In this document: piece by piece, positions 1-64,000 of the stretch
Layout of the letters: each line of letters opens with the position of its first letter
Numbering within the stretch: position 1 is the first letter of the stretch
Source: an uncultured Solirubrobacteraceae bacterium
GTDB lineage: Bacteria; Actinomycetota; Thermoleophilia; Solirubrobacterales; Solirubrobacteraceae
Direction of reading: 5' to 3'
DNA length: 64,000 nt
Assembly (NCBI GenBank): GCA_963766165.1
Contig: CAVXZC010000012.1
Span: 594,607-658,606, forward strand
The notes under the pieces: generated by a model
The model's input: the letters and a program-made list of their open reading frames with translations, nothing else
Told to the model about the DNA's origin: nothing
The model's database searches: none
Position numbers and translations under genes: made by a program

Positions 1-1084
1 AGAGCTGCGCGAAGCGCTCCAGCGACATGCCGCGCCGGTTGACCGCCTCGTCGCGCACGGCGGGCAGCATCGCCTGGATGATGTTGATCCCCAGCGGCGC
101 CTTGAAGATGTCGCCGGCCGCGGCCTGCTTCTCCTCGCGGGTGTAGGGCGAGTGGTCGGAGCCGAGCGAGTCGATCGTCCCGGCCAGGACGTGCTCCCAC
201 AGCCGCTCGACGTCCGCGCGCGCCCGGATGGCCGGAGCGCAGCGCGCCCAGGCCCCCAGCCGCACCAGGTCGTCGTGGTCCAGCAGCAGGTACTGCGGGC
301 ACGTCTCGCAGGTCACCCGGGCGCCGGCCGCCTTGGCCTTCCGCACGATCTCGGCGCCCTCGGGCGTGGAGACGTGGGCCACGTGCAGCCGCGTCCCGGT
401 GTGGGTGGCGAAGCGCACCACGCGCGCGATCGCCTCCGCCTCGACCAGCGGGGGACGCGACTCGGCGTGGGCCAGCGGATCGGTCCGGCCGGCCGCGGCC
501 ATCCGGGCCAGCCCCGCCTGCAGCAGCGAGTCGTTCTCCGCGTGCACGATCAGCAGCGCGTCGAGCTCCGCCAGGTGCTCGAGCGCCTCCAGCAGCGTCG
601 CGTCGTCCAACCGCGGATAGCCGGGGCTGGACGCGCACATGTAGGCCTTGAACGCCCGCACGCCCTGTTCCTGCAGCGCGGCCAGCTCGTCGCGGGTCTG
701 GCCCGCCGCCGCCGCGTAGAGCGCGAAGTCGCAGATCGACGCCCGCTCGGCCAGCCCGCGCTTGATGGCCAGCGACTCCGGGTCTCGCACGAGCGGGTCG
801 GCCTGCGGCATCTCCCCGACCGTGGTGATGCCGCCGGCCACGGCCGAGGCGGTGCCCGGCCCGAAGCCCTCGCGCTGGGCCTTCGACGGCTCGCGCAGGT
901 GCGTGTGGATGTCCACGCCGCCGGGGAGGACGACCCTCCCCGTGGCGTCGAGGCGCTCGCCCGCGACCTCGCCGGCGTCTCCGACGAGCGCGGCGATGCG
1001 CCCATCCTCGATCACGATGTCGACGTCGCGCACGCCGTCCGCGAGGACGACGCGCGCGCCGGAGACGACGGCGAGCCCGGGCAT
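1..1084 (-). CDS. Cyclic amidohydrolase (allantoinase/dihydroorotase/hydantoinase family), 5' part in window; gene continues past window start
   Basis: Reverse-strand translation from ATG at 1082-1084: MPGLAVVSGARVVLADG...GGVDIHTHLREP...AFKAYM...VHAEND...SDHSPY (metal-binding HxH, carbamylated-Lys and His/Asp motifs of cyclic amidohydrolases). Not in ORF track because it runs off the window. Start lies 5 nt downstream of the binding-protein stop codon. Confidence 0.8.
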   Translation of the reverse strand, partial: MPGLAVVSGARVVLADGVRDVDIVIEDGRIAALVGDAGEVAGERLDATGRVVLPGGVDIHTHLREPSKAQREGFGPGTASAVAGGITTVGEMPQADPLVRDPESLAIKRGLAERASICDFALYAAAAGQTRDELAALQEQGVRAFKAYMCASSPGYPRLDDATLLEALEHLAELDALLIVHAENDSLLQAGLARMAAAGRTDPLAHAESRPPLVEAEAIARVVRFATHTGTRLHVAHVSTPEGAEIVRKAKAAGARVTCETCPQYLLLDHDDLVRLGAWARCAPAIRARADVERLWEHVLAGTIDSLGSDHSPYTREEKQAAAGDIFKAPLGINIIQAMLPAVRDEAVNRRGMSLERFAQL

Positions 1085-1089
1085 GGCCG

Positions 1090-2730
1090 CTAGCCCTTCC
1101 ACGCCACCCAGAGCGGGTAGTGCGCCGTGCTCTGGATGAAGAAGTCGTGGACGTCGTTGGCGAACGCGAACCGGTTGGTCGGGTTGATCAGCCAGAGGAT
1201 CGGCAGCTTGTCCATGATGATCCCCTGCCACTTGCCGAGCGCGGCGCCGCGCTCGGTGGTGTCCAGCATGCCCTGGGTCGAGTAGTAGAGCTTGTCCGCG
1301 CTCTTGTCGACCCAGCCGGTGTAGCCCGACTTCGCCCCGCCGGTGGAGACACAGCAGAACAACATGTTCGAGTTCGGCTCCAGGTTGTCGCTGGTGCCGT
1401 AGGTGTAGGACATCTGGTACTGCTGCTTCTGGAGCTTCTCGAACGCCGTCGTCTGGTCGACCGGCTCGATCTTGAGCGTGATGCCGATCTGCTTGAGCTC
1501 GCTCTGCATGATCGTGCCGATGGCCGCGGCCACCTGGTCGCCGGCCGGCGGGCTGAACGACACCGAGAAGCCCTTCGGGTACTTCGACTTGGCCATCAGC
1601 GACTTCGCCTTGGCCAGGTCGTACGCGTAGCCGTACTGGTCGGTGTGGAAGTAGACGCCCGGGTCGATCGGCGAGGTCGCCGCCTTGGCGTTGCCGAAGA
1701 ACACGCCCTTGACGATCGCCTGGCGATCGATCGCGTAGTTCATCGCCTTCACCACGTTCGGGTCGCGGAACTGCGGCACGTCGGTCATGTTCAGCGCGCT
1801 GGCGATCACGCCGAGCTGCGGCGTGGCCGCGGCGACGAGCTTCGGATCGGCGTCGATCGGACCGATCTGGTTGAAGGGCACGTCCATCACGGCGTCGAGC
1901 TGGCCGCCGCGCAGCTCGGTCATGCGCGTGTTGTCGTTCGGGATGTAGTCGAGCCGGACCTCTGACAGATACGGGTACTTGTGGCCGCAGGCGTCCTTGC
2001 CCCAGTAGTAGGGGTTGGCCTTGAGCAGCACGTGGTCGCCGGGCTTGAACTCCGCCACGGAGAACGCCCCGGAGCCCATCGGGTGCGTCTTCGGGTCCAT
2101 GCCGCCCTCGATGGCCTTCTTGGACATGATCGACGCGCCCCACAGCGTGAGGTCGTTCAGGAACGGCGCGTATGGCTTGCCGAGCGTGACCTTGATCGTG
2201 TGCGGGTCGACGACCTCCGTGCTCTTGATCGCCGACAGCGTCCAGTTGTTGACCGACTTGGGCGCCTCGACCCGGTCGAACGAGAACTTGACGTCGTCGG
2301 CCGTGACCGGCGTGCCGTCGGAGAACTTCGCGTCCGGCCGCAGGTGGAAGGTGTAGACGCGGCCGCCGTCGGAGACATCCCACGACTTCGCGAGGCCGGC
2401 GACGACCTTCTTCGCGTCGGGCGCCAGCTCGACCAGCTGGTCGTAGATGTTCATGTCGGCCCACAGCGAGCCGTTGTCCTGCGTGTTGTGGGCGTCGAAG
2501 CTGATGACGTCCTGGTCGACGCCGAAGTTGAGCGTGCCGCCGCGCTTGACGTGGCCGCAGTCGCCACCGCCGGCGGCGGCGGCCTTGGCGAGGGTCTTGC
2601 CCTGGCCGGAGCTGCCGGAGCCGCTGGAACTCGATCCGCCGCCGCAGCCGGCGACCAGCGCGGTGACGCTGGCGATCGCGGCCCAGCCGTACACGCGCGC
2701 GGGCCCGCGCGCCCTGCGAAGGAACACCAT
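1090..2730 (-). CDS. ABC transporter substrate-binding lipoprotein, family 5 (peptide/nickel/opine type)
   Basis: Track ORF 1090..2784. Likely start is the internal ATG (MVFLRR...) at 2730, preceded by GAGGAGG. Signal peptide with lipobox LVAGC; long SBP_bac_5-like body. Track GTG at 2784 would overlap the predicted -10 box. Confidence 0.85.
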   Translation of the reverse strand: MVFLRRARGPARVYGWAAIASVTALVAGCGGGSSSSGSGSSGQGKTLAKAAAAGGGDCGHVKRGGTLNFGVDQDVISFDAHNTQDNGSLWADMNIYDQLVELAPDAKKVVAGLAKSWDVSDGGRVYTFHLRPDAKFSDGTPVTADDVKFSFDRVEAPKSVNNWTLSAIKSTEVVDPHTIKVTLGKPYAPFLNDLTLWGASIMSKKAIEGGMDPKTHPMGSGAFSVAEFKPGDHVLLKANPYYWGKDACGHKYPYLSEVRLDYIPNDNTRMTELRGGQLDAVMDVPFNQIGPIDADPKLVAAATPQLGVIASALNMTDVPQFRDPNVVKAMNYAIDRQAIVKGVFFGNAKAATSPIDPGVYFHTDQYGYAYDLAKAKSLMAKSKYPKGFSVSFSPPAGDQVAAAIGTIMQSELKQIGITLKIEPVDQTTAFEKLQKQQYQMSYTYGTSDNLEPNSNMLFCCVSTGGAKSGYTGWVDKSADKLYYSTQGMLDTTERGAALGKWQGIIMDKLPILWLINPTNRFAFANDVHDFFIQSTAHYPLWVAWKG

Positions 2731-2778
2731 CGTTTTGAGCCCTCCTCGACTCCCGCGGCAGCCGGGTAGCCACCGCAT

Positions 2779-2811
2779 CTTCACTCTAGATGCAGAATTT
2801 CACTCTGTCAA
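2779..2811 (-). promoter_or_regulatory. Predicted sigma70-like promoter with embedded operator: TTGACA-17nt-TAGAGT on minus strand, two AGAGTGAA direct repeats spaced 20 bp; copy 1 of a 33-bp element repeated at 14631-14663
   Basis: Read directly: plus strand cttcactctagatgcagaatttcactctgtcaa; 27/33 identical to the 14631-14663 copy. Lies between the ATPase stop (2808) and the binding-protein start. Confidence 0.5.
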
Positions 2812-3782
2812 TCGTCATAGAGATGGCAGGCCACGGCCCGCCCGCTTGCCATCACGTGCCTGGCGGGGTACTCCCGGCGGCAGCGATCCATGGCGAACGG
2901 ACAGCGCGGATGGAAGTGGCAACCCGACGGCGGGTCCAGCGGGCTCGGCAGGTCGCCCTCGACACCGCGCTCGGAGCGGGGCTCCTCGGCGTCGATCAAA
3001 GGGACGGCGGCGAGCAGCGCCTGCGTGTAGGGGTGCAGCGGCTCCTCGAACAGCTCCGCCGTCGCCGCCTCCTCGACCACCCGCCCCAGGTACATGACCA
3101 CGATCCGCGTGCTCATGTGGCGGACGACGCCGAGGTCGTGCGAGATGAACAGGTAGGTCAGGTCGAGGTCGTCCTGCAGCGTGACCAACAGGTTGAGGAT
3201 CTGCGCCCGGATCGACACGTCGAGCGCCGACACGGCCTCGTCGGCCACGATGAACCGCGGGCCGACGGCCAGCGCGCGGGCGATCACGATGCGCTGGCGC
3301 TGCCCGCCGCTGAACTCGTGCGGGCGCCGGTCGCCCATCGCCGGCTCCAGGCCGACCCGCTCGAGCAGCTCGTCCACCCGCCCGCGGCGCTCGCCGGGCG
3401 GGCACAGCTCGTGCACGCGCAGCACCTCGTCGAGCGCGCCGCGCACGGTCTGGCGCGGGTTCAAGGACGAGTAGGGGTCCTGGAAGATGATCTGGATCTC
3501 GCGCCGCAGCCGGCGCACGGCGCGCTTGTCGGCCATGTCGACGGCCTGGCCGGCGAACCGCACCTCACCGCTGGTCGGCTTCTCCAGCGCGAGCAGGACC
3601 CGGCCCAGCGTGCTCTTGCCGCAGCCGCTCTCGCCGACCAGCCCGACCGTCGTCCCGCTCGGCATGGCGAACGACACGTCGTCGACCGCGCGCAGCACGT
3701 CGGCGCCGCGGCCGAACATCCCGCGCCCGACCCGGTAGTGCTTGCTCAGGCCACGGGCCTCGACGAGCGGCGTGTCAGACAA
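2808..3782 (-). CDS. ABC transporter ATP-binding protein (DppF/OppF-like)
   Basis: Walker [10 protein letters not shown], signature LSGGQRQR, oligopeptide-ABC C-terminal domain. Start chosen as TTG ([13 protein letters not shown]) overlapping the upstream gene stop; alternative ATG at 3824. Confidence 0.85.
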
Positions 3783-4803
3783 TCGGGGCCTCCACGGCCG
3801 CGTGGCGCCGGCAGCGCGTCGCATGCGCCGGCGCGACGTCGAGCAGCTCCGTTTCCCACTCCCGGCAGGCCTCCTCGGCGAGCGGGCAGCGCGGCTCGAA
3901 CACACACGTGCGGGGCGCCTCCCGGAGGCTGGGCGGCGAGCCGCCGATCGGCTTCAGGAACCGGCTCGGGTTCGCCGCCCGGGGCAGCGACTCGACCAGC
4001 CCCACGGTGTACGGGTGCCTGGGTGCGCGCAGCAGCTCGCGCACCGGCGCCGTCTCGACGAGCTGTCCGCCGTACATCACGGCCACGCGGTCGCACGTCT
4101 GGACGATCACCCCGAGGTCGTGGCTGACCAGCACGATGCTCATCCCGAGCTCGGCCCGCAGTCGCCTCAGCAGGCGCAGGATCTGGTCCTGGATCGTCAC
4201 GTCGAGCGCGGTGGTCGGCTCGTCGGCCAGCAGCAGCTTGGAGCCGCAGGCCAGGGCGATGGCGATCAGCACGCGCTGACGCATGCCGCCGCTGAACTCG
4301 TGCGGGTACTGGCGCAGCCGCCGCTCGGGCGAGCCGATGCCGACCTGCTGCAGCAGCTCGACCGCCTTCGCCCGGCGCTGCCCGCGGTCGAGGTCGGTGT
4401 GCCGGCGCAGCGTCTCCGTCAGCTGCTCGCCGACCTTCAGGACCGGGTTCAGGTAGCTCATCGGGTCCTGGAAGATCATCGAGATGCCGGCGCCGCGGAC
4501 CGCCCGCAGCTCGCGCTCGCGCATCGTCACCAGGTCGTCGCCGTGGAAGCGCGCCTCGCCCGTCACGTGCGCCGAGCCGGGCAGCAGCCCGATCATGGCC
4601 CGCAGCGTCGCGCTCTTGCCGCAGCCGCTCTCTCCCACCAGGCCGAAGATCTCGCCGGAGCGGACGTCGAAGCTGACGCCGTTGACCGCGTGCACCGTGC
4701 GGGTGCCGTCGTAGCGGACCGCCAGGTCGCGCACCGCCAGCACCGTCTCCGTCGGCCGCGCCGCCGTATCGGCGGCCAGGACCCGGTCGTCCGCCGCGCC
4801 CAT
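3775..4803 (-). CDS. ABC transporter ATP-binding protein (DppD/OppD-like)
   Basis: C-terminal 343 aa of track ORF 3775..5619 ([10 protein letters not shown]...[10 protein letters not shown]...FSGGMRQRV...). ATG at 4801-4803 overlaps the permease stop (ATGA). The 614-aa track ORF is a frame-extension artefact. Confidence 0.85.
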
Positions 4804-5687
4804 CACCGCTCCCCCCGCAGCATGTCGGCCAGGTTGTCGCCGATCAGGCTCAGCCCGACCCCGAACAGCGCGATCATCACGCCCGGTACGGCGGCGAGCC
4901 ACCAGTTGGTGGCGATGTACTCCTGGGCGTCGGCGATCATCTTGCCCCACTCCGCCGTGGGGTCGGCCACGCCGAGCCCCAGGAAGCCGAGCGCCGCGCC
5001 GATGCTCACGTTGTTGACCGCGTCGACCATGGCGAACACGAGCGCCGGCGCGGCCGCGTTGGGCAGCACGTGGCGGAACATGATCCGCCAGTTGCCGTAG
5101 CCGAGCGCGCGGGCCGCGGTCGTGTAGTCGCGCTGCTTGAGCACGAGCACCTCGCCGCGCACGATGCGCGCGTAGGCCACCCAGGTGACCGCCCACATGG
5201 CGATCAGCATGTTCAGCAGCCCGCCGCCGAGGATCGCGATGATCGCCAGCACGAGCACGATCAGCGGGAAGGCGAAGACGATGTCGACGAGCCGCATCAT
5301 CACCGAGTCGACGCGGCGGCCCGAGTAGCCCGCCACAAGGCCGTAGAGCGAGCCGAACGTGCAGGTCACCGTGGTCGCGGCGAACGCGATCAGCAGGTCG
5401 ACGCGGCCGGCGTAGAGGACGCGGCTGAGCAGGTCGCGCCCGTACTGGTCGGTGCCGAGCAGGTGCCCGGGCGAGAATGGCGGCTCCAGCGCGTGCAGCA
5501 GGTCCTGCTGGTTGGGGTCGTAGGGCGCGAGCAGCGGCGCGAACACGGCGGAGAGCGCGATCAGGACGACGAGCACGATCCCCACGATCAGCGGCACGCG
5601 CCCGCGCAGCCGCACCCACGACAGCGGCGTGCGCGGCGTGGCGACGGTGACGGGCGCGGCGACGGGCTCGTTGAGGAGGTCGCTCAT
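4803..5687 (-). CDS. ABC transporter permease (DppC-like)
   Basis: 294 aa, multi-TM, BPD-transporter-like hydrophobic segments. Confidence 0.9.
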   Translation of the reverse strand: MSDLLNEPVAAPVTVATPRTPLSWVRLRGRVPLIVGIVLVVLIALSAVFAPLLAPYDPNQQDLLHALEPPFSPGHLLGTDQYGRDLLSRVLYAGRVDLLIAFAATTVTCTFGSLYGLVAGYSGRRVDSVMMRLVDIVFAFPLIVLVLAIIAILGGGLLNMLIAMWAVTWVAYARIVRGEVLVLKQRDYTTAARALGYGNWRIMFRHVLPNAAAPALVFAMVDAVNNVSIGAALGFLGLGVADPTAEWGKMIADAQEYIATNWWLAAVPGVMIALFGVGLSLIGDNLADMLRGER

Positions 5688-5688
5688 C

Positions 5689-6630
5689 TCAGTCGAACGA
5701 GACGCGCGGGTCCATGACGGCGTAGGCGACGTCGGTCATCAGGTTGATCGCCACGACACAGAAGCCGAAGACGAGGATGATCCCCTGCACGACCGAGAGG
5801 TCGCGGGTGTTGATCGAGGAGGCCAGCAGCTGGCCGAGGCCCGGCAGCGCGAACACGTTCTCGATGATCACGGTGCTGCCGATCAGGTAGGCGAGGTTGA
5901 CGCCGATCACCGTCACGCCCGCGATCAGGGCGTTCCGCAGCACGTGCCGGTTGAGCACGCGCAGCGTCCCGAGGCCCTTGGCCTTCGCGGTGTCCAGGTA
6001 GTCCGCCTGCAGCACCCCGAGGATGCTGTTGCGCAGCGTGCGGGTGAGGATCGCCCCGAAGCCGAGCGCGATCGTCAGCGCCGGGAGGAACAGGTGGTAG
6101 AGGTGGCCGGTGACGCCTGTCCCGTAACCCGAGACCGGGAAGATCGGGAACTTGAGGCCGAACAGCAGGATGAGGATCAGCCCCACCCAGAACGGCGGCA
6201 TGGCGAAGATGACCAGGAACGAGACGCGCGTGGTCTGGTCGGCCACGCCGTTGCGCCGCAGCGCGCTCAGCGTGGCCAGCGGGACGCTGATGACGATCGC
6301 CAGCACGGTCGAGTAGACGGCCAGCCACAGCGTCACCGGCAGCCGCTCGCTGATCAGCGAGGTGACCGACTGGTGGTAGTAGATCGACTGCCCGAGGTTC
6401 AGCCGGAACAGGTTCTCCATGAACAGGCGGTACTGCTCGGCGACCGACTTGTCGAGCCCGAGGTTGTGGCGCAGCACCGCGGCACGCGCCGGCGTCCAAT
6501 GGGCGCCGAGCATGACCGAGGTGGGGTCGCCCGGGATCAGCCGCAGGATGAAGAACGCGATGATCGTCACGCCGACCACCACGGGCACGGCCTGGAGCAG
6601 GCGCCCGCGCAGGAAGCGGAAGCGGCCCAT
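5689..6630 (-). CDS. ABC transporter permease (DppB-like)
   Basis: 313 aa, multi-TM, typical DppB/OppB N-terminus MGRFRFLRGRLLQAVPVVVGVTIIAF. Confidence 0.9.
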   Translation of the reverse strand: MGRFRFLRGRLLQAVPVVVGVTIIAFFILRLIPGDPTSVMLGAHWTPARAAVLRHNLGLDKSVAEQYRLFMENLFRLNLGQSIYYHQSVTSLISERLPVTLWLAVYSTVLAIVISVPLATLSALRRNGVADQTTRVSFLVIFAMPPFWVGLILILLFGLKFPIFPVSGYGTGVTGHLYHLFLPALTIALGFGAILTRTLRNSILGVLQADYLDTAKAKGLGTLRVLNRHVLRNALIAGVTVIGVNLAYLIGSTVIIENVFALPGLGQLLASSINTRDLSVVQGIILVFGFCVVAINLMTDVAYAVMDPRVSFD

Positions 6631-7362
6631 CTACGCCAGGCCCTCCTGCGCCAGGCGCCAGGCGTCGTAGCGGCCGCCGGAGATCGCCGGGTCGCGCGAC
6701 GCGGCCAGCGCCACGAAGCCCGGCGCCAGCTCGGCCGGGTCGACCCACTCCGCGCGCGCCGCGGCGTCATACGTGGTCTCGGACATCGGCGTGTGCATGG
6801 CCTTGCCGGGCGTGACCGAGACGACGCGGACGCCGAACGGCTCGAGCTCCAGCGCGAGCGTCCGCGTCAGGCCCTCGAGCCCGAACTTCGACGGGCAGTA
6901 TGCGGACTCGCCGACGAAGCCGCGGATCCCCGACTCGGAGGTGACGTTGACGATCAGCCCGTTCCCGCGCGCCTTCATGGCGGGGATGAACGCGCGCGAG
7001 TACAGGAACGGCCCGCGGAGGTTCGTCGCCACGATCTTGTCCCACTCGGCCGGCGTGGTGTCCTCGATCGGCTTGACCGCGATGATCCCGGCGTTATTGA
7101 CCAGGATGTCGAGCCGGCCGTGGCGGTCCAGCACGGACGCGGCCACTTCACCGGCCCGCTCCGCGTCGCCCACGTCGGCGGCCACCGCGTCCAGCGACAG
7201 GGCCTCCGCGACCGCGACGGCACGGACCTCCTCCAGCTCGGAGGCGTGCAGCGACAGCGCGACCACGCGCGCTCCCGCCCGGGCCAGGCCGAGCGCGACG
7301 GCCCGGCCGAGCCCGGCCCCGGCGCCCGTGACGAGCGCCACCCGGTCCTGCAGCGCGCCCAT
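6631..7362 (-). CDS. SDR family oxidoreductase
   Basis: TGAGAGLG Rossmann motif, catalytic YCPSK, 243 aa. Confidence 0.9.
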   Translation of the reverse strand: MGALQDRVALVTGAGAGLGRAVALGLARAGARVVALSLHASELEEVRAVAVAEALSLDAVAADVGDAERAGEVAASVLDRHGRLDILVNNAGIIAVKPIEDTTPAEWDKIVATNLRGPFLYSRAFIPAMKARGNGLIVNVTSESGIRGFVGESAYCPSKFGLEGLTRTLALELEPFGVRVVSVTPGKAMHTPMSETTYDAAARAEWVDPAELAPGFVALAASRDPAISGGRYDAWRLAQEGLA

Positions 7363-7369
7363 GGCGCCG

Positions 7370-8263
7370 TTACGCCGCCGCCTCTTGCCCCGCGCGCAGC
7401 CCCAGCAGGTCGGCGAGGTTGCGCTCGGACCGCAGCTCGGGCTCGATCCGGCCGGCCGCCGCGGTCATCAGCGGCGTGACGCCGGGACCGTGGCCGCCGC
7501 GCGGGCTGTCGCCGTGGGCCACCACGCCGATCGTCAGCGCGCCGGCCAGGTAGCCCGGGCCCCAGCGCGTGTCGAAGTCGCGCAGCGCGACGATGTCGCC
7601 GAGGCGCAGGGCGTCGAGACCGGCCGCGCGCAACGCCGCCTCGTCCTCGGTCTGGATCTGGATCGCGCCGCTCTCGGCCTGCAGCCCCGCGCCCGCGCCC
7701 GCGAGCAGCGGCGGCACCTCGGCGACCACCGGGACCGTCAGCACGCCCGGCTCGCCGGCCCGCACCTCGAGCGCGTCCAGCAGCGCCGGCGAGCAGCTCT
7801 TGAGCTGCACGTCGGGGTAGTCGCTGAGCGCGAGGCTGCGGCCCAGCGCGCGGATCAGGATCTTGTCCTGGATCGCCAGGCGCTCGAGCACGTCGGGGGC
7901 GAAGTGGACGATCACGTGGTCGGCGAAGCGGCCGCTCTTGCCGATCACGGTCCCGCGCGCGCCCTGGGCGCTCCCACTGGCCACGATCGCCTCGTTGCCG
8001 ACGCAGGCGATGACATTCAGCGCGTGGTTGGGCCCGTCGGCCGGGCTCTTCACGCTCACGCCCGGCTGGACCATGTCCGCCGTCCAGCCGAACGCGCTGT
8101 CGCCGACGCGGACGTTGTAGACGATCCCGCCGGGCGGGACGAGCAGGCGCGGGCGCCCGTCGGCGCCGATCACGTACGGGCTCGCCGGCAGCGTCGGCAG
8201 CTCGGGCGAGGAGACCTGGCCCTGGACGGCGACGCCGACGATCTGGCTGCGGTTGTCGAACAC
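7370..8263 (-). CDS. Conserved hypothetical protein, paralog A of a tandem pair (size and pattern reminiscent of DUF4438-type proteins; unverified)
   Basis: 297 aa, GTG start with GAGGGGGA ribosome-binding site. Shares GDSAFGW, CVGNEA and HGDS..GHGPGV blocks with the next gene. Confidence 0.7.
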   Translation of the reverse strand: MFDNRSQIVGVAVQGQVSSPELPTLPASPYVIGADGRPRLLVPPGGIVYNVRVGDSAFGWTADMVQPGVSVKSPADGPNHALNVIACVGNEAIVASGSAQGARGTVIGKSGRFADHVIVHFAPDVLERLAIQDKILIRALGRSLALSDYPDVQLKSCSPALLDALEVRAGEPGVLTVPVVAEVPPLLAGAGAGLQAESGAIQIQTEDEAALRAAGLDALRLGDIVALRDFDTRWGPGYLAGALTIGVVAHGDSPRGGHGPGVTPLMTAAAGRIEPELRSERNLADLLGLRAGQEAAA

Positions 8264-8279
8264 GACGTTCCCCCTCGAA

Positions 8280-9200
8280 TCAGCCGGTCACGGCGTAGGA
8301 GCTGACATGGTCGCCCGGCCGGCGGGCCTCGATCTCTTCCCGCGTGCGCAGGCCCAGCCGGACGGCGATGTTGGCCTCCGGGTCGCGCACCGTGGTGATG
8401 ACATGCTCCTCGCGGCAGGTGAGCAGATCCAGGACCCCCGGTCCATGTCCGGTCCAGGCCGAGTCGCCGTGGATGATGAGCCCGATGGTCATCGCGCCCT
8501 GGCGGTAGCCGCGGCCCCACATGTGGTTCGTGTCCGGGACGGCCACGATGTCGCCCAGGCGCAGCCGGTCCAGGCCGAGCTCGGCGATGTGCGCCCGGTC
8601 GCCGGTCATGAAGTCCTGGTCGACATAGTCGGCCATCAGCTCGGCGCCGGAGCCCATCAGATACGCGGGGATCTCGTTCACCACCGGCACGAGCAGCGCG
8701 CCGTCGGGCGCGGTGTCGAGCCGCAGCGCCTCCAAGAGCCGCGGGCTGACCTTGTGGGTGAGCACCCCCGGGTGGTCGAGCAGCTCGAGCCCCGTGCCGA
8801 CGGCCCGGATCTGGATCGTGTCGCCGATGGCCAGCAGCTCGATGTCCTCGGGCGGGAAGTCGACGAGCAGGTGCGCGTGCTCGCCGGTCAGCGTCCCGCG
8901 CGCGCCGGCGCAGGCGCCCGAGGTGACCACGGCCTCGTTGCCCATGCAGGCCAGGTAGTGGAGCGCGTGCTCGGGGCCGTCGAGTGGGTTGCGCACCGAG
9001 ACGCCGGGCTCCAGATGGTCGACCTCCCACCCGAAGGCGGGATCGCCGCAGCGGTGGGTGAAGCAGATCCCGGCCATCCCGATGCCCACCGTGGCCCTGC
9101 CCTCGGACGTGGCCTGGTACGGCAACCGGGTCAGCCCCGGCGGCCACACCTCCCCGGAGACGGACACCTCGACCAGCGAGTCGGCGTTCGTGCGCAGCAT
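8280..9200 (-). CDS. Conserved hypothetical protein, paralog B of the tandem pair
   Basis: Real start MLRTNADSLVEV at 9198-9200 (ATGA overlap with upstream stop). Shares GDPAFGW, CMGNEA and HGDSAWTGHGPGV blocks with paralog A. Track ORF 8280..9767 is over-extended. Confidence 0.7.
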   Translation of the reverse strand: MLRTNADSLVEVSVSGEVWPPGLTRLPYQATSEGRATVGIGMAGICFTHRCGDPAFGWEVDHLEPGVSVRNPLDGPEHALHYLACMGNEAVVTSGACAGARGTLTGEHAHLLVDFPPEDIELLAIGDTIQIRAVGTGLELLDHPGVLTHKVSPRLLEALRLDTAPDGALLVPVVNEIPAYLMGSGAELMADYVDQDFMTGDRAHIAELGLDRLRLGDIVAVPDTNHMWGRGYRQGAMTIGLIIHGDSAWTGHGPGVLDLLTCREEHVITTVRDPEANIAVRLGLRTREEIEARRPGDHVSSYAVTG

Positions 9201-10186
9201 CAGCCCTCCTTCAAGACGTGCAGCGGCGCCTCGCCGCGGGCGAAGCGGACGACGTTGGCCAGCACGTCGCTCATCTGGTTCACCCGCGCGCCGCCGGTCC
9301 CGCCGCCGATGTGCGGCGTGACGATGACGTTGGCCAGTGCGAGCAGGGGATTGTCGTACGGAACAGGCTCCTCCACGAACACGTCGAGCCCGGCGCCGCG
9401 CAGGCGACCGGACGAGAGCGCGTCCACCAGCGCCGGCTCGTCGACGAGCGGACCGCGCGCGATGTTGACGAGGTACGCCTCGGGGCGCATCAGCGCGAGC
9501 TCGCGGGCGCCGATGATCTTGTCGCTCTCCGGCGAGTGCGGCAGCGACAGCAGGACGAAGTCCGACGCGGCGAGCAGGTCGTCGAGCGGCCTGTACGCGA
9601 CGCCAAGCCGGCGCTCGATCGCCTCCGGCAGCCGCGTCCGCTTCGTGTAGAGCACGTCCATCCCGAGCGCCCGCGCCCGCACGGAGACCTCCGTGCCGAT
9701 CTCGCCGTAGCCGACGATGCCCAGCGTGTGGCCGTGCACCTCGAGCAGGTGCGGCAGCTTCATCCACTGGAAGGCGAACGTGCGCTGGCTGGTCGGCGCG
9801 GGCGTCAGGCCCAGGTCGCGGTAGCCGCCCTGCACCGTGGACGCGTGGGCCACGATCAGCTGCTTGGACAGCGCGAGGATGAGCGTCGTGGCCAGTTCGG
9901 CCACGGCGATGCAGCCGCGCAGCGGCATCGTCGCCACCGTCACGCCGGCCGCGCCTGCGGCGCCCAGGTCGATGCCGTCCTCGCGCGCGCCGTACTTCTG
10001 CAGGAAGCGCGCGCCCGGGGCGGTCGCCAGCACCGCCGCGTCGACCGCGGCCGACTTGGTCACCAGCGCGTCGGCGCCCGCGCCGTCCAGGTTGACGACC
10101 CGGAACCCCTCGGGGACGAGCTCGTTGCCCAGCTCGAGGTCGGCGTCGGGCTGCTCGTCCACCCAGGCGATGACGAACTCGCTCAT
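9200..10186 (-). CDS. D-isomer-specific 2-hydroxyacid dehydrogenase family (NAD-binding)
   Basis: 328 aa; GIVGYGEIG dinucleotide-binding motif and conserved R/E/H triad context. Confidence 0.9.
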   Translation of the reverse strand: MSEFVIAWVDEQPDADLELGNELVPEGFRVVNLDGAGADALVTKSAAVDAAVLATAPGARFLQKYGAREDGIDLGAAGAAGVTVATMPLRGCIAVAELATTLILALSKQLIVAHASTVQGGYRDLGLTPAPTSQRTFAFQWMKLPHLLEVHGHTLGIVGYGEIGTEVSVRARALGMDVLYTKRTRLPEAIERRLGVAYRPLDDLLAASDFVLLSLPHSPESDKIIGARELALMRPEAYLVNIARGPLVDEPALVDALSSGRLRGAGLDVFVEEPVPYDNPLLALANVIVTPHIGGGTGGARVNQMSDVLANVVRFARGEAPLHVLKEG

Positions 10187-11358
10187 GCCGCGAGCACCGC
10201 CTCGATGCGCTCCATGGCCACGATCAGCTCGGGCTCGGGGACGAGCCAGGCCAGCCGCATGTAGTCCGCCCAGGCCTCGCCGAAGCCGGTGCCCGGGAAG
10301 ATCAGCACGTGCGCCTCCTCCAGCAGCTTGAGCGACAGCTCGGGCGCCGGGATGCCGGTCGAGGCGGCGTTGAGGAACACGTAGAAGCCGCCGCGCGGCT
10401 CCCCGTAGCTGATGCCGAGCCGGTCGAGCGAGTCGAGGACGATCTTGCGCCGGCGCGTGTAGATCTGCCGGTACTCCTCGACGACGTCCATCGGGCCGGT
10501 GAGCGCGGCCACGCCGGCCGCCTGCGAGACCACCGGCGCGCAGGTGCTGACGATCGCCTTCCGGCGCCGCGCCTCGGCCATCACCGGGTGCGGGCCGCCC
10601 AGGTAGCCGAGCCGCCAGCCCGTCATGCAGAACGTCTTCGAGAAGCCGTTCACGGTGACGGTGCGCTCGGACATGCCGGGGAGCGATCCGATGCTCAGGT
10701 GCTCGTGCGGGTCATAGACGAGCTTCTCGTAGATCTCGTCGGAGATGACGTAGAGGTCGTGGCGCTGCGCCACGCCGGCCAGCGCGCGCAGGTTCTCGGG
10801 CGTGACCGTGCCCGCCGTGGGGTTGTTGGGCGAGATCAGCAGCAGCGCCTTCGTGCGCGGCGTGATCCGCTTCTCCACCTCGTCCGGATCGAGGTCGAAC
10901 CCGTCGGCCTCGCGCGTGGGCACCGAGACCATCGTCGCCCCGGCCATCTTGATCGCGATGTCATAGGACGTGTAGCGCGGGTCGGGCACGAGGATCTCGT
11001 CCCCCGGCTCCAGCAGCGCCTGCACGGCCAGGAAGAGGCCCTCCTGGCCGCCGGTGGTGACCACCACGCCGTCCGGACCGCCGACGTCCACGCCGTTCTC
11101 GCGCCGCAGCTTGTCCGCTACCGCGGCCCGCAGCTCCGGCGTGCCGGCGGGGTCGCTGACCCGGTCGGCGTCGCCCCGGTCGATCGCCGCCTTGGCCGCC
11201 TCCACGATGTGGGCCGGCGTCGGCAGGTCCGGGTCCCCGCGGCCGAGCGCGATCACGTCGTCGACGCGCGCGGCCAGGTCCATCAGGCCATAGCGGATAC
11301 GGGTGCCGCCGTCCGCGAGCCGATCGCCCCCGGGGCGCGTGGTGGTCGGCTCGGTCAT
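10183..11358 (-). CDS. PLP-dependent aminotransferase, class I/II
   Basis: Start MTEPTTT at 11356-11358 (ATGA overlap). SKTFCMTGWRLGY lysine motif region. 829-aa track ORF is an extension artefact. Confidence 0.9.
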   Translation of the reverse strand: MTEPTTTRPGGDRLADGGTRIRYGLMDLAARVDDVIALGRGDPDLPTPAHIVEAAKAAIDRGDADRVSDPAGTPELRAAVADKLRRENGVDVGGPDGVVVTTGGQEGLFLAVQALLEPGDEILVPDPRYTSYDIAIKMAGATMVSVPTREADGFDLDPDEVEKRITPRTKALLLISPNNPTAGTVTPENLRALAGVAQRHDLYVISDEIYEKLVYDPHEHLSIGSLPGMSERTVTVNGFSKTFCMTGWRLGYLGGPHPVMAEARRRKAIVSTCAPVVSQAAGVAALTGPMDVVEEYRQIYTRRRKIVLDSLDRLGISYGEPRGGFYVFLNAASTGIPAPELSLKLLEEAHVLIFPGTGFGEAWADYMRLAWLVPEPELIVAMERIEAVLAA

Positions 11359-12410
11359 GCGGTCTCCTCGTGATCGTGGGCGGTGAGCGCGGCGGCCAGC
11401 CGCCGGCCGGCGAGCCGCAGCCGCTCGGGCGACTCGGTGAGCGACAGCCGCAGCCAGCCGGACAGCCCGACGGTGTCGCCGGGCGCCGCGCGCACGTCCG
11501 CCGCTGCGGCCGCGTCGTCGCCGCCCTGGACGAGCACGTGCCAGCCCGCCGCCGGCGCGACGCACCGGGCGCCGCCCGCGTCGAGCGCGGCCACGAGCGC
11601 GGCGCGCCGCGCGCGCACCTCGGCCTGCGCCTCGCCCACGCGGTCCTGCGGGCCGCGCACGGCGGCCAGCGCGGCGTACTGGGAGACCGCGGGGCTGCAG
11701 ATGCTCAACGCCTGCTTGAGCGCGATCATCGGGCCGAGCAGCGCCTGCGGCCCGGCCAGGTAGGCCACCCGCCAGGCCTCCAGGCCCCAGATCGCCGAGA
11801 AGCCGTTGATGGTGACGGTGCGCTCGGCCATCCCGGGCAGCGCGGCGATGCTGCGATGGACGGCGCCGTCGTGCAGCAGCGGCTCGAGGCTCTCCACCGC
11901 GACCACGGTCAGGTCGTGCTCGCCGGCCACGCTCGCGAGTGCGGCCAGCTCCGCGTCGCCGGGCGCGATCAGGCCCGGCGCTCGCAGCACGATCACCTTG
12001 GTCCGGTCGGTCACCGCCTGGGCCACGGCGTCGGCGTCGAGGGCGAGCCCGCGCTCGGGGTCGGACGCCAGCGCGCGCGGCGTGGCCCGGGCCAGGCTCA
12101 CGATGTCGGCGTCTCCGGCGCGGGCGGGCGCGGCCAGGATCGCCTCGTCGCCGGGCTCGAGCAGCACGTGCAGCGCGACCCACAGCGCCTCCTGCTCGCC
12201 GCAGGTGATGAGCACCTCGCGCTCGGGGTGCACCGCGATCCCGTTCTCGGCGGCCAGCTTCTCCGCCACGGCGCGGCGCAGGGGATTGATCCCCGGGCGC
12301 GTCGTGTAGTGCGTCTCGCCCGCGTCGAGCGCGTCCTTGGCCCCTTGGCGGACGTGCGCGGGCGTCGGGAGGCCGAGGTGGTCGGCGGACAGGTCGATCA
12401 CATCGGTCAT
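11355..12410 (-). CDS. PLP-dependent aminotransferase, class I/II (divergent paralog)
   Basis: Start MTDVIDLSADHLGLPTPAH at 12408-12410 (ATGA overlap). Same fold pattern as the previous gene. The canonical Lys region is altered, so function is uncertain. Confidence 0.75.
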   Translation of the reverse strand: MTDVIDLSADHLGLPTPAHVRQGAKDALDAGETHYTTRPGINPLRRAVAEKLAAENGIAVHPEREVLITCGEQEALWVALHVLLEPGDEAILAAPARAGDADIVSLARATPRALASDPERGLALDADAVAQAVTDRTKVIVLRAPGLIAPGDAELAALASVAGEHDLTVVAVESLEPLLHDGAVHRSIAALPGMAERTVTINGFSAIWGLEAWRVAYLAGPQALLGPMIALKQALSICSPAVSQYAALAAVRGPQDRVGEAQAEVRARRAALVAALDAGGARCVAPAAGWHVLVQGGDDAAAAADVRAAPGDTVGLSGWLRLSLTESPERLRLAGRRLAAALTAHDHEETA

Positions 12411-13534
12411 CGGGTCGCCTCCACGGCGCGTCGCAGCTCGAGCGCGACCCGGCGGACGTCGTCGGCGGCGAGCTCTGGGTAGATGGGCAGGCACAGCAGC
12501 TCTTCCGCGAGCCGGTCGGTGTTCGGGAACGACCCGGCCGGGCGGTCGCGGTAGACGGGCTGCCGGTGCAGGGGCGGGACGTAGAGGAGGGAGGTCTCGA
12601 CTCCGCGGCCGGCGAGGTCGGCTCGCACCGCGTCGCGCCGGGGGACGCGGACGACGTAGTTGCGGTAGGCATGCGTCACGCCGGCCGGGACGCTCGGCGT
12701 GATGACCGGCGAGCCGGCCAGCAGCTCGTCGTAGAGCGCGGCCACCGCCCGGCGGCGGCGCGCCGCGTCCGGCAGGTGGCGGAGCTTCACGCGCAGGATC
12801 GCGGCCTGCAGCAGGTCGAGGTGGCTGTGGTAGCCCTCCGCCTCCAGGCGCTGGCGCCCGTCCGGGCCGGCCATCGCCTCGCGGAACGGCTCGCCGTACC
12901 CGGCCAGCAGCCGGGCGCGATGGGCCAGGTCCGCGTCGTCGGTGGTGATCAGGCCGCCGTCGCCGTAGGCGCCGAGCACCTTGGCCGGCGCGAAGCTGAA
13001 GGAGGCGATGCGGCCGAGCGAGCCGGCCGGGCGGCCCCCCACCGTGGCGCCGAAGGCCAGCGCCGCGTCCTCCACGAGCGCGACGCCGCGTGGCTCGGCC
13101 AGCGCGCGCAGCTCGCCCACCGGCGCGGGGAGGCCATACAGGTGGACGGCCACGATCGCCTTGGTGCGCGGCGTGATCGCCGCGGCCACCCGCTCCGGGT
13201 CGAGGTTGTGGGTGGCGAGATCGACGTCGGCCCACACGAAGGTCGCGCCGGTGTGGCTGATCGCCGCGCAGGTGGAGATGTCGGTGTTCGGCGGCGCGAT
13301 CACCTCGTCGCCCGGCCCGACGCCGAGCGCGCGCAGGGCGAGGAACAGCGCGGCGAGCCCGCTGCCCACCGCGACGGCGTGGGCGGTCCCGCACGCCGCG
13401 GCCAGCTCGTCCTCGAGGCGCCACAGGTCCTCGCCCCGCTCGTACTCGCCACCGGCGAGGATCGCCGCGATGGCCGGGTCGAGCTCGGCGCGCAGCGCGG
13501 CGTAGCCGGCGCCGAGGTCGCTCGTGGGGATCAA
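12407..13534 (-). CDS. DegT/DnrJ/EryC1/StrS-family PLP aminotransferase
   Basis: ELIPTSDLGAGYAAL N-terminus. TTG start with GGAGG 4 nt upstream and TTGA overlap with the Ldh_2 gene stop. About 375 aa. Confidence 0.85.
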   Translation of the reverse strand: MIPTSDLGAGYAALRAELDPAIAAILAGGEYERGEDLWRLEDELAAACGTAHAVAVGSGLAALFLALRALGVGPGDEVIAPPNTDISTCAAISHTGATFVWADVDLATHNLDPERVAAAITPRTKAIVAVHLYGLPAPVGELRALAEPRGVALVEDAALAFGATVGGRPAGSLGRIASFSFAPAKVLGAYGDGGLITTDDADLAHRARLLAGYGEPFREAMAGPDGRQRLEAEGYHSHLDLLQAAILRVKLRHLPDAARRRRAVAALYDELLAGSPVITPSVPAGVTHAYRNYVVRVPRRDAVRADLAGRGVETSLLYVPPLHRQPVYRDRPAGSFPNTDRLAEELLCLPIYPELAADDVRRVALELRRAVEATR

Positions 13535-14595
13535 TTCGCCTCCAGCGGCGCGACGTCCAGCGCCTCGGCTGCGGCTGCCAGCTCGTCGAGGCGCTCGGCG
13601 TCGATCGGTACGCCCTCGCGTCGCCGCTGCTGCGCGCGCTCCCACTCGATCTGGCCGGGCAGCTTGATCTCCTGCGCGCCCGGCGCGAGCGGGGCGGAGA
13701 CGATCTGCTCGATCAGCGCGTCCATCCGCGCCCGGAAGTCGGCGACCGGCGTGAAGCGGCCGATGTCGATGGCGATCAGGAGGTGGCCGACGTCCTGGTG
13801 GTCGGGCCCGAAGCAGTCCAGCCCGAACGCCGATCCCGTCAGCACGCCCGTCAGCGCGTCGACGACCACCGCGAGCGCGTAGCCCTTGGGCCCGCCGAGC
13901 GGGAACAGCGCGCCGAGCATCGCCGCGGACGGGTCAGTGGTCCGCTCGCCGCCCTCCGTATAGGCCCAGTCGTCGGGAATCGGCAGCCCGAGCCGCTCGT
14001 GCCAGCGGATCATGCCCTTGCCCGACGTGCTGTTGGCCATGTCGAGCAGCACGGGCCATTCGCGGCCGCTGGGCACGGCGACGGCCCAGGGGTTCGTCCC
14101 CACCACCGCCGTCGCGGCGCCCCAGGGCGCGATCTCCGGGCCGGCGTTGGTGAACGACAGGCCGATGCACCCGCGCTCGAGCGCGCGCTCGGCGTAGTAC
14201 GCGGCGACGCCGAAGTGCGTGCTGTCGCGCACGCCGACGGCGCCGATGCCGGACTCGGCCGCCAGGTCCAGCGCGAGCTCCATCGCCCGCGTCGCGGCCA
14301 CGTGGCCGGAGGCGCGGTGCGCGTCGAGGAGCGCCGTGGCCGGCGCCCGGCTCACCGTCTCCAGCCGCGCCGCCGGGTCGATCACCCCGGCTTGGATGCG
14401 GGCGTGGTAGCTGCCGATCCGCGAGACGCCCTGGCCCTGGCCGGGCAGCGAGCGCAGCGAGCCGGCCAGCAGCACGTCGGCGAACGTCTCGGCGTCGGGC
14501 GCCCGGAAGCCCATGCGCGCGGCGCAGCCGCGGCAGAAGCGCTCGAGCTCCGGGTACGGGACGAGGACCGTCGGTACGGTGGGCGCAGAGGACAT
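13531..14595 (-). CDS. Ldh_2 family (malate/L-sulfolactate/ureidoglycolate/piperideine-2-carboxylate) dehydrogenase or reductase
   Basis: 354 aa; GTNPWA, STSGKGM and HxG motifs typical of PF02615. First gene of the operon. Confidence 0.85.
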   Translation of the reverse strand: MSSAPTVPTVLVPYPELERFCRGCAARMGFRAPDAETFADVLLAGSLRSLPGQGQGVSRIGSYHARIQAGVIDPAARLETVSRAPATALLDAHRASGHVAATRAMELALDLAAESGIGAVGVRDSTHFGVAAYYAERALERGCIGLSFTNAGPEIAPWGAATAVVGTNPWAVAVPSGREWPVLLDMANSTSGKGMIRWHERLGLPIPDDWAYTEGGERTTDPSAAMLGALFPLGGPKGYALAVVVDALTGVLTGSAFGLDCFGPDHQDVGHLLIAIDIGRFTPVADFRARMDALIEQIVSAPLAPGAQEIKLPGQIEWERAQQRRREGVPIDAERLDELAAAAEALDVAPLEAN

Positions 14596-14630
14596 GGCGA
14601 GATCGCCCGGAGGCGATCGCCGGGACGCAG

Positions 14631-14663
14631 TTTCAATCTAAGCGCAGATTTTCACTCTGTCAA
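14631..14663 (-). promoter_or_regulatory. Copy 2 of the 33-bp promoter/operator element: TTGACA-17nt-TAGATT with AGAGTGAA and AGATTGAA direct repeats
   Basis: Plus strand tttcaatctaagcgcagattttcactctgtcaa. Lies between the XRE gene stop (14671) and the Ldh_2 start (14595). The leader also has the palindrome GGCGATCGCC (14612-14621). Confidence 0.5.
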
Positions 14664-14670
14664 GCCGCGC

Positions 14671-15255
14671 TCAGAACGTGGGCGGGGTGCAGACGAAGAT
14701 CATCTCCACCGTCTCCGCGCCCGCGTTGCCGAACGAGTGCACGAGCGCGCTGTCGAACGAGATCGAGTCGCCGGCCTCCAGCAGGTAGACCATCCCATTG
14801 ACCGTCACCGACAGCGCGCCGGAGACCACGGTCATGAACTCCTCGCCGGCGTGCGCGAACGGCGTCTCCTCGGTGGTGACGCCCGGCGGGATGATGTAGC
14901 GGACCACCTGCAGCGAGCGATCGAGGTCGGGGGTCATCATCAGCGCCGAGACGTCCTCGTCGTCGATCACGTGCGGGCTCAGCTCGCGCTGCTCGCCGCG
15001 GCGCACCACGGGCGACGCCGTGCGCTCCACGTGCAGCAGCCGCGCCACCGGGACGTCGAGCGCGTGGGCGATCTTGATCAGCGTGAAGAAGGCCGGATTG
15101 CCCTTGCCGCGCTCGAGCTGGCTGAGCCCGCCGATGCTCAGACCGCTCGTCCGGGAGATGTCCTCGAGCGTCAGCCCCTGCTCCTGACGCAGCCGCCGCA
15201 GCTGCTCCCCGAAGGCGCTCTGCAGGATGACCGGGTCAGGATGTCGATCCGACAT
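14671..15255 (-). CDS. XRE-family HTH transcriptional regulator with C-terminal cupin domain
   Basis: LRRLRQEQGLTLEDISRTSGLSIGGLSQLERGKGNP (HTH_XRE) followed by a cupin_2-like beta-barrel. Confidence 0.9.
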   Translation of the reverse strand: MSDRHPDPVILQSAFGEQLRRLRQEQGLTLEDISRTSGLSIGGLSQLERGKGNPAFFTLIKIAHALDVPVARLLHVERTASPVVRRGEQRELSPHVIDDEDVSALMMTPDLDRSLQVVRYIIPPGVTTEETPFAHAGEEFMTVVSGALSVTVNGMVYLLEAGDSISFDSALVHSFGNAGAETVEMIFVCTPPTF

Positions 15256-15323
15256 GGACCACGAGTCTAAGCCTGAGCCGAGCGCCTTGACGACGGTCTG
15301 AGCGGGCTCTACGGTGACCCGGG

Positions 15324-15707
15324 ATGAGCGTGGTCAGACACACGCCCGAGTCCCTCGCCCGCTGGGAGGAGGCCGACTCGCAGGACCCGGCGCGCGCCAA
15401 GCTGCGCGAGCTGACGGTGGCCTACGTGAGGGCTCAGGGCGGGCTGATGCTGGACGTCTGGCGCCTGTACATGGGGCCGTGGTTCGGCGAGCCGGAGATG
15501 ATGCTGCTCTCGGAGGTCGCCGAGCGGCTCGGCATCTCGGAGTGGCACGCGGAGAACATCGTCCGGGCCACGGACGCGGCGGTCGTCCCGCAGTGGCGGC
15601 GCACCGCCGAGTTCCGCGACTCCGAGCTCGGCGAGGCGGCCCAGCTGTCCTGGCCCGCCGCGTTCCAGCACGTCCTGCGCTTCCCCGACGACGGCAGCGA
15701 GGGTTAG
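15324..15707 (+). CDS. Small hypothetical protein (127 aa) with a possible HTH segment (SEVAERLGISEWHAENIVRA), divergent from the XRE gene
   Basis: Near-100% GC3 codon bias. A TTGACG-17-TACGGT promoter-like sequence lies upstream at about 15288-15316. Confidence 0.6.
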   Translation: MSVVRHTPESLARWEEADSQDPARAKLRELTVAYVRAQGGLMLDVWRLYMGPWFGEPEMMLLSEVAERLGISEWHAENIVRATDAAVVPQWRRTAEFRDSELGEAAQLSWPAAFQHVLRFPDDGSEG

Positions 15708-17830
15708 CCGCCCGCGTAGCGGGCGGCCACGACCCGCGGCTGCTCGACGGGTCGGCCCGCCTGGATCGACCAGGCCAGCCGGACGTACTGCGCGTGGCTC
15801 CACAGCAGCGGCGTGGCCGAGAGCGTGCCGCTACCGACCGGGCCGCCGCCCGGGAAGTCCGGGCTCCAGACCTGCTCGGGCAGCATGCCGCCATCGTTGG
15901 CCGCCGCGCCCATGTGCGCGAGCTGTGCGCGCGCGTCGGACGGGTCGCCGGCCAGCAGGTCGTACTCGCCGCGCTCGCCGCCGAAGATCGGCCAGACGCG
16001 CCCGATCGTCGTGTTGTTCGCCCAGTCGGTGGTCGGGTTGGCCGGGAAGCCGACGTCCCAGGGCGAGCCGTCCTTCTTCTCCCCGTAGCCGTCGAAGTCG
16101 TAACGGTGCCAGAACGGCCCGTCGCGGAGCTGCTGGTCGACCACCGCGATCGTGTTGCGGATCACGGGGTCGCTCGCCGGCTTGACGCCGAGGCGGACGA
16201 GCTCGAGGAAGCTGGGATCGACGACCGCGCGCTGGTCGACGCCGTTCGGGCCGCTGTCGCCGATGTCGTAGGGGGTGCCCGCGTCCGGGTTGCCGTCCTT
16301 GGTCACGCGCAGGTAGTAGGGACGCGGCGAGAACGGGCCGTTCGTGGTGGCCGTCCAGCCCTGGATGCGCCGCTGCCAGTCGTCGGCGGTCTGCAGGTAG
16401 CGCGCGGCCGAGGCCGGGTCGCCGTCGCGGCGGGCGATGTCGGCGGCGCAGACCAGCCCGGCGATCTCCGCCGCGGTCGTGCCCGGCGAGTAGCCGCCCT
16501 GGTTCTCCCAGCGGTCCTGCGGCGTGTCCGGCGCGCCCGGGTAGCTCACCAGGAAGTCCGCCGCCCGCTTGATGTGGTCGCGGTAGAGCGCGCCGCCGGT
16601 CTGACCGGTCTGCCAGGCGAGCACGATCGGCAGCGCCACCTCGTCCAGCTGCAGGTTCGTCCAGTGCGGCGTGCCGTCGACGGTCGAGTTCTGCGGGAAC
16701 GAGCCGTCGGGCTTCTGCTGGCGATCGAACAGGTAGTCGACGGCGCGGCGCGCGCCCGCCGTGTCGCCGGCGGCCAGCAGCGCGCTGGCGATCTGGTAGA
16801 GGTCGCGCGCCCACACCAGGTGGTACGCGCCCGAGGGGTTCTCCAGCCCGGTGCCCCAGGCCCAGGGCATCGTCGGCGAGGCGACGTAGGCGCCCCGGTA
16901 GGTCTTGTCCTCGCTGGCCGCGAGCGTCATCACCGACGTCTCGTAGAGCGCGCGGTTCGCCGCCGCCGGTGGGCGCTTCAGGCCGGCGAGGTAGCGCGCC
17001 CAGCCGCGGGCATAGGCCTGCTGAGCCGTGCTGTCGGCCAGCGAGGCGCGCGCCGCTGAGCGCGCGGCCGCCGGACCGGACCCGAAACCGACCGCGAGCG
17101 TGGTCCGCCGCCCGCCGCGCAGCCCGGTCAGCTGCGTGCGGCCCGTCTGGACCACGTTGCCGTCCGGCGCCGACGTGTAGGTCCAGTCCATGTGGAAGTC
17201 CTGCAGGTCCGTGTAGCCGTCGCTGGCGCCGAGGTAGCCGCTCGAGGTGCGCGTGAACTGCGGCGAGGCCACCATCGCGCTGCCCATCGACGCGTCGCCG
17301 GCCACGAGCGCGTGCCGCGTGCTCGTGCCGCTGTCGTCCATCCCGTTGTTGGAGAGGCTCGGGTCGAGCACGGCGTAGGCGCTGAGCTTCCGGCCGCTCA
17401 GCGAGGTCAGCCGCACGGCCACGCGCACGACGTCGCGCGCCGGGTCCGTGGAGTAGGTCTTGACCACCCGGAAGCGCCCCGGCTCCTCGTCGACCTGCCG
17501 GTAGACGAGGTCGCCCAGCGGCTGGACCGCCCGCCGGCTCGCGGCGCTGTCGCGCTCGGCGAACGTCTTCCCGTCGGAGACGACGAGGTCGAGCGTGCGC
17601 ACGCTCGGCGTGCCGAGGTCGGGATAGAACACCTCCGTCATCCCGCCTTGACCCAGCGTGAACCAGACGTGGCTCGCCGTGGTCGCGGACGTGCCGAACC
17701 CGTGCTTGTCGGCGCTCGTCCACGTCGCGTTCGCGCCGGGCGCTCCCGGCGCCGTCGCCGCGCGCGCGGCCGTGGTCATGCTCATCGTCAGCGCCGCCGC
17801 CAGCAGCGCCACCCCTGCGGACTTCGTCAT
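15704..17830 (-). CDS. Secreted glycoside hydrolase family 15 (glucoamylase/glucodextranase-like)
   Basis: Start MTKSAGVALLAAALTMSMTTAARA (signal peptide). Long GH15-type (alpha/alpha)6 catalytic region with conserved W/E-rich blocks. Track ORF 15704..18016 is over-extended. Confidence 0.8.
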   Translation of the reverse strand: MTKSAGVALLAAALTMSMTTAARAATAPGAPGANATWTSADKHGFGTSATTASHVWFTLGQGGMTEVFYPDLGTPSVRTLDLVVSDGKTFAERDSAASRRAVQPLGDLVYRQVDEEPGRFRVVKTYSTDPARDVVRVAVRLTSLSGRKLSAYAVLDPSLSNNGMDDSGTSTRHALVAGDASMGSAMVASPQFTRTSSGYLGASDGYTDLQDFHMDWTYTSAPDGNVVQTGRTQLTGLRGGRRTTLAVGFGSGPAAARSAARASLADSTAQQAYARGWARYLAGLKRPPAAANRALYETSVMTLAASEDKTYRGAYVASPTMPWAWGTGLENPSGAYHLVWARDLYQIASALLAAGDTAGARRAVDYLFDRQQKPDGSFPQNSTVDGTPHWTNLQLDEVALPIVLAWQTGQTGGALYRDHIKRAADFLVSYPGAPDTPQDRWENQGGYSPGTTAAEIAGLVCAADIARRDGDPASAARYLQTADDWQRRIQGWTATTNGPFSPRPYYLRVTKDGNPDAGTPYDIGDSGPNGVDQRAVVDPSFLELVRLGVKPASDPVIRNTIAVVDQQLRDGPFWHRYDFDGYGEKKDGSPWDVGFPANPTTDWANNTTIGRVWPIFGGERGEYDLLAGDPSDARAQLAHMGAAANDGGMLPEQVWSPDFPGGGPVGSGTLSATPLLWSHAQYVRLAWSIQAGRPVEQPRVVAARYAGG

Positions 17831-17879
17831 CTCGGCTCTCCTCTCCCGCCCCGGGTCGCCTACCCGGTGAGCGCCTTCG

Positions 17880-18892
17880 TCAGTCCGCGGGCAGCGCCGC
17901 GCGCAGGAAGCGCAGCCAGTTGGCGCCCAGCACGCCGGCGCGGGCCTCGGCGGGCGCGAGGTCGCCGATGCGCGGCCAGTCGGCCACCGAGTCCAGCTCC
18001 AGCGGCGTCTCGCCACGGCCGTGTCCCGCGTCGACGTCGCTGCCGATGCCGACCCGCTCCCAGCCGGCGATCCCGGCGATGTGGCGCAGGTGGGCGGCGG
18101 CGTGCTCGGCCAGCGTCACCGGCGGCGCGCCGGCCGACCAGCCCGGCGCCAGGAAGTCGTTGAGCATGGCGAGCCCGATCACGCCGTCGCGCTCGGCCAC
18201 CGCGCGGATCTGCTCGTCGGACAGGAAGCGGTTGAGCGGAATCCGGCCGGGGGCGGAGGTCATCAGCGCCCGGGCCGTCGCGTGTGTCACGCACAACGCG
18301 TGCTGGGGGAGCGGCAGCGCCTGCGCGAACGCCTCCTCGGACAGGTGGCTGGCGTCGTGGATGACGCCGAGGTCGGCCATCGCCTCCAGCAGCTCGGCGC
18401 CGATCGGCGCCAGGCCGCGGTCGGACCCGGTCCCGCCGGCGTAGCGCGTCGGCCCCCAGGCCAGCCCGATCATCCGCACGCCGCGCCGCCACCACTCCGG
18501 CAGGTCCCCGACCGCGACGATCGGGTCCGCGCCCTCGATCAGCAGCAGCAGGCCCGGAACGCGGTCGCCGGCGAAGCGGGCCAGGTGGTCCTCCAGCGTC
18601 GCCCGGCCGGTGACGATCCGCACGGCGCCGCGCGCTTCCCAGTCGCGGTAGACGCCCAGCATCTCCAGCGCCTGCGCCTCGGCCTCCTCGGGCGTGCGGT
18701 AGCCGTCCTCGGACGGCCCGAGCCAGGCGTCGGCGGGCTCCGCGAACAGCGTCGCGCCGACCAGCGCCACGCCCGCCGCCCCGAGCTCCGGCAGCGAGGT
18801 CAGCGCGCCCGACTCCCGCTCGGCGGGCACGGTGAGGTCGCGCCCGCTGTCCGCGCGGTCCAGGCGAGGTCGAGGTGGGCGTCGACGATCAC
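17880..18892 (-). pseudogene. Membrane dipeptidase (peptidase M19) with one apparent frameshift near 18845
   Basis: N-terminus VIVDAHLDLAW (HxD motif) is in the frame of track ORF 18800..19153. Remainder is ORF 17880..18830 (EGADP, HLSE, GSDVD motifs). GTG start overlaps the PolX stop (GTGA). Confidence 0.7.
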
Positions 18893-20628
18893 CGGGCGCG
18901 CTTGCGCAGTGCCGCGAACTCCGCCCACGGGCGGGTGTTGGCCACCTGCTCCGGGGTCAGCCAGGCGCGCCGCGCGGTGGCGATGCCGTAGCGCAGCAGG
19001 TCGAAGTTGCGGGCGCGAGTGGGCGTCGGAGTCGACCAGCACCAGCACGCCCGCCTCGGCGGCCGCGCGGGCGTGGACCTCGTTCATGTCGCGGCGGTCG
19101 GGCGCGGCGTTGATCTCGATCATCGTGCCCGTGCGCGCGGCCGCGGCGATCACCTGCGTGCATGTCGAGCGCGTATGGCGGGCGCGTCTCGATCTTGCGG
19201 CCGGTCGGATGGCCGATGGCGTCGACCAGCGGGTGCTCGATCGCGGCGACCATGCGGTCGGTCATCGCGGCCTCGGACATGGCGAACGACGTGTGGACCG
19301 AGGCGATCACCCAGTCCAGGCGGGCCAGCAGCTCGTCCGGGTAGTCGAGCGAGCCGTCGGGCAGGATGTTGACCTCGCTGCCGGCCAGCACGGCTGAGCC
19401 CGTCGAGCGCGGTCGTTGAGCGCGGCGATCTCGTCGATCCGCGCCTCCAGCGCCTCCGGCGTGACGTGGTTGCCGAAGCCGTGCGACGCGGAGTGGTCGG
19501 TGATCGCCAGGTACTCCCAGCCGCGGGCGAGCGCCGCCTCGGCCATCTGCTCGAGCGTCTGGCGCCCGTCCGACAGCGTCGTGTGGCAGTGCAGGTCGCC
19601 GCGCAGGTCCTCAGCGTCGACCAGCCGCGGCAGCGTGCCCTTCGGCCGCCGCCTCCAGCTCCCCGCGGCCCTCGCGCAGCTCGGGCGGGATCCACGGCAG
19701 CCCGAGCCGCGCGTAGACCTCCTCCTCGGTGGCGCAGCGCGTCGTCTCGCCCGTCGCGTCGTCGAGGATGCCGTACTCGGAGACGTGCAGCCCGCGGCGC
19801 ACCGCCGCCTCGCGCAGCTGCACGTTGTGCGCCTTGGCGCCGGTGAAGTGCTGCAGCACGTTGCCGAACTGGTCGGGCGCGACGACGCGCAGGTCGACCT
19901 TCATGCCCGAGTGCGTGACCACGCGCGCGCCCGCCTCGCCGCTGACTGCACGGACTCGCACCAGCGGCAGCTCGGCCAGCGTCGAGGTCAGCGCCAGCGG
20001 GTCGGACGCGGTGGCGATGATGTCGATGTCCTTCGCCGAGTCGGCCAGGCGGCGCAGCGAGCCGGCGATCTCCACCCGGTCGGACGCCGGGTGGTCGCGC
20101 AGCGCGCCGGCGATCTGCTCGGCCACCGGCAGCGCGCGCGAGAGCAGGATCCGCGGCGCGGGGCCGCCGCCGTCCTCCTGCTCGGCCAGCACGCGCAGCA
20201 GGTTCTCCTCCACCCGCGCGCCGAGCCCGCGGATCTTGCGGATCTCGCCGGCCTCGGCCTTCTCGCGCAGCGACTCCAGCGAGTCGACGCCCAGCTCGTC
20301 GTAGAGCAGCCGCGCCCGCTTGGGCCCGAAGCCGGGCAGGTGCATGACGGCGATCAGCCCGGCCGGGAACTTCGCCCGCAGCTTCTGCGGCGGCGGGGAT
20401 GTCGCCCGTCTCGTCCAGCGCCCGCAGCTTCTCCTCGAGCGTCTTGCCGATGCCCGGCAGCGAGGTCACCTTGCCCTCGCGGGTGAGGCCCATGACCGAC
20501 ACCGAGGCGTCGCGGACGGTCTTGGCCGCGGTGCGGTAGGCGATCACGCGGTAGGACACCGCGCCGTCGAGCTCGTAGAGGTCGCCGAGCTCGTCGAAGG
20601 CGGCGGCGATCTCGGCGTTCGTCTTCAT
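18889..20628 (-). pseudogene. polX: DNA polymerase X family protein with C-terminal PHP domain; at least 4 apparent frameshifts
   Basis: N-terminus MKTNAEIAAAFDELGDLYEL (HhH), middle GLGARVEEN...DIDII (pol beta-like), PHP blocks (ITDHS, HTSFAM, IEINA) spread over five track ORFs in different frames. Confidence 0.75.
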
Positions 20629-20655
20629 GGCATCCCGTTAACCTACGCGGCCTCC

Positions 20656-21340
20656 ATGGCCGGCTCCGTCTGGGTGATCCTGCCGACCTACGACGAGGCC
20701 GAGAACCTGGAGCCGGTCGTGGGCGGCGTGCGCGCGGCGCTGCCCGCGGCGCGCGATGCTCGTGGTGGACGACGACTCGCGCGACGGCACGGCGCAGCTC
20801 GCCGACGCGCTGGCGCGCGCCGACGCCGCCGTCGCGGTCCTGCACCGGCCGGGCAAGGCCGGGCTCGGCCGGGCCTACATGGCCGGCTTCGCCGCCGCGC
20901 TGGCCGGCGGGGCGGACTTCGTGGTCGAGATGGACGCCGACCTCTCGCACGACCCGGCCGACCTGCCGCGGCTCGTGGCGGCCGCGCGAGGCCGGCGCCG
21001 ACCTCGTGCTCGGCTCGCGCTACGTGCCCGGCGGCGGCGTCGAGAACTGGGGACTCGAGCGGCGCGTGCTCTCGCGCTTCGGCTGCGCGCTACGCCCGGA
21101 GCGTGCTCGGCGTGCGGGTGCGCGACCTGACCGGCGGCTTCAAGTGCTTCCGCGCCGACCGCGCTGCAGGCGATCGACTACCCGAGCGCGGGCGCGCAGG
21201 GCTACGTCGTTCCAGATCGAGCTGACCTGGCGCGGCGCTGCGCGCGGGACTGACCGTGGTCGAGCTGCCGATCACGTTCCGCGAGCGCCGGCTCGGGCGC
21301 TCGAAGATGTCCGCGCGGATCGCGCCGCGAGGCGGTCTGG
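20656..21340 (+). pseudogene. Glycosyltransferase family 2 (Dpm1/polyprenol-phosphate mannosyltransferase-like); at least 2 frameshifts
   Basis: VILPTYDEAENLE, DDDSRDGT, EMDADLSHDP and GSRYVPGGG blocks in three different frames. Confidence 0.65.
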
Positions 21341-21416
21341 CGCGTTCCGGCCCTGCGGTTCGGGCCGCGGCGGTGGCGGGGGCTCGTGCCCGAGGCCCCG
21401 GCTGCCGATGCAGTAC

Positions 21417-22123
21417 CCAATGAAGGCTGATCGGACTCGCTGTCGTACAGGGCTGGCCGCAGACCGCGCGCGACGCTGCGCCGCTGGACGCCGCGCCCCC
21501 GGGTCGCGCGCCGCGGAATGGGCGCTCGGATCGCTCGTGGTCGCCGTGGCGCTGCTCGCCGCCACCTGGTACGTGGCCGTCCTCAGCCGGCCCGACCCGA
21601 CGCCGTATGCCTTCCCCGGGCTGACCCGGCCCGCACACGTCGGCGACTTCCTCTTCGTCCTCTACCGCAACGGCCTCGTGCTGGCGCTGCACGCGCATGG
21701 CCTGCGTCGCCGGCTTCATCGCCGGCTCGCCGCGCTACCTGGATCCGGGCCGCGGGCTGAGCGCGCGCATGCACGCGCAACGCCGGCCGCGGCGCGATCG
21801 CCTTCGTGGCCGCCGCGACGCTGTTCTCGCTGTCCACGCAGGCCTCGCGCTCGGCATGCGGCGCCGCGCGACCTCTCGGCGGAGCTCGGCGTGTCCCCGC
21901 TCGTGCTGCTGGCGACGCTGACGCCGCACGCGCTGCCCGAGCTGTTCGCGCTCTTCCTGCCGCTGGCGGCGTGGCTGCTGGCCGGCCGCCGCGGGGCGTG
22001 GGACGAGCTGCTGGCCGCCACGCTCGCCACGACGGCGTGCGCGGTGCCGCTCGCTGATCGGCGCGGCGGCGATCGAGACCTGGGTGACACCGGGCCTGCT
22101 GCGCGGTCTGGCCGGGTAGTCTC
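21417..22123 (+). pseudogene. SpoIIM/DUF95-like integral membrane protein, frameshifted
   Basis: Hydrophobic segments LGSLVVAVALLAATWYV, GDFLFVLYRNGLVLALHA, AIAFVAAATLFSL, LVLLATLTPHALPELFALFLPLAAWLL in at least 3 frames. Confidence 0.5.
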
Positions 22124-22186
22124 CGCCCTGGGCCGCGCCCAGCCGGTCGCTATACTTTCTGAAGCGACCCGACCCGAGAGGACACC

Positions 22187-22513
22187 ATGGCAGGCACCAT
22201 CACCGACGTCAGCGACAGCAACTTCCAGGCCGAGGTGCTCGAGAACGGACACCGCGGTGCTGGTGGACTTCTGGGCCCCGTGGTGCGGCCCGTGCCGCGT
22301 GGTCGCCCCCGCGCTCGAGGAGATCAACTCGCGAGCGCGAGGACCTGCGCGTCGTGAAGCTGAACATCGACGACAACAGCAGACCGCCGCGCAGTACCAG
22401 GTGCTGGCGATCCCGACGATGATCCTGTTCCGCAACGGCCAGGAGGCAAGCGCATCCAGGGCGCGATGCCGAAGAACCGGATCGTGCAGCAGCTCGAGCC
22501 GGCGCTCGCCTAG
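22187..22513 (+). pseudogene. trxA: Thioredoxin with apparent frameshifts
   Basis: MAGTITDVSDSNFQAEVLENG ... VDFWAPWCGPCR ... YQVLAIPTMILFRNGQE ... QQLEPALA in different frames. TATACT -10 box and GAGAGGA ribosome-binding site upstream. Confidence 0.7.
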
Positions 22514-23160
22514 AGGCGAGCCGCCAGCCACGCCTGCGCCGGCGCGATGTGCGCCGGGTCGATCTGGTGCGCGGCGTCGGACTCGTGGTACTCCACGGTC
22601 GAGGCCGCCGCGCTCCAGCTGCTCGCGCGCGGTGCGGGCGAACTGCGACGTCGATCACCGGGTCGCGGCGGCCGTGCGCGATGAACGCCGGGAGGCCCTG
22701 CGCGGTCGGTCAGCGACGGCCGCCAGCCGCCACGGTCGGGATGAAGCCGGAGAAGGCAGGATGCCCCGCCGGCGCCGGCCGGTCGGCGCCGAGGCCGAGC
22801 GCGTAGCTCATCACCGAGCCCATCGAGAAGCCGCCGAGCACGGTCCGCTCCGGGCCGATGCCCGTGCGCTCCCACAGCTCGTCGTGGAAGTCCGCCAGCG
22901 CGGACGAAGGCCGCGGCGAACGTGTCGGGGTCGGGGTAGCCGACGCGCGGCACCACGTACCAGTGGTGGCCCGGCCAGCCGGGCAGCGATCAGCGGCGCC
23001 GCGCGGCGTGACGACGTGCAGCCGGCGCGTCGGGGTCGAGCACGTCGGCGAGGCCGAGCAGGTCGTGCTCGTCGGCGCCGCGGCCGTGATGGAGGACGAG
23101 CAGGCCCTCGGCCTCGCCGGCCGCGGGACGCTCGCGGTAGGTCGAGCGCGCTCATCCGCG
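22510..23160 (-). pseudogene. Phospholipase/carboxylesterase-family alpha/beta hydrolase (MhqD-like), frameshifted; boundary with next gene approximate
   Basis: GGFSMGSVMSYALGLG nucleophile elbow, LHVVTPRG, C-terminus EYHESDAAHQIDPAHIAPAQAWLAARL. Confidence 0.55.
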
Positions 23161-23169
23161 TCCGCGGCG

Positions 23170-24082
23170 CGCGGGTTCTCGACGGGCGTCAGCGGCGCCT
23201 CGAGCTGCGGCGCGCAGGTGCTCGTGCTGCGCGCGGCAGGCGCAGCGACTCGCCGAGGTGCTCGGGGTCCTCGTCGACGGCGAAGCCCGGCGTGAAGCGT
23301 GGCGATCTCGAACAGCACGCCGCTGCGGCTCGCGGAAGTAGATCGACTTGAAGTAGTCGCGGTCGCGGACGTCGGTGACCGCGCCGCCGAGCTCGCCGGA
23401 TGCGCGCCTGCCAGGCGAGGTGGTCCGCGTCGGGCGACGCCCAGGCGATGTGGTGCACGCGTGCCCGCGCCCTGCGCGGCCGCGGCCGGCCGGCGGCGCG
23501 TCGTAGCCCCAGTGGAACCTGCGGTCCGGCCCGTCGAGCAGGTACTCGCCGCCGCCCAGGTGCGTGAAGCCGAGCAGGTCGGTGAGCAGCGCGCGTCGCG
23601 GACGCCGGCGAAGGCGGCGTAGGCGCGGGCGCCCTCGACGCCGGCGATCGCGTGCTCGGCCGGGATCTCCGGGTGCTGCGGCCCGCAGCGGCGGGTTGCC
23701 GTCGGCGCGACGACGAGCTCGAGCGCCAGGCCGTCGTAGTCGGCGAAGCGCAGGACGCCGTCGCCGCGCGCGGGCTCGCTGGTCGCGCCAGGCGCTGGGC
23801 CCAGAAGTCCAGCGCGCGCCTCGGAGGGCACGCCGAGCTGGAGCGTGTGGATCATCCCGGCGCCGGCGCGGCCGCGGGCCGCGCCGGGGAACTCGAACCA
23901 GGTCAGGATCGAGCCGGGCGTGCCGGGCTCGTCGCCGAAGTAGAGGTGGTAGGCCGTCGGGCTGGTCGAAGTTGACCGTCTTCTTGACCAGCCGCAGGCC
24001 GAGGAGATCGGCGTAGAAGTCGAGCGTTGGCCTGCGCGTCGCCCGTGATCATCGTGATGTGGTGGAGGCCCGTGAAGTTCAT
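23170..24082 (-). pseudogene. VOC-family ring-cleaving dioxygenase (MhqO-like), frameshifted
   Basis: MNFTGLHHITMITGDAQANA ... GMIHTLQLGVPSEA ... LRFADYDGLALELVV ... HHIAWASPDADH in several frames. Confidence 0.55.
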
Positions 24083-24143
24083 GCCGTCACTGTAGCGCGA
24101 TCTGATTGCACATGCAACTACATCTGGCTGCCAGGCTTGTCCG

Positions 24144-24611
24144 GTGCGCATGGGCCGGGTCCTCGCTCTCGTGGCCGCCGGCCTGGCGGTGTGCATCGGC
24201 GGCCTGCTCCTCGCCGTCTACCTGTCGCGCGACGAGGACAACGTGCAGTCGGACAACCTGCTCTCGGAGGCGTTGACGCGCCAGGTGACGATCTCGCAGG
24301 ACCCGGCGAACGGGCTGCACGGAGTCGTGCGGCTGGCCGACGTCGCCCCGTTCGCCTGGGACCGGGTCCTGCTGGTCGCGCCGGGTACGCCGCGCGGCGC
24401 CATCACGCGCCGGCTCGGCCGGACGTGGACCGGGATCGACACGATCGACGGCGGCGCCGAGCTGATCTTCCTGCGCGGCGGCGAGGTGGTCCGCCTCGCC
24501 GACTACCGCGGCAACGGGCGCTTCGCCGGCTTCCCGCGGCCGTTCGCCGAGCTGCCGCGCTCGCGCGCCGTGTTCGTGGTGCGCGACCTGGTGATCCGAC
24601 CGCGCCGTTAA
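24144..24611 (+). CDS. Hypothetical membrane-anchored protein (155 aa)
   Basis: N-terminal TM segment VLALVAAGLAVCIGGLLLAVYL; good GC3 bias; single frame. Confidence 0.55.
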   Translation: MRMGRVLALVAAGLAVCIGGLLLAVYLSRDEDNVQSDNLLSEALTRQVTISQDPANGLHGVVRLADVAPFAWDRVLLVAPGTPRGAITRRLGRTWTGIDTIDGGAELIFLRGGEVVRLADYRGNGRFAGFPRPFAELPRSRAVFVVRDLVIRPRR

Positions 24612-24988
24612 CGGTTGCGGCGACGGGCCTGGCGCTGGGCGCGGGTCTTGGCGCGCGCCTTGGCCTTCGCCTGCAGCTTGTGCTTGTGCGGGCCCTGGTC
24701 GCGCGCGCGGCCGACCGAGTCGAGCTCGCCCTCCGGCAGCCCGCGGCGGGCGTCGCGGGCGATGAACCAGCCCATGATCGCGAAGCCGACCACGAGGACG
24801 CCGCCGATCAGGAAGAGCGAGTTGCGGCCGGTCGAGGAGTCGCTCGACGGCGTGGCCGTCGGCGTGGCCACGGCGGTGACGGTCGGCGCCGGCTGCGGCA
24901 GCGGGCCGAACGGGCTCTGCTGCGCCGCCGCGGCCGGAGCCAGGGCGAGCGCGAAGACGGTGGCGATGAGGGCGACGCGACGCGACAT
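24608..24988 (-). CDS. Small secreted/membrane protein with basic C-terminal tail (126 aa)
   Basis: MSRRVALIATVFALALAPAAAA signal-like N-terminus, TM LFLIGGVLVVGFAIMGWFIA, then K/R-rich tail. Confidence 0.5.
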   Translation of the reverse strand: MSRRVALIATVFALALAPAAAAQQSPFGPLPQPAPTVTAVATPTATPSSDSSTGRNSLFLIGGVLVVGFAIMGWFIARDARRGLPEGELDSVGRARDQGPHKHKLQAKAKARAKTRAQRQARRRNR

Positions 24989-25005
24989 GGGCCGCCACAG
25001 GGTAG

Positions 25006-26307
25006 TCACGCCGGCGCCCCGGTCAACGCCCAGCGTGAGCCGGCGAACCGCGCGGCGCAGACCACGAGGCGCACGGCGATCAGCGCCAGCAGCCCCCACC
25101 ACACGCCGACGATCCCCCAGCCCTGGTGCAGGGAGAGCAGCGCGATCGGGACGTAGACGGCGGCGGCGGCGAGCATCCCCCACATCAGATAGCGAGTGTC
25201 GCCCGCGCCGATGAGAATCCCGTCGAGCGCGAACACCGCGCCGTTGGCCGGCATCATCACGGCGAACAGCGGCCAGATCTCGTGCGCGCGGCGCGACGAC
25301 CGCCTCGTCGCCGGTGAACAGCCGCGGGACGGCGTCGCCCAGCGCGAGCAGCACGAGCGCGAACAGCGTGCCGATGGCGACGCTCCAGCCGATCATCCGC
25401 ACGGCGGCGGCCCGCGCCCCGGACGCGTCGCCGGCGCCGAGCATCCGCCCGACCATCACCTGGCCGGCCACGGCGATCGCATCGAGGATCAGCGCCAGGA
25501 AGACCCAGAGCTGGAACGCCACCTGGTGGGCGCCGAGGCTGGCCGCGCCCGACGCGGGCGAGCACCGCGGAGGCGACGAGGAACGAGCCGGTCAGCGCGG
25601 TCGTGCGGACGGCGATCTCCGAGCCGATCCGGGCCAGCGGGCGCATCTTCGCCGGGTGCGGGCGCTCGAAGCCGGCCCGCCGCTGGACGGCCACGAAGCC
25701 CAGCGCCATCCCGGCCTGGGCGATCACGGTGCCCCAGGCCGAGCCGGCCAGCCCCCAGTGGAAGCCGTACACGAACACCAGCTCGAGCGCCACGTTGGCC
25801 GTGTGGGCGCAGACGAGGATGACCAGCGGCGTCCTGAGGTCGGAGATCCCGCGCAGGAAGCCCTGGCCGGCGCCGGCGAGCATGAACAGCGGCGCGCCGA
25901 GGGCGGCGATCCGCAGGTAGACGATCGCGCCGTCGTAGACCTCGCCGGTCCCGCCCATCAGCGTGACCAGCGGTCCGGCCAGCGAGCTCGATCAGCGCCA
26001 GCAGGACGACGCCGATGCCCAGCGCCAGCCACAGCGCCTGCGAGCCGAGCGCCGCGGCCGCCTCGTCGTGACCGGCCCCGTGCAGGCGGGCCACCTGGGC
26101 GGTGGTGCCGTAGGTGAGGAAGTTGAAGATCGTGAACGCCGTCGACATCACCGTGGCGGCGATGGCCAGCGAGGCGAGCTGCGTCGTGCCGAGATGGCCG
26201 ACGATCGCCGTGTCGACGAGCACGTACAGCGGCTCGGCGGCCAGCGCACCCAGCGCCGGCACGGCGAGCACGAGGATCCGGCGGTCGTAGGGCGAGCGCA
26301 GCCGCAC
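25006..26307 (-). pseudogene. MATE-family efflux transporter (DinF-like); at least 3 frameshifts
   Basis: N-terminal MRLRSPYDRRILVLAVPALGALAAEPLYVLVDTAIVGHLG, middle and C-terminal TM blocks in track ORFs 25489..26307, 25257..25958, 24608..25522 and 25006..25260. Confidence 0.7.
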
Positions 26308-26441
26308 GCCCTACGACGCTAGCGATTCCGCGGGCAGGTACGTGCGTCGTCCAGGGGGTCGCGGGCGCCGCCTGGCAAGGACGCAGACCCGCAGGAATCC
26401 CTCCGGGATTTCAAGTGGTCGAGGACACAGCCAGGCGGTGA

Positions 26442-26915
26442 TCAGCGGCCGCTTGGCGGCGTGCGTACCTGCCCGTGGGGCCGCAGGCGCCGGGACGCTT
26501 CGACCATGGCCGAATAGCCCGTGCAGCGGCACAGGTTCCCGGCGAGCGCCTCGCGGATCTCGCGCTCCGTCGGCTCGGGGTGCTCGCGCAGGTAGGCGTC
26601 GAGCGTCATCAGGATGCCGGCGGTGCAGAACCCGCACTGCAGCGCGTGGTGCTCGTGGAACGCCGCCTGCAGCGGGTGGTCGCCCAGGCCCTCGATGGTC
26701 CGCACCGCTCGGCCGTGCGCCTGGATCGCCAGCGTGAGGCACGCGCGGACGGGCTCGCCGTCGAGCTGGACGGTGCACGCGCCGCAGACGCCGTGCTCGC
26801 AGCCCACCTTCGTCCCGGTCAGCCCGGCGTCATGGCGGATGAAGTCGCTCAGCAGCGTGCGCGGCTCGACCTCGCCGGCGTGCGGCGCGCCGTTGAGGTG
26901 CACGGTGATCCTCAT
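26442..26915 (-). CDS. Molybdenum hydroxylase small subunit, (2Fe-2S)-binding (CoxS/XdhC-type)
   Basis: MRITVHLNG...CEHGVCGACTV...QCGFCTAGILMT...CRCTGY. ATGA overlap with upstream gene. Confidence 0.9.
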   Translation of the reverse strand: MRITVHLNGAPHAGEVEPRTLLSDFIRHDAGLTGTKVGCEHGVCGACTVQLDGEPVRACLTLAIQAHGRAVRTIEGLGDHPLQAAFHEHHALQCGFCTAGILMTLDAYLREHPEPTEREIREALAGNLCRCTGYSAMVEASRRLRPHGQVRTPPSGR

Positions 26916-27655
26916 GCTGGGAGCGCCGCTTGCGCCAGCGCTCTGACGAGCGCCCCCGCGTGGTCGCCGGTCGCGGCGCGGGCGAGCGCCTCGTCGAGCG
27001 TCGCGGCGCTGATCACGCGCGGCCCGAGCGTGGCCAGCGTCGTCCGGTCGGGCGCCTGGACGACGGCGACCGCCGCGTCGGCGAACGCGCCGTGCGTGCG
27101 GGCCAGCTCGGCGAACCCGGTGCGCACCCCCGGTGGCAGCGGCGCGACCTCGATCGAGTGCAGGAGCTCGCCGTCGGCGATCGCCGTCATCGGCGGCCCC
27201 TCGAACAGCTCCGCTGCGGTCAGGGTGCGCGTGCCGGCCCGCGACCGGAGGCGGAAGCGCGCGCCGAGGGCGGCCAGGGCGACGGGCAGCTCGGCCCGGG
27301 GGTCCGCATGCGCGACCGACCCGCACACCGTCCCGCGCGACCGGGTCGCCGCGTGCCCCACGTGGCGCACGGCCTGGGCCAGCAGCGGCCAGTGCCGCGC
27401 CACGAGCGGCGAGCGCTCCAGCGCCGCCTGGCGCACCGTCGCGCCGATCTGCAGCCCGCCGCCGACGCGCCGCAGGAGCCCGAGCTCGGCGATCCCGTTG
27501 ATGTCGACCAGCCGCGCCGGCCGCGCGAGCCGGAAGTTGAGCAGCGGCACGAGGCTCTGCCCTCCGGCGAGCACGCGCGAATCCGGCACGGCGAGCAGCT
27601 CGAGCGCCTCGCCCAGCGTCGCGGGCGCGAAGTACGCGAACGGCGCCGGCTTCAC
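26912..27655 (-). CDS. Molybdenum hydroxylase FAD-binding medium subunit (CoxM-type)
   Basis: VKPAPFAYFAPATLGEALELLA...AGGQSLVPLLNFRLA. GTG start with GTGA overlap. Confidence 0.85.
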   Translation of the reverse strand: MKPAPFAYFAPATLGEALELLAVPDSRVLAGGQSLVPLLNFRLARPARLVDINGIAELGLLRRVGGGLQIGATVRQAALERSPLVARHWPLLAQAVRHVGHAATRSRGTVCGSVAHADPRAELPVALAALGARFRLRSRAGTRTLTAAELFEGPPMTAIADGELLHSIEVAPLPPGVRTGFAELARTHGAFADAAVAVVQAPDRTTLATLGPRVISAATLDEALARAATGDHAGALVRALAQAALPA

Positions 27656-28077
27656 CGCCGCCCCCGCAGGGCCAGCCCGACGAGCGCGGCCGCGCCGGCG
27701 GCGGCGAGCGCCCGCTTGGCCGGCGCGGAGAGGCCGCGCGCCGCGGGCGCGGGCGCGGGAGGAGCGACCGGCGCGGCCATCGCAGGCGCGGCGGCGCCGG
27801 CCACCGCCGCGAGCAGCGCTCCCGCTGCGACGTCGCCGAACACCTCGGCGGCCAGCGCCACCTCCGTGCCCGCTCCGGCCGGTGACAGCGCGGCGGTGAC
27901 CGTGGCCGTGGCCGGCGACGCGCCGCGCACGCCCTGCAGGCGGAAGCGGGCGACGCGCTCGTCGTCGTCGACCTCCTCCAGCACGGCGGTGCCGGTGTAG
28001 CCGGCGAGCGCGCCGCGCAGCGAGGGGTGGGCGAGCAGTGTGCGCCACACGTCGTCGACCCCGGCGGCCACCCTCAT
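27652..28077 (-). CDS. SRPBCC/CoxG-like protein
   Basis: 141-aa C-terminal part of track ORF 27652..29352 (MRVAAGVDDVWRTLLAHPSL...). ATGA overlap with the large-subunit stop. Confidence 0.7.
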   Translation of the reverse strand: MRVAAGVDDVWRTLLAHPSLRGALAGYTGTAVLEEVDDDERVARFRLQGVRGASPATATVTAALSPAGAGTEVALAAEVFGDVAAGALLAAVAGAAAPAMAAPVAPPAPAPAARGLSAPAKRALAAAGAAALVGLALRGRR

Positions 28078-30128
28078 CGCAGCGCCCGCCAGACCTTCTC
28101 GGCGGTGAAGGGCGGGTCGACGTGGATCCCGCCGAGCGCGTCCGTCAGCGCGTTCGCCACGGCGGGCGGGGCGCCGATCGTGCCCGCCTCGCCGATCCCC
28201 TTGGCGCCGAGCGGGTTCAGCGGCGAGGGGGACTCGACGAACTCGGTGGCGATCGGCGGGACGTCGGCGGCGGTGAGCAGGCTGTAGTCGAGCAGCGACG
28301 CGGCGACCGGCTGGCCGGCCTCGTCGTGGACGACCTCCTCGGTGAGGACCGCGCCGAGGCCCTGGACGGCACCGCCGACGACCTGGCCCTCGGCCAGCAG
28401 CGGGTTGACGATCCGGCCGGCGTCGTCGACCGCGACGAGGCGGCGCACGCGCACGCGGCCGGTCGCGCGGGCCACCTCGACGACCGCCGCGCACGCGCCC
28501 GAGGTGAACGCCTGCTCGGACTCGAAGCGGGCGGAGCCGAGCGCCTCCTCGCCCGCGTCGCGGCGGGCCAGCGCCTCGTCGCAGGCCAGCGCGACGGCGG
28601 AGCCGCCCATGGCGGTCGAGCGGCTGGCGAAGGAGCCGATGCTCTCCGGCAGCCCGGCGCTGTCGCCGGTCAGCACCTCGATGTCGGCCAACTCCAGCCC
28701 CAGGCGCTCGGCCGCGATCTGGGCGAACAGGGTCTCGTGGCCCTGGCCCGACGGCGTCGAGCCGACCCGCACGACCGCGCGGCCGTCGCGCAGCCGCACC
28801 TCGGCCCGCTCCCACAGACCGCCCGAGCGCTCGACGGCCAGCGCGACGCCCGTGCCGACGAGCACGTCGCCGTCGTCGCCGTGCTCGGGCCGGACGAGCT
28901 CCAGCGCGCGGTCCAGGCAGCGCTCGTAGTCGCCCGAGTCGTACGTCCAGCCCAGCGCGGTCGTGTACGGGAAGCTCCGCACGAGGTTGCGCCGGCGCAG
29001 CTCGGCCGGGTCGAGACCCAGCGCCCGCGCGGCGGCGTCGACCGTCCGCTCCAGCAGGAAGATCGCCTCGGGCCGGCCCGCGCCGCGGTACGGCGCGGTC
29101 GGGACCTTGTCCGTGCGCGCGCCCGTCAGCCCGACCTCGACCGCCGGGATGTCGTACGCGCCGGCGATCAGCATCGCCATCGTGTGCGCCGGGATCGCCG
29201 TGCTGGGCAGCAGGTACGCACCGAGGTCGGCCAGCAGCCGCGCCCGCAGCCCGAGCATCCGCCCGTCGGCGTCCAGCGCGAGCTCGACCGCGCCCCGCGC
29301 GCCCCGGCCCTGCGGCGCCGACAAGAAGCTCTCGCGCCGGTCCTCCACCCACTTGACCGGCCGGTCGAGCCGCAGCGCGGCGAGCGCCACCAGCGTCGTC
29401 TCGATCGGCAGCGTGCCCTTGGAGCCGAACGCGCCGCCCACCTCGGGCACGCGCACGCGGATCGACGCCTCGTCGATCCCCAGCGTCTGCGCCAGCTGGG
29501 CCCGCGGCCGGTGCGCGCCCTGCGACGACGTCCAGACCGTCAGCCGCGCACCGTCGCCCGCCGCGAGCGCGCCGCGCGTCTCCATCGGCACCGCGGCCAG
29601 CCGCGGGATCGCGTGCTCGGCCCGCACGACGTGCGCGGCGGCCGCGAACGCGCCCGCGACGTCGCCGCCGCGGCGCTCCCAGCGCAGCAGCGCATCCGCC
29701 GCGCGCGGGTCGACCACCGCGTCCAACGGCTCATAGTCGACCGCGACGAGCTCCGCCGCGTCCTCGGCCAGTGCCCGCGTCTCCGCCACCACGGCGGCCA
29801 CCGGCTGGCCCACATAGCGCACCTCGTCGCGGGCCAGCAGCGGGTGCGGCGCGTCCGCCAGGTCGAGCCCGGGCGCCGCGTCGACGCGCGGCGGCGCCGT
29901 GCCCGCCAGGTCGTCCGCGGTGAGGATGGCCAGCAGCCCGGGCGCGCGCGGCGGCAGGCTGCCGCCGCGGATCCGGGCGCGCGCGTGCGGGCTGCGCACG
30001 AACGCGACGTGCGCCGCGCCCTCCGCCGGCACGTCGTCGAGGAACTGCGAGCGCCCGCGGAGGATGCGCTCGTCCTCGACGCGCCGCACCGGCCGCCCGA
30101 CGAACCGGCCGAGATCGACTGCCGCCAC
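28074..30128 (-). CDS. Molybdopterin-binding large subunit of a xanthine dehydrogenase/CO dehydrogenase-family hydroxylase
   Basis: About 685 aa from GTG (LVAAVDLGRFVGRPVRRVEDERILRG). Active-site loop APYRGAGR (form II-like). Track ORF 28074..31403 is over-extended. Confidence 0.85.
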   Translation of the reverse strand: MAAVDLGRFVGRPVRRVEDERILRGRSQFLDDVPAEGAAHVAFVRSPHARARIRGGSLPPRAPGLLAILTADDLAGTAPPRVDAAPGLDLADAPHPLLARDEVRYVGQPVAAVVAETRALAEDAAELVAVDYEPLDAVVDPRAADALLRWERRGGDVAGAFAAAAHVVRAEHAIPRLAAVPMETRGALAAGDGARLTVWTSSQGAHRPRAQLAQTLGIDEASIRVRVPEVGGAFGSKGTLPIETTLVALAALRLDRPVKWVEDRRESFLSAPQGRGARGAVELALDADGRMLGLRARLLADLGAYLLPSTAIPAHTMAMLIAGAYDIPAVEVGLTGARTDKVPTAPYRGAGRPEAIFLLERTVDAAARALGLDPAELRRRNLVRSFPYTTALGWTYDSGDYERCLDRALELVRPEHGDDGDVLVGTGVALAVERSGGLWERAEVRLRDGRAVVRVGSTPSGQGHETLFAQIAAERLGLELADIEVLTGDSAGLPESIGSFASRSTAMGGSAVALACDEALARRDAGEEALGSARFESEQAFTSGACAAVVEVARATGRVRVRRLVAVDDAGRIVNPLLAEGQVVGGAVQGLGAVLTEEVVHDEAGQPVAASLLDYSLLTAADVPPIATEFVESPSPLNPLGAKGIGEAGTIGAPPAVANALTDALGGIHVDPPFTAEKVWRALR

Positions 30129-30161
30129 GAGCGGCGAGGTTAGTGGGAAGCTGTCGCGCGC

Positions 30162-31001
30162 GTGAAGCTGCGCCTCTACCACCACCCCGACGGCGCGCGC
30201 ATCGCCTACCGGGAGGCCGGCACCGGCCCGCCGCTCGTGCTGCTGCACTCCAAGGGGCTGTCGCACCGGGAGTGGGAGCCGGTCGTGGACGAGCTCAGCC
30301 ACCGCCACCGGGTCGTGCTGCCGGACCTGCCGCTGCATGGCGACAGCGAGGATCGCCCGCGCCACGCCTACACGCCGGAGTGGTTCTATGAGCTGCTGGC
30401 GGGGTTCCTGCAGGACGCCTGCGGGCCGCGCCCGCTGCTCGGCGGCCATGGGGCCGGCGCGCTGCTGGCGCTCGAGGCCATCGCCGCCGGTGCCGTCCGG
30501 CCCGAGAAGCTCGTGCTGATGCCCAACCCGCTGCACGCCGCCCCGGTCCGCGGCCCGCTCGAGCGCGCCGGCCGCGTCGTCATCCGCGCCGCCGCCGTCC
30601 CCGGCTGCGACCGGCTGCTCGCGCGCGCGGCGGTGCTGACCATCCGCCCCGGCCGCGGCGACCGGCTGACCGCCACCCACGCCCCCGGCGCACGCGACCT
30701 GGTCCGCCACGCGCTGATGGACCTCGGCGGCAACGGCAACCGCGTCCGCTCGTGGGCCAAGGCGGCGAAGCGCTGGCCGTCCGGCGCGCACCGCGACCTG
30801 CTCGACGCCTACGCCGGCATGGACTTCCCCGTGCTGCTCCTGTGGGCCGACCAGGACGACGCCCACCCGCTGACCATCGCCGAGGAGGCGCTCGACCTGC
30901 TGCCGGACGCCCAGCTGCGCGTGCTGCCCCGCACGGGGTTCCTGATCGCCTACGACGACCCTGTCGGTCTGGCGCGGGAAATCGTGGCGTTCTGCGGCTA
31001 G
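30162..31001 (+). CDS. Alpha/beta hydrolase fold protein
   Basis: 279 aa; HGGHGAG region and nucleophile-elbow context; divergent from the large-subunit gene. Confidence 0.8.
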   Translation: MKLRLYHHPDGARIAYREAGTGPPLVLLHSKGLSHREWEPVVDELSHRHRVVLPDLPLHGDSEDRPRHAYTPEWFYELLAGFLQDACGPRPLLGGHGAGALLALEAIAAGAVRPEKLVLMPNPLHAAPVRGPLERAGRVVIRAAAVPGCDRLLARAAVLTIRPGRGDRLTATHAPGARDLVRHALMDLGGNGNRVRSWAKAAKRWPSGAHRDLLDAYAGMDFPVLLLWADQDDAHPLTIAEEALDLLPDAQLRVLPRTGFLIAYDDPVGLAREIVAFCG

Positions 31002-31013
31002 GGTACGCGCAGG

Positions 31014-31472
31014 ATGTACGAGCTCGACCGGCCGGAGGAGTGCTCGATCGGACGCGCCATGGAGGTCCTCGGCGAGCGCTGGACCTTCCTGATCCTGCGC
31101 GAGGCGTTCTACGGCGTGCGCCGCTTCTCCGACATGCAGCGCAACCTCGGCATCGCCCGCAACATGCTCTCCACGCGGCTGCAGACGCTCGTCGGCGCCG
31201 GGATCCTCCAGCGCCGGCTCTACCAGGCCGAGCCGGCGCGCTACGAGTACCGCCTGACCGAGGCCGGGCGCGATCTCTATCCGGCGATCGTCACGCTGAT
31301 GCGCTGGGGCGACAAGCACCTGCAGGGCGAGTTCGGCCCGCCGGTCGTCCTGCGCCACAACAGGTGCGGCCACGCCGCCGACCCGCGGCTCGTCTGCGGG
31401 CACTGCGGCGAGGAGCTGCAGGCCCGGGATGTGACGCCCGAGGCCGCAGTCACGCCGCGGGCGGCGGCGTAG
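31014..31472 (+). CDS. HxlR-family winged-helix transcriptional regulator
   Basis: CSIGRAMEVLGERWTFLILREAFYGVRRFSDMQRNLGIARNMLSTRLQTL. Confidence 0.9.
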   Translation: MYELDRPEECSIGRAMEVLGERWTFLILREAFYGVRRFSDMQRNLGIARNMLSTRLQTLVGAGILQRRLYQAEPARYEYRLTEAGRDLYPAIVTLMRWGDKHLQGEFGPPVVLRHNRCGHAADPRLVCGHCGEELQARDVTPEAAVTPRAAA

Positions 31473-32540
31473 CCCCGTTCCGGGTGTGCGCGAGCGCCTC
31501 GCGCGCCATGTCCAGCGCCGGCCCGGCCTGCCCGATCACCTGGGCGATGATCTCCGAGATCCCCTGCGCGCCGTTGAGCACGGTGAGGTTGTCGACGTGC
31601 TTGAACGACTCGGCGGCCGCCCGCACGATCTCCGGCAGCTGCTCGGCGATCTGCTGGCCGATGACCGCGTCGGCCTCCTTCTCCAGCGCCTCGGCGCGCT
31701 TGGCGATCGCCTCCGCCTCGGCCAGGCCCTGGCCCGGATCGACGCGCCCTCGGCCTCGCCGCGCGCCTTGGTGGCCTCGGCCTCGGCGATGCCGCGCCGG
31801 CTCGCGATGCTCGCCTCCGACGTGCCGATCTGCTCGATCTGCTTCGCCTTCGCCGCCGCGGCCAGCTCGACCTCGCGGGCCTGGGCCTGGGCGATCGAGA
31901 TCCGGGCCACGCGCTCGGCCTCCGCCTGGACCTGCTTCTCGTAGGCCGCGGCGTCGGCCGGCTTGCGCACCTGGGTGTCGAGCCGCTTCTCCTCGCGCTG
32001 GGCCTCGAGCTCCGCGACCTCGGTCTCCTGGACCACGACCTGCTTGCGCGCCTCGGCGTCGGCCAGCGGGCCGGCCTGGGCGGACGTCGAGGCCTGCCGA
32101 TCGATCTCCGCCTGGTAGGCGGCCCGCTTGATCTCCGAGTCCCGGCGGGCGGCCGCCTTCAGCGCCTCGGCCTCCTGCTCGCGCTCGGTCGCCTCGCGGT
32201 CGGCCGCCGCCGCGGCGACGCGCGCGCGCATCTTGACCTCGGCGGCGCGCGGCTCGCCCAGCGCCTTGATGTAGCCCGTCGGGTCGATGATCTCCTGGAT
32301 CTGCAGCGAGTCGACCACCAGGCCGAGCTTCTGCATCTCGTCGGCGCTGGCGTCGCGCGTGGCCTGGGCGAGCTCGTTGCGGTTGGCGATCAGGTCCTCG
32401 ACCGACAGCGTGCCGATGATCGAGCGCAGGTGGCCGTGGAAGACCTCGCGGACCAGGTCGTGCATCTGGCCCTGCTGGGCCTCGAGGAAGCGGGTGCCCG
32501 CGTACGCGCGGCGGCCGGTAGTCGACGACGACGACCTCGG
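31450..32540 (-). pseudogene. Flotillin/band-7 (SPFH) protein with frameshifts (N-terminal region and C-terminal tail in other frames)
   Basis: SPFH core in track ORF 31536..32465. C-terminal KAEAIAKRAEALEKEADAVIGQQIAEQLPEIVRAAAESFKHVDNLTVL in the frame of 31450..32808. Confidence 0.65.
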
Positions 32541-32808
32541 TGTACGGGGGGATCTCGCCGCCGTCGACGTCGTGGGCGAGGAATGCCTCGACGCCGCCGC
32601 GGATCGCCACCATCACCTCGCCGGTGCGCCCCGGGCGGATCCCGCCGGTCGACGTCACCCGGCCACGGCAGCCGATTGGTGAGGATTCAACGGACATTGG
32701 CGGCGCCACGGTACTGGCCGTGCGCCCGACCGTCACCCCGGAACTTTGGTGCCGAACCCCGAGCGCTAGCGTTGTCTCGCAAACCTTGAACCGGAGGCGC
32801 TGAGACAT
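32540..32808 (-). CDS. NfeD-like OB-fold fragment (short, no TM region), upstream partner of the flotillin gene
   Basis: GEVMVAIRGGVEAFLAHDVDGGEIPPYTEVVVVDY resembles the NfeD C-terminal beta-barrel. Extent uncertain. Confidence 0.4.
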
Positions 32809-34144
32809 GGGCGTGCAGGAGACCCCTCAAGAGCTGTGGGGCGGGGAGACCCGCAAGGCGGTGGCGAACTTCCCCGTATCCGGGGAGCGCGTCCCGGTGG
32901 CCGTGGTCCGCTGGCTGGGCCGGATCAAGGGCACGGCCGCGCGCGTGAACGCCGAGCTCGGGCTGCTGGACGCCGACAAGGCCCAGCGGATCGCCGCGGC
33001 GGGCGACGAGATCGCCGAGGGGCGCCACGACGACCAGTTCCCGATCGACGTCTTCCAGACCGGCTCGGGCACCTCGTCGAACATGAACGCCAACGAGGTG
33101 ATCGCCACGATCGCCGGCGACGGCACGCACGCCAACGACCACGTGAACATGGGGCAGTCGTCCAACGACGTCTTCCCCAGCGCCGTCCACCTGGCCGCGC
33201 TCGACGAGGCGACCAACGCGCTGCTGCCGGCGCTCGAGCAGCTCGAGGCGTCCTTCACCCGCAAGGCCGGCGAGTTCAAGGACATCGTCAAGTCCGGCCG
33301 CACGCACCTGATGGACGCCGTCCCGGTGACGCTCGGCCAGGAGTTCGCCGGCTACGCCGCGCAGGTCCGGCTCGGCGGCCGGCGCGTCAAGAACGCGCTG
33401 CCCCAGGTGGCGCAGATCCCGCTCGGCGGCACGGCCACCGGCACCGGCCTCAACACCCACCCGGAGTTCGCCGCGCGCGTGCGCGAGAAGCTGTCCGCCG
33501 ACACCGGGCTGACCATCTCCGCGCCCGAGGACCCGTTCGAGGCCCAGGCCAACCGCGACGCGCTGGTCGAGCTGTCGGGCGCGCTGAAGGTCGTGGCCGT
33601 CTCGCTCACCAAGATCGCCGGCGACCTGGCGCTGATGGGCTCCGGCCCGCGCGCCGGCATCGGCGAGCTGTTCCTGCCCGAGCTGCAGAAGGGCTCCTCG
33701 ATCATGCCGGGCAAGGTCAACCCGGTGATGCCGGAGGTCGTGCTGCAGGTCGGCGCGCAGGTGATCGGCAACGACACGGCGATCACCGTCGGCGGGATGC
33801 AGGGCCAGTTCGAGCTCAACGTGCGGATCCCGCTGATCGCCCGCAACCTGCTGCAGTCGATCCAGCTGCTGACCAGCGCCTCGACGCTGCTGGCCTCCAA
33901 GTGCGTCGACGGCATCGAGGCGAATCTGGAGGGCTGCGAGCGCTCGGCCGAGGGCACGCTGGCGGTGGCCACCGCGCTCAACCCGTTCATCGGCTACGAC
34001 AAGGCCACGGAGATCGTCAAGGACGCGTCGGCCAGCGGCCGCACGCTGCGCGAGGTCGCCCGCGACCACGGCGTGGACGAGGAGACGCTCGACAAGGCGC
34101 TCGATCTGCGCAAGATCGCGGCGGGCTCATCTGCCTCCGCTTGA
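32807..34144 (+). CDS. fumC: Fumarate hydratase, class II
   Basis: 445 aa; GSSIMPGKVNP signature, SSNDVFP, full-length single frame. Confidence 0.95.
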   Translation: MGVQETPQELWGGETRKAVANFPVSGERVPVAVVRWLGRIKGTAARVNAELGLLDADKAQRIAAAGDEIAEGRHDDQFPIDVFQTGSGTSSNMNANEVIATIAGDGTHANDHVNMGQSSNDVFPSAVHLAALDEATNALLPALEQLEASFTRKAGEFKDIVKSGRTHLMDAVPVTLGQEFAGYAAQVRLGGRRVKNALPQVAQIPLGGTATGTGLNTHPEFAARVREKLSADTGLTISAPEDPFEAQANRDALVELSGALKVVAVSLTKIAGDLALMGSGPRAGIGELFLPELQKGSSIMPGKVNPVMPEVVLQVGAQVIGNDTAITVGGMQGQFELNVRIPLIARNLLQSIQLLTSASTLLASKCVDGIEANLEGCERSAEGTLAVATALNPFIGYDKATEIVKDASASGRTLREVARDHGVDEETLDKALDLRKIAAGSSASA

Positions 34145-34151
34145 TCGCATA

Positions 34152-34898
34152 GAGGCCTACTACGACGCCGCGCCGCGCTTCGCGGCGCGGACCGAGGAGC
34201 ATGGCCCGTTCACGCTGTTCGTCGGCACCGGGCCGTGGCCCTACTACGCGCGCCCGCGGCTGGGCGGCGACGGGCCGTTCACGCCCGCGGACGTGGACGC
34301 GATCCGGGCGCGCCAGCGCGCGCTCGGCCACCCGGAGGCGTTCGAGTGGGTGCACGAGCTGGCCCCGGAGCTGCTCGCGGTCGTGCGCGGCGCCGGCGTC
34401 GAGGTGCTGGAGGCGCCGCTGATGCTGCTGCGCGACCCGCTCGCTGCCGACACCGCCGGCGTGCGCATCCTCGGCGCCGACGACCCGGCGGTCGGGCCCG
34501 CTCGCGCCGTGGCCGACGTGGGGTTCAAGGCGGCCGGCACGGCGGTGGGACCGGAGGGGGTGCGCGAGCGCGACGTCTCGCTGAGCGAGGCCACGCAGGA
34601 CTTCGTGCGCGACCGCATCCGCCGGCGGCTCACCGTGATGGCGGTGGCCGAGGAGGACGGCCCGGTCGCGGTCGGCTCCCACCAGCCCGTCGGCGACGTC
34701 ACCGAGGTGGTGGGCGTGGCCACGCTGCCGGCGTTCCGCCGCCGCGGGCTGGGCGGCGCGGTGACCGGTGCGCTCGTGGCGGACGCGCTGGCCCACGGCG
34801 CCGGGCTCGTCTTCGTGTCGGCCGGCAGCGAGGAGATCGCCCGCGTCTACGCGCGGCTCGGGTTCGAGCGCATCGGCACCGCCTGCATCGCCGGATGA
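34152..34898 (+). CDS. GNAT-family N-acetyltransferase (start codon unresolved)
   Basis: Acetyl-CoA-binding motif RRRGLGGAV. Coding-type GC3 bias extends upstream of the track start (34293) to just after the fumC stop, with no in-frame ATG/GTG/TTG. Confidence 0.65.
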   Translation, partial: EAYYDAAPRFAARTEEHGPFTLFVGTGPWPYYARPRLGGDGPFTPADVDAIRARQRALGHPEAFEWVHELAPELLAVVRGAGVEVLEAPLMLLRDPLAADTAGVRILGADDPAVGPARAVADVGFKAAGTAVGPEGVRERDVSLSEATQDFVRDRIRRRLTVMAVAEEDGPVAVGSHQPVGDVTEVVGVATLPAFRRRGLGGAVTGALVADALAHGAGLVFVSAGSEEIARVYARLGFERIGTACIAG

Positions 34899-35812
34899 TC
34901 CGGCCGATCGCCGAGCGGCCGGTGCTCGCGGGCGTGCTCGGCGCGCTCGTGATCGCGTTCTCGGCGATCCTCGTCGACCTGGCGAACGTGTCGCCGGCCG
35001 CCGCCGCCGTCTACCGCTGCGCCTACGCGCTGCCCGTGCTGGGCGCGCTGGCCTGGTGGGAGGACCGCCGGTACGGCCGCCGCAGCTGGCGCGAGCGCCG
35101 GCCGGCGCTGTGGGCGGGCGCGTTCTTCGCCGCCGACCTGATCACCTGGCACCACGCGATCGCCGACGTCGGCGCCGGGCTGGCCACGGTGCTGGGCAAC
35201 ACGCAGGTGGTGATCGTGCCGTTCCTGGCCCTGGCCGTGCTGCGCGAGCCCGTGCCGCCCCGGATCCTGCGCGCGCTGCCGCTCGTCTGCCTCGGCGTGC
35301 TGCTCGTCTCGGGCGCGCTGGAGTCCGGCGCCTACGGCGCGGACCCGGCCCGCGGCGTGCTGTTCGGCGCGCTCACCGGGCTCACGTACGCCGCGTTCCT
35401 GCTGATCCAGCGCCACGGCAGCCGCGACCTGCGCCGGCCGGGCGGGCCGCTGTTCGACACGACGCTCGTGGCCATGCTCGCCGCGGTGCTGGCCGACATC
35501 GTGCTGGGCGAGGGCGACCTCGCGCCGAGCTGGCCGAGCGCGGGCTGGCTGATCCTGCTGGCCCTCACGTCGCAGGCGCTCGGCTGGCTGCTGATCACGG
35601 TCTCGCTGCCGCGGCTGCCGGCCGCGCTGACCTCGCTGACGCTGACGATCCAGCCCGTCGCCGCGGTGGCGCTGGGCGCGATCCTGCTGGGCCAGGACCC
35701 GTCGGCGCTCCAGCTCGCCGGCGTGGCCTGCATCCTCGGGGGGCTGCTGTCGGTCGCGGTCAGGCTGCGACCGCGTGTAGCCGTGCGCGCCCGCGGTGCA
35801 GGCGGCTCATGA
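34895..35812 (+). CDS. EamA/DMT-superfamily transporter
   Basis: Start MIRPIAERPVLAGVLGAL (ATGA overlap with the GNAT gene stop); about 10 TM segments. Confidence 0.85.
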   Translation: MIRPIAERPVLAGVLGALVIAFSAILVDLANVSPAAAAVYRCAYALPVLGALAWWEDRRYGRRSWRERRPALWAGAFFAADLITWHHAIADVGAGLATVLGNTQVVIVPFLALAVLREPVPPRILRALPLVCLGVLLVSGALESGAYGADPARGVLFGALTGLTYAAFLLIQRHGSRDLRRPGGPLFDTTLVAMLAAVLADIVLGEGDLAPSWPSAGWLILLALTSQALGWLLITVSLPRLPAALTSLTLTIQPVAAVALGAILLGQDPSALQLAGVACILGGLLSVAVRLRPRVAVRARGAGGS

Positions 35813-36224
35813 CGGTGCCGACGGGGATCCGGAGGTGGGCGGCGGCCTCGCGGTAGGGCAGGCCCTGGACGTCGACGGCGGCGATCACGTCGCGCTGGTC
35901 GGCGGGCAGCGCGGCGATCGCGCCGATCATCTCGCGCGAGGCCAGCATGGCGGCCGGCTCGTGCGCGGCGCAGGCCACGAGCCGCGAGTCCTCGGGCTCG
36001 AGCGGCGCGGTGCGGGGCCGGCGCTCGCGCGCCCGCAGCGTCGACACGTGGGTGTTGCGCAGCGCCTGCAGCAGGTAGGGCCCCTCCGCCTCGATCGCCC
36101 GCGGGCGGGCGAGGACCCGCAGCAGGGTGTCCTGCACGAGGTCGTCGGCCTCCTCGGGCGAGTCGGTCAGCGCGCGGGCGGTGCGGCGCATGGCATCCAG
36201 GTGGGCGGGGGCGAGTTCGAGCAC
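35760..36224 (-). CDS. ECF-type RNA polymerase sigma factor
   Basis: Region 2 (DLVQDTLLRVL) and region 4 HTH (DVQGLPYREAAAHLRIPVGTVMSRLHRGRARL). Confidence 0.8.
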   Translation of the reverse strand: MLELAPAHLDAMRRTARALTDSPEEADDLVQDTLLRVLARPRAIEAEGPYLLQALRNTHVSTLRARERRPRTAPLEPEDSRLVACAAHEPAAMLASREMIGAIAALPADQRDVIAAVDVQGLPYREAAAHLRIPVGTVMSRLHRGRARLHAVAA

Positions 36225-36347
36225 CCCACGAGACTCCCGGGAACGTCAGCCCCCGAACATCCGGGAGATCCCCCCAACGGGTCCCTGAATCCCGCACGCA
36301 CCCGCGCGGCGACCCGCCTCAGGGGGTGGCGGCAGACCGACAGGGGG

Positions 36348-36923
36348 TCAGGGGGAGAGCCGACGCGAGGTCCAGCCGCCGGCGGCGCGGGTGAACAGCT
36401 CGCGGTCGTGCAGGCGGTTCGGCCGGCCCTCCCAGAACTCGATCGCGTCCGGCCGCAGCACGTACCCGCCCCAGTAGTCCGGACGCGGCACGTCCACGCC
36501 GGGGTGGTCGGCGTCCGCCTGAGCCAGGCGCGCCTCGAGGTGCTCGCGGTCCGGGATCTCCGTGCTCTGGCGCGACGCCCAGGCGCCCAGCCGGCTGCCG
36601 CGCGCGCGGGTGGCGAAGTAGGCGTCGGACTCGGCGGCGCTCAGGCGCTCCACCGGCCCCTCCACGCGCACCTGGCGCTGCAGCGGCTTCCACAGGATGG
36701 CCAGCGCGCCGCGGGGGTTGGCCGCCAGCTCGCGCCCCTTGCGGCTCTCGTAGTTCGTGTAGAACTCGACGCCGCGGGCGTCGATGCCCTTGAGCAGCAC
36801 GAAGCGCACCGACGGGGCGCCGTCGGGCGTCGCGGTGGCCAGCGCCATGGCCTCCGGCTCGGGGAGCCCGGCGGCCACGGCGTGCTCGTACCAGTGCCGA
36901 AGCTGCTCGAGTGGGTCGGTCAC
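36348..36923 (-). CDS. pdxH: Pyridoxamine 5'-phosphate oxidase
   Basis: 191 aa; VRFVLLKGID and RLHDRELF PNPOx signatures. Confidence 0.9.
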   Translation of the reverse strand: MTDPLEQLRHWYEHAVAAGLPEPEAMALATATPDGAPSVRFVLLKGIDARGVEFYTNYESRKGRELAANPRGALAILWKPLQRQVRVEGPVERLSAAESDAYFATRARGSRLGAWASRQSTEIPDREHLEARLAQADADHPGVDVPRPDYWGGYVLRPDAIEFWEGRPNRLHDRELFTRAAGGWTSRRLSP

Positions 36924-38383
36924 ATCGCCATGGCGACGTACTTGAGCGACAGGTACTCGTCGATGCCCTCGGGGCCGCCCTCACGCCCGAACCCGGACTG
37001 CTTGACGCCGCCGAACGGCGCCGCCGCGTTGGACACGAGGCCCTGGTTGAGGCCGACCATGCCGGTCTGGAGCCGCTCGCAGACCCGGAACGCCCGCTTG
37101 ATGTCCGATGTGTAGACGTAGGCCACGAGGCCGAACTCGGTGTCGTTGGCAGCGGCGATCGCCGCATCCTCGTCGTCGAAGCCCACCACAGGGGCGACCG
37201 GGCCGAAGATCTCCTCTCTGAGCAGCCGCGCGTCGCCGCTGACGCCGGTCAGGACCGTCGGGTCGTAGAAGTAGCCGGCGCCGTCGCGCTTGGTGCCGCC
37301 GAGCAGGACCTCGGCGCCCTTGGACCGGGCGTCGTCCACCAGCTCGGCCACCTTGGAGCGCTGATCGTCATCGATCAGCGGGCCGACCTTGACGTCCTCC
37401 TCGGTCCCGCGCCCGACCTTCATCTCGCGCAGCTTGCCGGCCAGCTTCTCCGCGAACTCGTCGGCCACGCCGTCGGCGACGTGGAAGCGGTTGGCCGCCG
37501 TGCAGGCCTCGCCGATGTTGCGCATCTTGGCGATCACCGCGCCCTCCACCGCGGCGTCCACGTCGGCGTCGGCGAACACGAGGAACGGCGCGTTGCCGCC
37601 GAGCTCCATCGAGGTGCGCAGCAGATTGCCGGCCGACTGCTCGACCAGCAGCTTGCCCACCTCGGTCGAGCCGGTGAACGTGAGCTTGCGCAGCCGCGGG
37701 TCGGAGATGATCGGCTTGGAGACGTCCGAGGACTTCGAGGAGGTGACGACGTTGAGCACGCCATCCGGCAGCCCGGCCTCCTGGAGGATCTGGGCCAGCG
37801 CCAGCATCGACAGCGGCGTCTGCTGCGCCGGCTTGATCACCATCGTGCAGCCGGCGGCGATCGCCGGGCCGATCTTGCGCGTGCCCATCGCCGTCGGGAA
37901 GTTCCACGGCGTGATCGCGTAGCACGGCCCGACGGGCTGCTTCATCGTGATCAGCCGGCCGACGCCGTTCGGCGCGGTGCCGAAGCGGCCCTCGATGCGG
38001 ACCGCCTCCTCGGCGAACCAGCGGAAGAACTCGCCGGCGTAGGTGATCTCCGCCTTGGACTCGGCCACCGGCTTGCCCATCTCGAGCGTCATCAGCACGG
38101 CCAGCTCGTCGGCGCGCTCGGTCATCGCCGCCCAGGCCCGGCGCAGGATCTCCCCGCGCTCGCGCGGCGGGTGGGCCGCCCACTCCTCCTGGACGGCGCA
38201 GCAGGCGTCCAGCGCCGCCGTCGCGTCGCCGGGGGTGGCGTCGGCGATGCTCACGATCGACTCCCCCGTCGAGGGGTCCTCCACGTCGAGCGTCGCGCCG
38301 TTGCCCGAGTCGCGCCACTCGCCGCCGATGAACAGGCCGTGGGGGACGCGGTCGACGATGCTCTGCTCCTGGGTCGCGGTCAT
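36920..38383 (-). CDS. NAD(P)-dependent aldehyde dehydrogenase (succinate-semialdehyde dehydrogenase-like)
   Basis: 487 aa from MTATQEQS; ELGGNAP, GEACTAANR catalytic Cys motif. ATGA overlap with upstream gene. 909-aa track ORF is an extension artefact. Confidence 0.9.
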   Translation of the reverse strand: MTATQEQSIVDRVPHGLFIGGEWRDSGNGATLDVEDPSTGESIVSIADATPGDATAALDACCAVQEEWAAHPPRERGEILRRAWAAMTERADELAVLMTLEMGKPVAESKAEITYAGEFFRWFAEEAVRIEGRFGTAPNGVGRLITMKQPVGPCYAITPWNFPTAMGTRKIGPAIAAGCTMVIKPAQQTPLSMLALAQILQEAGLPDGVLNVVTSSKSSDVSKPIISDPRLRKLTFTGSTEVGKLLVEQSAGNLLRTSMELGGNAPFLVFADADVDAAVEGAVIAKMRNIGEACTAANRFHVADGVADEFAEKLAGKLREMKVGRGTEEDVKVGPLIDDDQRSKVAELVDDARSKGAEVLLGGTKRDGAGYFYDPTVLTGVSGDARLLREEIFGPVAPVVGFDDEDAAIAAANDTEFGLVAYVYTSDIKRAFRVCERLQTGMVGLNQGLVSNAAAPFGGVKQSGFGREGGPEGIDEYLSLKYVAMAM

Positions 38384-40026
38384 GCGGCCACCGTCTCCGT
38401 TCCGAGCTCCTCCGAGATGGACACGTCGAGCGAGTAGTCGATCGGGACCACGATCAGGCTCGGGAGCTCGAGCGACAGCGCGTGCCGCAGGTGCCGGCCG
38501 AGGTCCTCGACCACCTCGCAGCGCCAGGCCGGCATGCCGAAGGCATCCGCCAGCTTGACGAAGTCTGGGTTCGTGAAGTCGGTGCCGAAGTGGCGGCCGA
38601 ACTTCTTGTCCTGCTTCCACACGATCGAGCCGTACTGGGCGTTCTCCCAGATCACGTTGACGATCGGCGTGCGCAGCCGCACGGCGGTCTCCAGCTCCTG
38701 GCAGTTCATGAGGAAGCCGCCGTCGCCATTGACGGTCACCACGTTCAGGCCCGGGTTGACCAGCTTGGCGGCGATCGCCGTGGGCAGCGCGATCCCCATC
38801 CCGGCGAGGCCGTTGGCGATCAGCACGGTGTTCGGCTCGTGCGCCGGGAACATGCGGGCGATCCACAGCTTGTGCAGCCCGACGTCCGAGATCAGCATGT
38901 CGTGGCGGCCGAGCGCCTTGCGGATCTCCCACAGCGCGCGCGGGGGCTGCATCGGGAACGCGTCGTCGTCCTTGGCCGCCTCGAAGCGGCCGAGCACGAT
39001 GTCGTCCAGCCGCGAGCCGTGGACCGTCCGCGGAGCGTGGCGCAGCTCCTCGGTCAGCCGGCTGAGGATGTGGTAGAGGTCGCCGACGAGGTCGACCTCG
39101 GTGATGAAGTGCTCGTCGACCTCGGACGGGGCGCTGTCGATGCAGACGATCCGCTTGTCCTTGTGCGGGTTCCAGTTGGACGGCGCGTGCTCCACCAGGT
39201 CGTAGCCGGCGGTGATGACCACGTCGGCGTCGTCGAAGCCCGCGAGCCCGTAGTCGCGCGACTGCAGCCCGACCGTGCCGAGCGCCTGCGGGTCCTGGTA
39301 GTCGAGCGCGCCCTTGCCCATGAACGTCTCGGCCACGCCGATGCCGGTCGCCCGCGCCAGCTCGCGCAGCGCCGGGGCGGCGCCCGCCCGGGCCACGCCG
39401 TTGCCGGCCAGGATGATCGGGTTGATCGCGCCGCGGATGATCTCGACGGCCTCCAGCACCTCGCCCGCGCTGGGCTCCATCCTGCGCTGGCGGCCGTTGA
39501 CGGGCAGCGGCTCGGCGTCGATCTGGTCGCCCATCACGTCCTCGGGCAGCTCGATGTGCGTCGGGCCGGGCTTGGGCTCCTGCGCCACCTTGAACGCCTT
39601 GCGCACCACCTCGGGGATCACCGCGGCGGCGTTCAGCCGCGTGTTCCACTTCGTGATCGGGCGGAACATCGAGACGACGTCGATGTGCTGGTGGGACTCC
39701 TTGTGCATGCGCTGCAGGTCGGCCTGGCCGGTCAGCGCGACGAGCGGGCTGCGGTCCAGGAACGCGTCCGCCACCGCGGTGACGAGGTTGGTCGCGCCCG
39801 GTCCCAGCGTGCCGAGGCAGACGCCGGCCTTCTGGGTCAGGCGCCCGTACATGTCGGCCATGTAGGCACCGCCCTGCTCGTGGCGAACCGGTACGAAGGC
39901 GATCGACGAATCCTGCAGGGATTCGTTCAGGTCGAGGGTCTCCTCACCCGGTATGCCGAAGACGTACTTGACCCCTTCAGCCTCGAGGCATTCCACGAAC
40001 AGGTCGGACGCCTTGCGCGCACTCAA
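38380..40026 (-). CDS. Thiamine-pyrophosphate enzyme, acetolactate synthase large-subunit family
   Basis: 548 aa; TPP-binding GDGGF...N motif, three-domain ALS/POX-like organisation. Confidence 0.9.
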   Translation of the reverse strand: MSARKASDLFVECLEAEGVKYVFGIPGEETLDLNESLQDSSIAFVPVRHEQGGAYMADMYGRLTQKAGVCLGTLGPGATNLVTAVADAFLDRSPLVALTGQADLQRMHKESHQHIDVVSMFRPITKWNTRLNAAAVIPEVVRKAFKVAQEPKPGPTHIELPEDVMGDQIDAEPLPVNGRQRRMEPSAGEVLEAVEIIRGAINPIILAGNGVARAGAAPALRELARATGIGVAETFMGKGALDYQDPQALGTVGLQSRDYGLAGFDDADVVITAGYDLVEHAPSNWNPHKDKRIVCIDSAPSEVDEHFITEVDLVGDLYHILSRLTEELRHAPRTVHGSRLDDIVLGRFEAAKDDDAFPMQPPRALWEIRKALGRHDMLISDVGLHKLWIARMFPAHEPNTVLIANGLAGMGIALPTAIAAKLVNPGLNVVTVNGDGGFLMNCQELETAVRLRTPIVNVIWENAQYGSIVWKQDKKFGRHFGTDFTNPDFVKLADAFGMPAWRCEVVEDLGRHLRHALSLELPSLIVVPIDYSLDVSISEELGTETVAA

Positions 40027-40094
40027 CGTCGAAACTCCTCCCCAGCAGATGTGTCGGGCTAACTTAGACGGGGCGGTTCCCCGCGCTTGATCCT

Positions 40095-41491
40095 ATGACC
40101 CGGACCCTGAAAGCCCTCGCGGCAGCCCTCATCGCCGGCCTGGCGGCCGCTCCCGCGGCGTCCGCCGCCGCCAGGTCGACCTTCACCATCACCGGCGCGG
40201 GCTTCGGCCACGGCGTCGGCATGAGCCAGTACGGCGCGATCGGCTACGCCGAGCACGGCTGGAACGCCACGGCCATCCTCGAGCACTACTACACCGGCAC
40301 CACGCTCGGCACGACGGACCCGGCGCAGACGGTGCGGGTGCTGCTCGGCTCTGCGTCGGGTGGGCGGGCCCGCATCACCGGCGCGGCCCAGGCGGGCACG
40401 CGCACGCTCGACCCGGGCCTGACGTACACGGTGCGCCGCGACGGCGGTCCTCCGTCGGCCTCTACAGCGGCGCCAAGCGCGTGGCGACGTTCACGTCGCC
40501 GCTGCAGGTGGTGGGCGCCAGCGGCATCACGAGCCTGGCCGGCTACGGCAGTTACCGCGGCGTGCTCGAGTTCGCGCCGGGGACGTTCAGCGGGCTCACG
40601 GTGGTCAATGCGGTCGGCGTCGACGACTACGTGCAGGGCGTCGTGCCCGCCGAGTCGCCGGCCTCGTGGCCGCTGGAGGCGCTGAAGGCGCAGGCGATCG
40701 CCGCGCGCACGTACGCGATCACACGCGCCACGGCGGCACGTTCGACCAGTACGCCGACACGCGCTCGCAGGTCTACCGCGGCGTCTCGGTGGAGACGGCG
40801 GCGACCAACCAGGCGGTGAGCGCGACCCGCGGCCAGGTCGTCACCTACGCCGGCCAGCCGGTGACCACGTACTTCTTCTCGACCTCGGGCGGCAAGACCG
40901 AGGACGTCGAGAACGTCGTTCGGCGGATCGCCGGAGCCGTGGCTCAAGTCGGTCGACGACCCGTACGACACCGTCTCGCCGCGCCACCGCTGGCAGCCGG
41001 ACACGCTCTCGCTGGCAGCGGCGGGGCGCCGGCTGCGCGGGCTCTGTTCCGGCTCGTTCCGCGGCATCCGGGTGACCGAGCGGGGCGTGTCGCCGCGGAT
41101 CATGACCGCGCAGGTCGTGGGCTCGCGCGGCTCGACCACGGTGAGCGGCTCGGCGCTGCGGGCGCGGCTCGGGCTGTTCGACACCTGGGCGTACTTCAAG
41201 ACGATCAGCACGGCGCCGGCGAAGCCGGCCCCGACCGACCCGACCGGCGGCGCGGTCGCGCCGGGGCCGGGCGCCACGGCGGCGCGCGCCCGGTATGCGC
41301 TGAGCGGCAGCGTGCTGTTCGCCGCGCGCGGGTCGCAGGTCCGCGTGCAGGTGCGCCAGGGCGGCCATTGGACGGCCGCGGGCGCGACGCGCACGGGCGG
41401 CGGCGGGGCGTTCCGCTGGGCGACCGCGGTCGCCGGCACCTACCGCGTGGTCTCGGGCAGCGCGCCCGGGCCTGCCGTCAAGCTGGGGTAG
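40095..41491 (+). pseudogene. SpoIID/LytB-domain protein, secreted; at least 3 apparent frameshifts
   Basis: Signal peptide [24 protein letters not shown]; [26 protein letters not shown] and YFFSTSGGKTEDVENV blocks spread over four track ORFs. Confidence 0.7.
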
Positions 41492-41522
41492 CCGTCCGGG
41501 AGGCGCGCGATGATCGCCGGCC

Positions 41523-42728
41523 GTGCTCGGTCGGCGATTTGCGTGGTTGTGGGCGGCCTACGCGGTCAGCACGTTCGGCACGTGGCTGGCCTTCGACGCG
41601 TTCCCGCTGATCGCCATCCTCGTCCTGCACGCCGGTCCCGCGGCGGTTTCGGCCCTGGCCGCGGCGGGGGTGGCCGTGGGTGCGGTGGTCGCGCTCCCGC
41701 TGGGGCCGTGGGTGGAGTTCCGGCGCAAGCGGCCGGTGATGGTGGCGATGGACCTGACGCGGTTCGCCGCGCTGGCGAGCGTCCCGGCGGCGTTCGCGCT
41801 GGGTGCGCTGACGTTCTGGCAGCTCCTGGTCGTGGCGGTCGTCGTCGGCGCCGCGGACATCGCGTTCCGGGCGGCGAGCGGCGCGTTCGTCAAGTCGCTC
41901 GTGCCGCCGGAGGGCCTGCTGGTCGCGAACGCGCGCTTCGAGTCGACGCAGTGGACGGCGACGATGGTCGGGCCGCCGCTCGGGGGCGCGGCGATCGGGC
42001 TGTTCGGGCCGGTCGTGACCGTGGTCGCCGACGCGGTGAGCTACCTGCTGTCGGCGCTCGGCCTGACGGCGATCGGTGGCGGCGAGCCGCGGCCGGAGCC
42101 GGCCGCGGCGCGGCTCGGCCGGCGCGATCTCCTCGACGGCTGGCGGCACATCCTCGGCCACCCGGCGCTGCGTCCCCTGCTCTTCAACTCGATGCTGAAC
42201 AACGGGCTGATCATCGCCACGGCGCCGCTGCTGGCCGTGCTGATGCTCGGCCGGCTCGGGTTCGCCCCCTGGCAGTACGCGCTGGCCTTCGGCGTGCCGT
42301 GCGTGGGCGGCCTGGTCGGCTCCAGGCTGGCGCGCCGGCTGGTGGCGCGATTCGGGCAGCGCCGGGTGCTGCTGGCCTCAGGCGCGCTCCGGGCCTGCTG
42401 GTCGTGGGCGCTGGCGTTCGTCCCGCGGGGCGCGGCGGGGATCGCGCTGGTGATCGTCGTCCAGTTCGGGCTGGTGGCCAGCTCAGGCGTGTTCAACCCG
42501 GTGCTGGCCACGCTCCGGCTGCATCTGACGCCGCCTGACCGGGTGGCCCGCACGCTGTCGGCCTGGTCGGTCTCGACCAAGCTCAGCATCGCGGCGCTGA
42601 CCGCGCTGTGGGGCCTGCTCGCGGCCGTCGTGGGACCGCGCGCGGCGATCGGCGCGGCGGGCGCGCTGATGCTGCTGACGCCGCTGCTGCTGCCGCGCCG
42701 CGTTCAGCTGGCGGCGCCGCCGGCGTAG
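41523..42728 (+). CDS. MFS transporter
   Basis: 401 aa, about 12 TM segments, intact single frame. Confidence 0.85.
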   Translation: MLGRRFAWLWAAYAVSTFGTWLAFDAFPLIAILVLHAGPAAVSALAAAGVAVGAVVALPLGPWVEFRRKRPVMVAMDLTRFAALASVPAAFALGALTFWQLLVVAVVVGAADIAFRAASGAFVKSLVPPEGLLVANARFESTQWTATMVGPPLGGAAIGLFGPVVTVVADAVSYLLSALGLTAIGGGEPRPEPAAARLGRRDLLDGWRHILGHPALRPLLFNSMLNNGLIIATAPLLAVLMLGRLGFAPWQYALAFGVPCVGGLVGSRLARRLVARFGQRRVLLASGALRACWSWALAFVPRGAAGIALVIVVQFGLVASSGVFNPVLATLRLHLTPPDRVARTLSAWSVSTKLSIAALTALWGLLAAVVGPRAAIGAAGALMLLTPLLLPRRVQLAAPPA

Positions 42729-43171
42729 ACGCGCACCACGGTCTCGGCCACGCACACGGGCTTCTCGGCGCCCTCGCGCTCGAAGGTCACCTCGAACACG
42801 CATTGCGCGCCGCCCGGGATGTCCTGGACGTCCTTGACCTTCGGGCTCGCGCGCACCTTCGACGGGATCGGCACCGGCGCGGGGAAGCGGACCTTGTTGA
42901 GCCCGTAGTTGAGCGCGAAGGTGAAGCCCTTGAGCTCGAACACCTGGTTGTTCAGGTGCGGCCCGAGGCTGAGCGTGAGGTAGCCGTGGGCGATCGTCCC
43001 GCCGAACGGCGTCTCTTTCGCCCGCTCGACGTCGACGTGGATCCACTGGTGGTCGCCGGTCACGTCGGCGAACGTGTCGACGTCCTTCTGGGTCACCTCG
43101 TGCCACTCCGAGGTCCCCAGCGTCTCGCCCTCGGCGTCCTTGAGCTCGTCGAGTCCGGTGATGGTCCGCAT
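42704..43171 (-). CDS. MaoC-like (R)-hydratase/dehydratase
   Basis: 155 aa; hot-dog fold with HGYLTLSL motif. Confidence 0.9.
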   Translation of the reverse strand: MRTITGLDELKDAEGETLGTSEWHEVTQKDVDTFADVTGDHQWIHVDVERAKETPFGGTIAHGYLTLSLGPHLNNQVFELKGFTFALNYGLNKVRFPAPVPIPSKVRASPKVKDVQDIPGGAQCVFEVTFEREGAEKPVCVAETVVRVYAGGAAS

Positions 43172-43194
43172 GGCCGGGCACCATACTTCCCGTC

Positions 43195-44053
43195 GTGTCC
43201 GGCCCGCTCCTGTTGTGCGACACCCCGGGGCTGCTCTATCGCGGCTTCTTCTCCGTGCCCGATGCCGTGAAGGGCGCCGACGGCCGCCCGGTGAACGCCC
43301 TGCTCGGCTCGGTCAACCAGGCGCTGTGGTGCGTGGACAAGTACAAGCCGCGGGCCGTGGTCATGTGCTTCGGCCAGGAGTCCGCGGACTACCGCGTCGA
43401 GGCGTTCCCGGACTACCACGCGGCCCGGCCCGAGATGCCGGACGACCTGGCCTGGCAGTGGGAGCGCGCGCCGGCGCTGTACCGCGCGCTCGGCTGGGCG
43501 GTGCTCGGCCACGAGATCGCTGGAGGCCGACGACCTGATGGGCTCGTTCGCCGCGGTCGAGACCGAGGCGGGCGGGCGGACGCTGATCCTCACGGCCGAC
43601 CGCGACATGTTCCAGTGCGTGGCCGAGTCGGTCACGGTGCTGCAGCAGAAGGCCCGCCAGCAGGGCCCGTCCGAGGTCGACGCCGACGGGGTGCGCGAGG
43701 TCTACGGCATCGAGCCCGGGCAGGTGCCCGACTTCATCGCCCTGCGCGGCGACCCCTCGGACGGCCTGCCGGGCGCGAAGGGGATCGGCGCCAAGACCGC
43801 GGCCGACCTGCTGCGCCGCAAGGGCGACCTGGAGCACGTCATCCTCGGCGCGATCCGCGAGTCGCCCTCGGTCCGCCGCGCGCTGATCGAGCAGGCGGCC
43901 GAGCTGCGCACGTTCCGCGACATCGCCACGCTGCGGTTCGTGGCGGTCGAGCGGCCGGCGGACGCGGAGACGGACCGGGAGGGGGGCGCGGTGAAGGCCG
44001 AGGAGATGGGCATGGGCGCCCTGGCCCGGCGGCTCCGGGGCGCTTCGTCGTAG
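43195..44053 (+). pseudogene. 5'-3' exonuclease / flap endonuclease (Pol I N-terminal-like); one apparent frameshift near 43520
   Basis: N-terminus LLLCDTPGLLYRGFF...MCFGQE in frame 1. EADDLMGSFAA...LILTADRDMFQCV...DGLPGAKGIGAKTAADLL in frame 2 (track ORF 43538..44053). Confidence 0.75.
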
Positions 44054-44309
44054 CGCCTCGCTGCGCCGGCGAACGACCGGCTTGTAGGGGTGGGTGAGCC
44101 TGCCGCCGCGCATGATCGATCGCCGCTGTGCGCCAACCGATCACATCCGACCGCGCTCGCCACGTCGTCGGAATCGAGTGGCAGGTTTGAGACCCATGAC
44201 GTACCTAACTCTGCACTCGATTTCCTGGCCGCTCGGAAACGATCATCCCGCCCCGGCGCGGAACCTCCTCACCTCCCCACCCAGCCGTCGTTCGCCGGAG
44301 CATCGAGCC

Positions 44310-44666
44310 CTATCGGGGAACGGCCCGGGCGAGCAGATCGAACGCCGTGTCCCCCACCCAGTGCGCCGCGCCGACCTGGATCGGCGTCCCGTCGACCGAC
44401 TCGCGCAGCCGCTCGGCCGCCCGGTCGGCCCCCGGGCGGTCGGTGGCCGGCAGCAGCGCGAGCAGCTCGTCGGCCTCCCAGCGCACGAGCACGTCGGCGT
44501 CGCGCAGGACGCCGCCGAACGTGGGCGCGAGGTCCTCGGCGGTGCCGAGCGGGACGACGATCCGGACGAGGGCGAAGTCGCGGCCGTAGCGCACCCCCTC
44601 GGCGACCAGGCGGTCGAGCAGCAGCCGGCCGACGTCCGGCCCGGGGAGCACGAAGCGCCGGTTCAC
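44310..44666 (-). CDS. Hypothetical 118-aa protein resembling the C-terminal half of a GGDEF domain with degenerate motif (RYGRDF)
   Basis: VRYGRDFALVRIVVPLGTAEDLAPT...AERLRESV parallels RYGGEEFxxLLPxT...AERIR of diguanylate cyclases. Possibly a gene remnant. Confidence 0.4.
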   Translation of the reverse strand: MNRRFVLPGPDVGRLLLDRLVAEGVRYGRDFALVRIVVPLGTAEDLAPTFGGVLRDADVLVRWEADELLALLPATDRPGADRAAERLRESVDGTPIQVGAAHWVGDTAFDLLARAVPR

Positions 44667-44786
44667 AACGCGACACTAGCGATCGCGTCGACCGCGCGGG
44701 AGAAGTGCTCGGGCGCCGATCGGATGTGCGACTCCCGGCTCATCGAGCGGGCCGGGACGCCGATCGCCTTGAGCCAGTGCTGCACG

Positions 44787-45206
44787 TCAGCCCGGCCCGG
44801 CCACACGCTCGAGCAGGTCCAGCAGGTGCTCACGCTCGCCGGCGTCCAGCGGCGCGAGCAGGGCCGCCTGCGCGGTGGCCACGCGCGCGTCGAGCCGGTC
44901 GAGCGCCGGCATCGCCGCCGGCGTGACCGCGACCACGTTGCGGCGCCGGTCGGTGGGGTCGCGCTCGCGGCTCACCAGCCCGGCGCGCTCGAGCTCGGCC
45001 AGGACGACGTGCATGTCGCTGCGGTCGATCCACAGGCGCCGGCCGAGCTCGGCCTGGCTCGCCGGGCCGTGCTCGGCGAGCGTGGCCAGCACCGCATAGT
45101 GATGGCGACGCACGCCCTCCTCGGCCATTGCAGCGGCCACGAGGCGCTCGGCGTGAAGGGCGGCCCGGCCGAGGAGGCGGCTGGGCAGTCGGGCAAGGCG
45201 GTCCAC
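44787..45206 (-). CDS. MarR-family transcriptional regulator
   Basis: HYAVLATLAEHGPASQAELGRRLWIDRSDMHVVLAELERAGLVSRERDPTDRR (winged HTH). Confidence 0.9.
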   Translation of the reverse strand: MDRLARLPSRLLGRAALHAERLVAAAMAEEGVRRHHYAVLATLAEHGPASQAELGRRLWIDRSDMHVVLAELERAGLVSRERDPTDRRRNVVAVTPAAMPALDRLDARVATAQAALLAPLDAGEREHLLDLLERVAGPG

Positions 45207-45245
45207 GCCGAAGAAGACTAGGTCGTTGGTGACCCCACGTGATAC

Positions 45246-45261
45246 CGTTGGTGTACCAACG
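45246..45261. promoter_or_regulatory. Perfect 7-2-7 inverted repeat CGTTGGTgtACCAACG in the MarR/SnoaL-like divergent intergenic region; candidate MarR operator
   Basis: Read directly. A second CGTTGGTG half-site lies at 45223-45230. Confidence 0.5.
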
Positions 45262-45274
45262 ATAGGAGGACGAC

Positions 45275-45694
45275 GTGACCGAGATCGAGACCCTGCGGCG
45301 CGACGTGCAGGCGCTGGCCGACCGCCAGGCGGTGGCGGACCTGATCGACCGTCTGGGGCTGTGGCTCGACGAGAAGCGCTTCAGCGAGGCGCGGTCGATC
45401 CTCGCGGAGGATGTGCGCGTGCGGACGCCCGGCGGCACGGCCGCCGGCATCGAGCTCGCGGCGGCGCAGGCCGCGCGCAACCACCTCCAGCGCACGCAGC
45501 ACGTGATCAGCAACGTGCGCGTCGCCGTGGACGGCGACCGGGCGGCGGCGGGCGCGAACCTGATCGTCACGTTCGCCGGCGACGACGGCGCCACCCGCGC
45601 CCAGGGCGAGCGCTACGCCTTCGAGGCGGTGCGCGAGCCGGATGGATGGCGGCTGTCGTCGATCCAGGTGACGCCCGTGTGGGCTACGGGGTGA
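45275..45694 (+). CDS. SnoaL-like/NTF2-fold protein
   Basis: 139 aa, divergent from the MarR gene. Confidence 0.75.
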   Translation: MTEIETLRRDVQALADRQAVADLIDRLGLWLDEKRFSEARSILAEDVRVRTPGGTAAGIELAAAQAARNHLQRTQHVISNVRVAVDGDRAAAGANLIVTFAGDDGATRAQGERYAFEAVREPDGWRLSSIQVTPVWATG

Positions 45695-46765
45695 ACTTGA
45701 CGGTGATCACGTCGCCGTCGGCCATCACGTAGTCGCGGCCCTCGAGCCGCAGCACCCCGCGGTCGCGGGCGGCGGCGTAGCCGCCGGCGTCGACCAGGGC
45801 GTCCCAGCCGATCACCTCGGCGCGGACGAAGCCCTTCTGGATGTCCGAGTGGATCTGCCCCGCCGCGTGCCAGGCGCTGAGGCCGCGGCGCAGGTGCCAG
45901 GACTGCGCGGGCTTGGCCTCGCCGGCGGTGAAGAACGCGAGCAGATCGAGCAGCCCGAAGGCCCCGCGCACGACCCGGTTCAGGCCGGAGTCGGACACGC
46001 CGAGCTCCTCGCGCATCTGCACGGCCTCGTCGTCGTCGAGCTCGGACAGCTCGGCCTCCAGCCGCGAGGAGACGGCCACCGCGGCGGCGCCCTCGGCCGC
46101 CGCGTGGTCGGCCACCACGGCCGGGACGGCGTCGTCGCCTTCGTCGACGTTGGCCACGAACAGCACGGGCTTGCCGGTGAGCGGCGAGAGGTTGCGCAGC
46201 GCCTCCGGGCGCGTCGGCCGGCGCGGGCACGGAGCGGACCGGCCGCCCCGCCTGCAGCGCCTCGATGACCTGGCGCAGCCAGGCCTCCTCGGCGACGGCG
46301 GCGCGGTCGCCGGAGCGCGCGTCGCGCACCACGCGGGCGTGGCGGCGCTCGGCCGACTCGAGGTCGGCGTAGACCAGCTCGGTCTCGATCGTGTCGATGT
46401 CCGCGGCCGGGTCGACCCGCCCCTCGGGGTGGATGACGTTCGGGTCCTCGTGCACGCGCACGACGTGGAGCAGCGCGTCGGTCTCGCGGATGTTGGCCAG
46501 GAACTTGTTGCCCAGGCCCTCGCCCTGGTGCGCGCCGGCCACCAGGCCGGCGATGTCGTGGAACTCGATCGTGTCCGGGACGATGTTCGAGGCGCCGATG
46601 GTCCCGGCGACCGCGTCGAGGCGCTCGTCGTGCACGGGCACGACGGCCACATTGGGCTCGATCGTCGTGAAGGGGTAGTTCGCCGCCTCGGCGCCGCCCC
46701 GCGAGAGCGCGTTGAACAGCGACGACTTGCCCGCATTGGGCAGCCCGACGATGCCGACCTTCATC
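45684..46765 (-). pseudogene. ychF: Ribosome-binding ATPase YchF (Obg family); one apparent frameshift near 46200
   Basis: MKVGIVGLPNAGKSSLFNAL...NYPFTTIEPN in frame of track ORF 45613..47136. C-terminal TGS domain ...DYVMADGDVITVKFTP in 45684..46736. Confidence 0.8.
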
Positions 46766-47315
46766 ATCGGCCCACGCTCCCGATCAGCGTGCCGAGCGCG
46801 GCCCCCGCGGCCACGTCGGACGGGTAGTGGACGCCGAGGTACAGCCGCGAGAGCCCCATCCCCAGCGCAGCGAGCTGCAGCGGCGGCCCGGGCAGGAGCG
46901 CGCCGAACGCGCGCGCGGCGGCGAACGACGACGTCGCGTGCGAGGACGGGAAGGACAGGCCGGTGGGCGTGGACATCAGGTGCGGGAGGTCCGCGACGGC
47001 CGGGCGCCGGCGCCCGATGGCGAGCTTGATCGCGGTCGAGGTGCAGTAGGCGGCGCCGACGGTCGCGGTCGCCCGCAGCCAGGCGCGGCGGCGGCGTCCG
47101 TCGAGCGCCGCGCCGGCCAGCCCGCCGAGCACCCACACCCCGCCGTGCTCGCCCAGCGTCGAGTAGCGCCGCACCCAGCGGACGGTGCCGGGCGTCTGCG
47201 CCAGCGAGCGGACGCGCGTGTAGAGCGCCAGGTCGAGCGCGTTGGCCCGCAGGCGCCAGGCGCCGAAGGCCGGAGCCCTGGCACTAGAAGCCGACGCGGT
47301 GCTCGTCCGATTCAA
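46764..47315 (-). CDS. PAP2-family phosphatase
   Basis: SFPSSHA and YLGVHYPSDV motifs; start uncertain. Confidence 0.75.
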   Translation of the reverse strand: MNRTSTASASSARAPAFGAWRLRANALDLALYTRVRSLAQTPGTVRWVRRYSTLGEHGGVWVLGGLAGAALDGRRRRAWLRATATVGAAYCTSTAIKLAIGRRRPAVADLPHLMSTPTGLSFPSSHATSSFAAARAFGALLPGPPLQLAALGMGLSRLYLGVHYPSDVAAGAALGTLIGSVGR

Positions 47316-47916
47316 CGCGCAGGTAGACGACCTGGCCGAGGTCGACCAGCACGGCGCCGTCCGCGACCTCGACCTCCTGCCAGCGCTCGCGGCCTTCGCG
47401 GATGGTCTGGCGCAGCGTGCTCAGGACGTCCTCGGACATGCGCAGCGACAGCACCTGGCCGCCCTGGAAGCCGAGGGCGGCGCGGCGGACAGGAGCAGGA
47501 CTCACGCAGTGGACCTCCACAGGCTGGACGAGCTCGGTCAAGACACCGCCGGCGGTCTCCGGGTGCAGGAACGCGACCTGCGTGCCGCGGATGCCGGTGC
47601 GCGGCGCCTCGTCGATCAGCCGCAGGCCGGCCGCCCGGGCGGCGTGCAGCGCGGCCTCGACGTCGGCCACCTGGTAGGCGACGTGGTGCAGGCCCGGGCC
47701 GCGGGCGGCGAGGAAACGGCCGACGGGCGTGTCCTCGGACAGCGGCCGCAGCAGCTCGACGTGGCTCTCGCCCACGTCCAGCAGCGCGGCCTCGACGCCC
47801 TGCTCCGCGATCGTCTCGCGGTGCACGAGCGGCATCCCGTACGGGCCGGTGTGGAGCTCGATCGCCGCCTCGAGGTCGGCGACCGCGACCCCGATGTGGT
47901 CGATGCGGCCGAACAC
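47284..47916 (-). CDS. VOC-family protein, methylmalonyl-CoA epimerase-like N-terminal domain with about 80-aa C-terminal extension
   Basis: MFGRIDHIGVAVADLEAAIELH...GLHHVAYQV...GGVLTELVQP. Confidence 0.75.
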   Translation of the reverse strand: MFGRIDHIGVAVADLEAAIELHTGPYGMPLVHRETIAEQGVEAALLDVGESHVELLRPLSEDTPVGRFLAARGPGLHHVAYQVADVEAALHAARAAGLRLIDEAPRTGIRGTQVAFLHPETAGGVLTELVQPVEVHCVSPAPVRRAALGFQGGQVLSLRMSEDVLSTLRQTIREGRERWQEVEVADGAVLVDLGQVVYLRVESDEHRVGF

Positions 47917-47926
47917 CCGCCCGAGT

Positions 47927-49624
47927 CTAGACGCGCTGCAGGGCGGGGCGCCGGGCGGGCGCGTCCGCTACGCGCGGGCGCAGCGCGCCGGCCGCCACGT
48001 GGGCGAGCAGCTCGAGCAGCTCGACGTCCTCGGCCGGCGGGCGCCGGTTGGCCCGGTCGGCCAGGACGATCAGGCCGAGGCGCTCGCCGCCGGCGCGCAG
48101 CGGCAGCACGATCAGCGAGCCGGCGCCGGCCCGGCGCAGCACCTCGTGGCCGGCGTAGCCGCGACCGGCGACGTCCCCGAGCGTGTAGCAAGACGTGCCC
48201 TCGTGGACCCAGGCGCCCATCGCCGACAGCTCCTCCGCGGACAGCTGGCTGAACGCGATCCCGAACGTGCCCTCGGCCAGCCGGGGGTACAGCTCGCCGT
48301 ATCCGTTGGCCAGCGCGACCAGGCCGGACTCGCAGCCCGACAGGTCGAGCGCCGCGGCGAGCGTCTCGCGCACGGCCTCGGCCGGCTCGTCGACGGCGGC
48401 GAGCCGCGCGGCCGTACGGGCCAGGCGCTGCGCCGGCGAGGCGGCGACCAGCGCGCCCACGTCGTCGAGCCGTCCGGACAGGGCGGCGGCGGTGCGCTCG
48501 AGCTCGGCCAGCGTGGCGTCGTCGAGCGGGACGAGCGACTCGGCCGCGAGCACGCCGACCGCGCCGAGCGGCAGGCAGGCGCGGGTGCGCACGCCGGGCA
48601 CGGAGGCGGCGTCCTCGGCCACGATGCGCTCGCCCGTGCCGAACGCCCGCCCGACGTCGCCGGCGCTGGCCGGGACGCCGTCGCGGACCTGCCAGAAGCC
48701 GCGCGCGGCCTGGCAGCGCAGGACGCCGCCCTGGGCGAGGTAGACCGCCGGCAGCAGCCCGCGCCGGGCGAGGTGGTCGGCCGCGGCCTCGCAGGCCTCG
48801 CGGGCGGTGGCGGCACGGGCCAGCGCACGCTCGAAGCGGCCCGCGGCGGCGGCCGGCGGCGACGCGGCTTCATCGGCCACAGCGGCGGCGGCTGCGCACC
48901 GGCGGGACGGCGCGGGATCCTGCGGCCAGGGCGCGGACGGGCGGCCGAACAGCCAGCCCTGGCCGTACTCGATCTCCACGTCGCGACACACCTCGAGCTC
49001 CTCGGGACGCTCGACGCCCTCGGCGACGACGCGGGCGCCCACCTCGCGGGCGAACGCGGCGGTGGCGCGCAGGACGGCCTCACGGCTCGTGTCGCCGTCG
49101 ACGCCGGCCACCATTCCGCGGCACAGCTTGAGGAAGTCCGGGCGGATGTCGGCCACGTACTCGAGCGACGTGAACCCGGCCCCCGCATCGTCGACCGCGA
49201 CGAGCGCGCCGCGGGCGATCCACGGCCGCAGCCGCTCGCGCAGCAGCCCGTGGTTGAGGACGGCGTCCTGCTCGGTCAGCTCGATCACGAGCCGCGACGG
49301 CAGCCGGCCGGCCACCTCGAGCAGGCCCGGGTGGGCGAGCGCCTCGGGCGAGAGGTTGACCCACAGCATCCGGCCCGCGGGGGGCACGCCGGCGGCGGCG
49401 ATGGCCGACCAGCACGCCACCTCGAGGTCGTCGCGCAGGCCGCTGCGCCCCGCCGCGGCGAGGATGACGTCGGGCGGCAGCGCGATCAGCCCTGGCGGCG
49501 TGGGGAACCGTGCCAGACCCTCATAGCCGATCGGGACGAGGTCCGCGAGGCGGACGATCGGCTGGAAGACCGCACGGATCGCCCCAGGCGCCAGCAGCGC
49601 ACGGAAGTCGTCGGCACGATCCAT
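47927..49624 (-). CDS. Signalling protein with N-terminal EAL (c-di-GMP phosphodiesterase) domain followed by GAF-like domain(s)
   Basis: EAL-domain blocks (YEGLARF in place of EALxR, ELTE, DDAG, KLxR, EGVE...Q). C-terminal GAF-like regions. 565 aa single frame. Confidence 0.8.
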   Translation of the reverse strand: MDRADDFRALLAPGAIRAVFQPIVRLADLVPIGYEGLARFPTPPGLIALPPDVILAAAGRSGLRDDLEVACWSAIAAAGVPPAGRMLWVNLSPEALAHPGLLEVAGRLPSRLVIELTEQDAVLNHGLLRERLRPWIARGALVAVDDAGAGFTSLEYVADIRPDFLKLCRGMVAGVDGDTSREAVLRATAAFAREVGARVVAEGVERPEELEVCRDVEIEYGQGWLFGRPSAPWPQDPAPSRRCAAAAAVADEAASPPAAAAGRFERALARAATAREACEAAADHLARRGLLPAVYLAQGGVLRCQAARGFWQVRDGVPASAGDVGRAFGTGERIVAEDAASVPGVRTRACLPLGAVGVLAAESLVPLDDATLAELERTAAALSGRLDDVGALVAASPAQRLARTAARLAAVDEPAEAVRETLAAALDLSGCESGLVALANGYGELYPRLAEGTFGIAFSQLSAEELSAMGAWVHEGTSCYTLGDVAGRGYAGHEVLRRAGAGSLIVLPLRAGGERLGLIVLADRANRRPPAEDVELLELLAHVAAGALRPRVADAPARRPALQRV

Positions 49625-49666
49625 TTCCTTCCGGGTGATCGGCCGGCGGCGGCGGCGCTTGAGTGA

Positions 49667-51171
<1,505 letters not shown>

Positions 51172-51193
51172 TCGGACGCCCAGTATCGCGGCG

Positions 51194-51976
51194 TCAGCCT
51201 GGGGTTGGAGACCCCGTTCTCGACCCGCAGGATCTCGGCAGGGCGGCGCGGCCGACCTCGAGCTGGTCCTCGTCGGGCTCGCGCGTGCCGAAGAGCCGCT
51301 GGATCTCGTAGCCCGGGCGCTTGAGGGCGCGGGCGGCGGGCGAGTCCGGCGTGGCGCTCGGTCCAGGCGAACACCTCGACGCGCCGCGGCCGACCGACGC
51401 CAGCGAGACCGCGCCCGTGGCCAGCGGCGCCGGGCCGCTCGAGCACCCGCTTGCAGCAGCGACCGCGCCGGCGAGGTTGGCGACGAGCATCGGCGCCATC
51501 AGGTGCGAGCCGCAGCGGTCGTGCTCCTTCGGCGCGTCGGCCGCGTCCGTCGGCGCCGGCTCGTAGGCGCCGATCGCCTTGTGCTCGACGCCGTGGTAGG
51601 CGGCCAGCTCGCCGTCGCGCAGCGCGAACAGCGCCGGGGCCAGCGAGACGACTGCGAGCGCCGGCCTCGCCGGCCACGCCGCGCGTGCGCCGAGCAGCCG
51701 GCCCGCGAGCGCCGGCCGCGGCGCGACGCCCATCGCACCGCACGGCGAGTCCTCGAACGGCAGGCGCGCCTCCGGCAGCGCGCGCCTGACGAGCGGGATG
51801 ACCGCGAACGCCTCGGCCAGCCGGAGCGAGGCCGCGCACGCCAGCGGCACGCGCGTCGAGCGGCCTCGCAGGCGCGGCTTGGGGCCCGAGGCGACTTCAC
51901 GGTGCCGTCGCGGCGCGCGCACGGCCGCCGCCCAGTGCGTCGGGCCGTGGACGAGCAGGCCGTTGCGCAGCGCCAT
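51194..51976 (-). CDS. DUF1385-family (YqhQ-like) protein; N-terminus possibly frameshifted
   Basis: LRLGGMALRNGLLVHGPTHWAAAVR...HGVEHKAIGAYE...KEHDRCGSHLM. Confidence 0.65.
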   Translation of the reverse strand: MALRNGLLVHGPTHWAAAVRAPRRHREVASGPKPRLRGRSTRVPLACAASLRLAEAFAVIPLVRRALPEARLPFEDSPCGAMGVAPRPALAGRLLGARAAWPARPALAVVSLAPALFALRDGELAAYHGVEHKAIGAYEPAPTDAADAPKEHDRCGSHLMAPMLVANLAGAVAAASGCSSGPAPLATGAVSLASVGRGASRCSPGPSATPDSPAARALKRPGYEIQRLFGTREPDEDQLEVGRAALPRSCGSRTGSPTPG

Positions 51977-51999
51977 CCCGCCGAGGCGCAGCTTGTCCT

Positions 52000-53415
52000 T
52001 CGGGCACCGGCATCAGTCGAGCAGCCTCCTCGGACGAGGTCGTGGATAGAAGCGCGCCGCGAACCCGAGGTCGCGCACGTCGATGCGCTCGTCGGCGCTG
52101 TGCATCGAGCGGCGACGTCTCGTAGCAGCGTCTGGTGGCGCTGGGGGAAGAAGCCGTAGGCCGACGCAGTCCGGGAAGCGCGTCGCGGAACCAGCGGCTG
52201 TCGGTGAACCCGGCAGGACGATCGGCACCAGGCTCGCGCCCGGGTCGTGCTCGGCGATCCAGCCGCGCGATCGCCGTCCATGAGCGGCGAGTCGACCGGC
52301 GAGCGGTTGCCGACGACGTGCCTCCGGTGAACTCGACGCTCGCAGCCCCGTCCGCGTCCGCCGAGCACCTCGCTGCGATCGCCGCGGCTGAGCGCGACGT
52401 CCTCCTCCATGCCCGGGCGGCACGCGGCAGTCGACGCGCGAGCTCCGCGCGCGACGGGATCACGTTGATCTTCTCCGAGGCGACAGATGCGCGTCGGCGC
52501 GAGCGTGACGCCGAGCATCGGCTCGACGAGCGACGCGCCAGGCGCGGGCTCCGCGCTCGCGCACGCGCGTCGAGCGCCGCCGCGGGGTCGCGCGTCGATC
52601 GTCCAGGCCGAGCGCGGCCAGCGCGCGCGCGGCGTCTCGGTCAGGTCGTAGCGCCGGCGGCGCTCGCCGAGCGCCCGCACGAAGCGGCGCCAGCTTGAGC
52701 AGCGCGTTGTCGCCGAGCGCCGGCATCGAGGCGTGGCCGGCGCCGGCCGTCGGTGCGCACGCGGGAAGCGGAAGACGCCCTTCTCGGCGACGCACACGCC
52801 GTAGAGGCGCCGCCCGTCGAACGGGAAGACCGCGCCGCCGCCCTCGTTGAGCAGCGTAGTCGCACCGCGACGCGTCCGGGTGCTCCTCGGTCGAGCCACT
52901 GCGCGCCCTCGCCGCCGCCCGTCTCCTCGTCGGCCGACGCGACGACGAGCAGCTCGCCGTGCGCCGGGCGCCAGCCCGCGCGCGCGCCAGGGCCAGCCGG
53001 CGGCGCGCCACCTCGGCCGCCGTCTGGGACTTCATGTCCATGCGCGCCGCGGCCCCAGAGCTCGCCGTCCACGACGTCGCCCGACCCACGGGTCGAAGCT
53101 CCACTCCGACGGCGTCGGCGAGCACCGTGTCGACGTGGCGAGAGCAGGCACAGGGTCGGCCCGGGCTCGCCTCGCCGCGCAGGCGCGCGACGAGGTTCGG
53201 GCGCTCCGGCTCGTGCGGCCGAGCAGCTCGCACGTCGAAGCCGGCGTCGCGTCGAGCATGCCGGCGAGCTGCTCCTGGGCCGGCCGCTCGTTGCCCGGCG
53301 GGTTGACGGTGTTGAAGCGGACGAGCCGCTGCAGCAGCTCGGCGGTCTCGCGCCTCGGAGGTCCGTCGGCCATCGCGCCCATGGCTACGGCGCGGCTAGT
53401 CGGGCCGTCGCTCAC
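52000..53415 (-). pseudogene. Peptidase M20 family (ArgE/DapE/CPG2-like); at least 4 frameshifts
   Basis: LLQRLVRFNTVNPPGNE, PNLVARLRGE...SHVDTV, GELWGRGA, SADEETGG, HASMPALGDNALLKLAPL in four different frames. Confidence 0.65.
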
Positions 53416-53443
53416 CGGCGACGCGCGTCAGGACTGTGGATCC

Positions 53444-54774
53444 ATGAGCGCGCTGTTCGACACCGGCGAGCCGAGCCGCGGCCGCGCGCCGGCCGCCGCC
53501 GAGCGACGCGCCGCTGGCCGCGCGGATGCGGCCGCGCATCGCTCGACGAGCTCGTGGGCCAGGAGCACCTGCTCGGCCGAGGGCTCGGCGCTGCGCAGCG
53601 GCGATCGAGCCGGGCGAGCCGCACTCGATGATCCTCTACGGCCCGCCCGGGCTCGGGCAAGACGACGCTGGCGCGGATCATGGCCGCGCCGCCGACGCGG
53701 CGTTCGAGGAGCTGTCGGCGCGTCGAGGCCGGCCGGGCCGAGGTGCGCGAGGTGATCGAGCGCGCGCGGGAGCGCCGCCGCGCCGGCCGCCAGCCGACGA
53801 TCTTCTTCCTCGACGAGATCCACCGCTTCAACAAGGCCCAGCAGGACGCGCTGCTGCCGGCGGTCGAGGAGGGGCTCGTCGACGCTGATCGGCGCGACGA
53901 CCGAGAACCCGTACTTCGAGGTCAACTCCGCGCTGCTCTCGCGCGCGCAGATCTACGAGCTGCAGCGCGCTGACTGGCCGCGGACATCGCCGGCTCGTTC
54001 TGCGGCGCGCGCTGGAGGACGCGTCGGCGCCGACGCCGTCCGACGAGGCGGTCGAGTTCCTGGCCGCGCGCTCCGGCGGCGACGCGCGCACGGCGCTGCG
54101 ACGCGCTCGAGCTCGCGGTCGAGACGGCCGCCCGGACCGGCCGGCCGGTCGACGCTGAGCCGACGCCGAGGACGCCATGCAGCGCAAGGCGCTGCGCTAC
54201 GACAAGGCCGGCGACCAGCACTACGACTACATCTCGGCCTGGATCAAGTCGACGCGCGGCTCGGACCCGGACGCGTCGCTCTACTACCTGGCGGCGATGC
54301 TCGAGGGCGGCGAGGACCCGCGCTTCATCGCCCGGCGGATGGTCGATCCTGGCCTCCGAGGACATCGGCAACGCCGACCCGCGGGCGCTGCAGATCGCGG
54401 TGGCCGCCGCGCACGCGGTCGAGCACGTCGGGATGCCGGAGTGCACGTTCGCGCTCGCCCAGGCCGCGATCTACCTGTCGCTGGCGCCGAAGTCCGAACG
54501 CGGCCGGCCACGCGCTCGGCGCCGCGCGCGGGCACATCCGCGAGCACGGCGCCCAGCTGCCGCCCGCCGCGCTGCGCTCGGCCGCCTACCCGGGCGCGCG
54601 CTAGCTGGGCCGCGGCGGCGGCTACGACTACCCGCACGACGATCCCGGCCACGTCAACGACCAGGAGCACCTGCCGCCGGCCGTGGTCGACGAGCGCTTC
54701 TACGACCCCGGCGACGGCGAGCCGGCGCTGCGGGAGCGGCTGGCGGAGATCCGGCGGGCGCGCGGCCGTGGATG
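53444..54774 (+). pseudogene. rarA: Recombination factor RarA/MgsA (AAA+ ATPase); several frameshifts plus an in-frame TAG at 54601-54603
   Basis: [47 protein letters not shown], MgsA_C blocks [22 protein letters not shown] and [20 protein letters not shown]. Confidence 0.75.
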
Positions 54775-56078
54775 AGCACCCGCCCGGCCCGGCGCTCGCC
54801 GAGGCGGTGGAGGCCGGGCGCGCGGCGCAGCCGCTGTGGTCGCTCGTACCGGCGGCGGCGCGGGCGCGGTACGTGCGGCGCGCGGCCGTGGCGATGCTCG
54901 ACGAGCTGGACGACCTCGCGCCGCGGCTGGCCGGCGAGACGGGCTGGCCGCGGGCGCAGCTCGTGGTCTCGGAGCTGCTCCCGGCGGTGCGCGGCCTGCG
55001 CGCGCTGGCCGAGGACGGCCCCGGCGCGCTGGCCGAGCGGCGGCTGTCGCCGCGCCGGACCGCGCTGGCCGGACGCAGCGTGCGGCTGGTCTCCGCGCCG
55101 GCCGGCGTGATCGGGGTGCGGGGACCGACCGCCTCCCCCTGGGCCGAGCCCGCGCTGGAGGCCGCGGCCGCGCTGCTCGGCGGCAACGCGGTGCTGCTGG
55201 CCGGCGCAACGCCGCTCGCGGCGCAGCGCCTGCGCGCGATCTTCCTGCGCGCCGGGCTGCCCGGCGAGCTGCTCGCGTTCGTCGCGCCCGGCGGGCTGGA
55301 GGCGGTGTGCGACCGCGTGATCGACCTGGCCCCCTCCACCCGGCGCGGGCTGGTGCTGGTGCTGCCCGGCGCGCCCCGCCGGCGGGTGGTCGAGGCGGCC
55401 CTGTGGGCGGCGTTCGCCCGCCATTCCGCCGCCGCCGGCCGGCTCGTGGTCACGGGCACGGCGGCGGACGGGCTCGTCGCCGACCTCGCGGCGGGCGCCG
55501 CCCGGCTGCGCATCGGCGACCCGCGCGACCCGGCGACGGAGATCGGCCCGCTCGACTCGGAGGACGCGCTCGCCGACGTCGCGGCGGCCGTGGCCGGCGC
55601 GGACGCGCACGGCGGCGGCCGGGCCGACGGCCTCGACGGCCCGTACTGGCGGCCGACGGTGGTGGCCGGCGTGCGCTCCGGCGACCCGCTGTTCACCGCG
55701 CCGCCGCCCGGTCCGGTCCTGGCGGTGCACGAGGCCGGCAGCGTCGAGCGGGCGATCGCGGTCGCCGCCGGCGCCGCCTCGGTGTCGGTGTGGGCGCGCG
55801 ACCGCGACCAGGGCGAGCGCGTCGCCCGGCGGCTCGCCGCGCCGCTGACCTGGGTCGGCCGCCACGGCGAGGCGGCGCCCGGGGTCCCGGTCCGGCTCGC
55901 CCGCCACACCGTGCCGCGCCAGCTCGAGTCACGCACCAGCTGGGCGCCGGGCGCACCCCGCCTGGCCGCCGGCCCCCGCACCGTCGCCTCGCTCACCGCG
56001 CTGGCCGAGCTGCGGCACGGCCGCGAGTCGCGTCGCTGGGCCGCGCTGCGCACGCTGCTGCGCACCGCCCGGGATTGA
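54768..56078 (+). CDS. Aldehyde dehydrogenase-family protein lacking the canonical catalytic Cys/Glu motifs (possible pseudoenzyme)
   Basis: 437-codon single frame. GTG start overlaps the rarA stop (GTGGATGA). ALDH-like N-terminal and C-terminal blocks, but HSAAAGR where GQxCxAxxR is expected and VLPGAP where ELGG is expected (my manual alignment). Confidence 0.55.
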
Positions 56079-56163
56079 GGCCCCGCCAGCTGTCGCATCC
56101 CGGACCGCCATCTCGCAACGGCGGGAGGGTGGCGGGCGGGCGGGCTCGCCCTAGTGTGGGCGG

Positions 56164-57324
56164 ATGGGTCCGAGCGCGGACGTCGTCGTGGTGGGCGCGG
56201 GGGTGGTGGGCGTGGCCTGCGCCTACCGGCTGGCCCAGGCCGGCGCGCGCGTGCGGCTGTGCGAGCGCTCCCACGTGGCCTCCGGCAGCTCCGGGGCGTG
56301 CGAGGGCAACGTGCTCGCCTGGGACAAGGAGCTCGAGCGCGAGCTGCCGCTGGCGCTGCGCTCGGCGCAATTGTGGGCCGAGCTGGCCGAGGAGCTGCCC
56401 GACGACTTCGAGTACGACCGCAAGGGCAGCGTCATCGTGGCGGAGACCGAGGCGGAGCTGCAGGCGGTGGCCGAGCGCGCACGCACGCTCGCGGCGCTCG
56501 GCGTGGCCGGCGAGGTGCTCGACGCCGCGGGCCTGCGCCGTGAGGAGCCCCACGTCGCGCCCGATCTGCCCGGCGGCGTGCTCCACCCCGGCGACGCCCA
56601 GCTCGAGCCCCGGCTCGCCACCGCCGCGCTGGCCCGTGCCGCGGCCGCCCGGGGCGCGGCGATCACGCTCGGCGAGCCGGTGCGGCGGATCGTCCGCGCC
56701 GGCGACGGGCGCGCCGTGGCCGTGGAGACCGCGACCTCCCGCATCGCCACGGGCGCCGTCGTCGTCGCCGCCGGCGTGTGGACGCCGGCGCTGCTCGAGA
56801 CCGCCGGGCTGAGCGTCCCCGTCACGCCCCGCAAGGGCCAGGTGGTCGTGCTCGAGCGCTCGCCCGTCCGCTTCCGCCGCAAGCTGAGCGAGGCGGGCTA
56901 CGTCGCGGCCGTGGAGGCGGACGAGGCCGAGTTGCAGGTGGCGATGGTGGTCGAGTCCACGCCGAGCGGCACCGCGCTGCTCGGCTCCAGCCGCCGGCAC
57001 GTGGGCTTCGACTGCGAGGTGGAGATCCCCGTGGCCGCCGCGATCGCCCGCCGGGCGGCGCGCTTCTTCCCCGTCCTGCGCGAGGCCCGCGCGCTGCGCG
57101 TGTACGCCGGGCTGCGCCCGCTGACGCCCGACCACGTGCCGATCGTCGGGCCGTTCGCCGCCGCGCCCAACGTCTGCGTGGCCACGGGCCACGAGGGCGC
57201 GGGGATCGGCCTCGCGCCGGCCAGCGCCGAGCTCGTGGCCGCCTGGTACACCGGCGCGCCGCCGCCGCTGCCGCTCGCCTGGTTCTCGCCGGACCGCTTC
57301 GCCCCGGTGGAGCTCGCCGCTTGA
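56164..57324 (+). CDS. FAD-dependent oxidoreductase of the DAO family (beta subunit of HcnC/LhpB/opine-oxidase type)
   Basis: VVVVGAGVVGVACAYRLAQAG dinucleotide fold; 386 aa. Confidence 0.85.
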   Translation: MGPSADVVVVGAGVVGVACAYRLAQAGARVRLCERSHVASGSSGACEGNVLAWDKELERELPLALRSAQLWAELAEELPDDFEYDRKGSVIVAETEAELQAVAERARTLAALGVAGEVLDAAGLRREEPHVAPDLPGGVLHPGDAQLEPRLATAALARAAAARGAAITLGEPVRRIVRAGDGRAVAVETATSRIATGAVVVAAGVWTPALLETAGLSVPVTPRKGQVVVLERSPVRFRRKLSEAGYVAAVEADEAELQVAMVVESTPSGTALLGSSRRHVGFDCEVEIPVAAAIARRAARFFPVLREARALRVYAGLRPLTPDHVPIVGPFAAAPNVCVATGHEGAGIGLAPASAELVAAWYTGAPPPLPLAWFSPDRFAPVELAA

Positions 57325-57563
57325 CCGAATTCACCGTCGACGGCGCGCCGCTGCACGCGCCCGCCGGCCAGAGCCTCGCCGCGGCGCTGCTGGCCGCCGG
57401 CCGCGCCGCTCTGCGCACGAGCCCCTCCGGCACGCCGCGCGGCGTCTACTGCGGGATCGGCGTCTGCCAGGAGTGCCGCGTCCACGTCGCGGGCCGTGGC
57501 GTCGTGCGCGCGTGCGTCACCCCGGTCAGCGCGGGGATGCGGGTGACGACGAATGTTCCGTGA
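57321..57563 (+). CDS. Small (2Fe-2S)-binding subunit (HcnA/LhpE-like)
   Basis: About 80 aa; TTG start overlapping the upstream TGA (TTGA); Cys cluster CGIGVCQECRVHV...ACV. Confidence 0.65.
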   Translation: MTEFTVDGAPLHAPAGQSLAAALLAAGRAALRTSPSGTPRGVYCGIGVCQECRVHVAGRGVVRACVTPVSAGMRVTTNVP

Positions 57564-58641
57564 GCGCCGAGTCCGGCCACTGGCGCAGCCACTTCTGCCA
57601 CGTGTCGTAGTGCTCGCGGCCGCGCTTCGTGGAGCGGTCGGCGAACCAGCGCCGGGGGCGCGTGAAGACGACCTCGCGCATGGCGATCTCCGCCGGCGCA
57701 CGCAGGCTGATCGTCGCGCGATAGGCGATCGTCCAGTCGAGCTGCCCGTCCCACAGCGCCTGCTCGCCCTGTGAGGCGGCGCGCCCGAAGTATTGGCCGA
57801 CCCCCTTCCAGCTCAGCCCGATCGCGGCCACGACGGTCGTCGCCCCGGCGGCCACCTTGTCGCTCAGGAACATGACGAGCAGGCCGCCGGCGAACAGGGC
57901 GAAGATGAACAGCGCGGGCAGCAGGAGCTCGCTGCGGAGCGCCCGCAGCGCGAAGTCGTGGAGCCGGGCCACGACCTGCTCGGCCGTCCCGATGTAGTCG
58001 CTGAGGCGCAGCAGGTCCGTCGCGCCGACGTCGCCGGAGAGGACCGCGCGCCACACGCCGCCCTGCTGGCGCAGCTTCTCCGGGTCGAACCGGTCCGCGT
58101 GGCGGGCGAGTTGCTCCTCCCACAGCGTCAGCGAGTTGATGACGGCGTGCGCGGCGTGCGGCGGCAGCTTGCTCGCCAGCGCGATCAGCGGCAGCTTGAC
58201 CCTGGGGATCGCGGCCGGGAGATCGCTGCCCGCCGTCCCCGCGCACAGAGCCTCGAGATGGGTGCCGAGCGTGAACGCGATCCCATGGAACTGGTCGCCG
58301 GTGTAGAGCCGCTGGAGCAGCGCCAGCCGGCAGTCGTCGACCGCCTGCGCCGTGGGCGGCGCCGCCGCGCCCAGGTCGGGCAGCGGGTCGCTGCCCACCA
58401 GGCCCTGCGCCGCGCCGGCGATCTGTCCCTTGAGCACCGTCCAGCGGACGCCGCCGTCGTCGAGCCCCGGGTCGTCGTCCGGCCAGGGCACGTGCGCGCC
58501 CTGCGTCGCCCAGTCATGGGCGAGCCCGATCCGCCACCCGAGCAGGAAGGCCGCGGAGATCTTCGGATCGCCCACGTCCGGCGCCCAGTGCGTCGCCGCC
58601 TGCGCGAAGTCGTTCAGCCCCGTCTCGGGCGTGTCCGCCAC
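57526..58641 (-). CDS. Hypothetical 371-aa protein with one central TM helix; unknown function
   Basis: Strong GC3 bias; LLLPALFIFALFAGGLLVMFL; sits between the small (2Fe-2S) subunit and alpha-subunit genes. Confidence 0.5.
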   Translation of the reverse strand: MADTPETGLNDFAQAATHWAPDVGDPKISAAFLLGWRIGLAHDWATQGAHVPWPDDDPGLDDGGVRWTVLKGQIAGAAQGLVGSDPLPDLGAAAPPTAQAVDDCRLALLQRLYTGDQFHGIAFTLGTHLEALCAGTAGSDLPAAIPRVKLPLIALASKLPPHAAHAVINSLTLWEEQLARHADRFDPEKLRQQGGVWRAVLSGDVGATDLLRLSDYIGTAEQVVARLHDFALRALRSELLLPALFIFALFAGGLLVMFLSDKVAAGATTVVAAIGLSWKGVGQYFGRAASQGEQALWDGQLDWTIAYRATISLRAPAEIAMREVVFTRPRRWFADRSTKRGREHYDTWQKWLRQWPDSALTEHSSSPASPR

Positions 58642-58672
58642 GCAGCGACACTTCCAGACGGCGCGGGACGAG

Positions 58673-60001
58673 TCAACGCTCGTCCATCAGCGCGGCCAGC
58701 GCCACCGGGGCGAGCGGGGCACGGGCGCTGAAGCGCTCGTGGACCGGCAGCCGGGCCGCCACGAGCGGCTCGCACACGCGTCCCTGGCACGACCCCTGGC
58801 CGCAGCGGGTGACGATCTTCAGGGCGGCCGGCGTGGTCGCGCCGCCGGCCAGCGCGGCGTCGATCGCTCCCGCACTCACGTCCTCGCAGCGGCAGATGAC
58901 CGTGTCCGGCGTCGCCAGCCGGTCCAGCCCCGGGCGCGGATCGAACAGGTCCGCCAGGATCGCGGCGAAGCCGGCGAGCCTTGCCCGGCGCTCGCGCAGC
59001 CCGGCGGCGACGGGCGCGCCGGCCGCGGCCCGGCCGGCGATCTCGCCCTCGACGGCGGCCAGCTCGGCCCCGCCGACCCCGGCGGCCTCACCGGCCACGA
59101 ACACGCCGGCGACGCTGGTCGCCATCTCCGCGTCGTGGGCCACCGCGTCGCCCGCCAGCGCGCAGCCGAGCGCGCGGGCCAGCGCGACGTCCGGCGCAAA
59201 GCCGTAGGCGGTGCAGACCGCGTCGACGGCGAGCGTCCGCTCCGTGCCGGCGCGCGGCGCCCAGTCGGGCCCGCAGGCGGCCAGCGTGGCGGACTCGACG
59301 CGCCCGTCGCCCTCGGCCCGGACGATCACCTGCCCCCAGGCGATCCGCCGGACGCGCGCCCGGTAGCCCGCATAGGCGGCGAGCCGCCCCGCGTGCCGGG
59401 TCATCCGCGGCCCGGCGCGCAGCCAGTCGCGGCGCCGGGTGGCCTCGGCCACGGCCACGACCTCGGCGCCCTGTGACGCCAGCTGGCGCGCCACCGGCAG
59501 CAGGAACGGGCCGGCGCCGGCCAGCAGGACGCGCCGGCCCGGCAGGACGCCCTGGCCCTTGGCCAGCGCCTGGGCCCCGCCGGCGGTCGTGACGCCGGGC
59601 AGCGTCCAGCCCGGGAACGCCACGGGCCGGTCGTAGGCGCCGGTGGCCAGCACGACCGCGCGCGCCTCCACCCGGCCCGGCGGCCCGTCGAGCAGCAGCG
59701 TGCCGGGCGCCGGCGCCGCCCACACCGAGCGGCCCGAGAGGACCCGCACCGTGGTCGCGGCAAGCGCCCGGCAGGCGTGGCGGCCGGCGCGCGGAAGCGC
59801 CTCGTCGCCGGCGTCGTAGCGACGGCGCCAGATCTGCCCGCCCGGCGCCGCGTAGGCGTCGATCAGCACGACGTCGGCCCCGGCGCGGCGCGCCGCCACC
59901 GCCGCGGCCAGCCCGGCCGGCCCGGCGCCGACCACGGCCACGTCGCATGACAGCGCGTCATCCACGCCGCGCACCGTAGGCGGACCGCCGTCGCCCGGCA
60001 T
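58673..60001 (-). CDS. FAD/NAD(P)-binding oxidoreductase alpha subunit with C-terminal BFD-like [2Fe-2S] domain (HcnB/LhpF-like)
   Basis: DVAVVGAGPAGLAAA and RVLLAGAGPFLLPVA dinucleotide motifs; CRCEDV...C..C BFD-type cysteines. Confidence 0.85.
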   Translation of the reverse strand: MPGDGGPPTVRGVDDALSCDVAVVGAGPAGLAAAVAARRAGADVVLIDAYAAPGGQIWRRRYDAGDEALPRAGRHACRALAATTVRVLSGRSVWAAPAPGTLLLDGPPGRVEARAVVLATGAYDRPVAFPGWTLPGVTTAGGAQALAKGQGVLPGRRVLLAGAGPFLLPVARQLASQGAEVVAVAEATRRRDWLRAGPRMTRHAGRLAAYAGYRARVRRIAWGQVIVRAEGDGRVESATLAACGPDWAPRAGTERTLAVDAVCTAYGFAPDVALARALGCALAGDAVAHDAEMATSVAGVFVAGEAAGVGGAELAAVEGEIAGRAAAGAPVAAGLRERRARLAGFAAILADLFDPRPGLDRLATPDTVICRCEDVSAGAIDAALAGGATTPAALKIVTRCGQGSCQGRVCEPLVAARLPVHERFSARAPLAPVALAALMDER

Positions 60002-61239
60002 CAGGCAGATGTCGCAGAGCGGCGCGCGGCGGCGCGACCGGCGCGCAGCGCCGGGTGCAGGCCCAGCAGCCGGGACAGCTTGAGCGACGCGTGGAGCGCC
60101 AGCCGGTCAGCGCCGCGCTTGAGGCTCGCCCCGGTCAGCGCCTCGATCCGCTGCAGCCGGTAGTACAGGCTCGCCCGGTGCAGGAACAGCGCCTCGGCCG
60201 TCAGCTTCGTGTCGCAGCCGTTGTCGAGGTAGGTCTCCAGCGTGGCCACGAGCGACTCCTTGGCCTGCAGCGCGAACAGCTGCGGGACGCCGGGGTGCAG
60301 GAGGTCCTCGGCGTCGGGCGACTCGGCGGCCCGGGCCAGCAACCGATAGGCGCCCAGGTCCGACCAGCCGGCCGGCGAGGGGTGCTCGGGCGCGCAGGCG
60401 GCCACCCTGAGGGCCAGCCGCGCGTGCTCGTGCGCCCGGTGCGCGTCGGTGAGCTGCTCGCACGGCTCGCTGTAGCCGATCAGCACCTGCTCGAGCGCCT
60501 CGTGCAGCCGGCGGGCGATGTCGGCGAGCGGCGGCGCGTGCGTGGCGAGCGCCACGAGCACGATCGCGTGGTCGCCGCGCACGACGCTCAAGGAGTGGCG
60601 GGCCGGCAGCGTGTGCCGGAACTGGTCCAGCGCCAGCCCGAGCCGCGCCTTCTCGGCCGGCCCCAGCTCGGCCTCGCCGGCGGAGCGGGCGGCCAGCACG
60701 CCGACGCTGCCGGCCACGAGCACGTCCTCGGCCACCAGCGCGTGCGCCGCCTCGTCGCGCTGGGCGGCGTCGTCGCCCAGCAGGGCGTCGAGCGCCCGCC
60801 GCTCGAGCTCGCGCCGCGGCCGCTCCAGCTCCTCGCGCCGGTACATCGCCTCGCCGATCTCCGCGGCGCAGCGCTCGGCGAGCGCGCATTCGTCCCCGCG
60901 CAGCGACTCGTCGGCGTCGATCAGCCACAGGTAGCCGAACAGCGCCCCCTGGCAGCGGATCGGCACGCACACCCGGGTCTGGAGGCCGAGCTCGGGCCGG
61001 GCGGCGGTCCGCACCGCGGCCGTGGCGCGGGCGATGCCCTGGGCGAAGTGCGCCTCGCGCACCGCCCGCGGCGTCTCGCGGGTCAGGATCGCCGTGCGCC
61101 GGACTTCGTCATCGGAGCCCTGGCTCGGGCTGTAGGCGAGCAGGCGCAGGCCGGCGTCGTCGACGAGCACTGAGCGCCTCAGTTCCGCGCTCAGCTGCTC
61201 GACGAGGGCCTGTACCTCGTCTTCGCGCGCGGGCATCAC
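60001..61239 (-). CDS. PucR/CdaR-family transcriptional regulator
   Basis: C-terminal HTH LVATLETYLDNGCDTKLTAEALFLHRASLYYRLQRIEALTG. Confidence 0.85.
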   Translation of the reverse strand: MMPAREDEVQALVEQLSAELRRSVLVDDAGLRLLAYSPSQGSDDEVRRTAILTRETPRAVREAHFAQGIARATAAVRTAARPELGLQTRVCVPIRCQGALFGYLWLIDADESLRGDECALAERCAAEIGEAMYRREELERPRRELERRALDALLGDDAAQRDEAAHALVAEDVLVAGSVGVLAARSAGEAELGPAEKARLGLALDQFRHTLPARHSLSVVRGDHAIVLVALATHAPPLADIARRLHEALEQVLIGYSEPCEQLTDAHRAHEHARLALRVAACAPEHPSPAGWSDLGAYRLLARAAESPDAEDLLHPGVPQLFALQAKESLVATLETYLDNGCDTKLTAEALFLHRASLYYRLQRIEALTGASLKRGADRLALHASLKLSRLLGLHPALRAGRAAARRSATSA

Positions 61240-61263
61240 CGGCGAAGGCTAGTCGTCGTCACC

Positions 61264-62271
61264 GGCCACTAGAGCGCGAAGCCCGCCGGGAACGGATCCT
61301 CGGCGTCGAGCAGGTACTGGCCCATCCCGGTGATCCAGGCGCGGCCGGTGATCTCCGGGATGATCGGCCGGGAGACCGCCGACCGTGGTCTCCGCGACGG
61401 CGCGCCCCGTGAAGCGGGTGCCGATCACCGACTCGTTGACGAATGGTTCGCCCAGGGCGAGCTCCCCGCGGGCGTGCAGCTGGGCCATGCGTGCGCTCGT
61501 CCCCGTCCCGCAGGGCGAGCGGTCGAGCCAGCCGGGGTGGATCGAGGTGGCGGCGCGGGCGTCCGCGCCGTCGCGGCCCGGCGCGTGGAAGACCACGTGG
61601 CGGCAGCCGCCGATCCGCGGGTCCTCGGGGTGCTCGGGCCGCTCGCCGGCGTTGATCGCCGCCATCACGCGCAGCCCGGCGTCGATCAGCTCGCCGGAAC
61701 GCGCCGGGTCGACCGCCAGGCCGGCGTCCGCCGCCGGGGTCAGCGCGTAGAAGTTGCCGCCGTACGCCATGTCGTAGGCGATCGCCCCCAGCCCCGGGAC
61801 GTCGACGACGCGGTCGCGGGCCGCCAGGAAGGACGGCACGTTGCGTAGCGTGACCGCGCGGGCGCGGCCGTTCTCGACGCGCACGCGCGCCTCCACCAGG
61901 CCGGCGGGCACGTCGAGCCGGACCACGGTCTCGGGCTCGGTGACGGCGACCATGCCGGTCTCCACCAGCACCGTGGCCACGCCGATCGTGCCGTGGCCGC
62001 ACATCGGCAGGCAGCCCGACACCTCGATGAACAGCACGCCCCAGTCCGCGTCGTCCCGCGTCGGCGGCTGCAGGATCGCCCCCGACATCGCGCCGTGGCC
62101 GCGCGGCTCGCGCATCAGCAGCAGGCGCAGGTCGTCCAGCTGCGTCTCGAAGTGGAGCTTGCGCTCCAGCATCGTGTCGCCGGGGACCGGGCCGACGCCG
62201 CCGGTGACGACGCGCGTCGGCATCCCCTCCGTGTGGGAGTCGACCGCCGCGAAGTAGCGGGCCGCCCTCAC
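61264..62271 (-). pseudogene. Proline racemase family (4-hydroxyproline 2-epimerase / trans-3-hydroxy-L-proline dehydratase type); one apparent single-base frameshift near 61380
   Basis: RYFAAVDSHTEGMPTRVVTGG, catalytic SGCLPMCGHGTIG. C-terminus [36 protein letters not shown] readable after removing one base. GTGA overlap with the DapA-family gene stop. Confidence 0.8.
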
Positions 62272-63149
62272 GCGTGCACGCCGCGGAGCACCGCGAGCGC
62301 GTCCTCCAGCGCGGCGCGCTCGGCGGCGTCGAGCGGCAGCCGCGGCAGCCGCGTCGGGCCGCCGGCGAAGCCCACGGCGTCCTGGGCGGCCTTGAAGTAC
62401 TGGACGAGCTTGGGCGTCATGTCGAAGCGGGCGACCGGCAGGATCCGACGGTACACGGCCCGCGCGGCGTCCAGGTCTCCGGCCCGGCAGTGGTCGTAGA
62501 GCTCGACCACCTCGCGCGGCGCCACCACGCCGACGCCGGTCACCCAGCCGGTCGCGCCGGCGCAGAATCCCTCGAGCGCCCAGTCGTCGCCGCCCACCAG
62601 CACCTCGGCCTCGATGCCGGAGTGCAGCAGCGCCGGGATCCGGCGGGCGTCGCCCGAGCACTCCTTGATCGCCGCCACGCCCTCGACCGCCTCGCAGATG
62701 CGGACGATCAGATCGGCCCGCATGTCGACGCCGGAGGCCTCGGGGTTGTTGTAGACCATCAGCGGCAGCCCGCAGGAGGCGACCGCGGAGAAGAACGCGA
62801 CGACCTCGTCCGGGTCGGCGCGGTAGCCGAGCGGCGGCAGGCACATGATCGCGTCCGCCCCGGCCGCGGCCGCGTCGGCGGCGTAGGCCAGCGAGGCGGC
62901 GGCGGAGCCGGACGAGACACCCGCGACGACGGGGACGCGGCCGGCGGCGGCCTCCACGATCGCCGCGATCACCGTGCGGCGCTCCTCCGGGGTGAGGCCG
63001 CCGGCCTCGCCCATCGTGCCGCAGGCCACGAAGCCGTGCACGCCGGCCTCGAGCATCGCCTCGATGTTGCCCTGCAGGGCGGCGACGTCGACGCGGTCGT
63101 CGGCGTCGAACGGGGTGGTGGCGGCGGGAAGGATGCCGGGGAATCTCAT
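62268..63149 (-). CDS. DapA/dihydrodipicolinate synthase family lyase (Pyr4H2C deaminase-like)
   Basis: 293 aa from MRFPGILPAATTPF; GTMGEAGGLT; Schiff-base Lys context AIKECSGD. Confidence 0.9.
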   Translation of the reverse strand: MRFPGILPAATTPFDADDRVDVAALQGNIEAMLEAGVHGFVACGTMGEAGGLTPEERRTVIAAIVEAAAGRVPVVAGVSSGSAAASLAYAADAAAAGADAIMCLPPLGYRADPDEVVAFFSAVASCGLPLMVYNNPEASGVDMRADLIVRICEAVEGVAAIKECSGDARRIPALLHSGIEAEVLVGGDDWALEGFCAGATGWVTGVGVVAPREVVELYDHCRAGDLDAARAVYRRILPVARFDMTPKLVQYFKAAQDAVGFAGGPTRLPRLPLDAAERAALEDALAVLRGVHA

Positions 63150-63859
63150 TGGCCGAGCTCCATGTAGGTGCGGACGCGGTTGATGTGCTGCGCGGAGTAG
63201 AAGGCGGCCGCCTCGGCGTCGCCGTCGACGATCGCCTCGTAGATCATCCGGTGCTCGGCCGCGTGGATGCGGGTGCGGCCGGGCACGGCGATCGAGTCGT
63301 CGCGGAGGCGGTGCCAGAGCGGCTGGTCCATCAGGGTGGCCACGTGGTCGGCGAAGGCCAGCAGCACGGGGTTGGCGGTCATCGCCGCCAACTGGCGGTG
63401 GAAGAGGCGGTCGGAGGCGCTCCAGGTGGCGCGCGCGCCCGGCTCCGCCGGGTCGCCGATCGCCTCCATGGCGGCGAGCAGGTTCTCGGCCGCGGGGTCG
63501 GACTGGGCGCGCCGGGCGGCGAGCCGGGCGACGGCCGGCTCGAGCTGCGCGCGGGCCTCCAGCACCGCCGACGGGCTGGCGTCGTGCGGCACCGCCGAGC
63601 CGGCCGGCGCGTCGGCGGCCACGAACGTGCCGGCGCCGGGGCGCGTCTCCACGACGCCCTGGACTCCGAGCGCGGCGAGCGCCTCGCGCACCGAGGCGCG
63701 GCTGACCTCCAGCGCACGGGCCAGCTCGCGCTCCGACGGCAGCCGCTCGGCGGGCGCGTACAGGCCCGAGCGGATGTCGGCGGCCAGGCGCTCGGCGACC
63801 TGCTCGTAGCGCTGGAGGGGGCGGAAGGTGGTTCGGTCGGCGGACAGCATGAGCGTCAA
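63146..63859 (-). CDS. GntR-family transcriptional regulator (FCD subfamily)
   Basis: N-terminal wHTH RLPSERELARALEVSRASVREALAALGVQGVV, FCD C-domain. Probable ATG at 63850; track TTG at 63859. Confidence 0.9.
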   Translation of the reverse strand: MTLMLSADRTTFRPLQRYEQVAERLAADIRSGLYAPAERLPSERELARALEVSRASVREALAALGVQGVVETRPGAGTFVAADAPAGSAVPHDASPSAVLEARAQLEPAVARLAARRAQSDPAAENLLAAMEAIGDPAEPGARATWSASDRLFHRQLAAMTANPVLLAFADHVATLMDQPLWHRLRDDSIAVPGRTRIHAAEHRMIYEAIVDGDAEAAAFYSAQHINRVRTYMELGQ

Positions 63860-64000
63860 CTGGTCTGCTCAGCATACCACTCGAGGCCAAGGCGAGGATC
63901 GGCGAGCGCCGCCGCGCGGCCCGCGTCGAGGACGACGCGCCCGTCCTCCAGCAGCAGGATGCGGTCGGCCAGGCGCCGCGGCAGCACGAGCCCGCGCTCG
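63856..64000 (-). CDS. C-terminal end of an ABC-transporter ATP-binding protein; gene continues beyond window
   Basis: Reverse translation ...ERGLVLPRRLADRILLLEDGRVVLDAG...EQTS* resembles ABC ATPase C-terminus. Confidence 0.4.
   Translation of the reverse strand, partial: ERGLVLPRRLADRILLLEDGRVVLDAGRAAALADPRLGLEWYAEQTS

Follow-up and report, generated by a model that had tools for sequence, protein, structure and literature searches.

The window analysed here, a 64,000-nucleotide stretch of DNA from an uncultured Solirubrobacteraceae bacterium, begins with a series of co-directional genes best read as a real, co-regulated set for uptake and breakdown of a nitrogen-rich amide compound. The interpretation we prefer, held with about even confidence, is a substrate-inducible catabolic regulon in which an 'upper' module particular to the lineage is joined to a 'lower' core shared across phyla. 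This enzyme core, including two proteins of the uncharacterised family DUF4438, occurs in three or more bacterial phyla, and no described pathway fits it; that the pathway is undescribed is a well-supported conclusion rather than a demonstration. The initial annotation, which had proposed a single catabolic operon with an unusual enzyme mix, largely holds as an observation, while its interpretation is partly supported.

Gene organisation and regulation

GC3 (third-codon-position GC) analysis and reading of the open reading frames filled positions 1-14595 with 14 genes (A to N), all co-directional on the minus strand; the range had been credited with 15, and the fifteenth co-directional gene, that of the regulator R, lies just upstream of it. 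Stop and start bases are shared at seven junctions, where at least six had been claimed: a TTGA overlap at 13534, ATGA overlaps at 12410, 11358 and 10186, 1-nt TGATG overlaps at 9200 and 4803 (both first taken for ATGA) and an 8-nt gene overlap at 3782-3775. Five short gaps of 16, 7, 0, 1 and 5 nt agree with the 0-17 nt given before; the 77 nt between the ATPase gene L and the binding-protein gene M, which contain a promoter-like site, do not. Since gene N is cut by the window edge, the cluster is incomplete within the window. In the close relatives L089 and L090, N is followed by a gene for a VOC (glyoxalase-fold) protein and then by one for a TIGR01879 hydantoinase/carbamoylase-family amidase; both genes are known from relatives only, as the window ends before them. 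Both in the window and in L089, an M19 dipeptidase gene flanks the cluster.

The regulator R (14671-15255, minus strand, 194 aa) combines an XRE-type HTH with a cupin domain (Pfam HTH_3 and Cupin_2), and the NCBIfam model that it matches best is PuuR, although its 75.8 bits do not reach the cut-off of 211. An orthologue occupies the identical position in L001-L004, L089 and L090, and R is likely an effector-sensing repressor of the cluster; in other phyla the corresponding regulator is of the GntR(FCD) or IclR type. Beside it, a small, divergently transcribed gene (15324-15707, plus strand, 127 aa), for which the Pfam search returned no family, is conserved with unchanged position (87% identity to the L089/L090 versions, 56-58% to those of Solirubrobacteraceae loci); its product is possibly an accessory DNA-binding protein.

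Two sigma-70-like promoter/operator boxes, both on the minus strand, have an identical 14-nt core within a common 32-nt box. Box 1 (14632-14663), upstream of gene A, reads TTGACA-17-TAGATT with embedded TGAAA repeats; the near-consensus box 2 (2780-2811), TTGACA-17-TAGAGT, lies between L and M, the stop codon of L being the TGA within TTGACA. No other promoter-like site occurs in 16 kb, where zero are expected by chance. Both are kept in L089/L090, relatives at 88.6% nucleotide identity, in which box 1 is conserved whereas the intergenic sequence around it diverges. From box 2, a putative internal promoter, M, N and the genes beyond them would be transcribed, and this directly observed duplication before M implies that two or more units under common control, not one seamless operon, make up the cluster. 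Of the single tight operon described before, the co-directional functional unit thus stands, in the form of a regulon. We infer a pairing of R with the boxes: R would repress both near-identical promoters via the common box, and binding of the substrate or an intermediate would release them.

The internal promoter also separates two modules, which recombine independently between phyla, and one could argue that no single pathway exists at all, an importer/hydantoinase module merely adjoining an unrelated DUF4438/aminotransferase module, or that the cluster is biosynthetic. We consider this highly improbable: the common box at both promoters ties the units to one control, order and content are kept from the window to other Solirubrobacteraceae at 53-72% protein identity, importer and amide hydrolases accompany the core in every version, and the exporter, ligase and synthetase genes of a biosynthetic cluster are absent.

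Importer and amide hydrolases

Profile-HMM annotation with Pfam confirmed all the family assignments made before, among them a complete peptide/opine-type importer, whose five parts are of the SBP_bac_5, OppC and oligo_HPY type. The permeases are I (5689-6630, minus strand, 313 aa; BPD_transp_1 and BPD_transp_1_N) and J (4803-5687, minus strand, 294 aa; BPD_transp_1 and OppC_N), the ATPases K (3775-4803, minus strand, 342 aa) and L (2808-3782, minus strand, 324 aa), both with ABC_tran and oligo_HPY. L has a TTG start and overlaps K by 8 nt, with length and overlap unchanged in L089. The family-5 solute-binding lipoprotein M (1090-2730, minus strand, 546 aa, lipobox LVAGC; SBP_bac_5, 321.6 bits) reaches none of the binding-protein equivalogs (best GsiB at 172 bits, cut-off 594, and NikA at 167 bits, cut-off 393). 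Its top PDB match is AapF, the ligand of which is an ethanolamine-derived amide.

The cyclic amidohydrolase proposed for N (2-1084, minus strand) is an Amidohydro_1 protein of the allantoinase/hydantoinase/dihydroorotase type by Pfam; its gene is truncated, with residues 1-361 of about 454 inside the window. All metal-ligand motifs (HxH, K, H, H, SDH) are seen in the translation. Full-length orthologues of N score 391 against TIGR03178 (AllB, allantoinase), above the cut-off of 357.85, and 394 against the newer allantoinase model NF004839, below its cut-off of 631; against the D-hydantoinase/dihydropyrimidinase model N scores 330 (cut-off 393). As for the M20 amidase, a partial orthologue of 294 residues from the Solirubrobacteraceae locus L081 gives 240 bits against TIGR01879 (cut-off 204).

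Enzymes of the core

Of the three aminotransferases first listed, the families were confirmed, while one proved to lack the PLP lysine. B (12407-13534, minus strand, 375 aa), a DegT/DnrJ/EryC1-type PLP aminotransferase (Pfam, 327 bits) whose TTG start shares bases with the stop of A, has its lysine motif SFAPAK intact. C (11355-12410, minus strand, 351 aa) is a class I aminotransferase-fold protein with a weak Pfam match (99.7 bits) that carries FSA, not FSK; in the four lineages compared, the PLP Asn and Asp motifs are gone as well. This loss of active-site residues is observed directly: the lysine is absent from C in every lineage and retained in D. Judged by these residues, C is a conserved pseudoenzyme, which leaves just two "aminotransferases" out of three capable of catalysis. 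The class I aminotransferase D (10183-11358, minus strand, 391 aa; Pfam, 227.8 bits) keeps its NGFSKTFCMTGWR motif intact, which marks it as catalytically competent; its nearest PDB entries are Pyrococcus aromatic/aspartate aminotransferases. Gene C is always immediately upstream of D, the proteins are 40% identical, and C is probably a partner of D.

The PDB entries nearest B, a scyllo-inositol transaminase and DesV, represent scyllo-inosose and sugar aminotransferases and could point to catabolism of an amide of an amino sugar, aminocyclitol or amino alcohol, in which the amidase would free a carbohydrate-like skeleton and B and the dehydrogenases would interconvert amine, ketone and alcohol positions. 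The AapF match of M and the GFO_IDH_MocA and NAD-epimerase genes adjoining the importer in Chloroflexota fit such a route. It is nevertheless very unlikely, as D is a typical alpha-amino-acid aminotransferase, kinase, aldolase and glycosidase genes are absent inside the window cluster, and B is found only in Actinomycetota and Dormibacterota versions (4 of 83 loci). Missing from most versions of the cluster, B is accessory.

The two paralogs noted as being of unknown function both belong to DUF4438 and are 46% identical. F (8280-9200, minus strand, 306 aa; DUF4438 and DUF4438_C) retains all the family-invariant polar residues in comparison with 40 single-copy members; G (7370-8263, minus strand, 297 aa; Pfam) has lost five of them (H, E, H, D, D), a loss conserved in 40 orthologues. 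F is likely the predicted catalytic subunit and G its likely non-catalytic partner, and the His/Glu/His/Asp/Asp constellation of F is suggestive of a metal site. The only structural relative is TM1086, and no paper mentioning DUF4438 was found.

Two further dehydrogenases retain their catalytic motifs. E (9200-10186, minus strand, 328 aa), a D-isomer-specific 2-hydroxyacid dehydrogenase (2-Hacid_dh and 2-Hacid_dh_C) with GYGEIG and TPHIGG, matches glyoxylate reductase best in NCBIfam (198 bits, cut-off 455). H (6631-7362, minus strand, 243 aa) is a classical short-chain dehydrogenase/reductase (adh_short) with TGAGAGLG, NNAG and YCPSK. The NAD(P)-dependent oxidoreductase A (13531-14595, minus strand, 354 aa, motif PGQGQGV; Ldh_2, 360 bits) has a Gln in place of His44 and Ala-Gly in place of Ser140-Asp141 in 68 of 68 orthologues. 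The former residue was termed "invariant" in the Ldh_2 family and the latter pair is specific to AllD (PMC3527362); by these positions, A is an atypical Ldh_2 subfamily.

It is here that the suggested resemblance to allantoin degradation breaks down. In a variant ureide pathway N would be the allantoinase, the downstream M20 enzyme the allantoate amidohydrolase, D the ureidoglycine aminotransferase, A the ureidoglycolate dehydrogenase and E the glyoxylate/hydroxypyruvate reductase, with DUF4438 standing in for the missing ureidoglycine or ureidoglycolate enzyme. The AllB score of the N orthologues, the Ldh_2 membership of AllD, the top match of E and the M20 amidase of relatives, closest among subfamilies to allantoate amidohydrolases, agree with it. 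We regard it as unlikely: A is without the AllD residues and His44, N falls short of the newer allantoinase model, scores come nowhere near the AllC equivalog, and genes for ureidoglycine aminohydrolase, ureidoglycolate lyase and oxamate transcarbamylase are absent. Furthermore, Chloroflexota and Dormibacterota pair the same core with non-ureide hydrolases.

Distribution across phyla

The cluster recurs in related genomes: Thermoleophilia and Solirubrobacteraceae MAGs have the gene order of the window, and about 70 genomes of Chloroflexota, as well as Dormibacterota, contain the core. The core, directly observed to be syntenic in Actinomycetota, Dormibacterota and Chloroflexota, consists of the DUF4438 pair, VOC (50% identical between Actinomycetota and Chloroflexota), Ldh_2 and the dead and live aminotransferases, often with the 2-hydroxyacid dehydrogenase and SDR. 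Over 83 loci (80 species genomes and three re-fetched copies, from at least four phyla), G is found in 83, F in 82, A in 69, D in 65, VOC in 63, C in 62, importer parts in 50-54, E in 43 and H in 35. The core is constant, whereas importer and hydrolase modules vary with the lineage. The accessory hydrolases all cleave amide bonds: the carbamoylase is swapped for ArgE/DapE-type M20, M14 and M24 peptidases in Chloroflexota, for AstE/AspA and a Xaa-Pro-dipeptidase-like amidohydrolase in Dormibacterota, or for FmdA/AmdA hydrolases in these phyla. This rules out a cyclic ureide as the substrate of all versions.

These peptidases, the peptide-type importer, the flanking M19 gene and a DHDPS-family gene added in Solirubrobacteraceae versions would suit import of peptides or N-acyl amino acids with an unusual residue (a D-amino acid, diaminopimelate or an imino acid from cell-wall debris). 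Hydrolases would release the residue, and the core would invert or deaminate it through the oxo-acid by means of L- and D-specific 2-hydroxy/oxo-acid dehydrogenases and a VOC epimerase. This is possible but doubtful: in the window lineage the regulon encodes no peptidase, its hydrolases being an allantoinase-like enzyme and a carbamoylase-type amidase, and racemase or D-amino-acid enzyme families are absent. With just 23-27% identity between the binding proteins of different phyla, M and those of Chloroflexota included, it is probable that the imported compounds are not the same.

Proposed pathway

For the catabolic regulon that we prefer, both substrate class and reaction order are what we infer from gene content, itself directly observed. 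The lipoprotein-anchored Opp/Dpp-type importer (M, I-L) would bring in a nitrogen-rich, amide-type compound, most likely a 5-substituted hydantoin, dihydropyrimidine or similar cyclic ureide, alternatively an N-blocked amino acid. Ring opening by N would yield an N-carbamoyl amino acid, from which the carbamoylase-type M20 amidase, encoded beyond the window edge past VOC, would release the free amino acid, CO2 and NH3. D, probably as a heterodimer with the catalytically dead C, would turn the amino acid into a 2-oxo acid; B, where present, would act on a second, non-alpha amino or keto position, and A, E and H would process oxo/hydroxy groups. The distinctive step or steps would fall to the VOC isomerase/epimerase-like protein and a hetero-oligomer of intact F and degenerate G. 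It may be that the core itself acts on a free amino acid. Importer, amide hydrolases and repressor fit the catabolism of an imported nitrogen-rich amide-type compound proposed at the outset. Among the points against our reading, Opp-type importers are not usual for hydantoin or allantoin uptake, and the proteins of the window all stay below the equivalog cut-offs of NCBIfam, so that no enzyme reaches one that names a substrate.

Comparison with known systems

Like hyu modules (hydantoinase, N-carbamoyl-amino-acid amidohydrolase, racemase and transporter), the cluster has N followed in relatives by the TIGR01879 amidase, a dedicated importer and a repressor. It differs in that N stays below the D-hydantoinase/dihydropyrimidinase cut-off, a VOC-fold gene lies between the two hydrolase genes instead of an Asp/Glu-type hydantoin racemase, the importer is of the Opp/Dpp type and not an NCS1 permease, the usual hyu transporter, and eight additional conserved enzymes are present. 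With the enterobacterial/Bacillus allantoin regulon (AllB, AllC, AllD and PucG among others) it shares an allantoinase-like amidohydrolase, an Ldh_2 enzyme, an aminotransferase, an M20 amidase of the allantoate-amidohydrolase/carbamoylase family and a glyoxylate-reductase-like dehydrogenase; the signature residues of AllD, His44, the AllC and newer AllB equivalogs and the cupin and lyase enzymes of that pathway are missing here, and in other phyla the core is paired with non-ureide hydrolases. The importer has the complete Opp/Dpp/Nik (PepT-type) set of SBP_bac_5 lipoprotein, two permeases (one OppC_N) and two oligo_HPY-tailed ATPases, but M falls below every binding-protein equivalog and its gene follows the ATPase genes with its own promoter copy. 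R scores below the PuuR cut-off, yet has the two-domain architecture of PuuR-type XRE-HTH and cupin repressors and a gene directly upstream of the regulated genes. Finally, DUF4438 has as its structural-genomics representative TM1086 of Thermotoga maritima (PDB 3DCL, 3N99). This protein and its clostridial relatives are encoded by single-copy genes in non-metabolic contexts, whereas the DUF4438 proteins of the cluster form an obligate tandem pair, with one member degenerate, in a catabolic setting.

Gene organisation and control of the cluster

At about 73% G+C, the window yields raw ORF lists full of spurious frames; genes were called by analysis of GC at third codon positions (GC3) together with inspection of start codons. 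This places 14 co-directional minus-strand genes, here A to N, within 1-14595, with a fifteenth, R (14671-15255, minus strand; Pfam HTH_3 and Cupin_2), directly upstream. Each family assignment of the initial annotation was confirmed by Pfam, and no protein of the window reached a curated cut-off in the NCBIfam profile search; tRNA and Rfam scans of the 64 kb revealed neither a tRNA gene nor an Rfam family at gathering score.

Neighbouring genes overlap by 4 nt at four junctions (TTGA at A/B; ATGA at B/C, C/D and D/E), by 1 nt at two (E/F and J/K) and by 8 nt at one (K/L), and gaps of 16, 7, 0, 1 and 5 nt are found at F/G, G/H, H/I, I/J and M/N, respectively. The L/M gap measures 77 nt and had been missed when all other gaps were put at 0-17 nt. 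Only two sigma-70-like sites were found in 16 kb, both on the minus strand: TTGACA-17-TAGATT between R and A (14663-14635) and TTGACA-17-TAGAGT between L and M (2811-2783), with the TGA stop codon of L lying within the TTGACA. Transcription would be expected to begin near 14628 and 2776, respectively. Both sites are part of one 32-nt box, TTGACAGAGTGAAAWTCTGCRYYTAGAKTGAA, which occurs exactly twice in 64 kb (none expected, 100 shuffles) and holds TGAA(A) repeats, 20 nt apart, on either side of the -10 element. Two soil-metagenome contigs from close relatives (L089 and L090), collinear with positions 15695-1 at 88.6% nucleotide identity, keep both copies although the intergenic DNA around them has diverged, and more distant relatives carry other but analogous palindromic TGAA-N-TTCA elements within the promoter.

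Two promoter sites mean that the cluster is transcribed in two units or more (A-L; M-N with the downstream genes), presumably under one control. Of the single tight operon originally proposed, the co-directional coupling thus stands, but the seamless unit does not, given the internal promoter at L/M; binding-protein genes commonly have such an additional promoter of their own. The regulator R has the HTH_3-cupin architecture of PuuR, but scores 75.8 bits against an equivalog cut-off of 211. We infer that R pairs with the two boxes as a repressor with its operators; it would hold both promoters repressed and release them on binding of an effector to its cupin domain.

Divergent from R lies a gene for a 127-aa protein without a Pfam family (15324-15707, plus strand), which could serve the cluster as a second regulator; L089/L090 (87%) and Solirubrobacteraceae loci (56-58%) have it in the same place, and in the loci L001/L002 it was not detected. 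A GH15 glucodextranase-like gene (Glucodextran_N and Glyco_hydro_15; 15704-18016, minus strand) follows. The 2.2-kb stretch containing it (15696-17878) is missing from L089, which is collinear on both sides (88.6% nucleotide identity), and seems to have been inserted recently, separating the small divergent gene from a Peptidase_M19 (membrane dipeptidase) gene (17880-18830, minus strand). The latter and a PolX-type DNA polymerase gene (19611-20345, minus strand) flank the cluster in an order matching L089/L090. About 12 kb from the cluster, genes of a xanthine-dehydrogenase/CO-dehydrogenase-family molybdoenzyme are found (FAD_binding_5, then Ald_Xan_dh_C with MoCoBD_1/2; 26912-30866, minus strand), and an aldehyde dehydrogenase gene with an adjacent thiamine-diphosphate enzyme gene (36920-40026, minus strand) is possibly another small catabolic unit.

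Dehydrogenases and aminotransferases

Gene A (13531-14595) encodes an Ldh_2 protein (Pfam, 360 bits). In this family His44 and His116 are described as invariant, and Arg48, Ser140 and Asp141 are conserved in ureidoglycolate dehydrogenase, AllD, Ser140 and Asp141 being specific to it (PMC3527362). In the A sequences, comprising that of the window and 67 cluster-linked orthologues, Gln occupies the His44 position and Ala-Gly that of Ser140-Asp141 in 68 of 68; His116 and Tyr52 are likewise kept in 68/68, and Arg48 in 61/68. Against the NCBIfam AllD models A scores 179-188 bits (cut-offs 356-496), and an identity as AllD is rejected on the signature residues. A DpkA-type imine reductase is unlikely as well, being the weakest PDB match (91 bits), with the proposed catalytic His absent. 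Judged by its residues, A is a distinct Ldh_2 subfamily.

The two class I aminotransferases, C (11355-12410) and D (10183-11358), are 40% identical, always adjoining and translationally coupled. Against Aminotran_1_2, D scores 228 bits and C just 100 bits. D has the Schiff-base lysine as well as the Asn and Asp/Tyr PLP contacts, and so everything expected of an active class I/II enzyme; where it reads NGFSKTFC, C reads NGFSAIWG, and the NPT and SDEIY motifs are gone from C. The position of the Schiff-base lysine is Ala, Gly or a gap in C of four lineages, and these losses, together with those of the Asn and Asp/Tyr PLP motifs, extend to the orthologues of Solirubrobacteraceae, Dormibacterota and Chloroflexota, the last being shortened to about 230 residues. 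C is thus a predicted pseudo-aminotransferase. Given that aminotransferases of class I form obligate dimers whose active sites are shared, the simplest reading is a C:D heterodimer, which would have one working site. It is doubtful that D is a canonical aspartate aminotransferase: the lysine of GGKQ, which in the Thermus enzyme binds the distal carboxylate, is replaced by Gln (GGQE). Among known structures, D matches best that of the Pyrococcus aromatic aminotransferase.

Catalytic motifs are kept in B (12407-13534), in E (2-Hacid_dh; 9200-10186) and in H (adh_short; 6631-7362). B matches the DegT profile at 327 bits with the active-site lysine motif SFAPAK, and reaches none of the named DegT equivalogs (ArnB 208 vs 631, PseC 205 vs 423.5). 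An amino-sugar or amino-alcohol route, as an alternative account of the cluster, draws its support mainly from this protein, which is accessory.

The DUF4438 pair

Genes F (8280-9200) and G (7370-8263) encode paralogs, 46% identical, each with both domains of DUF4438 (PF14505 and PF20999, 130-160 bits per domain); NCBIfam gave no match for either. Family-invariant polar residues were defined against 40 single-copy DUF4438 members. F keeps all of them (H62, E64, C85, H108, H110, D127, D194, D196, D217, H244, H252), and its His/Glu/His/Asp/Asp pattern suggests a candidate metal site. In G, five are replaced (M64, Q66, S110, A200, Q202), and over G and 40 orthologues the replacements are His to Met/Leu/Cys, Glu to Gln/His, His to Ser, Asp to Cys/Ser/Ala and Asp to Gln/His/Ser; by sequence G thus belongs to the family, in degenerate form. 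A 374-aa metagenome protein (P0101) was considered as an F-G fusion and rejected as a frameshifted chimera: an F-type C-terminal part and a G-type N-terminal part are joined via a low-complexity, frameshift-like stretch, and the protein probably arose as an error of assembly or gene calling.

DUF4438 comprises thousands of proteins, among them one of solved structure, TM1086. 'DUF4438' appears in no paper found by the literature search; 'TM1086' returned only C. elegans strain names and one crystallisation-methods paper, 'PF14505' a single match in which the accession is used for the unrelated family CAP_assoc_N, and searches for Ldh_2/aminotransferase, hydantoinase/carbamoylase and pseudo-aminotransferase combinations nothing relevant. 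No DUF4438 match was found in the plasmid collection, and the neighbourhoods of single-copy genes in Thermotoga, Caloranaerobacter and Zhenhengia are non-metabolic and give no metabolic clue. The single-copy genes of Thermotoga sp. KOL6 (L085, 8001-9525) and Zhenhengia (L087, 7044-8855) directly adjoin intramembrane-protease genes (Rhomboid; Rce1-like CPBP), a repeated association which may be a hint that the ancestral family had another role, not a catabolic one. With the present cluster DUF4438 gains its first concrete genomic context, paired and beside Ldh_2, VOC and aminotransferase partners.

Importer and amide hydrolysis

The importer is complete, with two BPD_transp_1 permeases (I, 5689-6630; J, 4803-5687), two ABC_tran and oligo_HPY ATPases (K, 3775-4803; L, 2808-3782) and an SBP_bac_5 binding protein with the lipoprotein signal LVAGC (M, 1090-2730); all five are above the Pfam cut-offs and by these parts the importer is of the PepT type (Opp/Dpp/Nik). 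N, truncated in the window (window edge to 1084), matches Amidohydro_1 (49 bits, cut-off 25) and shows the motifs DIHTH, FKAYM, VHAEN, HVAHV and GSDHS, which we take to be the metal ligands HxH, carbamylated Lys, His, His and Asp. Profile and motif set make it a cyclic amidohydrolase of the allantoinase/hydantoinase/dihydroorotase branch.

The cluster runs past the window edge: in L089/L090 a 454-aa N is followed by a gene of VOC/glyoxalase fold (151 aa) and an M20 gene. The latter, known from relatives and lying beyond the window edge, belongs to the hydantoinase/carbamoylase amidase family TIGR01879 (cut-off 204), with 240 bits for a 294-residue partial orthologue in the Solirubrobacteraceae locus L081 and 133 for a 152-residue fragment in L089.

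The textbook route that the cluster suggests most readily is a variant of the allantoin pathway, and TIGR03178, the older allantoinase model (cut-off 357.85), to which the window fragment of N scores 306.7, is passed by the full-length orthologues of L081 and L089 (391). The reading nevertheless fails. Against NF004839 (cut-off 631) the fragment has 312.3 and the full-length orthologues 394-397, leaving the newer AllB threshold unreached. The M20 partial orthologues score 84-146 bits against the AllC model TIGR03176 (cut-off 597.75), the AllD residues are absent from A, neither the window nor L089/L081 contains a gene for the cupin enzyme or a lyase of the allantoin pathway, and the same core stands beside non-ureide hydrolases elsewhere.

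Conservation across phyla

A scan of the genome collection with a DUF4438 alignment gave 326 loci, of which the best 80 were analysed; window proteins were placed on them by tblastn, and counts refer to 83 loci, i.e. 80 species genomes and three repeat copies. Orthologues scattered in relatives would have spoken against a functional unit; gene order is instead kept among these best 80 of 326 loci. MAGs of Thermoleophilia and Actinomycetes have the identical order R-A-B-C-D-E-F-G-H-I-J-K-L-M-N, then VOC and M20, and Solirubrobacteraceae that of the window minus B, plus a DHDPS-family gene. In Dormibacterota A-B-C-D-E-F-G-H is flanked by two amidohydrolases, AstE/AspA deacylases and an FmdA/AmdA amidase. 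About 70 Chloroflexota genomes among the best 80 of 326 loci have F-G-VOC-A-C-D, accompanied either by an ArgE/DapE-type M20 enzyme, an allantoinase-like amidohydrolase and M14 and M24 peptidases, or by an importer, an SDR and FmdA/AmdA. Over the 83 loci (best 80 of 326), G is present in 83, F in 82, A in 69, D in 65, VOC in 63, C in 62, importer parts in 50-54, E in 43 and H in 35. Between phyla, VOC is 50% and the N-like amidohydrolases are 35% identical, the M20 enzymes are unrelated subfamilies, the binding proteins of Actinomycetota and Chloroflexota are only 23-27% identical, and the regulators vary (XRE-cupin, GntR or IclR). From these comparisons a constant core emerges, joined to lineage-specific uptake and amide-hydrolysis modules. 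One carrier of the cluster that can be cultivated is the Aggregatilineales strain SYSU G02658.

A Chloroflexota-type version also occurs under a cyanobacterial label, in a MAG labelled Pleurocapsa minor (L066), and a shorter F-G-Ldh_2-M24 segment in a Trueperaceae MAG (Deinococcota, L076); both indicate horizontal transfer or mis-binning.

Chance adjacency or a biosynthetic function is contradicted by the cross-phylum synteny, the shared operator and the importer and hydrolase content. Salvage of peptides, D-amino acids or cell-wall peptides agrees with the accessory genes of Chloroflexota and Dormibacterota and with the flanking M19 dipeptidase, yet is at odds with the hydrolases inside the regulon of the window organism.

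Proposed pathway

That the genes form one co-regulated catabolic pathway, not yet described, we regard as highly probable. From the gene content and order, their conservation, the duplicated promoter and the lost active-site residues, all directly observed, we infer a step order, heteromers and a substrate class. The lipoprotein-anchored Opp-type importer would bring in a nitrogen-rich compound of amide type. N and the downstream carbamoylase-type amidase, a pair that makes up the classical two-step ureide route, would convert a cyclic ureide to an N-carbamoyl amino acid and then to the free amino acid, CO2 and NH3. D, with C as partner, would transaminate the freed amino acid, A, E and H would carry out oxo/hydroxy redox steps, VOC and an F/G complex at least one further conversion, and B might act as an accessory enzyme on a second amino or keto position. 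This specific scheme from ureide via amino acid to oxo acid has, in our view, an even chance of being correct. Among more particular substrates, diaminopimelate, D-glutamate, hydroxyproline, ectoine, cysteate/sulfolactate, diketopiperazines, streptothricin and aminoacetone were considered, none of which suits every cluster version.

A further reading, which we rate at slightly below an even chance, is an undescribed catabolic pathway shared by uncultivated Actinomycetota, Dormibacterota and Chloroflexota of soil and wastewater, in which a new DUF4438 hetero-oligomeric metalloenzyme of one catalytic and one degenerate subunit would perform the signature step, with a VOC-fold protein, the His44-less Ldh_2 and an aminotransferase with its dead paralog as partners. 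Two pseudoenzyme partnerships, the dead aminotransferase and the degenerate DUF4438, likely coexist in one pathway, both kept across phyla; to our knowledge, few such pairings are on record for bacterial catabolism. The cluster has real potential to define a new pathway and a first function for DUF4438. It likely serves nitrogen scavenging, and it is widespread in poorly known groups for which metagenomes are the main source (Dormibacterota, Anaerolineae, Thermoleophilia). Automatic pipelines would probably call parts of it 'allantoinase' or 'malate/lactate/ureidoglycolate dehydrogenase', labels that the residue-level tests make unsafe.

Comparison with known systems

The allantoin catabolic gene set (AllC, ureidoglycine aminohydrolase, ureidoglycolate lyase/dehydrogenase) is not that of the cluster. 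With the hyu module the cluster shares a cyclic amidohydrolase and an adjoining TIGR01879-family amidase, in the orthologous loci only; full-length N orthologues (329-330) do not reach the D-hydantoinase/dihydropyrimidinase equivalog TIGR02033 (cut-off 393.25), and as to a hydantoin racemase, no Asp/Glu-racemase-family gene occurs in any cluster version examined. As a whole, the cluster is of a familiar kind: catabolic genes under a repressor, served by an ABC importer and entered through a hydantoinase/carbamoylase-like module. Its core is unfamiliar, reaching no equivalog and appearing in no paper found by the search, and combines an orphan fold present as an active/degenerate pair with a conserved dead aminotransferase and an Ldh_2 subfamily that dispenses with a supposedly invariant histidine.

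Follow-up and report, generated by a model that had tools for sequence, protein, structure and literature searches.

Two near-consensus promoters with putative operator half-sites beside an XRE-cupin regulator gene in an uncultured Solirubrobacteraceae bacterium

Described XRE-cupin regulators and the protein encoded at this locus

The XRE-cupin factors that have been characterised act as local repressors. They bind at core promoters, and this binding is thought to keep RNA polymerase out (PMC7901475). Among the inhibitors of this type in Pseudomonas aeruginosa are PsdR, PauR, ErfA and PA0535 (Trouillon et al. 2021, PMC7901475). Two sites around its own gene allow PsdR to control a dipeptidase and a Dpp binding protein (PMC7901475). 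PuuR of Escherichia coli, which represses the puu genes and responds to putrescine, is ligand-released (PMC7901475). The locus analyzed here lies in a window of 64,000 nucleotides and shares with the Pseudomonas systems the HTH_3 plus Cupin_2 architecture and a regulator gene beside its targets. At the sequence level only, it also shares a predicted site within the core promoters of genes for the uptake and catabolism of small molecules, and a proposed occlusion of RNA polymerase that would be lifted by a pathway metabolite. The two sites and the Dpp-type binding protein of PsdR have counterparts in two promoters, one of which precedes a gene for a family-5 binding protein. The locus differs in its lineage (Actinomycetota, with nearest relatives in the class Thermoleophilia), in its target pathway, which is also unrelated to the gamma-glutamyl putrescine pathway of PuuR, and in its predicted operator sequence of TGAA half-sites. 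Moreover, the Pseudomonas motifs are palindromic, whereas the sites in the window keep one palindrome half together with a second, direct half-site over the -10 box. The mechanism itself is not new. Of the undescribed operator/regulator pair announced in the original prediction, the novelty of this particular sequence motif stands, whereas local core-promoter occlusion by XRE-cupin proteins was already established (PMC7901475). A search of a literature library found no paper on this operator, nor on any actinobacterial XRE-cupin operator.

The presumed repressor (14671-15255, minus strand; 194 aa) has an N-terminal XRE-type helix-turn-helix at residues 19-71 (PF01381 HTH_3, E 7.6e-14) and a C-terminal cupin at residues 120-189 (PF07883 Cupin_2, E 7.7e-16). 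Among solved structures, PDB 1y9q is the nearest full-length match, with an alignment that spans residues 9-178. Homology to E. coli PuuR is full-length (30% identity, E 5e-23), and the PuuR equivalog model NF007408 is the top NCBIfam match. However, the score of 75.8 bits is far under the 211-bit cut-off, indicating that the regulator is a homolog of PuuR and not its ortholog. Across the regulator family, there is no variation at the recognition-helix residues S40, G42, S45, Q46, E48, R49, G50, N53 and P54.

The two elements and the genes that they precede

The plus strand reads CTTCACTCTAGATGCAGAATTTCACTCTGTCAA at 2779-2811 (copy 1) and TTTCAATCTAAGCGCAGATTTTCACTCTGTCAA at 14631-14663 (copy 2). 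The letters, coordinates and identity (27/33) of these 33-mers agree with the original prediction, as do the minus-strand readings TTGACA-17 nt-TAGAGT for copy 1 and TTGACA-17 nt-TAGATT for copy 2. The features, all on the minus strand, are as follows.

14631-14663: copy 2 promoter/operator (predicted), TTGACAGAGTGAAAATCTGCGCTTAGATTGAAA; heads the operon, 7 nt past the regulator stop codon
14658-14663: -35 hexamer of copy 2, TTGACA; TTGAC invariant and A6 kept in 10/11 aligned sites
14651-14658: half-site H1 of copy 2, AGAGTGAA; shares the last base of the -35 hexamer
14635-14640: -10 hexamer of copy 2, TAGATT; from promoter scan and alignment
14632-14639: half-site H3 of copy 2, AGATTGAA; overlaps the -10 hexamer and extends 3 nt beyond
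2779-2811: copy 1 promoter/operator (predicted), TTGACAGAGTGAAATTCTGCATCTAGAGTGAAG; internal, in front of the binding-protein gene
2806-2811: -35 hexamer of copy 1, TTGACA; from promoter scan
2799-2806: half-site H1 of copy 1, AGAGTGAA; from sequence and alignment
2783-2788: -10 hexamer of copy 1, TAGAGT; from promoter scan
2780-2787: half-site H3 of copy 1, AGAGTGAA; from sequence and alignment

Both elements are AT-rich in a window with 74.5% G+C, and their likeness is far beyond chance. The 20-mer TTGACAGAGTGAAANTCTGC, with up to three mismatches, matches only the two copies and has no match in 100 shuffles. With a weight matrix built from orthologous sites of other genomes, the copies score 39.2 and 38.0 bits, and the next best site in the 64 kb scores 4.3 bits. 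A sigma70/HrdB-type promoter was defined as a TTGACA-like -35 and a TAnnnT -10 with 16-18 nt between them and a gene downstream on the same strand. Both copies have this form, with a 17-nt spacer and agreement at 10 of the 12 consensus positions, and are the only sigma70-like matches in positions 1-20000 of the window (0.3 expected). The promoter scan thus bears out the near-consensus promoters that had been proposed. The distances from the -10 end to the ATG are 52 nt for copy 1 (start codon 2730) and 39 nt for copy 2 (start codon 14595), and transcription is predicted to start at about 2776-2778 and 14628-14630, respectively.

Several distances in the original prediction require revision. 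On the plus strand, the octamers are TTCACTCT at 2780 and 2799 in copy 1, and TTCAATCT at 14632 and TTCACTCT at 14651 in copy 2. Their starts are 19 bp apart and the gap between them is 11 nt, against the 20 bp and 12 nt of the original prediction, so the claim of two helical turns does not hold. Because this spacing is set by the 17-nt spacer of the promoter, it tells little about the helix face. Copy 2 does lie 7 nt from the regulator stop codon as claimed, but its distance to the ATG at 14595 is 35 nt instead of 36.

Genes were called by third-codon-position G+C frame analysis together with Pfam; start codons marked ~ are approximate. All are on the minus strand.

2808-14595: twelve-gene unit with predicted transcription from copy 2; gene order recurs in the related loci L081, L095, L096 and L097
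13531-14595: Ldh_2 dehydrogenase
12407-~13540: DegT-type aminotransferase
11355-~12410 and 10183-~11373: class I/II aminotransferases
9200-10186: D-2-hydroxyacid dehydrogenase
8280-~9200 and 7370-8263: DUF4438 proteins
6631-7362: short-chain dehydrogenase
5689-6630 and 4803-5687: Dpp/Opp-type permeases
3775-~4800 and 2808-~3905: ATPases
1090-2730: family-5 substrate-binding lipoprotein, 546 aa, lipobox LVAGC; first gene downstream of copy 1 (PF00496 in homologs; NCBIfam)
2-1084: allantoinase/hydantoinase-like cyclic amidohydrolase (NCBIfam allantoinase, 312 bits, below the cut-off)

The operon was described as having 15 genes flanked by the two copies, but only twelve genes lie between them. 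Copy 2 heads the operon and copy 1 is internal; with two or more further genes beyond copy 1, the copies do not flank it. The TGA stop codon (2810-2808) of the upstream ATPase gene falls within the -35 hexamer of copy 1. The amidohydrolase gene starts at about 1084, overlaps the end of the binding-protein gene, and is cut by the window edge.

Conservation of the elements and the half-site family

Absence of the element upstream of orthologous operons had been named as grounds for rejecting the original prediction; the element is conserved there. Among 14 orthologous sites from uncultured Thermoleophilia/Solirubrobacterales relatives, three parts are conserved, namely the -35 hexamer with GAGTGAAA, one spacer T, and the -10 hexamer with GAA, and the center and flanks are freely variable. 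In an alignment of 11 sites taken from orthologs of the regulator or the binding protein (59-93% identity), T10, T18 and G30 are invariant and G11, A12, A13, A14, A31 and A32 are retained in at least 10, all of them outside the promoter hexamers. Columns 10-14 (TGAAA, in H1) and 30-32 (GAA, past the -10) are kept in at least 10 of the 11 sites, whereas columns 19-23 vary freely. Part of the sites came from a search with a pattern demanding TTGAC and TGA, which makes those columns look somewhat more conserved than they are. Among close relatives, GAA is invariant. In four of these, all substitutions within the element fall at positions 15, 17 or 21-23, and both the leader and the 7-8 nt upstream of the -35 are altered, with indels. 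In the comparison of copy 1 with L092, the leader is no less conserved than the element. The octamers beside the -35 and over the -10 are thus supported at their non-promoter positions, which are kept at orthologous sites as the center and flanks drift.

Sites orthologous to copy 2 occupy the same position in L081, L084, L085, L099, L100 and L102. Those orthologous to copy 1 lie upstream of binding-protein genes in L092, L093, L094, L095 and L097, and the element precedes binding-protein orthologs even in differing gene contexts, in agreement with the proposal that copy 1 is a separate promoter for the binding-protein unit. In one relative, a third copy of the element is located past a terminator-like hairpin, ahead of a DHDPS-like gene.

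Across Actinomycetota, a TGAA half-site is found inside the promoter spacer beside regulator homologs, even next to unrelated operons, and usually within the palindrome TGAA-N4-TTCA (range TGAA-N3-5-TTCA). In 80 genome loci, the palindrome [AG]TGA[AC]-N3-7-[TG]TCA[CT] is 13-fold enriched beside these homologs (0.61 vs 0.048 per kb), mostly between TTGACA and TAnnnT. The predicted operators of Streptomyces, Pseudonocardia, Nakamurella and other Actinomycetota resemble those of the window in having TTGACA and, directly after it, GA[AG]TGAA in a sigma70-type spacer beside the regulator gene. However, they are clean palindromes (AGTGAA-N4-TTCACT) without GAA after the -10. Their position upstream of the regulator gene makes autoregulation likely. 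The neighboring operon, seen in Streptomyces, is wholly different, with genes for an MFS transporter, an FAD oxidoreductase, a family III CoA-transferase and an enoyl-CoA hydratase.

A perfect 9+1+9 palindrome, AGAGTGAAA-T-TTTCACTCT, occupies the place equivalent to copy 2 in L081, where the regulator ortholog is 76% identical. In the window copies, the inverted partner is degenerate (TGCAT and TGCGC vs TTCAC) and the direct repeat is conserved instead, such that a classical symmetric dimer has one good half-site per palindrome. The window's sites thus appear to have lost the inverted half and kept the direct repeat. The direct repeats of the original prediction are present in these sites, whereas the predicted operator of the family is the inverted repeat in the spacer. 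The related locus L097 has three TGAA half-sites in a row, 19 and 19 bp apart. One tentative explanation, which we regard as possible but doubtful, is that the repressor of this clade reads direct TGAA half-sites at a fixed 19-bp phase and no longer a palindrome, with a repeat unit, [C/T]AGAGTGAA, that begins inside the hexamers. If so, the -35 and -10 boxes themselves would belong to the operator repeats, asymmetric multi-subunit coverage of the core promoter would be nearer the reported PuuR mode than that of classical XRE dimers, and a switch from inverted to direct half-site use would be traceable within one regulator family. What PuuR recognises is reportedly not a simple palindrome but an asymmetric 15-bp motif, AAAATATAATGAACA, present in several copies (a finding attributed to Nemoto et al. 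2012). The puuA-puuD intergenic region contains AAAATATAATGACCA, AAAAAATATTGAACA and CTAGATTGAAAA, which resemble the "-10 plus TGAA" half-site of the window.

Probable promoter occlusion and its alternatives

The best explanation of both elements, to which we assign a probability of roughly 0.78, is promoter occlusion by a ligand-released XRE-cupin repressor. Each element would be a strong housekeeping (sigma70/HrdB-type) promoter that also bears operator half-sites, at positions where the sequence of a plain promoter is free. H1 (GAGTGAAA) fills the start of the spacer beside the -35, and H3 (TGAA) overlaps the final -10 base and runs toward the predicted transcription start. The protein may bind these half-sites via its helix-turn-helix domains, exclude RNA polymerase from both promoters, and probably also stop read-through from its own gene. 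Binding of a pathway small molecule to the cupin domain would cause it to leave the DNA. Copy 2, once freed, would drive the 12-gene operon for enzymes and an ABC importer, and copy 1 would give additional output of the substrate-binding protein and of the cyclic amidohydrolase under the same control. Binding by this protein, repression as opposed to activation, release by a ligand and the number of subunits per site are all predictions. Some observations count against occlusion. The inverted partner half-site is degenerate in both window copies, the conservation of the TTGAC and TGA columns is partly due to the search pattern, and copy 1 and L092 are as similar in the leader as in the element. 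Moreover, direct half-sites 19 bp apart do not readily suit a dimeric XRE protein.

That layout also lends some weight to the idea that the promoters are regulated by a different transcription factor, encoded elsewhere in the genome, since direct repeats are atypical of XRE dimers and better known from other families, e.g., OmpR-type response regulators. Furthermore, a matrix scan of the 64 kb found no matching site upstream of the regulator gene itself, unlike in many homologs, a result that counts against occlusion as well. However, all orthologous loci seen have the regulator and the element side by side, the half-site is accompanied by a conserved recognition helix, and the half-site, with its local enrichment, follows regulator homologs into unrelated operons and distant actinobacterial lineages. 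Control by another factor is thus unlikely. Even less likely is a strong constitutive promoter used twice, in which the shared spacer reflects common descent or gene conversion and not a binding site. The near-consensus hexamers fit such a promoter, AT-rich promoters are conspicuous at this G+C content, and the 19-bp spacing of TGAA follows automatically from the 17-nt spacer. Nevertheless, conservation among the 59-93% identical orthologs extends to spacer positions 7-14 and 18 and to positions 30-32 past the -10 as the spacer center varies, and copy 1 derives from a separate binding-protein promoter and did not arise by recent duplication of copy 2. In addition, the promoters beside Streptomyces homologs have H1 but lack GAA after the -10, indicating that GAA is not a general promoter feature. 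Finally, the XRE-cupin protein may bind the elements but activate them from within the spacer in a MerR-like manner, given its placement between the -35 and the -10 like that of spacer-binding activators. We consider this highly improbable: the spacer already has the optimal length of 17 nt and the hexamers are close to consensus, which leaves no need for remodelling, and every characterised XRE-cupin factor is an inhibitor (PMC7901475).

Taken together, promoter occlusion would make this locus most likely a local metabolic switch of an ordinary kind with a new exact operator sequence. It provides a testable set of regulator, operator and promoter for the Thermoleophilia/Solirubrobacterales, a poorly studied and mostly uncultured actinobacterial class. 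The TGAA half-site in the spacer may be used for regulon prediction in a widespread actinobacterial XRE-cupin subfamily. Moreover, the elements mark a conserved cluster (two DUF4438 proteins, three aminotransferases, two dehydrogenases, a Dpp-type importer and a cyclic amidohydrolase) as one predicted inducible unit, and this co-regulation could help to find its substrate.

Promoter elements in the gene array

Frame analysis by third-codon-position G+C, combined with Pfam searches, revealed an unbroken minus-strand gene array from the XRE-cupin regulator to an amidohydrolase at the window edge. In transcription order, the features are:

14671-15255, minus strand, XRE-cupin regulator
14663 to 14631, minus strand, copy 2 of the 33-bp element, TTGACAGAGTGAAAATCTGCGCTTAGATTGAAA
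minus strand, Ldh_2-family dehydrogenase, first gene after copy 2
minus strand, DegT-type aminotransferase, then two class I/II aminotransferases
minus strand, D-2-hydroxyacid dehydrogenase
8280-~9200 and 7370-8263, minus strand, two DUF4438 proteins (PF14505 + PF20999)
minus strand, short-chain dehydrogenase
minus strand, two Dpp/Opp-type permeases and two ATPases
2811 to 2779, minus strand, copy 1 of the element, TTGACAGAGTGAAATTCTGCATCTAGAGTGAAG
1090-2730, minus strand, family-5 substrate-binding lipoprotein, first gene after copy 1
minus strand, allantoinase/hydantoinase-like amidohydrolase, last gene, continuing past the window edge

The original prediction placed both 33-mers exactly and gave their identity (27/33) correctly. 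It also described them as near-consensus sigma70 promoters when read on the minus strand; all genes from 2 to 15255 are encoded on this strand. A consensus scan of 1-20000 agrees: two sigma70-like promoters were found against 0.3 expected, and both are the elements (TTGACA-17 nt-TAGAGT in copy 1 and TTGACA-17 nt-TAGATT in copy 2). The window has a G+C content of 74.5%. With up to three mismatches allowed, a 20-mer taken from the sequence common to both copies matches only at these two positions, with no match in 100 shuffles. For a generic repeat finder run on 1-20000, the families shown were mostly GC-rich chance matches in coding sequence, and the AT-rich pair was absent among them.

Several details needed correction. 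The octamers start 19 bp apart (gap of 11 nt) rather than 20 bp, and copy 2 lies 35 nt rather than 36 nt before the ATG at 14595. Between the copies there are 12 genes, not 15, and the copies do not flank the operon, as copy 1 sits inside the gene array. The regulator's stop codon is just 7 nt away from the copy 2 -35, and the second ATPase gene ends, with its stop codon, inside the -35 hexamer of copy 1. Both gaps are too short for a terminator, and no terminator was predicted before either copy. Rfam families have no matches in the whole window; thus, neither promoter is backed by a known riboswitch or leader RNA. A mobile-element or MITE origin was rejected, as the similarity between copies spans only about 38 nt and shows neither terminal repeats nor target duplications.

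No operator copy was found in the stretch preceding the regulator gene (15256-15323). Its only promoter-like feature is a weak TTGACG-17 nt-TACGGT (at 15287, 4.3 bits) on the opposite strand, which is the own promoter-like site of a small divergent gene (15324-15707, plus strand, 127 aa). The coding signal of this gene is strong (third-position G+C of 0.98), and its product has no match in Pfam or NCBIfam. Genes of 125-131 aa occupy the equivalent position in four related loci (L081, L084, L099, and L100). The regulator's putative promoter (15256-15300, minus strand; 9960-10000 in L081) has a conserved -10 TAGACT. Because this -10 is only about 9 nt from the ATG, the pattern suggests a leaderless or near-leaderless regulator mRNA. 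The bases preceding it resemble those preceding the operon-promoter -10 of the same genome (GCTTAGACT and GCTTAGATT in the window; CACTCTAGACT and CACTCTAGATT in L081).

Another feature of this region is the tandem DUF4438 pair in mid-cluster. The surrounding cluster (three aminotransferases, Ldh_2, D-2-hydroxyacid and short-chain dehydrogenases, a Dpp-type importer, and a cyclic amidohydrolase) is also conserved in the relatives' loci L081, L095, L096, and L097, and extra cluster genes in relatives encode a DHDPS-like lyase, a glyoxalase, and an M20 peptidase. No NCBIfam model matches the DUF4438 proteins, and no paper in the literature search mentions this family. Just upstream of the regulator region, minus-strand genes encode an M19 membrane dipeptidase (17880-18830) and a GH15 glucodextranase-like protein (15704-~17700); the weight matrix found no operator match at either. 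An M19 dipeptidase gene is also near the cluster in L095.

Conservation of the element among relatives

Contigs were fetched for homologues of the regulator and, likewise, of the binding protein. The nearest relatives are uncultured Thermoleophilia/Solirubrobacterales with the same gene order. Comparative genomics of orthologous loci had been proposed as a check, and the element was indeed present in every regulator-to-Ldh_2 gap of close relatives. It also precedes the binding-protein orthologues in five loci.

Orthologous sites in loci of other genomes (L handles)
Regulator-to-Ldh_2 gap, L099: TTGACAGAGTGAAAATCTGCGCTTAGATTGAAA
Regulator-to-Ldh_2 gap, L102: TTGACAGAGTGAAAATCTGCACCTAGATTGAAA
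Regulator-to-Ldh_2 gap, L100: TTGACAGAGTGAAATTGTGCGCCTAGATTGAAA
Regulator-to-Ldh_2 gap, L085: TTGACAGAGTGAAATTGTGCGCTTAGATTGAAA
Regulator-to-Ldh_2 gap, L081: TTGACAGAGTGAAATTTTCACTCTAGATTGAAA
Regulator-to-Ldh_2 gap, L084: TTGACAGAGTGAGATTCTTCTTCTAGGTTGAAA
Before binding-protein orthologue, L092: TTGACAGAGTGAAAATCTAGAACTAAGATGAAA
Before binding-protein orthologue, L094: TTGACAGAGTGAAAAACTAACACTAGAGTGAAA
Before binding-protein orthologue, L093: TTGACAGAATAGAATTCTAACACTATAGTGAAA
Before binding-protein orthologue, L095: TTGACATGATGAAAATCTAACAGTAGGCTGCCC
Before binding-protein orthologue, L097: TTGACATGATGAAAAGATAGCACTACGCTGAAC

In L093, L095, and L097, the binding-protein gene is preceded by a divergent dehydrogenase gene, not by an ATPase gene, and in L094 by a different divergent gene. 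Given these different gene contexts, copy 1 has an ancestry separate from that of copy 2: it derives from an independent binding-protein promoter and did not arise by recent duplication of copy 2. A third copy is present in L093 (TTGACGACATGAAGAATTCTAAGTAGAGTGAAG), located after a terminator-like hairpin and before a DHDPS-like gene. A closer central match between the window copies than between orthologous pairs was also considered; counted by eye, five of nine central positions match, which is no better, so co-adaptation within the genome is unsupported. A metagenome scan for TTGACAGAGTGAR-N10-TAG-NN-TGAA returned seven loci. Only L085 and L088 are true orthologues, and the other five are unrelated promoter-like matches on low-GC or otherwise unrelated contigs.

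Among the 11 aligned sites, numbered from the first T of the -35, the invariant columns are 1-5 (TTGAC), T10, T18, T24, A25, T29, and G30, with the TTGAC and TGA columns being partly ascertained because several sites were spotted by a pattern demanding TTGAC and TGA. All sites are located in the intergenic gap predicted by gene order. At least 10 of the 11 sites retain A6, G11, A12, A13, A14, A31, and A32, and columns 19-23 and 28 are almost uninformative. Conservation of T24, A25, and T29 is expected because these are key bases of the -10 hexamer, whereas T10-A14, T18, and G30-A32 are conserved at places without a promoter sequence requirement. Substitutions within the element in the four closest relatives all fall at positions 15, 17, or 21-23, and the leader and the 7-8 nt before the -35 vary, with indels. 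With a weight matrix derived solely from sites lying outside the window, the two window copies scored 39.2 and 38.0 bits, compared with 4.3 for the next best in 64 kb.

In four Thermoleophilia loci (L001-L004, ~6640-6720; regulators 61-63% identical), a long stretch following the operon promoter shows strong conservation from genome to genome (…GGGGA.TCCGGTCGG…GAAGCGTGGTC.CGATCCCGACAGTCACCGTTCAGCTCGAC). Either this stretch is a conserved leader, or the first gene may actually start there.

Half-site arrangement and the regulator family

The original prediction described the operator as a direct repeat. The repeat is real and conserved, since the half-site abutting the -35 (H1) and the one overlapping the -10 (H3) are intact in the window copies and most close relatives, and TGAA blocks are spaced exactly 19 bp apart in 8 of 11 close sites. 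In this clade, it derives from the family's palindromic operator. The 76%-identical orthologue in L081 has a perfect palindrome in the spacer (AGAGTGAAA-T-TTTCACTCT) followed by TAGATTGAAA, giving three half-sites: H1 forward, an inverted H2 in the spacer, and H3 forward. This layout is also found in L005, L007, and L008. All that is left of H2 in both window copies, and in the majority of close relatives, is the invariant T18. The 19-bp spacing is fixed because the half-sites are locked to the promoter hexamers across the 17-nt spacer. L097 has three TGAA blocks (19 + 19 bp), and no close site has a fourth half-site (a TTCA completing a second palindrome downstream of H3).

Across 80 genome loci encoding regulator homologues (34-63% identity), TTGAC-N-G-R-R-TGA-M adjoins the regulator gene in many lineages, usually with a palindrome between TTGACA and TAnnnT (e.g., TTGACAGAGTGAAGATTTTCACTATGTT in Allokutzneria). 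The pattern [AG]TGA[AC]-N3-7-[TG]TCA[CT] occurs at 0.61 per kb near the regulator gene (350 bp upstream or 250 bp downstream) vs. 0.048 elsewhere in the same loci, a 13-fold difference. The motif tracks the regulator and not the pathway, because Streptomyces-type homologues with the motif adjoin a different operon (MFS transporter, FAD oxidoreductase, family III CoA-transferase, and enoyl-CoA hydratase). Throughout the family, the recognition-helix region (S-x-G-x-LSQ-x-ERG-x-GNP) is also invariant, which fits a common half-site.

In three Streptomyces loci (L013, at 5734 and 5916; L015; L022), the promoter/putative operator upstream of the homologous regulator is present as a tandem duplication at a distance of 182 bp, and the duplicated stretch extends to 15 nt before the -35. 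Because an ATG follows within about 10 nt of each -10, transcripts of both a small upstream ORF and this homologous regulator may lack a leader.

Comparison with known switches

E. coli PuuR is a full-length homologue of the window regulator (30% identity), which is not a PuuR orthologue by NCBIfam (75.8 bits vs. a cut-off of 211 bits). PuuR reportedly recognizes several asymmetric 15-bp sites (work by Nemoto in 2012). The 15-bp consensus was compared with the E. coli puuA-puuD sequence alone, and the spacer there contains AAAATATAATGACCA and CTAGATTGAAAAAATATTGAACA, which resemble the "-10 plus TGAA" half-site of the window elements. In addition, CTAGATTGAAA in this spacer (L098, locus positions 1910-2120) is identical to the -10/H3 part of L081, which may reflect chance or a half-site preference common to distant XRE-cupin homologues.

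XRE-cupin regulators are present across Actinobacteria (PMC7901475). The literature search found no paper describing this actinobacterial operator and nothing relevant on operators of Streptomyces XRE-cupin repressors. In Pseudomonas, XRE-cupin factors are local inhibitors of adjacent metabolic genes, with palindromic motifs bound mostly in core promoters; occlusion of RNA polymerase by these factors, and their release by metabolites of the pathway, have been proposed (Trouillon et al., 2021, PMC7901475). PsdR acts through two sites to control a Dpp binding protein and a dipeptidase (PMC7901475). Candidate modes for the use of H1 and H3 are two dimers with one good half-site each, a tetramer, or monomer-like contacts, the last paralleling those reported for a PsdR half-site mutant (PMC7901475).

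The main idea of two regulated near-consensus promoters holds as far as comparative genomics reaches. Judged from sequence, the copies are most likely two repressor-gated promoters controlled by the adjacent XRE-cupin protein, in which the copy 2 promoter would head the operon and the copy 1 promoter would boost the binding-protein unit. This kind of switch, a local metabolic switch, is already well described; the modest twist is the loss of the inverted half-site in favor of a direct one over the -10.

Follow-up and report, generated by a model that had tools for sequence, protein, structure and literature searches.

Introduction

DUF4438 is a small uncharacterised protein family, distributed over archaea and bacteria (among 1.84 billion representatives it makes up 884 clusters at 50% identity, and its genome hits number at least 326), which has had a crystal structure since 2008 and has no assigned function. 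The same holds for its structural-genomics founder, TM1086 from Thermotoga maritima (PDB entries 3DCL and 3N99), the crystals of which contain five and 30 chains per asymmetric unit. A literature search under the names DUF4438, TM1086, PF14505, PF20999, IPR029433, 3N99 and 3DCL found only an entry in a table of crystallisation methods; the remaining matches were names of C. elegans alleles, which are unrelated, and a Pfam number cited in error. Genes of the TM1086 type are single-copy and lie in housekeeping neighbourhoods, and their products are presumably homo-oligomeric. No clue to function came from the contexts inspected in Thermotoga, Caloranaerobacter and Zhenhengia or from those in 80 metagenome contigs of archaeal appearance (eS26, thermosome, Alba), where the gene is single and its synteny either housekeeping or specific to a lineage.

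The locus described here differs in that two co-translated DUF4438 paralogues lie in a catabolic operon; the family is known, but its two-subunit form had not been described before. This paired form brings a stable and informative genomic context that the single-copy form lacks, including an aminotransferase, an Ldh_2 oxidoreductase, 2-hydroxyacid dehydrogenases, amide hydrolases, a dedicated importer with its binding protein and a regulator. In addition, one subunit is intact and the other degenerate, and this contrast singles out candidates for site residues. Context and contrast together make the function of DUF4438 experimentally approachable.

Results

The gene pair

The window (the whole stretch of DNA that was analysed, 64,000 nucleotides) carries the two genes next to each other on the minus strand.

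8280..9200, minus strand: DUF4438 subunit B, 306 amino acids plus stop, ATG start, the canonical copy
8264..8279, minus strand: B-A spacer, 16 nt from the B stop to the GTG of A, containing a GGGGGA ribosome-binding site
7370..8263, minus strand: DUF4438 subunit A, 297 amino acids, GTG start, the divergent copy

The first-pass annotation had placed both genes at these coordinates without giving a strand, and both reading frames proved to be real; for B, only the length of 307 residues needed correction, the stop codon having been counted in. A and B have a GC3 of about 0.96-0.98 and a GC2 of about 0.5, as real genes should at the 74% GC of the window, and the plus-strand reading frames that overlap them (GC2 0.7-0.8) are shadow ORFs. 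The start codons match the N-termini of homologues (MFDNR..., MLRTN...) and are consistent with the Shine-Dalgarno-like sequences GGGGGA and AAGGAGG upstream. Neither a promoter-like nor a terminator-like site was seen in the spacer between B and A. All of the paired motifs noted earlier were recovered from the two proteins: GDSAFGW/GDPAFGW, CVGNEAIVASG/CMGNEAVVTSG, ARGTV/ARGTL and HGDSPRGGHGPGV/HGDSAWTGHGPGV. By BLASTP, A and B share 135 identities over 295 positions (46%) with eight gap positions (E = 2e-79), far above chance.

Family membership and fold

A resemblance to DUF4438 had been guessed from the size and pattern of the proteins, and the guess was correct: two Pfam profiles, PF14505 and PF20999, together match A and B end to end. 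The N-terminal profile (PF14505; gathering threshold 24.9 bits) is covered in full, with 160.4 bits for A (E 2.5e-47) and 136.8 bits for B (E 4.8e-40); DUF4438_C (PF20999; gathering threshold 27 bits) gives 130.6 bits for A (E 3.8e-38) and 136.7 bits for B (E 5e-40). Both proteins match TM1086 at E 3e-60 and belong to the fold of this type structure. A scan of A and B against NCBIfam returned no match, and the DUF4438 profile, searched against PDB sequences up to an E value of 10, found only chance-level matches to the metallo-beta-lactamase L1 (E 0.18).

The best non-self fold matches are the ring-forming 'crown' barrels of F1/V1-ATPases and HerA, together with the barrels of Gar1 and of EF-Tu domain 2. 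When the N domain was aligned with the C domain by hhalign, only a 14-column match at the GD box was obtained (probability 8%), and there is therefore no evidence that the two barrels arose by internal duplication. Several enzyme families were considered and rejected: the PLP-independent amino-acid/hydantoin racemases with their two-residue acid/base pair, the two-Cys type among them, because neither the DapF/proline-racemase nor the Asp/Glu-racemase fold is present; the PanD-like pyruvoyl enzymes, as improbable, on the apparent integrity of the TM1086 crystal chains; and the chymotrypsin-like Ser/Cys proteases (His-Asp-Ser triad, GDSGG motif), which the GDS motif and the swap of Ser and Cys had brought into consideration and which have a trypsin-like double-barrel fold that DUF4438 lacks.

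An old duplication with a fixed gene order

The earlier view of A and B as an old duplication kept side by side is borne out by both phylogeny and gene order. A, B and the single-copy TM1086 type (T) form three equidistant clades, each monophyletic, with a mutual identity of 41-44%; midpoint rooting groups B with T and leaves A outside. Strong purifying selection acts on both A and B, with an identity of about 64% inside each clade. Every one of the 80 genome loci examined, which come from Actinomycetota, Dormibacterota, Chloroflexota and Deinococcota, has B as the gene immediately upstream of A; in three cases the arrangement only seems to be broken, twice by the end of a contig and once by a frameshift. 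In 51 of the 77 measurable loci the B stop overlaps the A start by 4 nt (ATGA), and four additional contexts of the pair were found in other lineages. The pair is obligate: its two genes keep together in a fixed order across lineages, with translational coupling.

Mirror-tree analysis gave the highest distance-matrix correlation for A and B (r 0.98, partial 0.61), almost equalled in partial correlation by A and the aminotransferase (0.60); it favours A-B only marginally over A-aminotransferase and may be taken as weak support for the pairing. A natural fusion of 636 amino acids contains two DUF4438 copies behind a signal peptide, the first of them degenerate, and it independently repeats the design of one intact and one degenerate copy. 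Together with a second secreted member of the family, this fusion suggests that cytoplasmic cofactors are not needed.

Conserved residues and the asymmetry of A and B

The family-core set of polar residues was defined as Asn4, Cys87, Asn90, His108 (B), Asp194/196 (B), Asp223/229, His250, Ser/Cys253, His258 and Asn282. It is complete in B, which retains every family-core polar residue, and in A it lacks the equivalents of His108, Asp194 and Asp196.

Subunit B, minus strand, core: Cys85 (8946-8948), Asn88, His108 (8877-8879), His110
Subunit B, minus strand, core: Asp194 (8619-8621), Asp196 (8613-8615), Asp217, Asp223
Subunit B, minus strand, core: His244, Asp246, Ser247 (8460-8462), His252, Asn277
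Subunit A, minus strand, retained: Cys87, Asn90, His116, Asp223/229, His250, Asp252, Ser253 (7505-7507)

In A, Ser110 replaces the family His, and Ala and Gln replace the D-x-D pair formed by Asp194 and Asp196 of B; A also carries a four-residue insertion (GKSGRFA). A is therefore a family member by homology but an atypical one. Among 83 family representatives, His108, Asp194 and Asp196 (B numbering) are present in 59, 56 and 65, respectively, and they are conserved in the B and T clades. Throughout the A clade His108 is Ser, Asp194 is mostly Cys (Ala in the A of the window) and Asp196 is mostly Gln, as it is in the window. The pair differs from the single-copy TM1086 type in including one copy that lacks these residues.

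Cys85, Asn88 and Ser/Cys247 (B numbering) are retained by both the A and B clades. The first-pass annotation had singled out the Cys and (H)GDS blocks as a likely active or metal-binding site. They do rank among the most conserved polar positions (the Cys is found in 75 of the 83 representatives, and the place of the GDS serine is taken by Ser or Cys in 68), and we infer from this conservation that they may have such a role. The GDS position is Ser in 100% of A and B and Cys in 100% of T; the residue that precedes it varies (D, A, N, S or T). In the homologue from Thermotoga sp. KOL6, which is 82% identical to TM1086, the conserved residues are numbered Cys83, Asn86, His106, His111, Asp195, Asp197, Asp215, Asp223, His243, Cys246, His251 and Asn275. 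Several conserved Asp residues (55, 133 and 223) belong to GD-box turns, where their role may be structural and nothing more.

The operon around the pair

The pair lies within the following features.

14671..15255, minus strand: HTH_3 and cupin transcriptional regulator (PuuR-like)
14635..14663, minus strand: promoter-like site TTGACA-17-TAGATT in the gap between the regulator and the Ldh_2 gene, a consensus match only
13531..14595, minus strand: Ldh_2 oxidoreductase (type-2 malate/lactate/sulfolactate/ureidoglycolate dehydrogenase-like), first gene of the operon, 49/54 loci
12407..13534, minus strand: DegT/DnrJ/EryC1-type aminotransferase, accessory, 3/54 loci
11355..12401, minus strand: pseudo-aminotransferase paralogue, 40% identical to the live copy
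10183..11358, minus strand: class-I aminotransferase (aspartate/aromatic-type), 51/54 loci
9200..10186, minus strand: D-isomer-specific 2-hydroxyacid dehydrogenase, glyoxylate-reductase-like, 32-33/54 loci
6631..7362, minus strand: short-chain dehydrogenase/reductase (SDR), 7 nt downstream of A, 26/54 loci
2808..6630, minus strand: Opp/Dpp-type ABC importer, two permeases and two ATPases
5689-6630 and 4803-5687, minus strand: the ABC permeases, 39-43/54 loci
3775-4806 and 2808-3782, minus strand: the ABC ATPases
2811-2783, minus strand: second site, ahead of the solute-binding protein, promoter-like only
1090..2730, minus strand: family-5 solute-binding protein (peptide/nickel/opine type)
2..1084, minus strand: cyclic amidohydrolase (L-hydantoinase/allantoinase/dihydroorotase-like), truncated by the window edge, 21-22/54 loci

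In the window the genes of the operon are tightly spaced, with one promoter-like site upstream, and the stop of the D-2-hydroxyacid dehydrogenase overlaps the start of B by 1 nt. The class-I aminotransferase is catalytically intact (GFSK lysine, SPNNPT, SDEIY); its catalytically dead paralogue lacks the PLP-binding Lys (GFSA) as well as the Asn and Asp/Tyr motifs, and a short or degenerate equivalent occurs in 44-51 of 54 loci. Neighbours were counted within 10 kb in the 54 loci with full flanks: the live aminotransferase was found in 51, Ldh_2 in 49, VOC and OppB in 43 each, 2-Hacid_dh in 32 and the amidohydrolase in 21. Besides aminotransferases and dehydrogenases, the conserved surroundings of the pair consist of a glyoxalase-family protein or an SDR, of amide hydrolases and of an ABC importer of the peptide/opine type; the DegT/DnrJ/EryC1-type aminotransferase is restricted to actinobacterial and dormibacterial versions of the cluster. 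M20, M14, M24 or AstE-type hydrolases occur in the clusters of other lineages; in Chloroflexota an M20 enzyme directly precedes the amidohydrolase.

The operon appears to serve nutrient breakdown and is conserved across several soil bacterial phyla. NCBIfam equivalog scores for its proteins all lie far below the cut-offs. Of the pathways weighed for its substrate (allantoin, hydantoin, ergothioneine, sulfolactate, murein-peptide and mannityl-opine), none fits all of the conserved genes, and all were rejected.

Discussion

We favour, with a probability of about 0.5, the reading that B, which is canonical and probably catalytic, and A, as an auxiliary subunit, form one hetero-oligomeric enzyme for a single pathway-specific step. 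The two subunits would be made in equal amounts through translational coupling, and A would have diverged as the partner of B, no longer carrying the whole of the ancestral polar site. A heterodimeric enzyme had been suggested at the outset. Its heteromeric part gains indirect support from the co-occurrence, the 4-nt overlap, the loss of residues in A only and the fused homologue; the dimer is doubtful, and a larger ring is likelier because of the numbers of chains in the TM1086 crystals. By analogy with TM1086, the complex is probably a ring such as A5B5. A pentameric ring, for its part, is unable to alternate two types of subunit.

The complex would work within a 14-gene catabolic operon. 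The Dpp-type ABC system would import a small peptide-like or opine-like nitrogen compound, and the hydantoinase-like amidohydrolase (other hydrolases in other lineages) would open amide or cyclic-amide bonds. An unusual amino acid could then be converted to a 2-oxo acid by the live/dead aminotransferase pair, and the 2-oxo acid interconverted with 2-hydroxy acids by the Ldh_2 enzyme and the D-2-hydroxyacid dehydrogenase. The DUF4438 complex would carry out the one step beyond the reach of the other enzymes, preferably a hydrolysis or elimination at C-N or C-O of an amino-acid skeleton that uses no organic cofactor and is possibly metal-assisted. The nucleophile or base might be Ser247 of B, which is replaced by Cys in the TM1086 clade and lies at the tip of the long hairpin of the C domain, with Cys85, His108, Asp194/Asp196 and His244/His252 as further residues of the proposed B site. 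Clusters with the DUF4438 pair are already rich in hydrolases, so that another hydrolase is not obviously needed.

In the fullest form of this reading, which we regard as tentative, DUF4438 would be a new catalytic fold: a ring assembly whose two GD-box beta-barrels are unrelated to each other, working with a Ser/Cys-His-Asp(-Cys) site and without an organic cofactor. The B/A heteromer, as its specialised version, would catalyse an undescribed C-N/C-O cleavage or isomerisation as the central step of a catabolic pathway not recognised so far. That pathway would act on a nitrogen compound of peptide-like, opine-like or lactam character and would be widespread among the Chloroflexota, Actinomycetota and Dormibacterota of soil.

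An unlikely alternative is that DUF4438 forms a non-catalytic ring, a scaffold, chaperone or regulatory or sequestering protein that, for example, organises or gates the aminotransferase or Ldh_2 enzymes or binds a reactive intermediate. The nearest fold matches are all binding or oligomerisation modules, TM1086 assemblies are very large (>1 MDa per asymmetric unit) and the partial correlation of A with the aminotransferase comes near to the A-B value. The single-copy relatives lie among housekeeping genes, non-metabolic neighbourhoods from which it follows that the ancestral role of the family may not be metabolic. However, bacteria and archaea alike conserve the constellation of Cys, His, Asp, Ser/Cys and Asn, an exchange of Ser for Cys throughout a clade is what a reactive residue typically shows, and secreted members exist without a cytoplasmic partner.

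Rather improbable is the proposal that A and B are two independent homo-oligomeric isoenzymes of the same pathway, acting on different substrates or stereoisomers. It accords with the homo-oligomeric state of TM1086, the only solved relative, with the Cys, Asn and GDS serine kept by both paralogues and with the purifying selection acting strongly on A and B alike, but against it stand the co-occurrence in 80 of 80 loci with constant order and mostly overlapping stop and start, the absence of three family-conserved residues from A alone and the separate fused protein with one degenerate half.

Still less probable is a cofactor-independent two-base racemase, epimerase or dehydratase, in which Cys85/87 and Ser/Cys 247/253 (Cys/Cys in the TM1086 clade, Cys/Ser in A and B) would be an acid/base pair acting on the C-alpha of an amino or hydroxy acid, the product passing to the aminotransferase or the Ldh_2 reductase. 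This would be a parallel to proline-racemase-like enzymes, in which the replacement of one Cys turns an epimerase into a dehydratase. Few polar positions are as well conserved as the Cys and the Ser/Cys, and the tight linkage of the pair to an aminotransferase and two 2-hydroxyacid dehydrogenases of opposite nominal stereospecificity suggests that stereochemistry matters in the pathway. Against this, DUF4438 shows no similarity to the racemase folds named above, and the conserved His/Asp set absent from A is left unexplained.

A self-processing enzyme (pyruvoyl or N-terminal-nucleophile), cleaved before the conserved Ser/Cys as are the PanD or PrdA/GrdE proenzymes, is very improbable: the Ser/Cys alternation at the Gly-rich hairpin tip of a GD-box barrel is superficially similar to the Gly-Ser site of PanD, but the residue before the Ser/Cys is variable and the TM1086 chains are apparently uncleaved, being modelled as single chains of 280-287 of 284-290 residues (3DCL, 3N99).

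If the A/B complex is an enzyme, it would offer a new catalytic scaffold and a new route of nitrogen-compound degradation in abundant, poorly studied soil phyla; if it is a scaffold, it would be of local interest only. The pair is a reasonable, not an extraordinary, lead to a new enzyme.

Comparison with known systems

In the cysteate/sulfolactate route an aminotransferase is followed by ComC, a sulfolactate dehydrogenase of the Ldh_2 family, and then by the two-subunit lyase SuyAB. Our locus would resemble this route in the proposed sequence of transamination to a 2-oxo acid, Ldh_2 reduction and a two-subunit enzyme free of organic cofactors, and sulfolactate dehydrogenase is the best NCBIfam score of the Ldh_2 protein in the window and its second-best match in the PDB. 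That score is 236 bits, however, against an equivalog cut-off of 500 bits; SuyA and SuyB have no homology to DUF4438 and, unlike A and B, are not paralogues of each other; and no sulfite exporter or oxidase was seen in any locus with the DUF4438 pair. The likeness is to be read as an analogy only.

Hydantoin-utilisation (hyu) clusters combine a hydantoinase, an M20 N-carbamoyl-amino-acid amidohydrolase, a racemase and a transporter. The amidohydrolase of the window is nearest to the Arthrobacter L-hydantoinase and to allantoinases, the M20 enzyme ahead of the amidohydrolase in Chloroflexota is a further likeness, and the DUF4438 pair would fill the 'missing' cofactor-free step. In contrast to hyu clusters, only 21 of 54 loci have the amidohydrolase, while the aminotransferase and Ldh_2 are near-universal, and DUF4438 is unrelated to the Asp/Glu/hydantoin racemases.

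Another hetero-oligomer of live and dead paralogues is suggested in the same operon by the class-I aminotransferase and its Lys-less paralogue. Whereas that paralogue has lost known catalytic residues, those lost by A mark a candidate site only and most of its polar positions are kept; both pairs share the tandem duplication, the loss of conserved residues from one copy and the retention and co-translation of the two.

Gene models of the DUF4438 pair

Throughout positions 1-15,300 of the window, which has a G+C content of about 74%, GC3/GC2 frame analysis assigns all real genes to the minus strand; by the same analysis the plus-strand ORFs overlapping A and B, the two adjacent DUF4438 genes, are shadow ORFs (GC2 0.7-0.8). 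The gene models are as follows.

8280-9200 (-): gene B, ATG start, 306 aa, with AAGGAGG ahead of the start
7370-8263 (-): gene A, GTG start, 297 aa, with GGGGGA within the 16-nt spacer ahead

The stop of the gene upstream of B overlaps the start of B by 1 nt. The first-pass annotation had proposed a paralogous pair here, and the pair is real: A and B share 46% identity over 295 columns (BLASTP, E = 2e-79), and every motif quoted for them is found in the translated genes. The coordinates were retained, the length of B was revised from 307 to 306 aa and the minus strand was supplied as a correction.

Family and fold

Both A and B match Pfam PF14505 (DUF4438 N-terminal) and PF20999 (DUF4438_C) over their full length and far over threshold, and no NCBIfam model matches either. 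Every testable membership criterion places both proteins in DUF4438, A being without three family-core residues. A and B do not belong to the trypsin-like or racemase families, and probably not to the PanD-like one, the resemblance of their motifs to these being superficial. The DUF4438 fold is an orphan without a recognisable catalytic relative, since the sole solved relative of A and B is TM1086 from Thermotoga maritima (PDB entries 3DCL and 3N99; E = 3e-60), a search of PDB sequences with the family profile finds no other, and the N- and C-terminal domains have only the GD-box motif in common. No function has been assigned to DUF4438 or TM1086 in the literature searched, where the only relevant mention is that the asymmetric unit of TM1086 crystals exceeds 1 MDa. 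The two PDB entries hold 30 and 5 chains, which suggests assemblies built from pentamers.

Age, pairing and distribution

The A/B pair is ancient and obligate. Searches from A, B and TM1086 yielded three sets, each monophyletic, with identities of approximately 64-72% within and 41-44% between sets; in a midpoint-rooted tree, B clusters with the TM1086 type to the exclusion of A. Genomes scanned at one per species gave 326 relatives, and the best 80 of these 326 loci were examined. They derive from Thermoleophilia, including Solirubrobacteraceae, other Actinomycetes, Dormibacterota, many Anaerolineae/Aggregatilineales/Phototrophicaceae, one Trueperaceae and one MAG labelled Pleurocapsa, with a top identity of 70%, so that the collection does not include the species of the window itself. 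A B-type gene lies immediately upstream of an A-type gene in 80/80 of these loci; three seeming exceptions are explained by a contig end in two cases and by a frameshift in B in the third. The B stop and A start overlap by 4 nt in 51 of the 77 measurable loci. Four more contexts, reached through B- and A-type proteins of other lineages (including Thermomicrobiaceae and Dormibacterota), were again paired. Among the 80, only L062, a Candidatus Flexifilum affinis MAG, lacks an intact B; there the B-type gene at 9576-10426 is split between two frames (HSPs 9576-10022 and 10001-10426), by either a long-read assembly frameshift error or pseudogenization.

TM1086-type genes are single-copy, in housekeeping or lineage-specific neighbourhoods, and occur in Thermotoga, Caloranaerobacter, Zhenhengia and 80 archaeal-looking metagenome contigs (L091-L170). 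Synteny is conserved on these contigs. With neighbours named from the sequence by eye, ribosomal protein eS26 lies about 50 nt downstream of DUF4438 on the same strand in 38 loci, and a 448-aa dihydroorotase/allantoinase-like amidohydrolase, 33-35% identical to the amidohydrolases of the bacterial clusters, is found in 23; further neighbours are a CDP-alcohol phosphatidyltransferase-like membrane protein, CBS-domain proteins, thermosome, Alba and SerRS.

Conserved residues and asymmetry between A and B

Alignments comprised 119 A-type, 119 B-type and 120 TM1086-type sequences and, separately, 83 family-wide representatives (residues are in A numbering, or B numbering where so suffixed). Among the 83 representatives, Cys87 is conserved in 75, Asn90 in 79, His108B in 59, Asp194B in 56, Asp196B in 65, His250 in 61 and His258 in 63, and the 'GDS' serine position is Ser in 51 and Cys in 17. 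Asn4, Asp229 and Asn282 are also recurrent polar positions in the alignments, as are Asp55, Asp133 and Asp223, which lie in GD-box turns and are possibly structural in role. The GDS position, predicted to lie at the tip of a long β-hairpin where model confidence is lower, is Ser in 100% of the A and B clades and Cys in 100% of the TM1086 type.

B keeps every recurrent polar position. In A, His108B is replaced by Ser, the D-x-D pair by Ala/Gln and a Met conserved in B and the TM1086 type by Gln, and four residues are inserted; each change is the majority state of the A clade, in which His-to-Ser is fixed. In P0361, a 636-aa metagenome protein, a signal peptide is followed by two DUF4438 copies with about 30 linker residues between them; copy 1 is degenerate (no Cys, GDS or D-x-D), copy 2 intact. 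A further member, P0402, is secreted and has a single copy.

Operon and conserved neighbourhood

The genes of the window operon overlap or are separated by gaps of at most 16 nt, except for one 77-nt gap, and its order recurs in loci L003-L006, pointing to an actinobacterium of Thermoleophilia-like affinity.

Upstream of the operon: PuuR-like HTH-cupin regulator
14663-14635 (-): promoter-like site, ahead of the first gene
First gene: Ldh_2 (type-2 malate/lactate dehydrogenase-like)
Second gene: DegT aminotransferase
11355-12401 (-): Lys-less pseudo-aminotransferase
10183-11358 (-): intact class-I aminotransferase
Next: D-2-hydroxyacid dehydrogenase
Next (-): DUF4438 B, then A
Directly after A: SDR
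Next: two permeases, then two ATPases
2783-2811 (-): another sigma-70-like site (TTGACA-17-TAGAGT), within the 77-nt gap that precedes the binding-protein gene
After the gap: family-5 solute-binding protein (SBP5)
Last, cut by the window edge: hydantoinase/allantoinase-like amidohydrolase

The site at 2783-2811 may be an internal promoter raising expression of the binding protein and amidohydrolase. The ORF at 15324-15707 (+), divergent from the regulator gene, is 127 aa long, has GC3/GC2 values like those of coding sequence and matches no Pfam family; it is kept at the equivalent position in Solirubrobacteraceae loci L005 and L006 (56-58% identity). Further upstream, 15704-18830 (-) and 19611-20345 (-) encode three proteins in all, a 702-aa GH15 glucodextranase/glucoamylase-like protein, a 316-aa M19 membrane-dipeptidase-family protein and a 244-aa protein combining a DNA polymerase beta thumb and an HHH domain, none of which is conserved beside the DUF4438 cluster in other loci.

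Genes within 10 kb of the A/B pair, counted over the 54 genome loci whose flanks are complete
Intact aminotransferase: 51
Ldh_2: 49
Short or dead aminotransferase-like gene: 44-51
Small glyoxalase/VOC protein: 43
OppB: 43
SBP5: 40
2-Hydroxyacid dehydrogenase: 32-33
GntR: 28-30
SDR: 26
Amidohydrolase: 21-22
M20: 16
M14: 15

The operon contains one more tandem pair of paralogues in which a single copy has degenerated. Its intact copy, the class-I aminotransferase, has GFSK, SPNNPT and SDEIY; the 40%-identical paralogue upstream has lost the Lys that binds PLP (GFSK to GFSA), as well as the Asn of SPxNPT and the Asp and Tyr of SDEIY. Dormibacterota and L083 conserve this dead copy, and in Chloroflexota it is shortened to 223-277 aa and has no Pfam match. 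The pair looks like a live/dead heterodimer.

The nearest solved relatives are aspartate/aromatic aminotransferases for the aminotransferase, type-2 malate/lactate and sulfolactate dehydrogenases for Ldh_2, L-hydantoinase and allantoinase for the amidohydrolase, and glyoxylate reductase for the 2-hydroxyacid dehydrogenase. Those of the binding protein are AapF, GsiB/YliB, DppA, NikA and opine-binding AgaA, whose ligands are small and amino-acid-derived. Every equivalog score obtained with NCBIfam falls far short of the cut-off, so the pathway is not among the named ones. The Chloroflexota version of the cluster (L089/L171, 1-8900) carries, divergent from the pair, a GntR/FCD regulator, an NAD-dependent epimerase/dehydratase, two GFO_IDH_MocA oxidoreductases, a 461-aa protein of no known kind and an ABC importer. 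These divergent genes, together with the actinobacterial DegT aminotransferase, hint at a possible sugar or polyol moiety in the substrate, which could be a conjugate of opine or Amadori type.

Discussion

The best reading of A and B is a putative hetero-oligomer of a canonical subunit, B, and an auxiliary subunit, A, because co-occurrence is strict, gene order is fixed, stop and start overlap, residue loss is one-sided, and an independent fused two-copy homologue likewise has one degenerate half; the A-B distance-matrix correlation, the highest among the cluster genes, adds weakly to this. Aminotransferase, Ldh_2 and D-2-hydroxyacid dehydrogenase would form a hub interconverting 2-amino, 2-oxo and 2-hydroxy acids, which would be supplied by an importer of the peptide/opine type and by hydrolases acting on amide bonds. 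The DUF4438 pair is the one unexplained component and is invariably present.

An enzyme that would need no organic cofactor is favoured, because the Cys/His/Asp/Ser-or-Cys set is conserved across bacteria and archaea, Ser and Cys exchange clade-wide, and some members are secreted. Its most plausible chemistry would be hydrolysis or elimination at a C-N or C-O bond, followed in plausibility by racemase/dehydratase chemistry. The family may instead provide a non-catalytic ring scaffold. A self-processing pyruvoyl mechanism is unlikely, since the chains in the TM1086 crystals are intact.

The DUF4438 family and its structure are already known; the putative two-subunit form with its co-translated genes, the degeneration of one partner only and the conserved catabolic cluster were not found in the literature searched. 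As a lead for enzyme discovery the pair is well defined and testable, not a surprise. Similar operon logic, by analogy only, is seen in hydantoin-utilisation clusters and in the cysteate/sulfolactate route, which runs from an aminotransferase through an Ldh_2 enzyme to a two-subunit lyase.

Follow-up and report, generated by a model that had tools for sequence, protein, structure and literature searches.

Eight consecutive frameshifted genes in a Solirubrobacteraceae contig probably reflect local consensus errors rather than gene decay

Results

Between about 18,850 and 25,980 (~7 kb) of the window, the whole 64-kb stretch of DNA analysed here, lie eight consecutive genes that are out of frame. 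They code for an M19 dipeptidase (affected at its N-terminus), DNA polymerase X (PolX), a family-2 glycosyltransferase (GT2), a SpoIIM-like protein, thioredoxin (Trx), an esterase, a glyoxalase/dioxygenase and a MATE transporter, identities that were verified through the intact orthologs of relatives. A run of consecutive frameshifted genes at this location had been claimed in an earlier note on this DNA, and the claim is borne out by three kinds of evidence. Segmented by GC3 phase, the stretches 1-18,864 and 26,467-40,018 fall into pieces the size of genes (850-2,200 bp), whereas 18,865-26,314 yields pieces that are short or blurred. Pfam scans, run on stop-free pieces of reading frames, place the HHH_8, thumb and PHP domains of PolX in three different frames, and positions 1-92 and 94-159 of the MatE profile in two. 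Finally, the proteins of four relatives match the window solely as chains of HSPs that hop between frames. In the flanks, domains are full-length and each occupies a single frame.

All the genes from PolX to MATE were assigned by frameshift-aware alignment, together with Pfam (PolX, GT2, Trx, esterase and MATE), the proteins of relatives (PolX, esterase and MATE) and ortholog annotation (GT2, SpoIIM-like, Trx, esterase and dioxygenase). The M19 membrane dipeptidase gene (17,883-18,892, minus strand), recognized by Pfam PF01244 (profile positions 30-276 in one frame), M19 matches in the PDB and direct reading, loses its N-terminal VIVDAHLDLAW frame near 18,850; this event, read directly from the sequence, is the left-most frameshift, and the remainder is intact. 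The gene starts with a GTG at 18,892 that shares bases with the TGA stop of the polX gene (GTGA). For polX itself (18,889-20,631, minus strand), the aligner finds five to six events and six extra bases are located, near 20,385, 19,643, 19,408-19,412 (two bases), 19,160 and 19,015; the corrected protein is free of stops and 84-87% identical to intact orthologs. Seven +1 insertions interrupt the GT2 gene (20,638-21,427, plus strand), near 20,755, 20,981-20,993, 21,088, 21,158, 21,207, 21,235 and 21,324, and seven to eight events the SpoIIM-like membrane protein gene (21,430-22,101, plus strand), of which about seven are +1 (near 21,432, 21,458-21,466, 21,488-21,518, 21,697, 21,775, 21,868 and 22,052). 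The thioredoxin gene (22,163-22,510, plus strand) has four, +1 at 22,248 and 22,327 and -1 at 22,378 and 22,448, and its corrected product is 84% identical to the ortholog of the relative L001. About eight events affect the Abhydrolase_2 carboxylesterase (22,516-23,160, minus strand), mostly +1 (22,601, 22,646, 22,904, 22,990, 22,997, 23,029 and 23,142), with a -1 at 22,732. The density is highest in the gene for the two-domain protein of the glyoxalase/extradiol-dioxygenase family (23,169-24,117, minus strand), where some 13-14 events, again mostly +1, span 23,208-24,088. The MATE efflux transporter gene (25,009-26,307, minus strand) carries three +1 insertions, near 25,291, 25,550 and 25,973-25,980, and here the patch ends on its right side.

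In total, the patch holds about 50 indel events; the one to five per gene proposed earlier is too low a figure, as several genes need far more. The only intact genes inside the patch are, as the earlier note had it, two small hypothetical ones, a 155-residue protein (24,144-24,611, plus strand; ~61-63% identity to orthologs) and its neighbour (24,611-24,988, minus strand), both with zero frameshifts in the frameshift-aware alignment (24,144-24,605 and 24,611-24,988).

Counting only window-specific indels, that is, those absent from every aligned relative, there are 40 of +1, four of +2 and seven of -1, and hardly any that are larger. The ratio of +1 to -1 events (40:7) has a binomial p of ~1e-6. 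The inserted single bases are of any type, and no shared sequence motif was seen at the insertion sites by inspection. Homopolymer context, raised in the earlier note, was examined: just eight of the 40 insertions repeat an adjacent base, the other 32 producing no run, which leads us to reject homopolymer error as the explanation. Event density follows a smooth hump over unrelated genes on both strands, with 5-9 events in every 500 bp between 21 and 24 kb.

The same defect is found elsewhere. The earlier description of the flanks as intact holds for the single-frame, full-length domains mentioned above, but further shredded patches exist in the window. A second one includes the C-terminal half of FtsH (49,679-50,632, minus strand), with six events (+2, -1, +1, +1, -1, +1); once corrected, it is ~75% identical to homologs, without stops. 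The C-terminal domain of RarA/MgsA (54,258-54,504, plus strand), identified by phase segmentation and domain split, lies in two frames that part at ~54,345, within a blurred patch at 52.0-54.75 kb. The phase of a 5'-3' exonuclease gene (43,173-44,050, plus strand; phase segmentation and domain profile) changes near 43,518, and the profile of the N-terminal domain matches in another frame over roughly its first 100 positions. Splits also affect a GGDEF gene and DUF1385. Apparent in-frame stops at 35,768-36,922, on the other hand, are merely two small genes sharing one phase.

An independent ENA contig from a related organism (L081), with Flye-style naming, also contains dozens of frameshifts, overwhelmingly +1 and without stops, at positions that differ from those in the window. 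The closest DNA relative, and the one independent sequence found to be nearly identical, is an 816-bp SPAdes contig of coverage 1.4 that spans one insertion site only, and there it has a 46-nt deletion of its own and a stop. Exact-sequence look-up places the gene calls for the PolX and MATE fragments, and for a fumarase that is intact, on a single NCBI/ENA contig of 814,474 bp. In a collection of 5.8 billion sequences, the window's own gene calls were the only proteins to exceed 92% identity to the PolX piece, so that no clean, independent assembly of this species turned up.

Discussion

We consider first whether the block could consist of genuine, very recent pseudogenes, a native syntenic block inactivated, along with several other loci, by real frameshifts in a living cell. 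The frameshifts are, after all, present in the deposited sequence. Mycobacterium leprae and leaf-nodule Burkholderia are examples of pseudogene-rich genomes under reductive evolution. As in the window, the Burkholderia genomes show runs of adjacent genes with disrupted frames (PMC6054270). Pseudogenes of reductive evolution, however, display a deletion bias, indels of varied size, nonsense mutations and a relaxed dN/dS; the patch shows none of these. Natural bacterial pseudogenes have a deletion bias and a wide range of indel sizes (PMC2817411; PMC6054270), which the 40:7 excess of +1 events and the near absence of larger indels contradict; the indels in the patch are insertion-biased, nearly all of 1-2 nt and unaccompanied by stops. 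Moreover, the frame-corrected alignments cover whole ortholog proteins at 63-87% identity and, as had been claimed before, contain essentially no in-frame stops along the corrected paths to the orthologs. Measured against L001, dN/dS is 0.23 for PolX (0.21-0.28 in intact relatives) and 0.14 for Trx (0.14-0.29); with both values inside the range of intact relatives, no relaxation of purifying selection is seen in these disrupted genes. The slightly higher values for GT2 and the dioxygenase are expected because codons are misaligned beside frameshifts. Thus, about 50 frameshifts would have accumulated with essentially no nonsense codons and unchanged dN/dS, in genes that include typically essential or housekeeping ones (FtsH, RarA, TrxA, PolX), and L081, the assembly of a different organism, has the pattern too, at sites of its own. 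On this evidence, true pseudogenes are very improbable.

A real but localized, insertion-biased mutational process, for example untemplated addition of single nucleotides during repair, acting in kilobase-scale patches on Solirubrobacteraceae chromosomes, and so recently that selection would have left no further mark, would account for a spectrum that is unusual for the sequencing platforms that can be confidently named, and for its recurrence in L081. We know of no such process in bacteria. Selection on the affected genes is not relaxed, cells would lose FtsH, TrxA and RarA together, and the reappearance of the pattern in a second, similarly styled assembly suggests the pipeline rather than biology; we regard this process as highly improbable.

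The earlier note had also entertained a decaying segment, duplicated or horizontally acquired. Synteny with relatives does end on the left at the PolX stop (18,892), and a 3.1-kb gene of the relatives is absent at 24,124/24,145. Yet five relatives, L001, L002, L003, L006 (S. soli DSM 22325) and L013, are collinear with the block, and in them the same genes form clean, gene-sized phase segments and are uninterrupted; the order PolX-GT2-SpoIIM-Trx-esterase-dioxygenase...hyp-hyp-MATE is kept in at least five relatives. The GC content of the patch (0.73-0.76) is like that of the flanks, the window contains no mobile-element genes, tRNA and Rfam scans of the 64 kb gave no matches, and no second copy of the block, polX and trx included, is present within the 64-kb window, to which the search was confined. 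The GTGA overlap of the PolX stop with the M19 start, the extension of the frameshift zone across that junction and the identical damage in unlinked patches likewise argue against a duplicated or acquired segment, which can hardly be sustained. The GTGA overlap, together with a frameshift that lies past the junction, also makes a chimera joined at 18,892 unlikely. Programmed recoding, in which slippage of the ribosome or during transcription would put the frames right in vivo, would agree with the absence of stops after correction and with nothing else, and is effectively refuted by some 50 sites, up to 14 per gene, that share neither a slippery motif nor a homopolymer context, and by the uninterrupted orthologs of relatives.

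We therefore favor the view, to which we assign a probability of about 0.9, that the patch represents local consensus errors in the deposited long-contig assembly and not gene decay, because +1 events dominate the spectrum, signs of decay are lacking, with dN/dS unchanged, and the defect turns up again in further patches and in L081. Sequencing error was also the reading preferred in the earlier note, and the same evidence supports it. Judging from sequence comparison, the genes of the block are almost certainly intact in the organism, as ordinary, conserved Solirubrobacteraceae genes that are single-copy in the window. The deposited sequence would hold about 50 spurious extra bases between ~18,850 and 25,980, nearly all single and outside homopolymers, each of which would break the frame and cause gene callers to emit fragments. 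As to the cause, we infer, rather than read from the data, that the long-read consensus was poorly supported locally, most likely through a drop in coverage or through a mixture of co-occurring strains merged into a single consensus.

Residual indel errors in long-read assemblies reportedly fragment gene calls, a point attributed to Watson and Warr in 2019. The proovframe preprint (10.1101/2021.08.23.457338), which addresses this problem, documents the error profiles of long reads and the persistence of frameshifts after polishing, and the window resembles such cases in that single-base indels break conserved ORFs into fragmented calls, protein-guided correction restores the frames, the contig is very long (814 kb) and L081 shares the defect. 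The window differs from the usual case in that the errors occupy patches of a few kilobases in a clean contig, favor insertions by ~6:1 and avoid homopolymers. Tens of kilobases to the left and right of the patch are clean in the same contig, so that a local cause is needed. A dropout of coverage driven by GC can be rejected as the source of the patchiness: patches and clean stretches do not differ in GC, that of the 7-kb patch equals that of its flanks, and a stretch of 82% GC is clean. The closest relatives, related MFD MAGs, were assembled from Nanopore reads alone, with Flye and one round of Medaka (PMC12313526). The usual residual errors of Nanopore are, in at least one account, errors in homopolymer length (PMC9262707), and the non-homopolymer insertions found here differ from this classic type; the 6:1 excess of insertions and the scarcity of substitutions resemble the error profile of PacBio CLR more closely.

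The biological significance of the patch is small, the genes being ordinary. In practice the finding does matter: public long-contig MAGs can hold kilobase patches with ~1% insertion error inside clean contigs, and a GC3-phase scan combined with frameshift-aware alignment finds such patches without reads. The PolX, MATE and FtsH fragments of this contig are already separate entries in protein databases. Patches of this kind inflate the counts of "pseudogenes" and hypothetical fragments, lower estimates of completeness and may pass for genome decay.

Results

The GC content of the window, about 75%, opens spurious ORFs in every frame, so that ORF lists alone are uninformative; coding phase was read from third-position GC, a sharp signal, by means of a sliding plot and a seven-state Viterbi segmentation. 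Phase segments are gene-sized (850-2,200 bp) at 1-18,864 and 26,467-40,018 but short at 18,865-26,314, with periodicity wholly absent at 20,988-23,474. At each phase change in the left flank, the frame being left ends in a stop codon, so that these points are true gene boundaries. Both flanks carry full-length Pfam domains, each in a single frame (on the left an Opp-type ABC transporter, aminotransferases, Ldh_2 and a GH15 glucodextranase; on the right a CoxS/M/L-like molybdopterin dehydrogenase, fumarase, an aldehyde dehydrogenase and a TPP enzyme). Within the interval, single domains are split between frames: HHH_8, thumb and PHP of PolX are spread over three frames of the minus strand, and the MatE match changes frame between profile positions 1-92 and 94-159. 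The segmentation and the domains therefore uphold the earlier description of a frameshifted gene run between intact flanks. Separately, for a Band_7/SPFH gene at 31539-32612 (-) the match within its frame is limited to profile positions 82-175, and the phase scan switches briefly near 32,503; the gene may carry an isolated frameshift within an otherwise clean stretch.

The region from 18,895 to 26,807 is collinear with the related sequence L001 (about 76-84% nucleotide identity over aligned blocks), and the order PolX-GT2-SpoIIM-Trx-esterase-dioxygenase...hyp-hyp-MATE is common to the window, Solirubrobacter soli DSM 22325 (L006) and the related sequences L002, L003 and L013. Intact orthologs confirmed all the gene names proposed earlier. 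The same segmentation gives clean, gene-sized segments in the relatives (PolX, for example, is one segment of 1,650-1,760 nt), and the shredding thus belongs to the window sequence and not to these genes. A scan of a genome collection found no identical genome in it; the best match to a PolX piece, at 88% amino-acid identity, places the window in the Solirubrobacteraceae.

Frame corrections were counted with a purpose-written frameshift-tolerant protein-to-DNA aligner, with orthologous proteins as query and the window as target. PolX required corrections near 20,385, 19,643, 19,408-19,412, 19,160 and 19,015. MATE required three and Trx four; for GT2 the count was seven, for the SpoIIM-like gene seven to eight, for the esterase about eight and for the dioxygenase, the highest, 13-14. 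None was needed in control genes at 30,162-31,442 or in the hypotheticals at 24,144-24,605 and 24,611-24,988, the two small genes already held to be intact. The M19 reading frame from the GTG at 18,892 (-) begins 'VIVDAHLDLAW', which we take to resemble the M19 N-terminal metal-binding motif, and stays open for about 31 codons, whereas the body of M19 runs on in another frame; this places one further event near 18,850, in agreement with the frameshifted N-terminus reported earlier. The total is about 50 events across 7.1 kb, and the earlier figure of 1-5 indels per gene, which several genes exceed, was an undercount.

Alignment of the DNA against up to eight relatives isolated the window-only indels. 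Insertions dominate, 40 of one base and 4 of two bases, against 7 deletions of one base; in-frame or larger differences are few. The excess of single-base insertions over deletions is significant (binomial p ~1e-6). The inserted bases (C 15, G 12, A 8, T 5) share no visible motif at their sites; just 8 of the 40 equal a neighbour and 32 create no run, which rules out homopolymer-length error. Event density reaches 5-9 per 500 bp at 21.0-24.0 kb and falls to 0-3 at both edges, a hump that spans unrelated genes of both strands.

Frame-corrected alignments cover the orthologs at 63-87% identity essentially without stop codons, as had been noticed from the sequence. By the Nei-Gojobori method, dN/dS against L001 in the corrected genes matches that of intact relatives against L001: 0.23 versus 0.21-0.28 for PolX (0.52 for the more distant L013), 0.14 versus 0.14-0.29 for Trx and 0.59 versus 0.46-0.67 for the SpoIIM-like gene. 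The slightly higher values for GT2 (0.51 versus 0.31-0.38) and the dioxygenase (0.42 versus 0.34) are expected, because codons next to frameshifts misalign.

The phase scan flags further patches at 40153-45679, 49987-51237 and 52005-54751. Pfam places FtsH AAA and M41 fragments in differing frames and the first ~100 positions of the N-terminal domain profile of a 5'-3' exonuclease in another frame; a GGDEF domain is partial, a DUF1385 domain lacks its first 100 profile positions, and MgsA_C (RarA/MgsA) changes frame near 54,345, precisely at the step from profile position 29 to 30. Against homologs, FtsH shows six events in 950 nt (+2, -1, +1, +1, -1, +1 in the window) at about 75% identity, with no stops. 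At 52,005-53,717 codon periodicity is absent and there are no Pfam matches. GC content does not differ between patches and clean stretches of the window. The intact flanks of 18800-26310 thus stand, but the defect is not confined to that interval, since the FtsH, RarA and exonuclease patches lie outside it.

Exact-sequence look-up found a single 814,474-bp NCBI/ENA contig that bears as gene calls the intact fumarase, the PolX fragment (244 aa; 19,614-20,345), the MATE fragment (233 aa; 25,260-25,958) and a 175-aa FtsH fragment with its out-of-frame stretch; the frameshifts are therefore present in the deposited assembly. The size of the contig suggests long reads.

The defect recurs in L081 (1-21083; ENA ERZ25039594 contig_38806, Flye-style naming), an independent 125-kb contig from a related Solirubrobacteraceae organism, with about 93% identity in PolX. 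L081 has dozens of frameshifts over at least 13 kb, overwhelmingly +1 and roughly one per 80-150 nt, 10 of them in PolX alone; they lie at other positions than those of the window, and the corrected proteins are 58-90% identical with almost no stops. The nearest DNA relative of the PolX 5' region, L082 (1-816; ENA ERZ27317016 NODE_25545, cov 1.39), has the upstream intergenic sequence of PolX in common with the window and was the one independent sequence found to be nearly identical to it. This low-coverage short-read contig carries errors of its own: its 3' end is scrambled, it contains an in-frame TAG, and a 46-nt deletion lies at the only window insertion site that it covers.

Discussion

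We consider it about 90% probable that the patch at ~18,850-25,980 is a quality defect of the public assembly and not a biological feature. Sequencing error, the reading favoured in the earlier note, is supported by the observed indel spectrum, the lack of decay, the patchiness, the recurrence in L081 and the provenance. Genuine recent pseudogenes are improbable: in natural bacterial pseudogenes, indels lean towards deletion and vary widely in size (PMC2817411; PMC6054270), the opposite direction to the insertion-biased spectrum found here, and the absence of stops, the unchanged dN/dS, the essential genes affected and the same pattern in L081 also contradict decay. A living cell would hardly tolerate damage to FtsH, RarA and TrxA together, and that two organisms should independently decay the same housekeeping genes with the same odd spectrum is very unlikely; a technical cause common to both assemblies explains the recurrence simply. 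A real insertion-biased mutational process, in favour of which nothing positive speaks, is more improbable still.

We give even less credence to the decaying acquired or duplicated segment that had been the other option at first reading, against which speak the synteny kept with relatives, the native composition, the single copy within the 64-kb window, the absence of tRNA and mobility genes from the window (1-64000, where no Rfam family reached the gathering threshold either) and the junction with M19. There the M19 dipeptidase GTG start at 18,892 (-) overlaps the PolX TGA stop (GTGA), which suggests that 18889-18893 is a genuine, translationally coupled junction and not a chimeric join; synteny with all 80 compared relatives stops at this PolX stop. 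Programmed recoding, with about 50 sites without a motif and uninterrupted orthologs, is the least probable reading.

As to the technical cause of the assembly defect, many of the closest relatives come from the Microflora Danica MAGs, assembled with Flye from Nanopore reads alone and given a single Medaka polish (PMC12313526), and it is well recognised that some frameshifts outlast polishing (proovframe preprint 10.1101/2021.08.23.457338). Raw PacBio CLR errors comprise ~8% insertions, 3% deletions and 2% substitutions, whereas Nanopore insertions and deletions are about equal (same preprint); the spectrum of the window is closer to the insertion-heavy PacBio CLR profile than to Nanopore. The consensus would be locally weak in the patch, possibly from a drop in coverage or from a strain mixture collapsed into one sequence. 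That the dense error zone ends exactly at 24,124/24,145, the site of an extra 3.1-kb gene in relatives, is a hint of strain heterogeneity.

This gene, a ~3.1-kb LuxR/BTAD/AAA_16-type regulator, sits between the dioxygenase and a 155-aa hypothetical in L001, L002, L003, L013 and L081; the window has only ~20-30 nt between two divergent genes at 24124-24145, and the difference may reflect a true deletion, variation between strains or a collapse during assembly. At 26445-30110, a CoxS/CoxM/CoxL-like molybdopterin dehydrogenase operon separates MATE from the alpha/beta hydrolase at 30,144. Four relatives (L013, L019, L029 and L039) have the hydrolase directly after MATE, and at least the CoxS-like gene is also present in L001; the operon appears to be a lineage-specific insertion or loss.

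The patch is of low scientific interest except as a caution on public assemblies, in which such defects are easily detected.
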